A DNA stretch of 64,000 nt from Raja brachyura (taxonomy: Eukaryota): assembly GCA_963514005.1 (NCBI GenBank), contig OY740802.1:15314001-15378000 (forward strand), read 5' to 3'. Below the pieces are notes generated by a model, which saw only the letters and a list, made by a program, of their open reading frames with translations, was not told the origin of the DNA and searched no databases. The position numbers and the translations under genes were made by a program. Positions 1 to 64,000 of this stretch are shown piece by piece; the stretch's first letter is position 1; every line of letters begins with the position of its first letter.

Positions 1-26
1 GGCATGAACATACAAAACAAAATCTG

Positions 27-300
27 GGTGGCATGGTGCCACAGTGGTAGAGTTGGAGCCTTATGACACTTGCAGCGCCGAGTTCGATCCCGACTACGGG
101 TGCTGTTTCCTCTTGACCGAGATCTTCAGTATCCTCCCACACTCCAAAGACCTACAGGTTTGTAGGTTAATTGGCTTGGTATATGCGTAAATGGTCCCTA
201 GCAGTAGGATAGTGTTGATGTGTGGGGATTGCTGGTCGGTGCGGAATCGGTGGGCTGAGGGGCCTGTTTCCGCACTGTATCTCCAAACTAAAAGAAACTA
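27..300 (+). mobile_element. HE1/V-SINE-type tRNA-derived SINE
   Basis: tRNA-like head (ggcatggtgccacagtggtagag...gagttcgatcc), V-domain-like body (cctcccacactccaaagac...aggttaattgg), CR1-like tail (gggcctgtttccgcactgtatctc) and (aaact)n end. Confidence 0.85.
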
Positions 301-818
301 AGCATGTCTTCATAAAACTCTTCTGGTCCACATTTCAAGGCCTATTTCTTATTCCTTTTCCGTTTAACCCTCTCATAACACAGGCTAGACACTGCAAACT
401 TTATTCTATATTGGATTAAAAAAAAACTAATTGTTTATTCCCAATAACATTAAGCCAAGCATAGATATTTTTCAGCACATTTTTATCATTGGTTATCAGC
501 ATTAAAATTCCTTTATTTTTAAAAAACAAAATCAACTATTGACAATGCTTGCTGTGGTCTTTCCTCGAGCACCATAACTAACGGCAACATAACAATGCCA
601 TTATAAATATATAAAGGTGGGCCGAGTGGGGAATAATTTAATGGAGGTCAATGGTGAATAGATCACAGTATGTTGACAAAAAGCCCAAGTGCTCCCCAAA
701 ATGCAGGCCATTTTACACATGTTTGGCCCAGGACAACTGGGAAGAATGAACAGGGATGCAACTGTGTTTGAAAAGCATTGCAATACTTTGCATTGTTTGG
801 TGACCAATGAATGATTAG

Positions 819-917
819 GTAGACAAAAATGCTGGAGAAACTCAGCGGGTGAGGCAGCATCTATGGAGTGAAGGAAATAGGCAACGTTTCGGGCCGAAAC
901 CCCTTCTTCAGACTGAT
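819..917 (-). mobile_element. Half copy of Penelope-like fold-back element
   Basis: gtagacaaaaatgctggagaaactcagc...gtttcgggccgaaaccccttcttcagactga. The minus strand carries CTGAAGA...GAAACGTT. Possible TSD gattaggt (813-820/942-949). Confidence 0.7.
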
Positions 918-1304
918 GTGGCCTGTTCCGGGTGTTATTGGGATTAGGTGGTATTGTGCATACATTAAACCACATGTTGGATAAACCAGTTTAGTGGGGG
1001 GAAAAATCCTTATCCATGTTCTCGAACGGTTTACTCACATAGTCAGTAACAGCTTGAGGTTAAAGGATGGGCACTGACTGTACTGCTGAGAAATAATATG
1101 AATGATGGGTCATTGTGGCTAATCTGCTCAAAAAAGCAACTCTTGGGATGTTACAGGGTCTCGGGCACAACAGTGGCTCAAAGCCAAGGCTGCAACTGCA
1201 AGTTCAGTCCAGCACCTGAGGTTAAGATCTTGGTAAAATGAAACTGTTGCTGTTACAACAATTCCCAACTGCATACATACTTAAGACAGATGAGGACTCC
1301 CTTA

Positions 1305-2051
1305 AGGGCCTGTCCCACTGCGGCGACATAATTGGCGAGTTTAAAAGAGTTTGCCCTCGACTCATACTTGCAGCTTGGTGGACACGAGGTCCTAGGAAGT
1401 CTTTGTAACTCTCCTTCATGCTTGAGAGTGGTCCCCGCATACTGAAGGCCTCAGCTATGCCGCGGCGTATTTTTCAACATGCTGAAAAATGCCCGCGAGT
1501 AAAAAAAATCTATATTTCTTTTACTCGTAGGTTTAGTCGAGGTAGGTCGTAGTAGGTCGTAATGGTATCGTAGGTAATCGAAGGGAGTCAAAGGTAAAGC
1601 TTGTTGAGATAAAAAAGGTAAGTAAACCGACCGGTAATGTTAAATGCCCGCTAAACTTTATTAAAAGTTGTCTGGCTTCTTAAAAGTGTCTCCACTCCTT
1701 CTTCCCCCCTTCTCCCCCCTTCTCCCCCCTTCTCTCCCCTTCTTTCCTGTTCATTGCGGGTGTGAATTTCAGACAGCGTTCCCCCGCTTTCCCTNNNNNN
1801 NNNNNNNNNNNNNNNNNNNNNNNNNNNNNNNNNNNNNNNNNNNNNNNNNNNNNNNNNNNNNNNNNNNNNNNNNNNNNNNNNNNNNNNNNNNNNNNNNNNN
1901 NNNNNNNNNNNNNNNNNNNNNNNNNNNNNNNNNNNNCGGCTCGTGGTTTCATCGCTGACGGTCGATCCAGCTCGAGGTTATTCAGACGAGTGCCCTCGAG
2001 CTTGAAGGTCGAAGACAGTCACTGAAAAGTCGCGTTAGTGGGACAGGCCCT
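1305..2051. mobile_element. Non-autonomous Harbinger/PIF-type MITE
   Basis: 15-bp TIR AGGGCCTGTCCCACT...AGTGGGACAGGCCCT with TTA on both sides (1302-1304, 2052-2054). CpG-rich interior spanning an assembly gap. Confidence 0.8.
1795..1936. other. Assembly gap (142 N)
   Basis: Run of N inside the MITE. Confidence 1.
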
Positions 2052-2625
2052 TTACATTTGAAGAAATGGGTTGTTTTGAAGGTTCAGCAAATGGCAGTTT
2101 AGCATAAGGTGTGTGAGTTTAGATTACCCCGGGAATCACAGACCTACTGTCTGAAATAATGTAATGGCGTGAGAAAAGTCTTTTATCTGATATTTAAATC
2201 AATACCAGATAGGTGACAGCATCTGGCAGATAGAGGCACTGCTGTCAAACTGAATGGTTTACTCTATCTGATTGCAGCCTATCATGGGCTGAAATAAATA
2301 AATAACAACTTCAGTCTTAACAACTTTTCACATGCCTAGTATCTCAAAGGCAATGGTCCAGAATATCTTTGTGATGAGAGCTTGATCTAAAATCCAAAGA
2401 CACTTCCATGGACCATTTATAAGAAGTAAATCTTACCAATTCATAATTGGACTGATATTGTAATCATGTCCAAAGATATCGATGCAGTTTTTGGATATTC
2501 ACTTACCGCCTCCCTCCATGCTCCAATCATTACCCCTTTCCCCCCTGCCCTCTCGCTCTCCCATCCTCCGCCCCTTGCTCTTTCATCTACTACTCCCTTG
2601 CTACCCAATCCTCCATCTCCTGTCA

Positions 2626-3375
2626 TATAACATGGAAACAGGTCCTTCAGCCCAACTTTCCCATGATGACCAACATGCTACACTAGTTCCACCTGCCTGC
2701 ACCTGGCCCTCTAAATCTCTCCTATCCATGAATCTGTCCCAATACCTCTTATATGTTATGTTAATACCTGCCTCAACTACCTCCTTCGGCAGCTGGTTCC
2801 ATAGACCCACCACCCTTTGTATAAAAATGTTACCCGTCAGCTACTTATTAAATCCATCCCCCATCACCTTAAACCTATGTCCTCTGGTTCTCGATTCCCT
2901 TACACTGGGCAAAATATACTGTGCATTTACCCTATCTATTCCTCTCATGATCTTGTACACCTCAACAAGATTACCCCATGTCCTCTGGCACTCCAAGGAA
3001 TAAATCCTAGCCTACTCAACCTCTCCCTATAGCTCAGGCACTCAAGACCTGGCAATATCCTTGTAAGTCTTCTCTGAATCTTTTCTAGCTTGACACCATT
3101 TTTCCTATAACACGAACACCAAAACTGAACACGATACTCTAAATGTGGCCTCACCAATGTCTAATATAACTGCAACTTGACCTCCTAACTTCGATACTCA
3201 ATATTCTGACTGATGAAGGCCAAAGTGCTGAAAGCCTTTTGGACCACCCTGTCTAGCTGTGAAGCCACTTTCAAGGAACTATGTATCTGCACTCCTAGAT
3301 CCCTCTACTCTACAGCACTCTCCCAGGGCCCTGCTATTCACTGTGTAGGTCCTGCCCTTGTTAGACTTCCCACTC
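2626..3375 (-). mobile_element. CR1/HER1 LINE 3' fragment
   Basis: Minus-strand peptides VRPHLEYRVQFW...LEKIQRRLTRILPGL and VGLWNQLPKEVVEAG are typical of the CR1 ORF2 C-terminus, followed by the CR1 3'UTR. Confidence 0.9.
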
Positions 3376-4067
3376 TGTGCCATTTGCTCCTCCTCTCTCC
3401 AACCGTATGTTCTTCCACCTTCCACCTCCATGCTTCAATCCCTTCCTCCACTCGCTCTGTTCACTGCACCATGTGGCAGGTCGACTGCCTCCACAAAGCC
3501 ATCTCACATCTCTCTGATGGATCTTTTCCCCATTACCTCGAGTGCGTCTTACTCACCATTCTACTCGTCACATCTGTGACTTTGCCAACAATCTCAGCAA
3601 ACCAGAAAATGTTTGCAGCGGTGGAGAAAAAAAGTTTCAAATGGATGATCTTTTATTCAAATTTAAAGGGTATTGACCTTAAGCATTAAATCTGTGTCCC
3701 TCTGTGCAAATGGTTTCTGCCATGCTGTATTTTTTAATATTTTAAATCACCAGCATCTACTGTCTTTTTTGCACATCTTCCATGTTACACGTACAAACAT
3801 TTAAACATCCCTCTGATTATTGATGAGAAAGTTTCCTATTTGTTTGAATATCTAGTTAAAAGTCACAAGCCACTGGAATCCAGTGGAGCACATGTAACAG
3901 AGATAAACTGTCCATTCAGGAGGATACCCCAAAGGCAACACTTCAAGTCATTCAGAAAACATACCACAGCTAAGTGCCTTTTTTTAAAGCTGGTTGTTCA
4001 CACCTTCCTCTCCAAGGGAAAACATTCCCCACTCCTTTAAGTCAGGAAGGCAGATACATTTTCTCCA

Positions 4068-4175
4068 AGTCAAGAGTCAAGAGTGTTTTATTGTTATATG
4101 TGCCATATAGAACAATGCAATTCTTACTTGCTGCAGCACAACAGAATATGTAAACATAGTAAACTGTAAACAATT
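4068..4175 (-). mobile_element. Rex1/Babar-type LINE 3' tail
   Basis: Reverse complement ends ...aacaataaaacactcttgactcttga. A near-identical copy lies at 9428-9525. Confidence 0.6.
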
Positions 4176-4233
4176 TGATAAACGCCATCCCCAGTAAATA
4201 CTGTGCTGAAGTGTCTGTTTTTTTTCTGGGAAT

Positions 4234-4460
4234 CATAGAACATACAATAAAACAGCACAGGACTATGCCCTTTGGCCCACATCTGTGCCAAAAATGATGC
4301 CAATTTAAACTACGCATCTACCTTCACGCGGTTTATATCTCTAAATTCCCTGCCTGTTCTCGTTGCTGTCTAAATGCCTCTTAAACCTTGCTATCGTATC
4401 TGCTTCAATCACTCTCTCTGGCAGCACGTACCAGGCACCGTGCTCTTACTCTGTAAAAAT
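4234..4460 (-). mobile_element. CR1 LINE 3' end (degenerate)
   Basis: catagaacat...gccctttggccca...atctgcttcaatcactctctctggcagc, the CR1 3'UTR pattern seen at 2626. Confidence 0.7.
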
Positions 4461-4478
4461 AACGTCAGTATATATAAA

Positions 4479-4693
4479 ATGTTTAAGAAAGAACTGCAGA
4501 TGCTGAAAAAAATCGAAGGTAGACAAAAATGCAGGAGGAACTCAGTGGATGAGGTAGCATCTGTGGAGAGAAGGAATTGGCGACGTTTCTGGTCGAGACC
4601 CTTCTTCAGAGGTCTCGACCTGAAACATCGCCTATTCCTTCTCTCCATAGATGCTGCCTCACCCGCTGAGTTCCTCCAGCATTTTTCTCTACT
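4479..4693. mobile_element. Penelope-like fold-back (palindromic) element
   Basis: Head-to-head arms centred near 4605. 13-bp TSD gtcagtatatata at 4464-4476 and 4694-4706. Confidence 0.8.
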
Positions 4694-5046
4694 GTCAGTA
4701 TATATACTTCCTTTAAACTCGAGTGTTAGTGCATGGTAACATTAGGTAATGTGAACAGAATAAAGTAGGATTGGAATGAATGAGTGTTTAATGATGAGTG
4801 TGGACTGGGTGGGTTAACGGTGCTGTTTTTATGCTAATTGGGGCTCTATGACGGAGCAGGAGTGACACAGTGGTGTAGAAAGTAGAGCTGCTGCCTCACA
4901 GCTCCCGCAACTAGAGTTTGATCCTCACCTTCTGTGCTGTCCGTGTGGAGTCTGTCTGGCTATTCATGGTTTCAAGACCATGCCTGATTTTTGTTTTTAA
5001 AGATATATCAGTAATATCACCCAATGGGTAAAACTGTGGATCATGG

Positions 5047-5362
5047 AGTGGCACAGTGGCGCATTTGGTAGAGCTGCTGCCTCACAATGCCAGAGACCTA
5101 GATTCGATCCTGACCTTGGATGTTGTCTGTGTGGAGTTTGCACATTCTCCCTGTGACCGCAAAGGTTTCCCCCGGGCGCTTCGGTTTCTTCCCACGTCCC
5201 AAAGTTGTGCAGGTTAATCGGCCTCTGTAAATTGCCCCCAAATGTGTAGCAAGTGGATACAAAAGTGAGACAACATAGAACTGGTGTGCACGGGCGATCG
5301 ATGGTCAGCATGAACTCAATGGCATGAAGGGCCTGTTTCCATGCTGTATCTTGCAATCAATC
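5047..5362 (+). mobile_element. HE1/V-SINE, near full length
   Basis: tRNA head ggcacagtggcgcatttggtagagctgctgcctcac...gattcgatcc, V-domain and tail gaagggcctgtttccatgctgtatc. A further 5' fragment lies at 4860-4960. Confidence 0.9.
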
Positions 5363-5599
5363 GACTAATAGTTTGTGACAAACACTGACCACTTTATTTA
5401 ATCTTTCGTGTTTGCATGAATAGCATAGGTCATATACTGGTTATACCTTGGTTATGGAAATTATACACATTAACCATGGTAAACTAGGCATGAATCTTGG
5501 TACCTAAATTCGATAACTCTTGGTCTATGGCACACATCCCACAACCAATAAGTACTGTTCGAAATAGTCTCTAGATTTTCTTCCCAGCAGAGTTTTGTC

Positions 5600-6100
5600 C
5601 AAGGAAAATACTAACTTCAAATTTCAGGTAATCATTTATTTATGGAAATCCTGTCAAACAAAACAACTTCAATTTCACCGTACTATCCTCAAGCAAACAA
5701 CCTAGGTGACAAGCTTGACGTCAAACTGATATCAAAGATGTGCACAAGCAGAATTTCAATGACTGAGATGAGGTATTTATTGCCTGATTTTTGGCAGATA
5801 CCCAACATTAACAAGGAGTTTACTCTTTGAGTTACGGCTGTCATTGTCTGTTAATGCTAAACGTACTCAAGGAAGTTAACTTGACAAGGACAGAAGGGCA
5901 GTTAAGTATGACTTAAACAGAATGTTTTTTGACCGGATTGGACTAATGTGAACATTAGAATATGTGCAAGGCCATTTGAAGAGTTGGTATGCATCACTGA
6001 CCAGGTATCAGGAATATAAGGTGACCTACATCAAACCACTGGGAAGGCCTCCAAAATGCAATGGAAAACTGGAGCCAAGGAAGACCACCTACTTAAGAAG
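5600..6100 (+). mobile_element. Degenerate Gypsy/Ginger-type integrase remnant
   Basis: ORF 5642-5830 reads TTSISPYYPQANNL...LISKMC, resembling the integrase core SPYHPQxNGLxER. GRPPKCNGKLEPR near 6040-6080 resembles the region before the GPY/F motif. Confidence 0.5.
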
Positions 6101-6658
6101 CCAACAAATGGCAGAGGTCCAGCATTAAAAATAATTCAAATGTACCTCAACCCGAAGTGAAAGAGAAAGGAGAGATTGTTGGCTTCTCGTCCAAGAGTAA
6201 AATTGATTCTTCCTTTGACATTATCCATGGAAGAATCAATTTTACCAGGAGTCCCACAGAGACAAAACCAATTTGAAAAGCTACTGCTCATGAATCAGCC
6301 GTCCTTCTTACATAAACCAGGCTATGTACTTCATCCAGAATGTCAACAAGGGCTTATAATGAGAATATTAAAGAGAATAAGTAAGGCACATAATATCCAG
6401 AATACATAAGAAAACAAATGTAGAATATAAGCATGGAGAGTAATTTAGAATTTATAAAATCTGTTGGCATCATCAATGTTACTGATGCTCCATGTAGAAA
6501 TGATCAGAATGGCATGACTCATGTGGAAGAAGATCCTTGATAAATATGGCACTGCCAAATTTTTGCTAGCTCAAGACTTGAATTCATTAGAAATTAAAAA
6601 GAATGGCAGGTGTACTTATTAACATCTAAAATTGCATTTTTTTTAACAGCATCGCGCT

Positions 6659-7132
6659 AGGCGGCACAGTGGCAGACAGGGTGGCATAGCGGTAGAGTTG
6701 CTGCCTTTCAGTGCTAGCGACCTGGATTCAATCTTGACAATGGGCACTGTGTGTACAGAGTATGTTTAAGAAGGAACTGCAGATGCGGAAAAATCAAAGG
6801 TAGATAAAAATGCTGGAGAAACTCAGCGGGAGAGGCAGCATCTATGGAGCGAGGAAATAGGTGACATTTCAGGTCGAGTCCCTTCTTAAGACTGCATGTA
6901 CGTAATGTATGTAAAGAGTATGTAAGTTCTCCCTGTAACATCGTGTGTTTTCGCCGGGCGCTCCGGTTTCCTCCCACACTGCAAAGACGTACAGGTTTGA
7001 ACGTTAATTGGATTTGAATAAATTGATAATTGTCCCTAGTGTGTAGGATGGTGCAAGTGAACGAGGAGATCTCTGGTCAGCGCGGACTCGGTGGGCCGAA
7101 GGGCCTGTTTCCACGCTGTATCTCTGGTCTAA
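6659..7132 (+). mobile_element. HE1/V-SINE interrupted by a fold-back element half (6764-6893)
   Basis: SINE head and tail are intact. The insert is flanked by duplicated agagtatgt (6757-6765/6915-6923). Confidence 0.85.
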
Positions 7133-8274
7133 AGTCAGTACTGAATCTAGTAATGATGGGGTGAGGGGGATGGGAGAGATGCACTGCTTCTTAATAGGGG
7201 GCACTGCTGGTGCCCCTCACCAAAGACTCAGCACTGATATGACTGGAATTATCTGATTAGCTGCAACTGCCCAATTGTTCTACACTAAAAGAAAGCAAAA
7301 AGGTTAAGGCTGGTGCATTCAGGTAAGTTTTAATGGGGTGGCGAGTGATCCCTTTTGTCACATTATTGATGTTTTAAAGGTCTGGTACTTAGAAAGGATA
7401 AACCATGCTTCTTAACAAGAAGCACACTTAATCTTATACAATAGTTGTAACATTTCAATTCAAATACAAACATCTGGTAAAAATGGTTTGATTAGGTTTG
7501 ATTGGCTGTTTCTTTCTGAATTTAATAGTTAGCTAAATTTGTTTGTACCCAGCTGTTTTCTAGAAATTAATTTTCAGCCCAGCTGGTTTTAATCAGAGAG
7601 GCCATTCGAGCCCTTCAGATATTGACAGATTTTTAAAAAAATGAATTTTCACATAGGAACGCAGAGTTGTAAGTATTAGTTACTTCCTACATACTTCAGG
7701 AGATAGCCACATACCTTTTGTTGTTCCAAAGTTACCAGTCACTTAATCTTTTAATGTGTAATAACTTAACTTGACCATTAAAACACGTTATTCTGATGTT
7801 GTCCAAAGTCAAGGAAGATCAACTGAGGGGAAACATGTAAAATCATTAAGCTGAAAAAAAAAGTAAAGCTTTGCTTCATTATTTGTCCGACCACGTGACA
7901 TATGTGAAAAACTCCCTGGGAGTGGAGCACAGCTCAAAAAGATTTTAGAGCAAAACATTACAAAAATTTAGCAACCCTTCCCAAATAAATAAATATCTGC
8001 CCTTTTAAAAACGTTGGCTATGCATCCATGTCCTTTTGGAGTAAAGTATTGCGTAGCATTTCATGTGTTTTTCCCAGATTCATGTGTAAACTAGCTCAGT
8101 TCAAATTCTTGAGATTATGGCATGGAACTTTCAGTACAACTCACAGGGAGGCTATCTGCAAGCACAGAAATTCTACAGTACAAACAAGTTGTGCATGGAA
8201 ATCCACAAATTGATGTTCAGAGGTATCCTGGTCCTTCAGAAGGCATGCATTTGCAGGCCTCCTTAAGGCTTTGG

Positions 8275-8670
8275 TTATAGAGTCTTACAGTGTGAAAACA
8301 GGTCTTTTAGCCCAGTTTGCCCACACTGGACATCTACACAAGTCCCACCTGCCTGCATTTGGCCAAAGTCCCTCGAAACCTGGCCTATCCACGTACCACT
8401 CGATAAATTAGATTAGTTTAGTTTAGAGATACAGCGCAGAAAAGGGCCCTTCAAGTCCACGCCAACCCGCGATCCCCACACACTAACATTATCCTACACT
8501 AACAAGGGACAAACCTGTACGTCTCTGAAGTGTGGGAGGAAACCGGATATCCCAGAGAAAACCCACGCAGGTTAGGGGGAAGGTGCAAACTCCGTATGGA
8601 CAGGTACCTGTCGTCAGAATCGAACCAAGTCTCTGGCGTTGTAAAGCAGCAATTCTACCACTGTGCTGAC
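8275..8670 (-). mobile_element. CR1 3' end (8275-8400) followed by HE1/V-SINE (8408-8670)
   Basis: (gttta)n tail, gagatacagcgcagaaaagggcc, gtgggaggaaaccgga...acccacgcag and reverse-complement tRNA head. Confidence 0.85.
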
Positions 8671-8944
8671 CTTTCTAACCCAGAAGAGGTGTCAAGGTCT
8701 CATGGGAAGGAGCCTCTCTTTGCTAAACCAGATAATTATCCAAGTGTCAATTCTCCAGAAGTGTCTGCTTCTTTGACACTTTACATGTTGCTCTCAACAT
8801 TTTTCCTTTTAATTTAGAGACTAACTCTGAAACTCTTTAGGCAGGACCTCTCTTCTCTCCTTTCACCATGTTGGTCATGGGTCTGTACTGCAAACCACAG
8901 TTGTAGCCAAGGTGAACAAGTATTGCATGTTTCCCGGATGCAGA

Positions 8945-9197
8945 TTGGGATCGATCCTGTCTACGGTTGCTTGCCTGTACGGAGTTTGTATGTTATCCCC
9001 GTGACCTGCGTGGGTTTTCTCCGGGATCTCCACTTTCCTCCCACACGCCATAAACGTACAGGTTTGTAGATTAATTGGCTTGGTATAATTGTAAATTGTT
9101 CCTAGTATGTGTAGGATAGCGTTAGTGTGCAGTCTGCGCGGACTCGGTGGGCCAAAGGGCCTGTTTTCACACTGTATATCTAAACTAAACTAAACTA
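8945..9197 (+). mobile_element. HE1/V-SINE, 5' truncated
   Basis: tcgatcctgtctacgg...ggagtttgtatgtt...gggcctgttttcacactgtatatc(taaac)n. Confidence 0.85.
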
Positions 9198-9427
9198 AGG
9201 ATGCAGATCAGCTGCCTGGGCCTGAATGCAGGATTGGTGGGAGGCTGGGAGACCCAAGGCTCAACTAGGTTTACAAAAATGGTCTGGGGAACAGGGAATC
9301 TGGAAACATAAGTTCCTTGGGTCAGAGGATGTGGGGTGAGTACAAAATATTTTAGACTAATTGGTGCCTTAATTCAGGTCTTAAGAAAATCAAGTATCAA
9401 GGCCTTGGATTGCAAAGCTAAGGATGA

Positions 9428-9525
9428 GAGTCAAGAGTGTTTTATTGTCATATGTCCCAGATAGAACAATTAAATTCTTACTTGCAGCAGCACAACAGAA
9501 TATTTAAACATAGCACACTGTAAGC
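9428..9525 (-). mobile_element. Rex1/Babar-type LINE 3' tail
   Basis: Same sequence as 4068-4175 (gagtcaagagtgttttattgtcatatg...cttacttgcagcagcacaacagaata). Confidence 0.6.
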
Positions 9526-11879
9526 ATTGCAGTGCGGAAAGCATTCGGACAAGGAATTGGGTTGGGTGGGTTTTGTTCATCTGTGGCTTCAGATGGTCAC
9601 TGAGTTAGAATGGGTGTAGGTAAAAATCAGAGACACTTCCGTCCACTGAGGACCTGGATTTGAAAGGACTGACAAAGCTGGAGTCATTTGAGGTGTGTTC
9701 ATTATGACACTGGGGATTGTAATAGAGAAGTGTTGGTTTGAGTTTACAGCGATCCAAAATTCAACATAGTGGTGTAAAGCCGTGGTTGGCCTGGTGATGA
9801 CTAAAGATCAGACAACTAGGTCTAAATTCCTCCGCAATGATAGATAATGATTACCGCACGGCAAATGAGTTCTGGAATTGATGGATGCTCTGATTGTCAA
9901 GAGAGCAAGGGTGACTCATCTCATAAAGTGTCCAGTCAAACTCCTGGAGTGACATAAAAATATCTCAGAGTGGTTATTGCCATGTTTTACTCCTGAAGGA
10001 AATATATTTTTAATACTGTAAAAGTGGATAGAATATCTTGGGATATCTATCCAAATCTCACACATCATTAGTTAAAGTGTGTCTATCAGTATCCCGCCTA
10101 CTTATTTAATCTGCACACTTATGAAACAATTAGTTTGTTTTTATATACCAAACACAAGGACGTTGCATAATTTTAGAGCTAACAAAATCCTGTCAATAAA
10201 TGAAAATTAGGCACCAGATGGAAACAGATGGAAACAATTATACAAAAGAGAAATAAAATCCCAATTGATTCACACTCCTTGAATAACAACATTACACTGG
10301 AAAATTCAATTTTGCTATAATATTCCTTATGTTTAATTTTCCTTTCATTGTTCCTCTGAAGATTTCTCATGTCACAGGAACCATAGTATCCATACCCAGA
10401 CTTCTCAAAAAATGGTGTCCAACATGCTGAAGAGTCACTTTTTCGACATTTTCGACATTGAATTATTCTTGAAATATACCAACGGGTTAAAAGACGACAG
10501 CCTGGAGATTATTACATCTGTCATTTAATAACCCGTAACAATAATGATTTATGTTCTAATATTATGACAGAATTAATGTCTAATGTAAACCTCCTTTTCA
10601 AAACAAGAGTGGTTGTAATCTAAAGCATTCAATAGGAAAAGGCAGCAGGAAGGCTCCTGACTGTCCATCAGTTTGAAGTGGACTCCTCACCATGGGGTTC
10701 GTTCAGCAAAATTTTCCTGCACTTGGCAAAAAGGCATTTTCAGCTATTTTAATGGTCTCATTGCCTCCTATACAGGCAACATTGTGACTACCGTCTTGGC
10801 CATTTTACCTGGCCTGGGAAAATAATGCTTCAAAGGTGTGCAACACTTAAACTGTAGCCATAGCAATGACGGTGTAAAATGCACTCCTCTGGTAGCTCCT
10901 ATTCTTCCTTGTATGCAGAAGCAGTTATTTAATGTACTATAACTTCGAGTGACATCTGCGCGCTGTCAAATGTTATTTTATCCAGATGATACACTCAAAA
11001 AAGGTAGTACCCTTTTTGTTGGCCAATATAGTCTAAATTTTTAAAATGGAAACTTGTGCATCATTCTCTTCTGCTTATTTGAGCCTGTCAAACTGTTCAG
11101 GGTATTACAAATAAACTTAATTGAATATGACAAATCAAATATGACAACTGTTGTGTTGTGGAATTCAGTTAAGACGAAACGAACCATCATCTGAACTGAA
11201 CTGTCAGAAAAAAAAAGCCGTGCGGGTGTCTACAGGGAATGGACATCTGGTTTTGAGGAATGCCCTGATTTACAAAGGCTGGATAATGCATGTCCCTATA
11301 GCCGAGGTAAAGCAGACTCACGAGTTCCTGGGAGGCATAGATTATACTGCAAGTAGAGTTGAATAATTTCTAACTTTTGTCCCCTCTGGCAGCCTATTTT
11401 ATGACAATATGGACGAGGTTGGATTTTTTGACAGTTTGTATTTTGCAATGAATTGACATTTCATTCTTAATTGCTGCTTGTTGAGCATATTACTTGGAAG
11501 AAGTACCATAAATATCAACATTAAATGATTGTATATGTTTTTCAATCAGAGATGGATGATCAGATATTACATTTCAATGTTAATTAACTGACATGAGTTT
11601 ATAGTTTGAGACTCAATGTGACCTCTGAGTTTAACATTTCAGAACTGAATCTGGTCAATTTTTTTCTTTTACTAAACTTGTATGTCTCACTTTGTTGAAT
11701 ACTGCAATAAGATCATTTATATCTCTCCAGTGAACCTGGAGGTAGAATGCTCTGTATATGGACGTATTCATACAAGGCGACAACAGGCCTAATTACCTAA
11801 TGAGATGCTCTTGGCAAGCATCAACATATCCAGTGAGGTACTAGTGAGCCAAGGATGTAATAAAAACACCCCTAAAGTT

Positions 11880-12222
11880 CTCAGTCCTGTTCCAAATCCC
11901 CCTCCCCTCAGGCAAGAGGTACAGAAGTGTTAAATGCACACCTCCAGATTCAGAGAGAGTTTCTTCCCAGCTGAGATCAGGCAACTGAACCATCCTATCA
12001 ACAACTCGAGAAAGATCTTGAGCTACCATCTACCTCGCTGGAGACCCTTGGGCTACCTTTTGCAGACTTTACTGGACCTAATCTTGCACTATTCCCATTA
12101 TCATGGATCTGTAAACTGTGGATGGCTCGATTGTAGTAATGTATAGTCGTTCTGCTGACTGGTTAGCATGCAACAGAAGCTTTTCGCTGTACCTCAGTAC
12201 ACATGACAATAAACTAAACTAA
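11880..12222 (+). mobile_element. Rex1/Babar LINE 3' end
   Basis: Encodes LPSGKRYRSV...SRFRESFFPAxIRQLN, the typical Rex1/Babar ORF C-terminus, and ends tgacaataaactaaact. Confidence 0.8.
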
Positions 12223-12394
12223 TATTGTAAAGAATATTCCTCACAGAATCTTCATTGATTCCCTTTATGATTTCACATACTTATTTTTTTTTTCTGTTGC
12301 TTGTTTCTAGCCAGCAAGGAAATCCTTTCTTAATCCAATTATCCCAAAATTTAGCCTAATTGTCCTTTCTATGAAACATTATGCTGTTTATTTG

Positions 12395-12730
12395 GAGACA
12401 GAAGAGATACAGATACTAGAATTTTGAGAAAAACACAAACTGCTCAGTGGTTCAGGCAACATGCCCCCTCAGTGGGGGGGACTGGGCGGATAACATTTTG
12501 GGTTTAGACGGATTTCATCGTCTGAAGGCAAGCTGGAGTAAACCTATTCCTTTTCTCCAGTGATGCTGCCTGACCCACTGAGTTACCCCAGCATTTTATG
12601 TTGGTTTAACCAACATCTGCAGTTCCTCCTTAAACAGTTTGAAGAAGAATCCGACAGGAAACATCGACTATCCATATCTCACCACAGATGCTGCCTGACC
12701 TGCTGAGTTCCTCCAGCAGTTTGTTTTTGA
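12395..12730. mobile_element. Older, nested Penelope-like fold-back elements
   Basis: Two degenerate arms (gatgctgcctgaccc...ctgagtt...ccagca) plus a gaagaa...gac...gaaacatc core remnant. Confidence 0.65.
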
Positions 12731-14379
12731 CTGCTGCTTAATTGCTTGGTTGTTCAGCCGCTACAATACAACACTTCACAGTGTGTTAGTGAAAACTAAC
12801 AGAATAAATCATTTTCTCACACTTTGATTAAGATACGGCTTGATAGAATCCAAGAGTTATCTACCCCACATTGTGGAAAACTTTAAATATTCTATTAACA
12901 ATTACAACAATATTTATAGTATCAAAGCAAATTAAGATATCAGTGTTGGATATCACCATACTATTATTTCTGCTTTTTTTTTTCCAAAAGTCCACTGCTG
13001 GACAACCTGATGACACCACTAAGAGAATAGTGATCTGGAAGAGTTACTGAATTTGACAGCATGTCACGACTGGATTAAGATCAGGAGAGATATATAGCAA
13101 TAAACCTGAGGTGTTTATGCAAGTGTGCCATTTCATTTCTATATATGTTCGTCTCTTTACTTACTGTTGGATTTAGTTAATCTTTGCAGATTGTCTGGAC
13201 AGTTGATGTTAGCAGAACCTATCAGTTCTAACAAAAATATTTAAAATTAAAATGGATTTCTTAAAAAAACTCTTAATAACTCCCTCCAACTGTTTGATCA
13301 TCCTTTCAACCACAGATAAGAATGCCAAAACATGACTGAAGGTGTACCAATATCATTTTGGATACTTTGCAATGCCTAATTTAACTGAAGATTCTTGCAC
13401 TTGACCAAGAAGATGACCACAAATACTATGCAGTTAACAAGTTGAGATGAATGCTCTAAAGTGTGTTTGTAGCTGGTTTCCCCTTTCTCTCTACCACACA
13501 CTTTCTTGTACTGTTGCATTGAACAATGTAGATTGGGTCCTTCATCACATTAAAAAATTGGAGTGATTTGTTAGCTTTGACTCTCAACCCTAAATCTAGT
13601 CACACAATAATTCATATGTGCTTTCAGCTGTGTGTACCAGTTAGCTATCAAAAGTGAAAAACAAGCAAGATCAACAAGAACAAAATAGCACGTGTACTCC
13701 CTGCATTCCCTCCCCACCTAAGACCGCAGGGGCCATTTTGAAACCACAACCCAGCTATTTTTATTTGGAATATTAGATGTCTTTATTTGTTATATACCTG
13801 TAAACATACACTGCTAGAGTCAATTAAGACCAATCCAATGAAATGAATGATAGTGCATGAATTCTTGACTGCCAAAGGACTAGGTAACCATCAATTCCAA
13901 AGTCATGATAACTTTAGACTAACCACTCTCCCAAATCTGCTCCTCCATCCAGAAATACTAATAGATATTTTACCGGCTGCAATATAACAAGGATGTGCCC
14001 CAGTATACATAAAATATACTGTGGCACGGTTTAATGAAGCTTTTGCAATAACCTACAATAAGCAATGCATTCCTTGAGATGTCACTTGACTATCCCTCAT
14101 CAATCCTTATATCAGTGCCTTACCAGTTCTGCGAACCCACATCATCCTCAACTGGAGAGAGCACTTTTCATAACTTGTGGCACAAAATGTCCGAATGTAT
14201 GTACCTTGTCTCCCAAAAGGCAGCAAAACCAATTTGGCCATCAAAATATTCTCAATCAAAAGCAAAGTGATGAAAGGCATTATTCGTAATGATGACACCT
14301 GACACATGAAGAATATATTGTTGGTATCCATTTACTTTTATTAGCAAAGTTCAGCTCTGAACTCCGGGACAACACACTA

Positions 14380-14850
14380 GGCAGGGTTCGTAGAGCCACT
14401 TCCTAACAGCTCCAGAGAACCACGTTAACTCCTGACTTCAAAGGTAGACACAAAATGCTGGAGTAACTCAGCGGGTGAGGCAGCATCTATGGAGAGAATG
14501 AATAGGCAACGCTGAGTTACTCCAGCACTTTGTATCTACCTTCGATTCACCAGCATCTGCAGTTCTTTCTTAAACAACTCCTGACTTCACTTGCTCTCTG
14601 TGGGAAGACCGTATGGGTTTCCCCAGGATTCTCCAGTTTCTTCCCACATTCCAAAGTCATGCAGGGCGTTAGGCTATTTAGCTGCTATGAATAGGTATAT
14701 AAGTCAATGCAAGAATTAGGGACGGTGGGGGTGGAGGGAGTCAACGATATTTTGGGGAGAATTAAAGAATGGGATTAATGCAAGATTATTGTAAATGGAT
14801 AGTTGATAGTCATGTGGACTTAATGATCTGAAGGGTCATTTTTCGTGTAA
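14380..14850 (+). mobile_element. Degenerate V-SINE containing a fold-back element (14441-14575)
   Basis: The insert has an exact 14-bp TSD aactcctgacttca (14427-14440/14576-14589). The SINE body continues cttcccacattccaaag. Confidence 0.75.
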
Positions 14851-15039
14851 CATATCTTCATGACTCTCTGATTCTGACCTAAGTACAGCTTTGAGTCAGT
14901 CAAATTAATGATAGACCATGAATTCTTGTCTGACAACGGACTGGGTTTTAAAAAAAAGTGACATTGGCAAGTGAGATGAGGGTGGCTGCTGTAGATAGAC
15001 AGGGTAATGTTTGACCAAGTATAGTGTTCATGGTGTATC

Positions 15040-15400
15040 ACTGGTTAAGGAATCATGCAGCAAGGACTGGTACAAATAAAGTCAATAGGAATTGAGGGGC
15101 GAACATCACCCACAAGAAGATGCTGCAGCAACTTACTGATCCCTTCAGAGGCGTCTCCTAACATATAACTATCTTGGAGATCAAACTGAACAGTTTTCCA
15201 TCCCATTCTCAATCTCAATGTGGAAATATGTCTACGTACCTTAGTCGTCATTGCAAAAAGGTCAGATTAATCCCTGCCTATCAACCCTACTGGGCTAACT
15301 TCACTATAAGGAGTGCAACAATTCAAAAAGTCATTACTACTTACTCAAAGGCAAATAAGAATGATCCACAAATGCAGATCTTGCCAGCAACATGGTCTGC
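15040..15400 (+). mobile_element. Possible ancient Gypsy pol remnant (integrase zinc-binding region)
   Basis: MIHKCRSCQQH at about 15361-15393 (CxxC) and an upstream PYW resemble the YWP...CxxCQ motif. Confidence 0.3.
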
Positions 15401-16290
15401 ACAAATAAAAATAATTTATAGTCAGAAAGGTGTTTGCAATGAGTTATCACGTAAGATAATGAGGTGAATTACAACTTTCTGGCAGGGTGACCAGCAATTT
15501 CCCTCTATGCCACCAGTCCCTACGTGCATTAGCGTCAAATGACAATATCACTTTTACTGCAGCACAGGGAAGAGCATGCGAGGCAACATAGTGCAAAGGA
15601 AAAATTAAAGTTCAGATTGGGCAGGAATTATGCAGAACTCAGCACATCACAGGGCTATGTCACCTGAATACTTCGATTCCCTCAGGAACTAAACCAACAA
15701 AAGCCTCTGAAGGATGTTATTTACCTGAAGCTTGTACAATCTCTTTGCAGGTTCCCACCCTTACCGCACTAATATAATCAAAATCAACTTTGCTGGATAC
15801 GATCTTGTATTTCATCGACAAGGAACACTAATAAAGTCACCATGCAGATACCAAAATCAGCCTGAACAATAAACCTAAGCAGTAAGATTTAGAGCATTAG
15901 CATTGGCTTGTAATTAGGACAGGTGAAAGTTTGATGCAGTGACCTACTCTAGGACTCACCCTTACAATTTGTCAGACTAAAAAGTATGGACAATGCCCAA
16001 TGGGTTGGGGTCATGACCATTCTAGAGCAGGAGCAGATTATGTTGGATGCAACATTTCTTGCTTTAGATACCAGGACAGGAATTGGTAAAAATCTGTTTG
16101 TTGGTTGATTGAGATATAATTAGTCGTACTTTCACACCTAAACCTTCATTTTCTGGCCTTCACATGCAGAGGGCTAAATTGAAATGTGATAAGTTTGTAA
16201 CTGTGGATAAGATTCCATGGACCACATTAAGAGTTCAGCAATAAGTTCAGGACACCACACTTAGATTTACCAGAATAATGGCAACTCTTA

Positions 16291-16524
16291 AGGGCCTGTC
16301 CCACCTGGCGATTTTTTCGGCGACTTTCGGCATCATTGACTGACGTATCAGATCACCGAAAAATTTGCGGCATGATGCTGCGGTGCCGTGGCGTGATGAC
16401 ATATGACGTGCGGTGTTTTTTCAAGTTGCAACATTTTTTTGTCGCTGCTGGATTTTGAAATGTTCAAAATCTTTTGGCGACACTGATATGACGCTAAAAA
16501 AAAATCGGCAAGTGGGACAGGCCC
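16291..16524. mobile_element. Harbinger-type MITE
   Basis: TTA+AGGGCCTGTCCCAC ... GTGGGACAGGCCC. The right TSD is lost and the interior is unrelated to the 1305 copy. Confidence 0.75.
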
Positions 16525-19332
16525 GTGGGATAGGGGAGACTAAAACTAGGATTCAGTAGCAAGAGAAGATTACAAACATAGGATTGTATTCTCTGCAACT
16601 ATGAATGTTATGGGTTGATTTTGTTTAAACCTTTCGAAATATAGATAAAACAGAGGATAAAAGAGAGAACAAAATATTTCCAATGATTGGAGAAACAAGG
16701 GCTAAGTTCATGATCTAACAATTAGAACCCGTTATTTAGGGAACATAGACATAAAAGACCTCTACATACAAACAGTTGCAAGATTAGGATAATTTATGAT
16801 AATTGAAATGATAATTGATGATAATGAAAATCTAAATTGAAAAACAAAAAATAATGGAAGATCTATTTTAGATTCTTCAATTCTGACTTTTCTTCAATTC
16901 TGTTTCTCTCCCCACAGATATGGCCTGACCTACTGAGTAGTTCCAGATTTTCCATTTTTATTTTATAATTGATGTTAAATCAGCTGTTAATTATACATCC
17001 AAGATTCATAAATCTTTGAAAACTAATGACATTAACATACTCCTCGTAAATTTTCTTACAAAAATAAGGACAAGGTGAGCTTATGGAATTAGCTGATAGA
17101 TCTGCGGTGATATCATTAAATGATAGACTAGATTGAGAGGCACAATAGCCCGCTTGTGCTGTTACATTTCTATTTTCATTTCTACCTCGAAACGACTTTA
17201 CCATCGGGCAATCTTGGCCAAGTACCTATGCTTCTTCCGCTCTACATCAGGGCCATCTTGTTGCAGAACCAGGCCTTAAGATTCATCACCGAAAACACAG
17301 CACAGATGGTGCCTCTTTGTGCCTGTGCCAATTCCAGTTCTTCAGCTGTAGCTGTCTAATCCCATTCCTATGTTCTTTCCCCATATCCCTACAGAGCACA
17401 TACATTACACTGCGCATCATCATGTCAATCATATTATGTGCACAGTTTTGATAAATATCTCACAAGATAATTTACTTAATACATAATGTCCTTTTAAATA
17501 GTGTAATTGACATAGGATTGCTCTAGTATGTGTAGCCATAATGCATATATTCAAAAGGTGTACAAGGTGATGATGCATGGTGACTACAAAAACCATACCA
17601 CTCATTTTAAACATATGTAAGGAACTTCAGCTATTCCCCATATGAAATAGTGTAATAACGTATTTAAATTCTATTGATTGCACTACTTGTATACAAGATT
17701 GGAAAAGTCTGGCTTAGTAATTGCTGGACTTTAATGGGCAGAATCAGGAATGAATTACAATGCAGAATTATGAGCGGAAGGTCTCCTCAAAGTGGGTCAT
17801 GCAACAAAAACAAAATCTAGAGAAATTCCACCGAGTCCTTAAAGGGAGCAATATGACCTGTGTAAGGGCACCCCTTAGGATAGTCAGACTATAAACCATG
17901 CCCTTTTTGATAATAATTTGGTAAAACTATTTTTCCATCCATTATTTGAAAAGCATTGTAAAAGTCAGTGAGCACAAATATTTTGACCCATGAAGCCTGT
18001 TCCTTGCAAAGATTGGTTATAACATAGTTAATACTAGATGAGTTTTCCATTCATTTAACTGAGTAAAGAATAAAACAATCAAGACACTGTGATGTTTTTC
18101 CACTCCCATGCATTTTCACCATTAAACCCTGACTCGAGGACATTTACCCCATTTGTCTACTCCTGTGAAACTTGCTCCCCTATCCGCTTAGGCTATTGAA
18201 ACTCCACAGTATTTAGTTATCCACATATCTTCATTACTCAATCAAACCCAAGCTCTTTTCAACAAACTGCCATGTACAGTCTTATCATACAAGGAGTCAA
18301 GATAAATCCCTTAAAAAAAAAGGTTAAAATAACTTGAAACAAACAAACAATTAATGAGAATGAGTTTGTTCTGAAGATTATATTCATTTGATTTTTTTGA
18401 GAAATATTTAAATTCTGGGAATGTTTTCCTTCCTGGTCTGTGCATGTTTAAGTTCTGCTTGTTAATATTTCAACTCTTTGTTTAAATTGGTTGAAGAAAG
18501 GCCTTTAAAACAGAGTGCACTGAACAATCAAAACCCTGGATTCAGACGAGACTAATTTGATTTTACTCCTGGAGTACTCCAACAAAATGGTAGTCTGGTA
18601 AACAAAAACACGCAATGACATGTACCACATTTATACGCACGACACAAGTCAATTTCAAACTGGAGTCAACTTTATTTTGATGCACATCAAATTAACTTAA
18701 CAGCATTTACAAGCTGCCACTTTTGCCTGCATTCACAAATAGAAATATGCTTGCACTTGACTCAAACAGTTCACATGCATCAGAGAAGACAACTTGAAAG
18801 AAAAGAAACACATATCAGGAATGAACATGTTATCTTTGTGGATTAAATTTGATGCACGATGCACTTATATTGAGGAAAGCTGGATTTAATTTAACCCGAC
18901 ACGATTTCAACGTTATTACATGCTTGCAATGCTATGAGTTACAATTTTCTTAATTAAAAATGCAAAAAATGTCTGCCATGTAATAGGTACATTCTTTTAT
19001 CACTTGCCAGAATCATAGACATCTAGAGTGAATGACTGGTGAAGACAGTATTCACTCTAAAATGCAACCATCAAGAACATTTTATGAAACACAGCAGCAA
19101 TGAGATTTTACTGTCAAGCTTTACACAACTACATCAGAGTTTTTATACTGCGATGGACTCGTCAATGATTTTCGAAAATAAAGAACAAAAGTTAACTTGC
19201 AGTGAGTGTCACATCTGATAAGACTTTTAACAGCAAAACAATGTGTAAATAAATATTTTACAAACACCAGAGCGATCCATGGCTCTTAAACATTGATACT
19301 GAAATGTTTCACGTAGGCATGTTAGAGCCTTG

Positions 19333-19400
19333 TTGTGTGTGCGCGTATGAGTGTGTGAGTGAGTATGTGTGTGTTTATGTGTGTGCACACCGCGCGTGTG
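19333..19400. repeat. Imperfect (TG)n microsatellite
   Basis: Direct inspection. Confidence 0.85.
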
Positions 19401-19780
19401 TAAATGCACATGGCATTGTGTGCTTTAATGAGCCCTTCTATCTACATTTGGCAGCTGGACCTTCCAGCGGTGTCATTGTTTTTGCCTTTCACCATGCCTT
19501 TCACAAACATCATAGTTGCATTTCACTACATGGCCGATAATGGCTGGTGCGGTTTTGAATTTAGACAATAACGCATTAATACAAAAGAAGACACGCACTT
19601 CCTCAAAAGCTGCCCTTTCCCTGTAGGGTTACAATGCTCCTGAGGTTGAACATTTTTTTTTAAATGGAAAGTTTGCTAAATAGTTGCCCTTATCCTTTAC
19701 TTCAGACAACTACTTTCTAGAATCTTCCACATGTAGGATTTACTTTTGAGGGGCTCCTTCTAAAAGTGAAGTACTTCTAA

Positions 19781-20169
19781 AGGGCCTGTCTTACTTTCCC
19801 GAGTTATTCACAAATTCTCCCAAGTTTTTCACATATTCTCCCAAGTTTTCCCCTTGATTCAAACTTGCAGAATGTTCGTAACGAGTCCGTAGGAGGCCGT
19901 AGGAGTCCGTGGATATATCGTAGCGGCTCGCTATGACAGCCGTAGGTACTCGGGGCTATATTTTTACTCGTGGACATTTTTGATCAGGCTGATGCCCCGA
20001 GTACCTACGGCTGGCATAACGAGCCGCTACGATATATCCACGGACTCCTATGGCCTCCTATGGACTCGTTACGAACATTCGGCCAGTTTGAATCAAGGGG
20101 AAAACTTGGGTGAATTTGTGAATAACTCGGGAGAATTCGTAAATAACTCGGGAAAGTGGGACAGGTCCT
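19781..20169. mobile_element. Harbinger-type palindromic MITE
   Basis: TAA TSD (19778-80/20170-72), TIR AGGGCCTGTCttAC...GTGGGACAGGtCCT. The arms are complementary over most of the element. Confidence 0.85.
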
Positions 20170-20659
20170 TAAATAAATGGAAGACATTGCTACCATGACA
20201 GGATATATGTTATTACTTTACCACAACAGATATGTGTACTTCTAAATCAACCTAACATAAATATATGAAAACAGGTTTGCAGACATCCAACAACTCCAGT
20301 TTGAAAACAATGTTTTAGTTCCATAATAGTATCAAACTTAAGACGACACTTAATTCTTTGGACAAAAGAGTACGTTTAATTAATCTCTTCAGTTTAGCCA
20401 TGACACTGTAGAAAGGTAAATGCACATATAAATGGCAGTAACCCGAGTGAACCCAATCCGAACGTGTTCAAGAACAAAAACCCCCAAAAATTTGAAAGTA
20501 GTTGAGTGCATGAAATAAATGAACGCAATATTTTATGTATGAGCAGTAAGTGTGATATTTCTCATTGTTTTCATACTTTTTTATTTTAAATATATGTACA
20601 GGAAAGCATTCATATGTAAAGTTTATTAAAAAATATTAACCAAAAAAAAAAATCTTAAT

Positions 20660-21130
20660 CAAACAGAACCTTAAAGCAAAATAGCCTTAATGCTAACCAA
20701 AAATGTCCCAAAATGCTTCATAGCCTATGAAGTACTTCTGAAGTGGATAGACAAAAATGCTGGAGAAACTCAGTGGGTGAGGCAGCATCTATGGAGCGAA
20801 GGAATAGGTGACGTTTCAGGTCGAGACCCTTCCTCAGATGCTGCCTCACCCGCTGAGTTCCTCCAGCATTTTTGTCTACCTCTGAAGTGAATATATTATT
20901 GTAATGTAGGGAAAAACGACTTAGTTTGCAGACAATTATATCCCCCAAACAGAAACATGATAATGGCAAGTTAATCTATTTAGCGATATTGGTTTTGGAT
21001 AAACATGGGAGAATTTTTTTTCCTTCAAAATGGTAACATACACCCTCTTGCATCCAACTGAGAGAGAAAAAGAAAACTTTTACTAGATTGTTACTGAAAG
21101 AGGTCAGTTCAGACAGTGCAGCAATGCCCT
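20660..21130 (-). mobile_element. Ancient DeuSINE/SacSINE1-like SINE containing a fold-back element (20746-20880)
   Basis: gtcccaaaatgcttcatagcctatgaagtacttctgaagtg...ttgtaatgtagg...cagacagtgcagca. Insert TSD tctgaagtg (20737-45/20881-89). Confidence 0.6.
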
Positions 21131-21514
21131 AGAAAGTCAATGTAAATCTGTTTCAACATGGACAATTGATGAAAAGCGACGGAAGAAGACTTTAAATAAT
21201 CTGAAATCAGATTATTGGGTATCACATCATCTGCTGCAGGATACCTACTGATATCTTCGGATAGTCTTTCACTTAAAAGGATGCCACTGAACTGCAAATT
21301 AAAAATGCACAGTTTGAACTAATTCTCAATGGATGTACATTGACTGTACAAAAGATATTTAACCTTGGTTTTGTGATGTTTCTCCAAAAGGTTACAAGGT
21401 TTGGGAGGCAGAGTCATGCAATAAATCAAACTATGGTCCCCTTGAGATGAATTACATGCTGAGGTTATTTTCACTATTAGAACCCACCTATATCAGGATA
21501 TGTACGGTTCTGAA

Positions 21515-21682
21515 ACAAGCTGCCAAAGAAAATAGTGGAAGCAGATATAATTACAGTATTTAAAAGGTGTTTGGACAGGTACTTGGATAGTGATACAGGA
21601 AAATGCAGGCCAATGGGATTAGCATGGATAGGCATCACAGTCGGCTGGCTGAAAGGGCCTGTTTCTGTGCTTTATGGCTCTA
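21515..21682 (+). mobile_element. CR1 3' end
   Basis: aagctgcca...gtggaagcaga...ttggacaggtacttggatag...gggcctgtttctgtgc. Confidence 0.7.
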
Positions 21683-22766
21683 CAATTCTGTAATTGTTTG
21701 TGAAGCAGAGCCCTAAGATATATTTGAACATACAAGTAATTTTCCTTAGCTACTGAATGCTACAAAAGAACTAAACAATTATTAGTTTAGAATGGAATTT
21801 ACAAAGTAGTGAAGTCAACTCAAATGTTGATTCTTGCCCAAATAGTGCCCCCGTCTGTCTTCAGCCCTGTCAGAAGCCGCCAAAAGAGTCTATACGTTAT
21901 TATGGGAGCCACAGGAGGGGGAACTGGGTTAATTTTTGTACGGAAAGTAGGTGTTATTTTTCTGCTATTGTTCAATATATGATCCGGGTCATAATCATAT
22001 TTCTAAGCAAAACTTAGCCTTTGGATTTAAACACAGTGAAACCCACATCAACCCAAACTCCCTGCTGCTAGTTAATGCATTAGTACTGAGCACATCTGGA
22101 AAGGCAGTGTAGACTGCAACAACCAGACTCCCAAAAGCTTGTTCCCATGACATGCTTTCTTAAGCATGCATGCTCAGTTCAGTTCAGAAAAGAGACAGCC
22201 CCTGCCAGTTTAACTACACTAAAAGAAACATATCAAAACAAGTGCTGTGTTTCAGCATTTATTGCTTTGCTCACTAACAGCTAAATGTCCCTTTCCTTTC
22301 TTGTGAATGATCAGGTTACCTGCGATATTAATTGACTTTTCTCAGCATTATTTTAGAAAGCACAATAAACTTGAGACAAACCACTGTGCAAGATGTTTTT
22401 TTTCCTTGCGATGGGATTAGCTAAAATTTCAATTCTTATTTATAACCTCCAGCAGAAAATTGACTACACACACTGCCTGAGTCAACTGGGACTGCATAAC
22501 ATCAACTTGATTATATCAAATTAACTCAAACATAATTGCACTGCTTGACTAGCCATGGAACTTGTCAGCTATAAACCTGTCAAAAATCCATCAACTTTGC
22601 AGTTAAGTAGAAGCACAAAGCTTGGGTTCCAGAACTTGACATTTTTGGATCTCCGCCTAGTTGAGATGCTTTAGAATTAGCTTTTTTTGCTGTTCTCCAT
22701 TTCCCTTTCTTAAGGTATGCAGACCAAATGAGGAAGCAAGGTAAATGCTGTCATTCTGAACAACAA

Positions 22767-22875
22767 ATTTACAAAATGTGTATTAAAACCTCACTTGCAG
22801 GCATTGAAATTGAGATTCAAGTCGAATCTCAATCTCAATGCCTGCAAGTGAGTTTTTAATACACATTTTGTAAAT
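22767..22875. repeat. Near-perfect inverted repeat (52-bp arms, 5-nt loop)
   Basis: Arms 22767-22818 and 22824-22875 are complementary with 2 mismatches. Loop is aagtc. Confidence 0.97.
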
Positions 22876-23142
22876 GGTCACTAGAACAGGGGTCAGAAAA
22901 GCAAAAGAATAGTATCGATGAAAATAACCAAATCTTTTACTTTTGGAGAATTAAAAAATGAAGACATGAGAATTCAGTTGATAAATCAATTATAATAGAA
23001 TTTATCTAATGGCAATTTTCTACAGGCTAATGTTACGACATTTCATAGACCAGAATAATTTATAGGTGCCAGGTTGCTGCACAGAATTATACAGTATTTT
23101 AACGCAGTTAACTTTTATGTGCTTTGAGGAAATTATTCATAC

Positions 23143-23848
23143 CTAGGAGTGAAAACAGACTTGGCGTGTTACATGTCAAATCACCGCAGAACATCAATAA
23201 TCGACATAAAAAGAGTGCTGGACTGTGCTGCTAAATTGGTGAGGTACGTCAGAAGATGCTGTAAATTCTTTGCTCTTAAAATTTTGCACATTACTACTTT
23301 CGCAATCACATAGGAAAAAACCACAACTAAATTCTGTACTATATACGCTATAGATTGGAATAAATCCAGAGCAGAAGCTGGACCCACTACTTAAAAATGT
23401 ATTGTGAAAACAAGATTGGATGCGTAGTACTACGTGAGAGAGTATGAGCTGTTCTTCCAAAGCTGGCGTCTTATAGATTTTAAATGCTTCCAGTCGGACC
23501 AGTTGTAATTATGCAAATCGCCAATGTTATGTATAAATAGTACACTGCTGATTTCCATGACTGGGTGCCCTGGCGAGAAGTGGTATTTCCATACCCATAA
23601 ATTACCCATCTGCCAAGGGTAGGACTGTTTGGGAAGCTTTGGACCCACAGCCCAATTTTACTGAGATTCATTGGAACAGATGGATCAGTGGAGCAAGATT
23701 TCCTGACGAGCTTTCACTTGTGAGCATTGTTTTTTTGGCCAGATGCACGATTAGGGAGTTAGCCCTTATACTGCAACATTGGAGGAAAACAGCATTCATT
23801 TTATCTGAAAAATTCATCGAAGCAAAATATTTAATTTTATCCCTGTCG
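23143..23848 (-). other. Candidate internal or alternative exon of tshz2 (706 nt)
   Basis: Acceptor ctctttctcttttcacag| at 23849 and donor CTAG|GTATGA at 23142. Non-repetitive and retains CpG. No transcript evidence available. Confidence 0.3.
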
Positions 23849-24431
23849 CTGTGAAAAGAGAAAGAGTGGTTGTGCAGAATCTTGAGAATTTATAGAAATA
23901 TTGAAATACCAATATGCTACCACAAGAAGTGGATTTTAATGAGTGTTCTTATAAGAAGAAAATGAAAAGAGGCAGAAAAGTTTTGGAACAGATTCTAGTA
24001 AACATAATTCAGTAGCTAGTGGGCATTAGCAGACGTAGATTGTGGGAAGGGGTGAAATGGGCAAAATGCCAGAGAAATTGAAACTTCAAAGAGTGTGAAG
24101 TTATAAAACTAGAGGAAATTAGACTGTTAGTATTGGATGGGTCTGTTGAGAAATTCAATACAGGGATTTGGGATTTTTAAACATTGGGCCATGCCAGTGT
24201 AGATCCATGAGTGTGGATGACTGTGCAGTACAAGGAGGGAGCAAATAAAAACAGAAAATGCAGGAAGCACTCACAGGTCCGGCAGCATCTGTGGAAAGAG
24301 AAAAAGAGTTAGCATTTTAAGGTTGAAGACTCCTCTTCGGAGGAAGCAAAATTTAGAATAGGAGTAGAGCGTAGAGGTTTACTGAATGGATTTTGGAAGA
24401 TTTAAGTACAGTATAGAGGTGTCAACGATAT

Positions 24432-24530
24432 CATCAGTCTGAAGAAGGGTCTCGATCCGAAACATCACCCATTCCTCCTCTCCAGAGATGCTGCCTGTCC
24501 CGCTGAGTTCATCCAGCATTTTGTGTCTAT
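24432..24530 (+). mobile_element. Penelope-like element half with hammerhead-like core
   Basis: tcagtctgaagaagggtctcgatccgaaacatcaccc...gatgctgcctgtcccgctgagtt. An older opposite-strand half lies at 24243-24340. Confidence 0.75.
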
Positions 24531-24554
24531 GTTGAACAATATGGCAGCAGTTAG

Positions 24555-25790
24555 AATAGAATAGTACAACACAAGAACACACCCTTCGGCCCATGATGTC
24601 CATGCTGAACATGATGCTAAATTAAACTAATCTCTTCTGTCCACCCACTAACCGACCCATCTACATTTATGTCCAAGTCATCTAAAAATGTGTGTATGAG
24701 TACTGATCTCTACAGAACGCCACTGGTTACAAACCTACTGCCAAAATGACACCTTCCAACCACTATGACCACACTAAGATATGATCTGCCCCATACAAAG
24801 CAATGTTGACTGTCCCTATTTAGCCTATTCCCTTCCAAATGAGAATAAATCCTAATGTAAAGAATCCTCTCAAATAGTTTACCTGTCACTGATATGATGC
24901 TCACCAGTCTATAATCTCCTAGATTATCTCCATTTACCTTCTTAAACAAGGATTCTGTTTAATCTGATTTGCCAGTAATATTTCACAGCCCATTTTGGCC
25001 CTCCTAAAGATAATTTCCTATATTATTAATATTCTAGAAACACCCTATTTGATTTCTTCTTCTGAAACCTTACATATGCTTCCTTATGTTTTTAAACAAA
25101 GTTTTCCAATCTTTCTCATTGTCCAAGGTCCCCTTACCTTGCCATCATTTTCCCTCCTCTTTATTGGAAGGCAGTGGTCCAGAAATCTGATCTGCTGGGT
25201 TTTAATCAATTCTCATTCAAATGTGAATTTATAACTGGTGTCCCCATTTAACTCCATAGCTCCTGTCTAATAATGTTGTAATTTGCCCTCCCCAATTTAG
25301 GTCCAGACATATCCTTATTCATACTATCTTAAAACTTAAACAGTTGTGATCACTATTCTCAAAATGCTCCCCCACTGAAACTCCAATCATTTGACCAGGT
25401 TAATTTCCCAATACAAGGTTCAGTATGGTCCCTCTAGTAGTTAGACTGCCTATATACTGTTTCAAGAAACCCATTTGGAACAAACCTAACACATTCTGCC
25501 CCATCTAAGGAAATCCCAGTCAATATTGGAGAGGTAAAAGTCATCCACTATGACAACCCTATTATATTTGCATTTTTTGATCTGTCTACATATGTCCCTC
25601 TATCTGCTGCTGGCTATTGGTAGGCTATTAATTGGATCATTAATGATACCTTTTCTTATTTTTGAGTTCTAACCTTATAGCTTCAGTGGATGAACCGTCC
25701 AATATGTCATCTCTGTGTGTAACCATGACATTCTCCCTGATTAATAATGCAACACATCCACGTCTTTTACTTCCTTCTCTGTCACACCTG
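24555..25790 (-). mobile_element. Degenerate CR1 LINE (3' end plus RT and endonuclease fragments)
   Basis: Minus peptide FKK..GDNLGDYRLVSIISVTGKLFERI...SQHCFV.GRS matches CR1 RT (NYRPVSLTSV.GK.LE...SQHGF). Confidence 0.85.
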
Positions 25791-26269
25791 GTATGGCACC
25801 ATAGCAGAAGTGTTCATGTCACGGAGCTGGAAACTGGAAGTATCCTGAGCTAATTCTGCTACCACCATCATCTATTGCAACATGTGATGGCTCCCATTGA
25901 TTGTCGCAGAAGCTTGCGCCCTTTTCAGGACGGACGATGACAGCGATGTCAACATTTGAAAGATGGAAGATGGACACAAGAGAAGACACCTGGTATGTTC
26001 CTCTTGCAACCAAATAATGAATGAATTAGTGGTTTATGTGGTGATATAACCAAAAAGGAAGGAGTTGGGGTTTGGGATGAAACTACATTGTTTAGAAGCT
26101 TATCCCCAAGTCAATAAAGTTTTAAGGCTCTGAGCAGCCCAAGGCAATAAGGATGGAAGCAAAGGATAATTACGTCACTTTTCTCAATAATAACTGATCA
26201 CCAGAGAGGCAGTTTAACAATGCAGAGAAAATCACGAACTCAAAGAAGAAATTGAAAAATAGACCGGGG

Positions 26270-26950
26270 TTGTTGTAGAGCAGAGGGATCTAGGAGTGCA
26301 GTTACATAGACCCCTGAAGGTGATGTAAAAGGTAGATGGAGTGGTCAAGAAGGCATTCAGTTAGTCAGTGTACTGGGTATAGAAGTTGGGATGTTATGTT
26401 ATAATTACACAACATGTTGGTGAGGCTGCATTTGGAGTAATGTGTTTAGTTTTGGTCACTCTCCCATAGGAAAAATGTTGCGAAGCTGGAAGGAGTGCAG
26501 AGAAGATTTACGAGGACATTACCAAGACTCATGGGCCTGCAACATAGAGAGAGATTGAGCACGCTGGGAAATTATTCCTTGGAACACAGGAGGCTGAAGG
26601 GTGATCTTGCTGAGGGTATATAAGATCACGAGGGGAATAGCTAGGGTGAATGCACCTAATATTTTACCCAGAATAGGGAAATCTAGGACCAGAGGATGAA
26701 CATTTAAAGTGTGAGTTGAAAGATTTAATGGGAACTTGGGGGACAACGTTTTCACACAGAGGGTGGTGGGCATATGGGATGAGCTGCTGGAGGAGGTAGT
26801 TGAGGCAGGAACATAAAAACATGTAAAAGCATATGGACAGGTGCATGGATAGGAAAGCTTTCAACGGATAAGGCCCAAACGCAGATAGGTAGGACTGGCA
26901 TAGATGGGACACCTTGGTTGGAATGGTCTAGTTGGGCCAAAGGGCTCAAC
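26270..26950 (+). mobile_element. CR1/HER1 LINE 3' fragment
   Basis: gagcagagggatctaggagtgca, tggtgaggctgcatttggagta, cacacagagggtggtggg and the 3'UTR. Confidence 0.9.
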
Positions 26951-27346
26951 AAAGGGTGGATTTGGAATTTGTTTATTTGGGGACTCCAGAGATAATATTT
27001 CAAGAATGGGAAGTGAATCCAAGTCTGCCAATGCTCTTTAGAGTGCTAGGCTACTTTAATTCTTTCCATTAGGTGCAAAAGTATACAATTCCCAAGGACA
27101 ACCCATTGCACAAATTCCACAAGCTACTGAAGGTACTGGAACGATGTTCTGAGCACACTTTAAATAGTTAAGATAAATGAATTAGGGGGAAGTGGAATCT
27201 TGTACCGAATATGTTGAGGTTATTGGAGAGCATTAGATGACTAGAGCTTCCCATTAAAAGTAAGAGTCAATATTATTGATGTTGATTGAGATGCTATACA
27301 AAATAAAATCCATACGTACTGAAATTAAACCCCTATTTGTGTTGAT

Positions 27347-27470
27347 AGAGTAACCCAGCGGGACAGGTAATATCTCTGGAGACAAGGAATGGGTGACGTT
27401 TCGGGTCGAGACCGTTCTTCAGACATCTGACGTCTCCCGTTTAAACTAGCATCTGCAGTTCCTCCCTACA
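27347..27470. mobile_element. Penelope-like fold-back element, internally deleted
   Basis: Minus-strand core ctgaagaacggtctcgacccgaaacgtc. TSD ctatttgt (27333-40/27471-78). Confidence 0.7.
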
Positions 27471-29056
27471 CTATTTGTCTGTGTCAGTGTGCAGTTCTTT
27501 GCCTTTGAAATTCTTTCCCCAGTCAATATACCAACGAATGAGAGGTGATTTTCAGGCAATAGATGTTAGTGGGGAAGAGGCTACAGTCTGAATCTCCTGA
27601 AGATGGATGAAAGCTGAAAATTAATGCAACTGTGACAAGAGGTTTGATGCAGACAAATGGAAATAATAAATGCTACTCAGAAAAGTTGCTATAGTGCAAC
27701 TAAGGTCAACAGTTAATTGGTATATTTGGGAAGAGTCTTGGAATCAGCGCAGACTTGTCATTTAACACATCCGTTAGATTACTGTGAACCAGCAACTGAA
27801 CACTGAAAGGAGAACATTGAACATTATTACTTCTGTAAAGACAGAAGATGTCAAGATTAAACTGTGTAATTCACTGGTCAAATTGTGCCAAATCTTGTAC
27901 TCAGCTTAGGTCACAGTCTTAATGAAAATATTCAAGACATAGAAAAACTATGAGAGTAAGAAGGAAATAATGGAAAGCATATAATTATTTTGCTATGGAA
28001 GATGATAAAAAAATAAGACATTTTTTGTACAGAAATATACAGAAATGTGTGTGCCAATGATTTGAAACCCTATTCAGTGTTAGAGTAATACAGTGTGGAA
28101 ACAGGCCATCCGGCCCAACCTTCCCACACCAACCAAGAGGCAAATTGGCAACCCATTAATAGAACACAACAGCTAATCACAATAAATTTACGGACGCTGT
28201 GGATGCGGAGAGGATCCTTACATTCACAGGACAGTTTAAATGGTCCTGAGGGTTGGATGATGGGAGTAAAGATTTTGAAAAACCAGCTGGATTTTCTTTG
28301 CATATATTAACTAGGATAGTCCAAACAACAACCCTCATCTGTATATATCTTGTCATTTTATGAAAAAACAAATGGAAAAAAATAGGACACATGTGAAACA
28401 CATTGCCTGCTACGACGACATGTAAATGAAAATATCGATGCAGGGAAATTGAAATTAATCTACCTCTGGTGCACTAAGTGTCACTGCATGGAACACTAAT
28501 GTCAGGTTAGAATCCTCGCAATAACATCCAAAACTTGGCCAAAAACATAATGGAAGCAGCTTTACAGTAGTTTACACCCAGAATTATGCATTAAACTGGG
28601 ACCTACATGCAGTTGTACACAGCTTACAAGAATTTTCTACATCTCAATCAAAGGGCATCTTTCTTCAAAGAGACATTCACTGTTCTTAAAGGCACAGTCC
28701 ATATTGCAGACAGGCAATAATGACACACAATCAAACTGCCACAGAGAGATAAGCTGTAGGAGAAAGAGGGATCCCTAAATTTGGTGAGAAAATTTGATCT
28801 TATTGGTGTGGTAAATGTCAGGAGGTGCCCCACCCCCCCAACTCCCCTTCCATGTCCCACTTCCTCCGCCAACCCATGCCAGAGGAGGCAGGAGAGTTGC
28901 TCGGGTTCACATAAGAAGAACCAAGCATGATGTACCTACTTTTGTCTTCTCCGTTTTTTGGCATCTCACTGGTGGAGCATAAAACAGACAAACCACTACC
29001 GTACAAAATACATTAAGGTGATCTGTAGACTATCAGAATCAGGTGGGGGAAGCTTT

Positions 29057-29137
29057 TTCAGCTTTGGTAAATTTACATCTGTAAACATATTGTTGATCAA
29101 ACAAATCCAAGTAGGATGTGGTATCTCTGAAAACTCT
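29057..29137 (-). mobile_element. Harbinger transposase N-terminal remnant
   Basis: Translates RVFRDTTSYLDLFDQQYVYRCKFTKAE, resembling the RVFR...YLD.....RxRF pattern of Harbinger/HARBI1-family transposases. Confidence 0.4.
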
Positions 29138-29976
29138 CTGGCAGTGGTTTCTTCACTGATGGACATGTCCTTATCTCTTCCCCTGAGGTATCTGAATCCA
29201 GCTATGGCTATAATGAGGCCTCAACTGATAGCATGTTCAGAATGGCATTGCTACTTATGCAGCCATGGAAAGAATATCTCAACACTCAAATGGTGGATAA
29301 AACATTATCTTTCTGTTGTATTGCACTCTGTGGAATTGGTAGGTGTCTGAGCAGCCTGAATCAGCTCTGAAGCTGCAACCCAATCTTCACTGTTATCAGA
29401 ATGTCCCTTTAAATAGTGAGAATGGCAACAAACACACCTATTTCACTCTTAGTCGATTTGAGTATTCCAGAGGACAAGTGGAGCCACAGTCTGCCCTGAG
29501 CCTAGAGAAGGATCTAATCTAATCTAGCACAAACCTGCAGGCTAAATGCACTTTTACCTAAAGGAAGCTAGGCAACTTTACCAACTTGTGTAGTTTCTTT
29601 AACATACATAATTGCACCAAATCCTGCATCAACTTAGCCAGTCATATGACTTCACAGCATTCACAAAACAATATCCACATTACAACAACAGTTATTAATG
29701 TGCTTCACTGGGACCAAAACATTTGGAAACATCGGGAGATGTGAAAGAAAATACCAAAACATATATTTTGCTTTCTTTGCTGGTCTAATCATTATTCAAT
29801 GCTGAGCTAACTAAATATTAATTGGGCAAAATGGTGGAGATGCAGCTATTGGTGCAAGAAGATCTGGGCACCATTTATTCATGTTAGAAGTGCATTTGTA
29901 CAGGCATTAGATCAGAAGATGATCAAACATGTTTGTGATCATTCTCCATATAACACGGAAATATAAATAATATATA

Positions 29977-30200
29977 ATAGACAATAGGTGCAGGATTAGG
30001 CCATTCGGCTCTTCGAGCCAGCACCGCCATTCACTGTGATCATGGCTGATCATCCACAATCAGCACTCTGTTCCTACTTTCTCCCCATATCCCTTGACTC
30101 CGCTATCTTTAAGAGCTCTGATAGCTCTCTCTTGAAAGCATCCAGAGAGCCGGCCTCCACTGCACTCTGAGGCAGCGAATTTATAGAAATATAGAAACAT
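29977..30200 (-). mobile_element. Young CR1 3' end
   Basis: Reverse complement of the 3' end at 33270-33475 (atagacaataggtgcagga...gagccagcaccgccattc). Confidence 0.9.
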
Positions 30201-31518
30201 AGAAACATATATTTGGGCCATGTTTTGTGGGCTACATGGTAAGTATATTGTTCTGAACAAAGTACAAAAATTAGTAAGAAAATGTCATATTCAACCCTTA
30301 CTGCTTTGAAGTAACATAGCCTCAACCCCTCAAACTGGTTTCAAATCTAAATGCATGTTCAAGTGCATTTTGTAATGTATGCGAGGGCCAGAGGGGTGAA
30401 CAGGAAGGACCAATTCATGTAACAGAGCGATGTAAACACATGAGGCATCAATTTAAAATAATTAGTGGATGATTAAAGGGGAGTTGAGGAAAGATGTTGT
30501 TCACCCAAAGCATGAAACAGGTCTGGAACTCGATGCCTAGAAAGGTGATGGAAACAAAACGCATAACACATTTAAAAAGAAGCTGATTGAGTACTTGAAG
30601 TGCCCTTGACTCTGAAAGCTACAGACTGGGATCTGAGCTGCAAGAGTAGACCAAGTAGCTATTTTTTTTACCCAGCATGAATGCAATGAGGTAAATAGTC
30701 TCTGGTGCTATTAGTTTCAATATATATTTCTGTGAAATAACTCACAAATTGGTAGTTTGTAAACTGGACATTCAAAATTGCTTATTCAAGTCAACAGTAT
30801 ATTTTGGGAACACATTTACGGTCACAAATAAAACGAACTCCCAACACCCTAGATTTAAATTTGCAGCTATAGTTCACATCAATGTGGACAAACATCTGAT
30901 GAACTATATATGAAGAGAAGGTGTGGGTTCAAGCAATATTTCTGAGCTGGTAAAAACAAACAGAGGTGATGTGGTTATATGGTTGGCAATTCGCCCCAGA
31001 TCCAAACGCGACATCAGGTTACCAGGAGCAGGTTGGTGTTGGTAGCCACTGCACAGGGATTGGGATAAAAAATAAAGACAAATGACCCAATATTCCGGGG
31101 TGGAAGATTGCAACCTTCACGCCCTGTTTCGACTAATGCAATCAACTCGACGTGCACAAACGGAAGATCAAATAGAACAAGTTGTCCAACAACTTTTGGC
31201 TGTGCACGCCACACGAAGGAAGAAGACTCAATATTCCCAATACTTATGCTATATTAGTGAATTTCAGGACACATAGCCTGACAAGGGGGAGGCAGTGGAA
31301 TGATGCAAATAAATTTTGGAAAGGTGGAGTTGGGCATTATCGAAGTAGGTATGAAACTAAATGATTTTCACTTATGGACAGTACACTAATGAGAAATAGA
31401 AATGAGCCTAAGATAAGTAAATGAACCCCAAACTGCATTCAAATCTTCACCCAATAACTCAAAATGTATAAGAAAACAACTATGGGTGTCCAAGGCAAAT
31501 CAATGGTTAATAATTGAA

Positions 31519-31612
31519 GATGGACACAAAATTCTGGAGTAACTCAGCGGGTCAGGCAGCATCTCCAATGAAAATGGAGAGGCGATGTTTCGGGTTGGGA
31601 CCTTACTACAGA
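31519..31612 (-). mobile_element. Penelope-like element half
   Basis: gacacaaaattctggagtaactcagcgggtcaggcagcatc. 12-bp TSD tgaagatggaca (31515-26/31626-37). Confidence 0.75.
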
Positions 31613-32920
31613 ATAAGTACATAAATGAAGATGGACAAAGAGACGCTACACAACTGTTCAGCCTGTTCTCTGAACTGTATTTAAAAGAATGAAGGATTGC
31701 CCCACAGGATCCTGTGACTTATTTTAATGCACAGCTTTCATATAAATATGGCACTGAAAGTGAGAAACAGATGCTTTTGATTAAAATATAAGTCCTACCA
31801 AGGCAGCGCAATGTGGTCATTACCTATATACTTTTAATCAGCAAGCAGCATCTGTTTCTGATAGTAAATCATATAAAAGGCATATCTCCACTAATGTTAT
31901 TTATAGGAAGGCTGAAGCATATATAAAATGCTGTAATTTTTTTTCGGTGCTATTAAGGTGCCCTTCAACAAATTACTTCACAAAATATTCCTAATTTTTC
32001 CCCCACTTTCTTCCACTTCTCTCAGTCAACCAAGAAGATGGAGAAATTCAAATAAAATTTGATCCATAACTATCGCCTGCTCCATTCTAAGAATTATCCT
32101 GCAGAAGTACCAATCTCATAGCAGTACACTGAGGGTAAGCTTGGGATTTGGACTCATGACTTATGAGCTTGTAGCCAAGGTCATTCATCATGGAACAAGT
32201 AAATTCTATTTAAAAACTACCATATTTTTGAACACTCACCCAATTGCAATGGCTCAACAGTGCTCTAATACTCTGCCATTGGAGATAGATTCTCTACAGA
32301 TATTGTGTGGGAAAAACACTAATTACGGTGCTAACCCCATAAATGTCCTGTTGCTTCAAAGTTTCACTTCATACAGCCAGGCAGCACAAAACCTAAATGA
32401 TATTGTGAAGTGAATTTGTCTACGGAATCATAACTCTAGCAGCCTGTTTTCTGGGCATGAAATGTTCAGATCACAAGAGCATAAATTTTGAATTAGTACC
32501 AGAAGCACAGGGAAGAGGTTAGAAGACTTCTGTCAGCACCAAAACTTCACTGCATTTGTTTTTATTCATTCCTGGGAAATGGAAATTGCTGATAATGCAA
32601 GTGATTTTGCTCATTGCTCATTCCTTGGGAAGTGGCAAGGAGACAGTTTCTGGAACATCTGCAATTCTTGAAGTGTACACACATTCACACAGCTGTTAGA
32701 CAGGAAGCTCCAGAAATATATGACCTAGCAGCTACACAGCATCCTATTTCCTGGATAAATAGAATAGTGCATGATTTGAATAGAATTTACGGGTGGTTAT
32801 AATCCCATTTTCCTACTGGCCATCTCGGTAGAAAAGTTGGGCAAGACAGGTGCTGTTAAAAAGACCATTGCATGTTTTTGAAACATAACCTTTAAATGGT
32901 GCATACTGACAGGGTTAATT

Positions 32921-33005
32921 CTGAAGAAGGGTCTTGACCCGAAACGTCACCTATCTCCTTCGCTCCTTAGACACCCACTGAGTTTCTCCAGCTTTTTGTG
33001 TACCC
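32921..33005 (+). mobile_element. Penelope-like element half with intact minimal hammerhead core
   Basis: CTGAAGA-A-GGGTC-TT-GACCC-GAAAC-GTC at 32921-32948. TSD ttaattc (32915-21/33006-12), inserted into a CR1. Confidence 0.75.
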
Positions 33006-33475
33006 TTAATTCCTGGGATGGTGGGAATGTCATATGCTGTGAGAATGGAGCGGTTGGGCTTGTATACTCTGGAATTTAGAAGGATGAGAGGTTATCTTAT
33101 TGAAACATGTAAGATTATTAAGGGTTTGGACACGCTAGCGGCAGGAAACATATTCCCGATGTTGGGGGAGCCCAGAACCAGGGGCCACAGTTTAAGAATA
33201 AGGGTTAAGCTATTCAGAACAGAGATGAGGAAACACTTTTACACACAGGGAGTTGTGAGTCTGTGGAATTCTCTGCCTCAGATGGTGGTGGAGGCCGGTT
33301 CTCTGGATGCTTTCAAGAGAGAGCTAGATAGGGCTCTTAAAGATAGGGGAGTCAGGGGATATGGGGAGAAGGCAGAAACGGGGTACTGATTGGGGATGAT
33401 CAGCCATGATCACACTGAATGGCGGTGCTGGCTGGAAGGGCCGAATGACCTACTCCTGCACCCATTGTCTATTAT
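33006..33475 (+). mobile_element. Young CR1/HER1 LINE 3' fragment
   Basis: ORF 33018-33389: RLGLYTLEFRRMRG.LIE..KI.KG...RTRGHSL...FYTQGVVSLWNSLP..VVEA.SLDAFKRELD. Confidence 0.95.
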
Positions 33476-34106
33476 TGTCATACTGGTCCTTGGTGCACTA
33501 GTGTGGAGCTAAATGATTGTTTATGGTGATGGAGTGATGTATCAAGTTGTTTTGATTCAGATATTATTGAGCTTCATCATTTTTGTGGTACTCCATCATA
33601 ATCCAGATAGTGCTTTGTAGTATTTTGGAAATCAGAAGCCTCTGCCTGCCTCACAGTGTCACTATTGAAATAGTTGCTCTTGCTAACTTTCTGGTTATTT
33701 GATCTGTGGAGGATCTGATGATGGAAAAATCAATTGATTATCAAGGGATATTCTTTTGAAGGTTGTCAATGCCTGGTTAATGTGATGCGATTATACCTTG
33801 CCATGTCTCAATGCAAATCTGAAAGTGATTGAGATCTCTCAATGTCCAGGGACCGAACGCTATGTTATCTGAGGAGTGAGACATAATGCATACACCAAAT
33901 CATCCCAAGAAGTAATTGAGAATGGGTGGACAATGCATTGCCCTGAATAGCTCCTGCAATTATGTTTCACAAATAAATCATTAATTTCTAACAACCTCAG
34001 CTGCCTTTCTTTGTGCTACAATACTCACCAATAAAGGTTGTTTCATTCTGATTCCTATGACTGATTTTGCGAAAGCCCCTCGCTGCCATCCAGTATAGGT
34101 ATTGGA

Positions 34107-34628
34107 TTACCTGCATGCTAGCTCCACGTTATCCCACTTTTGCATCCTACACACTAGGGACAATTTACAGAAGATAACTGACTGACAAATCTGCATATCT
34201 TTAGAATGTGGGAGGAAACTGGAGCACCCTAATACCTCTGTCCCACTTAGGAAACCTGAACGGAAACCTCTGGAGACTTTGCGCCCCACCCAAGGTTTCC
34301 ATGCGGTTCCCGGAGGTTTTTGTCAGTCTCCCTAATGGTCAAAACTGGTTTCCGCTTCTTCTATGTTCCAGCGAAGAAGCGGAAACCACTTTCGACCATT
34401 AGGGAGACTGACAAAAACCTCCGAAAACCGCACGGAAACCTTGGGTGGGGCGCAAAGTCTCCAGAGGTTTCCGTTCAGGTTTCCTACGTGGGACAGGGGC
34501 ATTACAAAACCCACATGATCACAGGGAGAACGAACAAACTCCGCACAGACAGCACTAATAGTCAGGGTTGAATCTTGGTCTCTAGTGCTGTGAGGCAGCA
34601 GCTCTACCGCTGCACCACTGTGCCACCC
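34107..34628 (-). mobile_element. HE1/V-SINE hosting a MITE
   Basis: Reverse-complement head gtgaggcagcagctctaccgctgcaccactgtgccaccc. The body is split at gagcaccc/aaaacccac. Confidence 0.85.
34233..34501. mobile_element. Fully palindromic Harbinger-type MITE
   Basis: TIR tacctCTGTCCCAC...GTGGGACAGgggca, arms about 128 bp, flanked by TAA and TTA. Confidence 0.8.
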
Positions 34629-34755
34629 AGATATCTATAATTTGGCTGCTTTGACCATTGTTGGACAGAACATTAGATTGCTACAATGCACTCTGGAACA
34701 GAGATTCCTGACAGAAGTTAAACTGGACATTGATGAGCAAGTTACTGGTGAGTAA

Positions 34756-35304
34756 AGGGCCTGTCCTACAAGCATGCAACTCTATGCAATTAGCGCGACC
34801 TAACGTGATCGCTTGAGCCGTCCGGCGTCGCGGGGCCGGTCCCACTTCGATCGCCGGAGCCGTGCGGAATTGTGCGGAGTTCGTCCCGACATCGCACGGG
34901 GCTCCGAAAAACTGACTATGTCCAAAAATTCCGCGCGGCAACGGTTTGTCGGCTCGCAGTCGCCTCGACGCATTACACACCGCCCCGACATCATGCCTCC
35001 GTGAACCTGTCTGTGGGTGCCTCCGTGACCCTCTATGTGTGTGGCTCCGTGGCCCTCTGTGTGTGTATGCCTCTGTGCCCCTCTCTGTCCTGGCGAACTT
35101 ACCTTAGACTTCGCTCCAAGTTCGCCTCACTTTGCGCCGCGTTGCGCCACTCACCCGACCTCCGCGCGGCCCCTGCTGCCGGTTTGGTTGCGCTTGCCGC
35201 ATGCAGGTGGGAACGGCCCCTGTACAGGGGATCACCCGACCTCCACACGGCCCCCGCTTCTAGTTTGAATGCGTTCATCGCATAGTTGCATGCTTGTAGG
35301 ACAG
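34756..35304 (+). mobile_element. CpG-rich Harbinger-type MITE with internal minisatellite
   Basis: TAA+AGGGCCTGTCCTAC. Homologous to 52560-53191 in the opposite orientation. Confidence 0.8.
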
Positions 35305-35329
35305 TAACTGTAAGTTGACAGTACTGTCA

Positions 35330-35530
35330 ATGTACAAATAACAGAACTCTGGAAGAGCTCAGTGGGTCAAACAGCAACTGTGGAGGTAAAAGATGGAAAT
35401 CAAAGTTTCTGGTCGAGACCCTTCATCATCAACGTACAACTTTTGTCTGCAGGGTGCTGCTTAACCTGCTAAGTTGTTCCGGTTTTGTTTTTTCATTCCA
35501 GGTTCGAGCATCTGCAGTCTCTTTTGTCTT
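35330..35530. mobile_element. Older Penelope-like fold-back element
   Basis: ctggaagagctcagtgggtca...gtcgagacccttcatca...gctgcttaacctgct...gcatctgcagtc. Degenerate TSD cagtactgtcaatg/caggacagtcaatg. Confidence 0.65.
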
Positions 35531-38500
35531 CACAGGACAGTCAATGAAATGTTCTGTTACTTTAATTTACTTATGACTGATGAGAGTAGATTGAGAAGGT
35601 GGTAATCATTTACTTTTTTTGTACATGGGACACCTGGACAATTTTACAATTAATCAGGTTGGTGCCAGAGTTTTTATTTAATTGCAAACAGGTTGATGAA
35701 TGTTAGCTGTTCTAAGCACCAACAGTAAGGAATGTAATATTGTCAGGGCTCATTATCTTTGTCATATCCAATGCATGCAGCCATTTCTTGACTTTAAATG
35801 GAATGAATCATAATGGCTAGATCCTGGCTTCCTGAAGGATCTTCGGGAGGTACCGAGATGGTTCATTTGTTTGGGTGAAGATGATACCAACTTCTTCCGC
35901 ATGGTCTTCTACATTTGCAGGGCGGGCGCTACTAACAATGAGGATAGGCTTGTTCATCGATGCTTCTTCAGCATTTCGCTGTTTAACTACTGGGTTTGAA
36001 AGGACTGCAGAGTTTGACGTGATCAGTCATTTCTCAAATTGCCTGCAGCAAGCCATTTTTGCTACCTTGTTTAGATGCAGTCCTGTGTTGTTCCTTCTCT
36101 AGGTTTTGATGTGCCTGGAGCTATTCTGAGCATGAATTTCTATGTCCTTCGTGAACCATGATTGATTCTCTGACTTGATCGTAATGGCAAAGTTGGAATA
36201 TACACGTCTTTACAGATTGTGGAGGCTGGCCATTCCTCTGCTGCTGATTGTCCACGGGATCCCATATTCACATTTCTGAGAGCTTCTAGAACCGCTGTGA
36301 ATTTATCCCTCTGTAGTCAGTAGTATATTTGTGAGCTGGGCTCCACTAACATTGAGGATAGGTATGTTCACGGATCAATCTCCAGCATTTAGCTGTTCAA
36401 TCGTGATTCAAGATGGACATAGAGATTCATGCACAGTGTAACTCCAGGCTCATCAAAACCCAACATAATGCAGCTTGTCCTCTGTTTGAAGAAGAAAGCT
36501 CATCTCCAAAATTGCCTATGCTGTGGACTGTCAATGATATAGTCAGTGGCAGTTTGATAAAGTTCATAACCATCTCCCTCACGCTTGCAAGCAGCTTTGC
36601 ACTTCAGGACTCAGTCAGGTGTAATGCTGCCAACTTGGTGACAGACTATGAAGTCCCAATACCAAAGTCCATTCTATGGCCTTACTATTCTCCATGCTTC
36701 CTCCATGGAGGAACATTGGGGAGGGAGGAAAGTCGCTGGTAATCCGTCTTCAATTTCTTTGCCTGTCTTTCACATGATGCATTGAGACTTCCTAGGGTTG
36801 AGAATTAATGTTGTTTCATTGGGTCTAGAACTAATAGACCACCACATCAGCTCCCAACACCTCCCCACTGCCCCCACCCCAGCAAAGCCCCTCCACCCAT
36901 TAGCTATATAGATAATTTTTTACTACATATGATAGATCTGCTTTCCAATGGGACTAAGTGTATATATACTTATAATGAAGAAAGAATGTGGGATGTTGGC
37001 TAATTAAGTACAAACTTGTAAGCAATATTCTGTCAAGCCTCCACTTGATTTGTCTGTGGGACAGCTCTCCTAATTTTTGAATTCTGTTGAAGCCATGCAA
37101 GAAGGGTTGACTAATTTTGTCATGCCGTGCCATGTGGTGTTACCAGTCCAGTTCTATCACTACATTTTTGTAGCATTTGCAAACAAAAGGGTAGTTTGCT
37201 AAGATGTCAGACACCAATGAAAAGACAAGCACAATTCTGCGATTCTGGAATCACAAATTGACCAGTAGAGTAAAGACAGAATTCCTTATGAAAAGATATT
37301 AGAGTTCCCCGTGGAGAATGGAGGACAATTTGACAATGTCATGGTCACTGTTACAGATTTTTTTTTTTTTTTAAATAAGGAATTTAATTAATCAATGCTA
37401 TTGTGAGATGGGATTATAATTTATCCAAATATTGAGCTACCATTAGAAAATCCAGTAAACTGCCATAGAATTAACTATGATTTCAAAAGCAAACTCACTA
37501 GATTCACAAAAACACATTGAAAACAGATGTTAAAATCAAGAGACCTTTCTTCTATTTTACCATTCCCCTTTGTTATATTTCACTGGTACAATTAGTGGGA
37601 ATGTTCAAAGCAAGAATTTAAGTCTGTTCTCCCCTTCCGGACACAGGTGTTCATTAATCTATAATTACTTCATGTGGAGCTAACGAACAACTGTAATTAT
37701 TACAGTTAATTCCTGTTTAGTGAATAAACCACTTGTCATCACAAATTGTTGCAGCATGGTCCGCCATGAAAATGTTGGCTGGAAAGTATCAAGATTTAGA
37801 AAGCTTTGATTTAGTAACGCAAGTCCTTACATTTTTACAATGCACACTTCCTCCCCTGAAAAGTTGTAGTAAATGATTCAAATACAATGCAAGTCTATTG
37901 GGCTTTGAAATGCGAAAACTCACCTTACTTTGGACTGTGAAAGTTCTCACACTGGGAATTTAATCTGTGTTTTCAGATGATGTCTGGCGTGAACTTGCAG
38001 CATTTTCTGTTTTATTGCATCTCATTGCCTATATTTGCATTTTTTTCCTTTACACTAGTCATCTCTCCATCCAGAGTTCATGATTGTCTATGGAGCAATG
38101 AAATCACTCTTACGTGACTCCCTCTCACGGAGCTACAATTGCAGAAGTAAAACCTCACTCCAAACTGTCAGTTTTACGCGCTTGAAAGTAAGAAATTCTT
38201 ATTACAGAACTGCCGCTGCAAAACTCTTAACTTAAAAAAACAAATTCACCTGGTGAGACCACAAAACCTAATCGAAGTCAGAAAATAATCTTCGCAGAGC
38301 CAGTATGAATCACACAGAACTACTTATTATCGGGAAGAACGTGCACACAGTGATATATAGTGTCTAGCAGTCACACTTGTATTTTAAGACACAGTAAAGT
38401 CTATGTGTTGATACACTTAAATTGATACAATCACCTAGAATATAGATCATGACAAAAGAAATACTTAAAACAAGGTGATTAACCTTTCCAGTAATCCACC

Positions 38501-50680: not shown

Positions 50681-51344
50681 AATGCTATTCATTGCAGAGA
50701 AAGCGAACAGTGTCTGGACCAGGAGCTGGAGGTGTTCTACACATGAAGCTGACCTGGAAGCTGTAAGGAATATCACGACACACAGCTGCTCCGGTGAATG
50801 GGAAATCAACTTTATTCACAGAGCTCAAGAATGCACAATAATTGTCTGCACCAGTCCCTCTCTCTTACAAGGAAAGATGTTGCAAGGATGAAGATAGAGT
50901 GCAGCAGCAACTTACCAGAAGAGGAAATATACAATTGTATTTCCATATCTTGTGGGGGAGAAAGTGTTGGCAATCACTGGGATGCCTATTGGTATGACTT
51001 GACCACTAGATGAATTGAACATCCTATTAAATCCTAATCATATCCCACCTTTCCCTCCTTACACCCTCCCTTCTGATTTACTAGCTGCAGATGGTGGAAG
51101 CTCATAGGTCCTACCTCCCACCTTCTTTGCACCATGTACTTCCCTTTGACTCTTCAAAATAAAATCAGACACCTTGGACTGCAAAGCAAAATGATAAAGG
51201 CAAAAGAAGACACCTTTACTTAATTTCATTATCACAAAGACCAATTTTCACTATTACCAAACAAAGTGCCTGTTGAAAGTTCAGACAAAGGGTAGAACCT
51301 TATGTCTTGACTCTCCAAAAACGTGGCCTGCTTCTAATATAAGA

Positions 51345-51600
51345 GGAAAGCTTTACACTCAGAGAGTTGGGAATTTGTGGAATTCTCTGCCACGGAAGGC
51401 AGTGGAGGCCAATTCACTGGATGAATTTAAAATAGAGTTAGATAGAGCTCTTGGGACTAGCTGAATCAAGGGGTATGGGGAGAAGGCAGGCAAGGGTTAC
51501 TGATTGTGGATGAACAGTCATGATTACAATGAATGGCGGTGCTGGCTCAAAGGGCCGAATGGCTTCCTCCTGCACCTATTTTTCATGATTCCATGTTTCA
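51345..51600 (+). mobile_element. Young CR1 3' end
   Basis: Peptide YTQRVGNLWNSLPRKAVEANSLDEFKIELD plus 3'UTR gaatggcggtgctggctc. Confidence 0.9.
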
Positions 51601-51756
51601 TACATACCACCTTGCTAGGTGGCAAGGAGGTTGCGGAGGAACATTGCTACAGAAGTTTATAGATGAAATGTTGAACGGATTGTGAGAAGCCTACAGGAAT
51701 TGTCAAGGAGCATCCAGGAATTTGACACTAAGCTGACAGATTTTTTCTATTTTTGC

Positions 51757-51877
51757 AGGAAGGAACTGCAGGTGCTGGTTTAGACCGGATAGACACAAAA
51801 TGCTGGCGTAACTCAGCTGATCAGGCAACATCTCTGGAGAAAAGGAATAGGTGACGTTTCGGGTCAAGACCCTTCAG
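51757..51877 (-). mobile_element. Penelope-like element half
   Basis: aggaaggaactgcaggtgctgg...gacacaaaatgctgg...gtgacgtttcgggtcaagacccttc. Confidence 0.75.
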
Positions 51878-52377
51878 AGTTTTTCAGTTTGTTGTCCATC
51901 TCTATTTGTGACAAATGATCGAAGGAGTCAGTTATTAGTCAACTGGAGTGATATACAAGTGATTGCATGATAATTTTCTTAAAGTTCAGATTTATTTAAT
52001 TGCAACTATTTAAATTCTCCAACATTCGTGGTGGATTTTGAACTTTTGTATCTGAACGAATGGCTCAGAACTGGCAGATTGTCTAGCAATTTAACCACTA
52101 TGTAACAATCTCATGCAGAGATCATAGCTCATCCTTTCCAGTAGTGGCCAACATTGTTTGCATATTTGGGAGCTCAGATGTCATCCAGAACCTGATGGCC
52201 AACATCACAGCTTCTGTTTCAAATGCAAGCAGAAATAACCCAGTGCCTTGATGCTGGAGTACAAGTTAGGACTCCTGCAAAGAAAACCCAGATTTCCAAC
52301 TTCACAGATTAAAATGCTCGAATGAACCAGTGCGGTTTCACACAACCCACCAACCCTCTTCCATCAGATTATCTGGA

Positions 52378-52472
52378 CTGAAGAAGGGACTCGACCCAAA
52401 ACGTCACCCATTCCTACTCTCCAGAGATGCTGCCTGTCCCGCTGAGATATTCCAGCATTTTGTGTCTACCTT
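52378..52472 (+). mobile_element. Penelope-like element half
   Basis: ctgaagaagggactcgacccaaaacgtc. 15-bp TSD agattatctggactg/agattaactggactg (52366-80/52473-87). Confidence 0.75.
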
Positions 52473-52559
52473 AGATTAACTGGACTGTTGACTTACACTG
52501 ACACTCTAACTTCTGTGGTGGTGGCTAGCGGTGACATTGAATACATCAAAGATGCTGAT

Positions 52560-53191
52560 ATGTCGCGCGGAGGTCGAGTGATCCCCGTACAGGTCCGGTC
52601 CCACCAGCATGCGCCTGCATGCGGCGAGCGCGACCAAACCGGAAGCGGGGGCCGCGCGAAGGTCGGGTGAGTGACGCGAAGTTGGAGCGAAGTCCGCGGT
52701 AAGTTCGCAAGGACAGAGAGGGACACGGCGGCACACACAGAGAGGGTCAAGGAGGCACACACAGAGAGGGACACAGAGGCACACACAGAGAGGGACACGG
52801 AAGCTCACACAGAGAGGGATACGGAGGCACACGCAGAGAGGGTCACGGAGGCACACAGAGAGGGACACGGAGGCACACAGAGAGGGACACACAGAGAAGG
52901 ACACACAGGCACGCAGAGAGGGCAACAGGGCACACAGAGAGGGACACGGAGGCATGACGTGAGGCGGTGAGTACGGTGTCGAGGCGGCTACGGGCCGACA
53001 GGCCGTTGCCGCGCGGAATTTTTGAACACGGTCAGTTATTCGGAGCCCCGCGCGATGTCGGGACCAGCTCCGCACAACTCCATATGGCTCCGGCGATCGA
53101 AGTGGGACCGGCCCCGCGAGGCCGTATGGCTCAAGTGACCATGTTAGGTCGCGCTTGCCGCATGGAGTCGCATGCTGGTGGGACAGGCCCT
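52560..53191 (-). mobile_element. CpG-rich Harbinger-type MITE with ~22-bp minisatellite, left end truncated
   Basis: GTGGGACAGGCCCT+TAA right end, (gcacacacagagagggacacggag)-like array at 52710-52955, homologous to 34756-35304. Confidence 0.8.
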
Positions 53192-53450
53192 TAACATTCA
53201 ACTAATATGCTTGCCGTTAACTGTCAACCAATTAAGCTAGGTTGTTGCTACCCAAGACGGATGCTCCACCTCACAGCCAGAATAGCTTGAGGGCATCTTT
53301 CAACCAAACTACTGTATGTTCTGTTGAAAGCCATTGTCCTTCTACCAGCCATGTTGGTGTTTTGGGTTTGCAGTGGGTAGGACCGCTAGGGTAGGAAAGA
53401 CTCATGGAGAATGGTACCAAGGAAAATCACATTATGCCTTTTATATTAAA

Positions 53451-53672
53451 GGTAGACAAAAATGCTGGAGAAACTCAGTGGGTGCGGCAGCATTTATGGA
53501 GCGAAGGAATAGGTGACGTTTCGGGTCGAGACCCTTTTTCAGTCTGAAGAAGGGTCTCGACCAGAAACGTCACCTATTCCTTCGCTCCATAGGAGCTGCC
53601 TCACCCGCTTAGTTTCCCAAGCATTTTTGTCTACCTTCGATTTTTCCTGCATCTGCAGTTCCTTCTTAAACT
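53451..53672. mobile_element. Complete Penelope-like fold-back element
   Basis: Arms about 90 bp centred on ttcagtctgaa. TSD ttttatattaaa (53439-50/53673-84). Core CTGAAGA...GAAACGTC at 53544-53571. Confidence 0.85.
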
Positions 53673-54687
53673 TTTTATATTAAATGTAGCATGATTTCAA
53701 TTTTACCTTTAGCTTTGAATGTTTATTTGAGGTCAAGCAGATGCTATGCACATTAATGAAAAGATAAGTTACGGATTTGGTAATGAATGGGAATTGAAGT
53801 GCTAGCAGGAATCGCACTTGGATGAAATTCTTTGCAAATAACCTGGGAACAGAATGGCTATCTGTATTGCCTGGATTGTTCTTCAGCTGCTTGTCTTACA
53901 GCAAGTGGGAAGGTCTGTGTCCTCAAGATGACAAGGTTGTCCAGTATGTAGCAGGCCACCAGAAAACTTGACAGCTGCTCTGCTGCTCTCTCCAGTCAGA
54001 AGACATCAAGTGTAGAAAATCAATGCTGTCCATTGCCAGGCACAGACATAATGCCCGGCTGTGGTCAAAAGTCAATGGAGAAGATACAATTTCAGAAACA
54101 GGGTTAAGACCAAGAGACTGTAAATGGCACCGAACCTTATAACCAATGAAACAGCAGCCATTCCCCATCTGCTCGTTGCCCCAATGAAACAAACTGTTCT
54201 TTGCATCAAAAGGAAGGTCATAAAGCAACAATATGTCAATACAAATACGGAGCAACTTAGCATATCAGATTGACCGATGCCATTCTTGCAGTGAGGGACG
54301 ATACTGTGCTGAGCTCCATCCAAGGAGAAGATGGAGTGTGCCTGGCTGCCTGTGTGGGCTGATGTTGAAGGGGCCGGGGATGTGGCACATCTGCTAAGCA
54401 CAGAGGAACAGGGCTCAGGCCTACACCTTGGACAGGTTATTGCTAGAAATTGTCATTGCATGCTCCATGCATTGATAGATCAGCCATGTCCTTTGGTCTC
54501 TCTCATCATCTTCTCCTTGGATGTGATGGAAGCTATTGTCTCTCCTTCATTTGACATAGCAACCCCCCACAGCACAAACATAATGGTCAATGATTTATGT
54601 TGATTTTTTTACCATTGGGAAATCTCCAGGTTGGGAAGAACAATGCAGATTTTCTGATGACGGTTTCAAAAACTGCTTGGTAACATA

Positions 54688-54880
54688 ACACACTAGGGAC
54701 AATTTACAGAAGCCAAATATCCTACAAACCTGCATGTCTTTGGAGTGCGAGAGCAGCCTGGAGCATCCAGAGAAAACACACGCAGTCACAGGGAGAACAT
54801 ACAAACTCCGTACAGACAGCACCCATAGCCACCTGGATCTCTGGTACTATAAGGCTACCACTTATTCTCCCAATGCGCCA
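54688..54880 (-). mobile_element. HE1/V-SINE fragment
   Basis: cactagggacaatttacagaagcc...gtcacagggagaacatacaaactccgtacagacagcaccc. Confidence 0.85.
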
Positions 54881-57319
54881 TTGTTTAAGAGAAAGCATTA
54901 ACATAAGATCATTGTGCTCCGAAACAGGCAACAAGATCAGCCGACCTATCAATATCAACTCTGAGGACTCATTTAATACCCCAAAAATGAAAAAGTGTGG
55001 GTTCAGTTTCATAGCTTATTCAGATTGTGGTAACTGATGCTAATAACAACTCCAGTTCTTATAATTATATTTTTGATCAGTTGTAAAGATGCTACATGTA
55101 CAGAAATATGTACCTCGGAACCATGGTAGTGCTGGAAAACCTAAAGCTAAGATGCACAGAATTTATCTCACCTTGGACATATATATTGCAAGGTAATGGA
55201 TCCCTTTAATTTGGAATTGGGACCAAATGCTAGAACAATTTTTTCCCCAATGAAATATTTAACCAGGCTGCATACATTGCAAAAACATTTTCTTTGTAGC
55301 AAATGTATTTTGGAAATAAAATAGATATTTTTGTTGTTTGAGATAGATATTTTTGTTGTTTGTGTTATTGATAAAAAGGCTTGTTCGTCATGCAGACTTG
55401 TTGGACAAAAAAAAGTGTTTTTTGTTGCAACAAAAACAGTGCAATTAATCAATTTTGAAATCTCTGTAACATATATTCAATAATGCTATTCTTGAAGAGT
55501 AAGAATTAATTTCCAGTGAAGTACCCGAAAAAATATTGCTCGGCCAGACATTTTAAACAGTGTTTGTTTCTATATTTCCTTTAAATTATTCTGAATCCAA
55601 AATCTTTTTTTTTAGTTCCTTACCTCAGTTTGCAAATAGAAATGCTTTCCACAGCTGCAGTTTCTGGACTAATCTGTGGTTATCGAAGAAGCAATATCTA
55701 TCCATGCGGAAATGCTGTCACAGAAGTAAGTCTTAATTGCAACATTTGACTTTAGGTAGCTTTGTTGATGGTGTTGAAAGGGGATGGTAAAAGGCTCTTT
55801 GAAAAGATTGCCTCCTTGTAATTTCTTCCTGATATTATTCAGTGCTCACATCTGCTCAGCAATAAGCAGTGAAAGAAATAGAGTTGATAAGAAAGCCAGG
55901 TCTTCGTGACCAGAGTGTGGTGACCCTTCAGTTTGCTTCAGTCCAGATGTGATTATTCATCGGCTTGTTCTATCTGGTGACTTTCCAGCACAAACACTCA
56001 ATCCAGTCTATGATAAAAGATGAAATGTATAATTATGATTTACACGTATTTTAAAAGAGACTTTTCTTAAATTGGACCCTGGGCTTCGATTTTCTCAGGG
56101 TGGGCGTTAAAGTCTAAATTTTCCACTTTCACTGGAATAATAAATGTGCTGACCACTGATTTAGTTGCCCGGTAGCAAATATAAAAAATAATGACTTTAA
56201 TGAGCTAGAAATGAGCCACATGACCTTTATAAATGAGTCTGGTGGTATTAACTCTTGTTCAGCATTTAAAGTAGAGGATTACAAAGGAAACAAGGATTCC
56301 CCATTGTAGGAAAACTCAGGCAGATAAAAAAAAATCCCAGGACTGAGAGACACCATTATATTTGAACAGCAGAAATCCATATGCCTTGACTCATGATGTT
56401 TATCCAATTTGACATGGAAAACATCTAATCTCATTACCTCTGCAACTTCTCTTGCAAATAAATTAATCCAGTGTTTGACCAATTCTCAAAAAAGTCAAGC
56501 ACTTTCCATCTCACCTTAATCTACCATTTTTTTGACTTTGTCTTTGTGCCTCCAATTATATTACATCTTAACATGCTATATCTTTTTTTGAGAGGATTGG
56601 CTTAATTTCATTAACTTGAATGTTATCCATTCTCACTCTGATATTCACCTCTGTTACATTTTTGACAGCATCCCACAATCAATCCTTACCATATATATCT
56701 AAATATTTTGATTTGCAGCTTATTGAGATGAAGCTGTTGACACACTTTTCCAGATCATTTATTGGCAAGGTTGATCATAACATCAAGGCCAATGTGAACT
56801 TGAATCCTCACCTTTAACCAACCAGAAAAAAATACACCATTCATCAGACTTACTGATTCCCATCACATGGTCATTATTTTATCCCATCATGTTTTGTCGA
56901 CACAATATTTGCAGATTTCTCCATGAGATATATCATCAAAATTGAATGTAAAAGGCATTATATGTGAAGAATGTGAAGGATATTATAAATCCGGAAACGC
57001 TCAGAAGGTCATAGTCTTAGAGTTTTACAACACGAAAGCAGGCCCTTCAGCCCAACATCCATGCCGACCAAGATACCCCATATTATAAATATCCTTCACA
57101 TCCTCATCACAAATAAAGATGCTTTACAACTAATGAGTTACTTTTAGCAGATTTTTCTAATTACAATGCAGGAAACACCAACGTTGATTTAGATTTAGCA
57201 AGATCTCACAACGTACAATGTGAAAACTAGACAATCTGTTCTCTGGTGTTGAACGTTAAAAAATGCAAATGTTGCAAATTTGAAGTAAAAGCCAAGAATG
57301 CTGGAAACGTTCAGAAGGT

Positions 57320-57725
57320 CATAGTCTTAGTTTTACAACATGAAAGCAGGCTCTTCAGCCCAACATCCATGCCAAGCAAGATACCCCATGTAAGCTAGTC
57401 CCATTTGCCTGTGTTTGGCCCATCTCCTTTGAAACCTTCATTATACCTTTCAATGTATCTGTCCAAGTGCCCTTTAAATGCTGTTATAGTATCTGCCTCA
57501 ACTACCTCCTTTGGCAGCTAGTTCCATGTACTCACCACTCCCAGAGTAAAAATGTTGCCGTTCATATTAAATCTTGTCCCTCTCACCTTCAACATCTGTC
57601 CTCTTGTTTTTGATTCCCTTACATCTGTGGATTCACCATATCTATACCTCTCGTGATTTTATACACCTCTAGAACATCACCTCTCCGCCTCCTGTGCTCT
57701 AAGGAATAAAGTCCTAGACTGCCCT
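57320..57725 (-). mobile_element. CR1 3' end inserted in an older fold-back element (57260-57320 and 57725-57850)
   Basis: CR1 3'UTR and ORF end (gcctcaactacctcctttggcagc). Flanks aatgctggaaacgttcagaaggtca and ttccacagatgttgtct. Confidence 0.75.
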
Positions 57726-58244
57726 GTAGAAAGGGAAACAAACTTTCCTTTCAGATTGAAAACCTTTCATCAGAATCGACCAGAGCCATTAACTCCGTTT
57801 TACTTTCCACAGATGTTGTCTAGCCTTCTGAGTTTTTATTTTTTTTATTTCTGCTTTCTCATGTTGTTAAGGAAACTAGGATGTCCAAGAAGCGATGGAA
57901 AACCACATCCTATTTCAGTTTAGTGTTGTTCATTTTAAGAAAGCGGGTGGGTTTTGATTTTGAAAGATAGTGCCTTTGTTAGCATTACGTTCTTTCAACG
58001 CATTTGCCACCTCAAAACCTATCATACTGGAGTGGAAGCAAGGGACATCCTTGGAAGAACTTTATTTTACCAATTATTTTCCTTATCTTGGATCAGTTAT
58101 CCTGATGCCACCCATGTATAAGTACGGCAGAATTAAAGGAGTTACTTCATTTTAAGTCAAAATCTTCACTCCTCATACCATGCTTCTTGGAAGCTGGTAG
58201 TCCTATATTCTCGTGTTGTTTTCAGGCATATTTAGGCCACTGAT

Positions 58245-58445
58245 CAATCGATACCTTATTGTCGCATGTGATGTGCCACAGTGAAATTCTTTGTTTTGCA
58301 TACCATATACACGGTATGCAAAGAGTCACCACGAAGAGGGCACAAATAATTAATTATAGTCCCCAATGGCCCCGCTTTGTTCTTGACATCCCCTCCCTCC
58401 CCCTCCCTCCCTCCCCCCCCTCCCCCCCCTCCCCCCCCCCCACTG
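58245..58445 (-). mobile_element. Rex1-type 3' tail with poly-C tract
   Basis: ttattgtcgcatgtg...cacagtgaaattc, with a C-rich run at 58389-58441. Confidence 0.55.
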
Positions 58446-59229
58446 ATTCCCTACCAATTTACTTAACGTAGTTAGTAACAACAAAAAGAATGCATCAAAT
58501 ATTTCAGTTCTAAAATGTTTCCCTATGATTGTGCATACTGTGCAGTAGAGGGTGCAGAGAGTCGCAATCAGTAATTTTATTACCCTTCATAATGGGGCAG
58601 TGTATTTTCTTTCCTGTATTGCACAGAGTCAGATGGACATAACTTAACATTAATGGTTATGATTTGAGAATAACTTACTCTTTAAAAGAAAACATATTAA
58701 AAATGCTTTGGAAAATATATTGCCTTAAAACCTCATCTCCCTTCGAGGAACAAGCTTTCTAAACAGTGCTTTGCAAAAAAACTCAGTCTTATTAGCCAGG
58801 ACAGTGACACTTCCTTCGTTGTAAATTAGTGAAAGAAACATTCAATATTCTGTCCATGTTCTTCCCTCAGTAATTATTTTTTCACAGTAACGTCTATAGC
58901 CAAAAAAAAAAACATACTGTTGAATTCTGGCTAGACCTATCTACAAAAGAGAGCAGATGACCAACCAGATTCACTGTCAGGCATGATAGCAACACGGGAC
59001 AGTATCCAGCTTCCGGCATGTTCATCTTGCAACTGTCTGACAGAAACAGTAATTTAACAGCAGTATATTTATTGGGAGAGATGGGGGTTGTATACATGAG
59101 GAGATGGATCAGGCACAGATATTCCCAGTTTGTGGTGGCTGTTCGTGCCTGATGCCTCAAGCTCCAGAGACACAGCTTCATTCTTGACCTCGGGCTCTTT
59201 TTGTGCATGAGTTTGCATGTTCTCGCTAT

Positions 59230-59556
59230 GACTGAGAAAGGAATAGATTGGATAGATGCACAGAGTCTCTTGCCCAGAGAAGGTGAATCGAGGACCAGAG
59301 GACATAGGTTTACGGTGAAGGGCGATAATATTTAATGGTAACTTTTTCGCACATATGGTGATGGGTGTATGGAACATGCTGCCAGAGGAGGTTGGGGCAG
59401 GGACTATCCCAACATTTAAGAAACAGTTAGACAGGTACATGGATAGGATAGGTTTGGAGGGATATGGGCCAAACACGGGCAGGTGGGACATGTGTGACTG
59501 GGACATGTTGGCCAGTGTGGGCAACTTGGGCCGAAGAGCCTGTATCCATGCTGTCT
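59230..59556 (+). mobile_element. CR1 3' end (tail resumes at about 60340-60370)
   Basis: VMGVWNMLPEEVGAGTIPTFKKQLDRYMDR plus 3'UTR. ctctatgactct tail follows the insertion. Confidence 0.9.
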
Positions 59557-60335
59557 CGTTTTGAGTGCAGTTATAGTGTGTTTTTTTAGCTGGGTATGTG
59601 TGGGGGGTGGGGGGCGGAGTGGGGGAAACTTTTAAAATCTTTTCCCTGTACGGAGGACCCGACCTTTTCTCTGTCGGGTCTCTGTTGTCGTTGGGGCCTA
59701 GCACCGTGGAGTGGCCTCCAACCGGACCTGGGGCTCCAGTCGCGGAGCTGCGGACTTACCGTCGTGGAGCTGGCTGAGTTCTGAATGAGAGGAGCTGTGG
59801 TGGCGTGCTGCTGCTACTCGACCCCGGAGATTCGGAGGCTCCAGCTGCAGGCCGGAGAACGGTGACACCGGGAGCTCGCGGGTCCCTGGTGGGAGACCGC
59901 TTTTCGGAGCTCCCGCAATGGCAACTTCTCCCGCCCGTGATGCGGGGAGGAAAATTACCTGGAGCGGGGCCTTACATCGCCCGGCGCGGCTTTAATGGCC
60001 GTGGGACTTGCTAGGGCCCGCTGGGGGCTCCAACATCAAAACCTGAAGTGGGGCCTTACATCGCCCGGCGCGGTCTTAATGGCCGCGGGACTTATTTACC
60101 ATCGCCCGCCGGGGGCTCTGACTCTGACATCGGGAGGAGAATGGGGAGTGCAGGGGAAAGATAAGACTTTGCCTTCCATCACAGTGAGGAGGAGATTCAC
60201 TGTGATGGATGTTTGTGTAAATTGTGTTGTGTCTTGGTTTTATTATCTTCTTGTTTGTATGACTGCAGAAACTAAATTTAGTTTGAACCTCAATGAGGTT
60301 CAAATGACAATAAACGGTATTGTATTGTATTGTAA
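59557..60335 (+). mobile_element. GC-rich non-coding retroelement with a Rex1/Babar-type 3' end
   Basis: Ends aaatttagtt-hairpin-tgacaataaa + (ttgta)n and splits a CR1 tail. Confidence 0.65.
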
Positions 60336-60369
60336 TGTATTATATCCCTCTATGACTCTCTGACTCTAT

Positions 60370-60630
60370 GTGTGGGGTTTTTATTGGGTGTTCCTGGTTA
60401 CTCCCCTATTCCAAAGATGTTCTGGTAGGTTAATTGTCTCCTGTAAATGACTCCCCAGTGAATTGAATGGGGAAAAAGTATCCAAAAGGGATTTGATGGG
60501 CATGTGTGAGAGAATACATGCTGCTGGGATACAGGGAATTAAGGAGAGGGGGAATGTGACCAGTGGAGGTAATCCTCTGGGAGCTGACATGAACTCAGTG
60601 GGCAAATAACCTCCTTCTCTGCCGTTATAA
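60370..60630 (+). mobile_element. Degenerate V-SINE
   Basis: gtggggtttt...ctcccctattccaaagatgt...ggtaggttaattg. Confidence 0.55.
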
Positions 60631-61554
60631 GACAAGATGTGATAATGAAATTATGAAGCTCTAAAAGATAAAGAAGATAATTACATGCTCTTATACAGAT
60701 CATCAGGGTTTATAATCCCTCATGCTGACTAAAAATGATGAACTAACTGACAATGTATTTCTGAATGAAATATTCAGTTTTCCATTGCAGTCTTGTCGAT
60801 TCAATTATGTGAAATGTATGCATTTCCTAAGGTAGCCTCATGCAGATTGGTGATAATTACAGAAATTTGTGGGATAGTTAGGGAAAAAAAGTCATGATAA
60901 ATTCAGTGACCTTTTCACCCAGCGTCTTTCAAACCAAACATTTCTTCCATCCGCCTAAAAGTAATGTCAATTATATCTTCCCAGATAAGTGACAAACACT
61001 GATAGTTATTGAGGCTATTTCTTGCTCATGGTGAAAAATATTCTGATCCATTTCAGGATGATCTGGATCAGATTAATGGTCCTGATCTTTTGTCGTATGT
61101 TTTATCATAAAAAGGGCAAAATTTTTCCAGCGACTCTGTATTATATCAAGCAGGGAGAAATCATTCTAAAATTATAAAGAGGAGCGCTGTTAGGAAAACA
61201 TATTTGTACAATAATATTTTTTAAATTTAATAATCACAGTTCACTCTGCTCATATGTTATCCCCCAGCCAAAGCATTGCCAATTATTAATTCCCACCTAG
61301 CAGTTTGCTCAAATATTTGTGAGTTGTTTTCTAAAATAGAAAGCACATTGTCTGCCATTATTCTGCAATTTTTCCATCAGATCCTCTTCCTGTATAGTTA
61401 CTAGCTACGATAGGACATAGATTAGTAAAAATCATCAGAAAAATTAAGATTTTCTTGAGTAATGCTTTTAAGTGATTCAAGTAATAAAAAGACTGATTTG
61501 GAAATGTGTTTGTTTAGAATTCCTTCCACTGTCCCAAAGTACTTTACAACTAAC

Positions 61555-62250
61555 AGTGTATTGTGAATTTATGGAATTCCCTGCCACAGAGGGCAGTGGA
61601 GGCCAAGTCACTGGATGGATTTAAGTTAGATAGAGCTTTAGGTGCTAGTGGAGTCAAGGAATATGGGGAGAAGGCAGGCACGGGTTATTGATAGGGGACG
61701 ATCAGCCATGATCACAATGAATGGCGGTGCTGGCTCGAAGGGCCGAATGGCCTCCTCCTGCACCTATTTTCTATGCTTCTATGTTTTTGAAATGATTTTA
61801 TTGATGTAATTTGGTTAGGCAGGATTTGGAGTATTATGTGCAGTTCTGGTCGCCCCCTTATAGGAAGCTTGTGAAGGCGTTGGTGAGGGTTGAGAAGAGG
61901 TTCACCAGGATGCTTCCTGGATTACAGAGTATTAGTTATAAGGAGAGGATGGACAAACATGGATTGTTGTCTCCGGACCATCGGAGGTTGAAATATATAA
62001 CTTTATGAGAGGCACGGATAAAGGCTTATAGAGGATAGACTAGTTATTTTAACACCGAGAACGTGGTGGGTGCGTGATAGTGCTTCCAGAAAGGGTGATG
62101 CAAACAGATACAATAACAACATTGAAGAGACATTTAGACAGATAGAGGAATAGGGAGTGAATTGAGAAATATAGAGGGATGTGCAGTTTAAATAGGCATT
62201 AGCACAAACATTGCATGTCGAAGGGCCTGTTCTGTTATATGTTCTATGTT
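61555..62250 (+). mobile_element. Two CR1 fragments (61555-61785 young 3' end, 61810-62250 older)
   Basis: VRQDLEYYVQFWSPPYRK...RVEKRFTRMLPGL and a 3'UTR as at 33400. Confidence 0.9.
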
Positions 62251-62269
62251 CCAATTTAGGCAATGGAGC

Positions 62270-62590
62270 AACTATTTTCTATGTAGCATACTACTGGAGA
62301 CAGCAAAGTGACAATGATCAAACAATATCTTTCTGCAACACTGATTGAGGGATAACTATTGATCTGGGTACCAGGGTTAACTTCTCTGCTCCTTTACTAT
62401 AGGAGCTACAATAATCATTTGAACCAGCAGATGATTGGTACAATATCTTCCCTGTATAATAACCCCCCCAACAATGCAGCACTCCTATAATGCTCGATTT
62501 TAACATTGAAAAGAGTGGGGATGAGCCTCAGAATCTTCTGACACAAGGGGTAAGAGAGCTACCACTTTTGAGTGTGCACAAAGCACGACT
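62270..62590 (-). mobile_element. DeuSINE/SacSINE1-like remnant
   Basis: tgattgagggataactattg...caatgcagcactcc...cttctgacacaaggggtaagagagctaccact (reverse-complement tRNA-like head). Confidence 0.6.
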
Positions 62591-63469
62591 GACAGTAAAT
62601 TTCAATCATTAAGTTTGATAAATAGATGAATGCTCCGCCTTTCATATGTGCTGTGTAGCCGTTGCTCCCCTGTGAAATATCTTATCCAAAATGTTCATGA
62701 AAACATTGGTGCAAACAAAATAAAATCTGTTTCTGTGCACACTCTATAATGCTCTGGTGAGCCATCTTATTGCCAATGTTTAGCAAAGGAATTTGTGTTT
62801 GAAGATTATAATTGGCCTGTAATTATTAGTTTAATTGTCTCCTAATGATTCTGGTGGTAACCATTATTGTAAGTCATTAACTTGACAGAAAATGCAAACT
62901 GGCAGTAATTCGCTCACTTGTGGTTATAGTGGAATAAATACTATTTTGCCATTGGGATTCCATTTATTAAATAATACTACCAATGGAGATAATGGAGTTT
63001 CCACTCTCCAATCCAAGTGGAGTAATCTTCAATTGTATTCTGAACAAGGGGCATGTCTTGTAATATATAGGTAGGTTCTATATTTTTTTAGTCCTTGGAT
63101 AGTTAACATTGAATATTTAAATAATTAATTGGCTTCAATCTTATAATTATTTAAAATTTGGCTTTTTTTAAACATTTACTTGTTAATTATGTGCACCATT
63201 AGGATACATTAGAACAATTTATGTGGTATCATTATGACTTTTTGTCTTTTAATGATCAAAAGTGCAATCATAAATATGGTAAATCATTTTGTATTCTGGT
63301 CAATCAATATTCCTTCTTCTTATTTCTGATAATAATTGTAAAATTGTGACAAATGATGAATTCCACAAGTTTTGTGCATTGACATTTTAGGATTATTTTA
63401 CATAAGGTAGGAAATATGGTATAATGATCACTGATGTTAATTCATGTGTAACAGGCAGGGGTTATCTTT

Positions 63470-63905
63470 GAAAGGCAAAAATATCTGTGGATATTGGAAC
63501 TCAGATAAACACTGAAAGTTATGGAAACACTCAGCAGCTCAGTCGGCATTTGTGGATCAAACAGAGTTAACATTTCAAGGGTGGAAACAAGAAACTACAG
63601 ATGCTGGTTAATACACAAAAGGACACAGGTCAAGCAGCATCTCTGGAGTGCATGGATAGTGACATTTTGGGTGGAGAGACTTCTTCAGACTCATAGGTGA
63701 CGTTTTGGGTTGAGACCCTTCTTCAGGGCTCGACCCGAAACATCACCTATCCATGTTCTCCAAAGATGCTGCTTGACCTGATGAGTTACTCCAGCACTTT
63801 GTGTCCTCTTAACATTTCAGAGGAATGTAGGGAATCAGTATTCTGATCACTCGTGAAACAGATGAAGGGTTGTTGTCTGAAACATTAGCTCTATTACTCT
63901 CTCTG
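63470..63905. mobile_element. Young fold-back element (63578-63808) nested in an older one
   Basis: 11-bp TSD ttaacatttca (63567-77/63809-19). The old element's arms flank the insertion. Confidence 0.75.
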
Positions 63906-64000
63906 CTTGGTGTTTACAATTTTCCTTTCCATATTGTCAACAAATCCAACATGCCGAGGTAGAAAGATGATTGGGACTCATCCAGTTTCCACTTCTCAGC

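Follow-up and report, generated by a model that had tools for sequence, protein, structure and literature searches.

Short palindromes and solo arms in a tshz-type locus of Raja brachyura as probable terminal-repeat products of Penelope-like elements

The DNA analysed here, a window of 64,000 nt from Raja brachyura (GCA_963514005.1, OY740802.1:15,314,001-15,378,000, forward strand), contains on its minus strand a 13-codon first coding exon (41465..41503, ATG at 41503) that is followed by a GT donor and lies beside a CpG-rich region. From its peptide we take this exon to be of the tshz type. The window is rich in CR1-like and SINE-like repeats and also carries a short palindrome-forming repeat with a full unit of ~138 nt. 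A profile search detected 30 arms of this module at E<0.01 across 21 loci; the profile had been trained on 20 arms, which are included in the 30, and 4 matches at E>4 were left out of the count. With the reversed window as a control, the best match reached only E=3.1. Of the 21 loci, 14 are younger insertions and 7 are older; together they cover 4.5% of the window (2,877 bp), at a density of about one per 3 kb, and represent at least two families. Two opposed arms are present at 10 loci and a single arm at the other 11, and no head-to-tail tandem array was found among the 21. A preliminary description of this DNA had reported about 20 copies of a ~100-bp module; the repeats are real, but the unit is longer. 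Arm ends were curated by eye, and positions are numbered from the first C of the ribozyme core (+1), which places the two 3' sites at about +94 (site A) and at +130/131 (site B).

Solo arms occur on both strands. The young arm at 817..918 (minus, -7..+94, ending at site A) has an intact hammerhead motif with its core at 911, and the 7-nt repeat at its flanks (813/942) is within chance. Another young arm at 24432..24531 (plus, -7..+91; hammerhead core at 24439) has only a possible target-site duplication (TSD), while that of the solo arm at 32915..33012 (plus, -1..+94; intact core at 32921) is 7 nt long. Tailed solo arms are found at 51737..51885 (minus, -1..+130; 11-nt TSD with one mismatch) and at 6757..6923 (minus), where the arm at 6763-6894 (-4..+131) is followed by 20 nt of low-complexity filler (6895-6914) and the TSD is 9 nt. 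The arm at 52366..52487 (plus, +1..+96) has a 15-nt TSD with one mismatch. A diverged arm at 31515..31637 (minus, -1 to site A) has 13 nt of filler and a 12-nt TSD that mostly overlaps the module end.

In the palindromes a minus arm and a plus arm are joined head to head. At 4464..4706 (13-nt TSD) a tailed minus arm (4477-4610, site B, 5' end at -1) meets a tail-less plus arm (4611-4693, site A, from +10) at a blunt centre. The most complete palindrome, 53439..53684 (12-nt TSD), has a tail-less minus arm (53449-53543) and a tailed plus arm that runs to 53672, with 4 nt of microhomology at the junction just upstream of the core. At 14427..14589 (14-nt TSD) the minus arm is tail-less (+25..+98), the plus arm is tailed (+63..+131) and the centre has 2 nt of microhomology. 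The plus arm of 27333..27478 (8-nt TSD) consists of the tail only, its minus arm covers -2..+75 or, with a 14-nt internal deletion, extends to site A, and its centre holds ~11 nt of filler or deleted remnant. A single palindrome, 20737..20889 (9-nt TSD), has site-A ends on both arms (-1..+93 and +47..+94), with 3 nt of microhomology at the centre.

Copies of the older family include two solo arms on the minus strand, 24234..24350 (12-nt TSD with one mismatch) and 49268..49358 (no TSD found), and a plus-strand fragment at 16890..16960 (no TSD found), all three with a site-A type end, as well as a weak plus-strand fragment at 57775..57850 (E ~1e-3). The older palindrome at 35323..35546 (10-nt TSD with one mismatch) is made up of a tail-less minus arm, filler and a tailed plus arm from ~+40. 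Two others are interrupted in their ribozyme regions. That at 12382..12740 (9-nt TSD with one mismatch; tailed minus arm ~12391-12525, tail-less plus arm to 12731) is broken by a younger plus-strand insertion at 12520..12644 (8-nt TSD with one mismatch), in which a 13-nt antisense piece (12529-12541) precedes the sole arm that begins at the predicted cut site (12542-12636, +29..+131). The remnant at 63484..63915 (minus arm 63484-63577; plus arm ~63855-63915, the latter only at E=4.4) is split by a younger palindrome at 63567..63819, which has an 11-nt TSD, a tailed minus arm, a tail-less plus arm and a partial tandem ribozyme segment (63693-63726). This nesting of young copies in old ones at 12.5 and 63.57 kb, checked by eye, supports the earlier proposal that insertions came in several waves, for which nesting at 12.4 and 63.5 kb had been cited.

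All ten TSD pairs reported in that description are present at their coordinates and lengths, with the one reported mismatch at 52366/52473. TSDs vary from 7 to 15 nt and also differ in sequence between loci. Additional likely TSDs, with one mismatch each, are found at 24234/24339 (12 nt), 51737/51875 (11) and 35323/35537 (10), and shorter ones, again with one mismatch each, at 12382/12732 (9) and 12520/12637 (8). Exact flanking repeats of at least 9 nt occur at 7 of 21 loci, compared with 1 of 420 mismatched flank pairs; for repeats of at least 10 nt with one mismatch the figures are 12 of 21 and 21 of 420. Repeats of 7 nt alone are within chance (49/420 mismatched flank pairs), so that the TSD at 32915/33006 leans on its position at both ends. 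Some TSDs share bases with the end of the module (about 10 of the 12 at 31515; 2-4 at 32915, 52366 and 51737), and the true nick staggers may therefore be shorter. TSDs are 67% AT versus 60% (p=0.04).

The arms had been described as variably truncated. Their ends instead cluster, at the 3' side on two fixed sites and at the 5' side in one zone. Among young 3' ends, 19 of 22 are at two sites ~37 nt apart, with 8 at +130/131 and 11 of the remaining 14 at +92..+98; none of 1,000,000 uniform simulations matched this two-peaked pattern, and the older family shows the same two ends. The ~37-nt interval is the optional tail known from Penelope-like elements (PLEs). For example, a PLE tail of 30-40 bp has been described (PMC8557442), and in a PLE with inverted pseudo-LTRs (pLTRs) one of the two carries a 31-bp tail and the inverted pLTR is 37 bp shorter (PMC3846280). 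One end of each type is present in 7 of 8 palindromes (p=0.035). The 5' ends of 12 of the 14 young insertions lie at -7..+1, the start of the ribozyme core, with no common sequence farther 5' among the young insertions, and the predicted ribozyme cut site is the 5' start in just one of the 14. No simple-repeat or poly-A tail was found at module ends. At several 3' junctions 1-3 nt (at one, ~10 nt) match between target and module, and at palindrome centres microhomology amounts to 12 nt in total over 6 junctions (p=0.005-0.02). Left and right arms are nearer to one another than to the mean of other copies in all five pairs, and the arms of the 63.6 kb palindrome have private variants in common, which argues for one source per insertion. 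Outside the window, two database ORFs (P0003 and P0004) traverse solo copies with the same two termini.

On its opposite strand the module starts with a minimal type-I hammerhead motif, a kind known from PLE terminal repeats and missed in the preliminary description. The descriptor used, from PMC4209133, comprises the core CUGANGA, one extra base, a 4-bp helix II closed by G-C, GAAA, a self-complementary pair and NUH, with helix III absent. The window consensus fits it, as do 0 of 20,000 shuffles. When up to one mismatch is allowed, 6 sites are found in the window, all inside the module, and none in each of 8 shuffled windows. The layout is that of the PLE min-HHR alignment in the PMC4209133 supplement. 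Metazoan PLE min-HHRs (PMC4209133) resemble the module in the core, the extra base before helix II, the G-C closing pair and the palindromic pair that replaces helix III; they are mostly single but can be paired, on opposite strands and 100-700 bp from each other. The module has a helix I of only 2 bp, at the short end; the alignment includes 2-bp cases, and cartilaginous fish are absent from it in the available part of the supplement. The motif has no Rfam match. Among 15 arms two-sided covariation was found at 0 of 6 helix pairs, with only one-sided U-A to U-G changes, and 81% of helix cells are paired, no higher than in shuffles. By its motif, the module is a putative ribozyme, a hammerhead of the PLE type.

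No repeat copy joined to a PLE gene was found within the 64-kb window. In the 150 of 153 window ORFs (at least 70 aa) examined there was no GIY-YIG match, and the sole reverse transcriptase (RT) match was weak (E=0.0034) and is presumably, from its motifs, a decayed CR1-type LINE. When two frames of the module were used in protein searches, no match bore an RT, and the proteins matched carried no domain. Prokaryote genome scans were empty, and no conserved ATG-led frame of the young module matches known proteins.

The hammerhead motif, the fixed 3' sites and the clustered 5' ends argue that these repeats are fragments of PLE terminal repeats that entered by target-primed reverse transcription, and not MITEs. 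The two parts together, PLE-terminus identity and retro-insertion, are highly probable, and both had been proposed earlier, the first now resting on the hammerhead motif and two 3' ends a tail-length apart. The module is probably the hammerhead-to-tail segment of the pLTR of an endonuclease-bearing PLE, dispersed without its gene. The pLTRs of such elements (Penelope/Poseidon, Neptune; PMC3846280, PMC8557442) likewise show head-to-head copies, TSDs of differing length (8-10 bp in PMC3846280), a 30-40 nt tail at one end only, partial tandem copies and insertion into older copies. In contrast, the repeats described here enclose no gene, and have a unit of ~138 nt and a near-fixed 5' end. An internally deleted MITE of a DNA transposon would also be short, palindromic, numerous, dense and non-coding, but this origin is scarcely credible, with TSDs that vary in length and sequence, asymmetric ends, a ribozyme motif, and single arms at 11 of 21 loci; variable TSDs on several of these solo arms contradict it. 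The window also contains true terminal-inverted-repeat elements, whose ends are symmetric and whose targets are short T/A sites. LINEs typically insert with variable TSDs, and CR1-like and SINE-like repeats are plentiful here. However, it is very unlikely that the module is a tRNA-derived SINE or LINE 3' fragment that CR1/L2 moved and L1-style twin priming inverted: no tRNA was detected, self-BLAST gave no similarity to the LINE or SINE repeats of the window, simple-repeat and poly-A tails are absent, and two discrete 3' ends, arm overlaps of up to ~95 nt and a PLE-type ribozyme motif also speak against it.

For the palindromes, priming on two strands has about an even chance of being the source and is favoured over fold-back. 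From PLE biology, a GIY-YIG endonuclease would nick both strands 7-15 nt apart in a mildly AT-rich target, and a freed 3'-OH would prime reverse transcription within the pLTR RNA, at site A or site B, where the ends are observed. Synthesis, on a template of uncleaved RNA, would halt at the observed end, -7..+1. Extension of one strand would produce a solo arm, joined through microhomology or filler. If both strands were extended, usually one per site, the two cDNAs would meet at their 3' ends and join via 0-4 nt of microhomology to form a head-to-head palindrome in which just one of the arms is tailed. Inserted copies would afterwards decay neutrally. When Poseidon of Anolis carolinensis was reconstituted in vitro (PMC11167929), the purified PLE protein cut the two strands, extended each of them and used two internal RNA start sites that bound the tail, with ribozyme cleavage not required; the module would be alike in these respects, and its targets also lean towards AT. 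It differs in that the Poseidon ORF begins at helix II and has the start sites inside it, whereas the young module has no such conserved frame with a match to known proteins. Head-to-head products are not modelled in the available part of that paper. Priming is reported there as non-homologous, with which the target-to-module match at several 3' junctions contrasts.

Fold-back, the mechanism named in the preliminary description, would share the PLE origin: a cDNA reaches the ribozyme region and then turns back, priming itself as proposed for PLE inverted repeats in PMC3846280. It is possible but rather doubtful. Nuclease resolution of the tail has been put forward (PMC8557442), and endonuclease resolution at site A would end the tail-less arm. 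Fold-back fits equally well at 4 of 7 informative palindromes, those at 4.5, 12.5, 53.4 and 63.6 kb, where the tailed arm spans all that the tail-less arm covers; at 53.4 kb a short palindrome immediately 5' of the core forms the centre, subfamily variants are common to both arms, and full copying-back would yield the two equal ends at 20.7 kb. At the other three (14.4, 35.3 and, ambiguously, 27.3 kb), however, the tail-less arm has sequence missing from the tailed arm, and therefore is no copy of it unless the centre was deleted later. Site A also ends solo arms, which makes it a start site, and both strands are extended in vitro (PMC11167929). As for the donor, a dedicated non-autonomous mini-element of ~140 nt, a SINE-like PLE dependant akin to a monomeric retrozyme, in place of the end of a full-length PLE transcript, is conceivable only tentatively. 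Ordinary 5' truncation should scatter ends, whereas 12 of 14 young insertions stop at one zone, and the two copies outside the window have the same termini. Vertebrate retrozyme monomers related to pLTRs have been reported (10.64898/2026.07.22.740005). The non-LTR retrozymes of that study, where monomers are counted, are likewise non-coding, hammerhead-bearing, pLTR-related and PLE-dependent, but they form head-to-tail tandem arrays and are reportedly depleted from introns; the copies here are solo or head-to-head, are dense in an intron, and lack the arrays that define active retrozymes. A transcript start or hard RT stop in full PLE RNA would give the same ends, and rarer long copies would be beyond the reach of one 64-kb window. 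An unlikely reading makes the module a self-standing, protein-free retroelement of ~140 nt and a parasite of a Penelope-like enzyme. Its insertion would be by symmetric two-strand priming, with a separate start site on the uncleaved ribozyme RNA for each nicked strand and head-to-head fusion of the two cDNAs.

The earlier picture of hairpins throughout a tshz2 pre-mRNA goes too far. The intron contains only 14 of 21 loci, with three long young hairpins among them, but two of the largest hairpins are outside, and the gene is of tshz type only. The other seven loci, between 49.3 and 63.9 kb, are upstream of the first coding exon and therefore outside the inferred pre-mRNA; the 53.4 and 63.6 kb palindromes are among them. 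Folding on the pre-mRNA strand is strong for two palindromes (z=-17.6 and -13.5), though any inverted repeat would do so. Retention of the palindromes for function as RNA hairpins is extremely improbable given equal structures upstream of exon 1, both orientations in the intron and an arm-to-arm difference of 5-11% at non-CpG sites, as in unrelated copies of similar age. Nothing points to a function.

The repeat architecture is already known for PLEs, and the class itself would not surprise a specialist. How PLEs make inverted repeats and tails has been described as undefined (PMC8557442). These short, numerous, TSD-bounded copies allow genome-wide counts of nick stagger, per-strand start-site choice and junction geometry, to be set against the in vitro data of PMC11167929. 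Such palindromes are easily mislabelled as MITEs. If the mini-retroelement reading is true, thousands of natural products would serve to decide between two-strand priming and fold-back, and many MITE-like palindromes in PLE-rich genomes would be retro-products.

The most repeated sequence of the window, as judged by self-comparison, is a short module dispersed either as single (solo) arms or as head-to-head palindromes of two opposed arms. A profile made from 20 arms and searched over the 64 kb recovers 30 arms at E<0.01, including the 20 training arms; four extra matches at E>4 were left out of the count. With the reversed window as control, no match falls under E=3.1. Grouped, the arms form 14 younger and 7 older loci, 21 in all, which occupy 4.5% of the window. 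All ten target-site duplications (TSDs) claimed in the preliminary description are found as written. Exact flanking repeats of at least 9 nt occur at 7/21 loci versus 1/420 mismatched flank pairs, where the single long match probably comes from two overlapping loci at 63.5 kb. Repeats of 7 nt are at chance level (49/420 mismatched pairs). Five further loci show flanking repeats of 8-12 nt with one mismatch.

A minimal type-I hammerhead motif is found at the module start, on the strand opposite to that originally described. Its elements are a CUGANGA core and one extra base; helix II, 4 bp long with a closing G-C pair; GAAA; a self-complementary base pair where helix III would be; a GUC or GUU triplet; and a helix I of 2 bp. 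With a descriptor written after PMC4209133, the window consensus matches perfectly and 0/20,000 dinucleotide shuffles match. At no more than one mismatch, the descriptor finds six window sites, all inside the module, and none in each of eight shuffled windows. The motif layout also agrees with the alignment of ribozymes from Penelope-like elements (PLEs) in the PMC4209133 supplement. An Rfam search gave no match at gathering score, and at a loose E-value only generic hairpin families, hammerhead not among them. No two-sided covariation was detected across 15 arms, the outcome to be anticipated when copies from a small number of sources decay; the ribozyme is thus a putative one. Nesting of young copies in old ones at 12.5 and 63.57 kb, noted previously, is real, and both landed in the ribozyme region of the older copy. 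Such insertions make up 2/14 of the young set, against the 1.5% of the window that old copies cover (p=0.018 in a post hoc test).

Arm ends, assigned by eye and numbered with the core's first C as +1, can be read directly in the DNA, as can the TSDs, the motif and the junctions. Of 22 young 3' ends, 8 lie at +130/131 (site B) and 11 at +92 to +98 (site A), a cluster that 0/1,000,000 uniform simulations reach; the other three are at +34, +75 and +80. Twelve of 14 young insertions have 5' ends at -7 to +1, the other two starting at +29 (the predicted cut site) and +25. The arms had been described as variably truncated, a view that does not survive with 19/22 3' ends at sites A or B and so constant a 5' end. 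Both 3' end points recur in the older module family. In 7/8 classifiable palindromes there is one A-type and one B-type end (p=0.035 against 0.5), two more two-armed loci being left out because their end type could not be classified.

The spacing of about 37 nt between the two sites matches the length of the optional PLE tail, which is given as 30-40 bp in PMC8557442. For example, a rotifer PLE is described in PMC3846280 with a 31-bp tail, an inverted pseudo-LTR shorter by 37 bp, and TSDs of 8-10 bp; a 34-bp repeat is reported for Drosophila Penelope. Folding predictions for the copy at 6763-6894 (minus strand) and for the consensus have the tail base-paired to the ribozyme core. This pairing, which is not preserved across all subfamilies, would hold the ribozyme inactive until something binds or copies the tail.

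The near-fixed 5' end may mark where the transcript starts, reflect a short donor that is non-autonomous, or result from a hard stop of the reverse transcriptase (RT). A splice junction was rejected: there is a possible acceptor just before -1, yet no upstream exon is common to the copies that start there. Ribozyme cleavage was also rejected as the source, since only 1/14 insertions begins at the predicted cut site. Fillers of 13-23 nt occur at the 5' junctions at 6895-6914, 31613-31625 and 919-941. In the first two, short units resembling target sequence seem to be repeated, which is notable because PLE RT is related to telomerase.

In PMC11167929, purified anole PLE protein cuts and extends both target strands, begins copying internally, at two RNA sites flanking the tail, and works on uncleaved RNA. 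These properties account for three features of the module: TSDs of variable length, the pair of 3' ends and ribozymes left intact. A solo arm would then be the extension of one target strand; in a palindrome both strands would be extended and the cDNAs joined through microhomology. The enzyme, nicks, template and joining step of this scheme are what we infer. At six palindrome centres, the microhomology is 0, 1, 2, 2, 3 and 4 nt (p=0.005-0.02), two centres with filler being left out. The published alternative, self-priming or fold-back, is somewhat less likely. It demands that the tail-less arm (ending at A) be contained within the tailed arm (ending at B), which holds at 4.5, 12.5, 53.4 and 63.6 kb but fails at 14.4 and 35.3 kb and, ambiguously, at 27.3 kb, unless those three centres were deleted later, as they may have been. 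In 5/5 palindrome pairs the two arms belong to one subfamily, and their divergence at non-CpG sites is 5-11%; these findings fit extension of both strands, fold-back and neutral decay alike.

The proposed PLE-terminus origin is probably right, resting on two PLE hallmarks, the hammerhead motif and the two 3' ends. That the module is not a MITE is borne out by other window palindromes, whose termini are symmetric and shared and whose targets are short T/A sequences, features that the module lacks. This family of true terminal-inverted-repeat elements, at 16292-16524, 19780-20170, 34230-34504, 34752-35312 and 52569-53195, likely consists of non-autonomous DNA transposons. That at 34230-34504 is nested within a SINE-like repeat. 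The open literature searched holds no account of the module family, nor of two-strand priming for PLE palindromes. A term search with short motifs and taxon words found no match in the PMC8557442 supplement. The family may well be catalogued already, for instance in Repbase, Dfam or subscription papers, which lay outside that search.

No PLE gene lies next to a module copy in the 64 kb, and Pfam found no GIY-YIG domain in 150 of the 153 window ORFs (stop-to-stop, at least 70 aa). A single weak RT match (RVT_1) at 24713-24958, on the same strand as and upstream of an older arm at 24.3 kb, was rejected as a PLE link and reads as LINE. We take its region (24640-25780, minus strand) to be a decayed CR1-type LINE body with RT motifs and upstream endonuclease-like ones; PDB, homologue and Pfam checks of this assignment returned nothing. 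LINE 3'-end fragments, presumably CR1-like, occur at 2631-3372, 26271-26945, 32982-33389, 46359-46624, 47931-48680, 57303-57720 and 59236-59554. Translation searches with the module, covering two of six frames, gave no link to a PLE gene. One upheld 0/4 candidates. Another gave two matches, of which P0002 was dismissed as a low-complexity chance match and P0003 is a read-through of a solo copy, as is P0004 (1/7 candidates in a further search). None of the three has a Pfam domain. Since P0003 and P0004, unnamed database ORFs from outside the window, show the same termini, the end pattern is not confined to it. Two scans of prokaryote genomes gave no host-contaminant copies, and a tRNA scan found none.

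We assume that an exon of 13 codons, which has a GT donor and begins at 41503 (minus strand) next to a CpG-rich region, belongs to a tshz-type gene. The putative first exon and long 5' region (41380-42200, minus strand) are rich in CpG and contain tri- and dinucleotide repeats; the 41 kb downstream showed no second exon. Fourteen of the 21 module loci are in the intron and seven upstream. The suggestion of hairpins through the tshz2 pre-mRNA is overstated: it could apply to the intronic palindromes, whose predicted folding is strong, and the seven upstream loci lie outside the putative transcript. Nothing indicates selection on the intronic palindromes. A separate 109-nt near-perfect palindrome (22767-22875; 52-nt arms, 96% complementary) has no further copy in the window. 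A SINE-like family is present at 117-306, 5045-5351, 6916-7133, 8408-8660, 8942-9203, 47419-47660 and 54688-54831; the module copy at 6757-6923 sits inside one such repeat. An assembly gap of 142 N occupies 1795-1936.

As a probable PLE terminus, the module belongs to a kind that is already known. It offers a good natural test of the PLE mechanism, with one oddity, the near-fixed 5' end.
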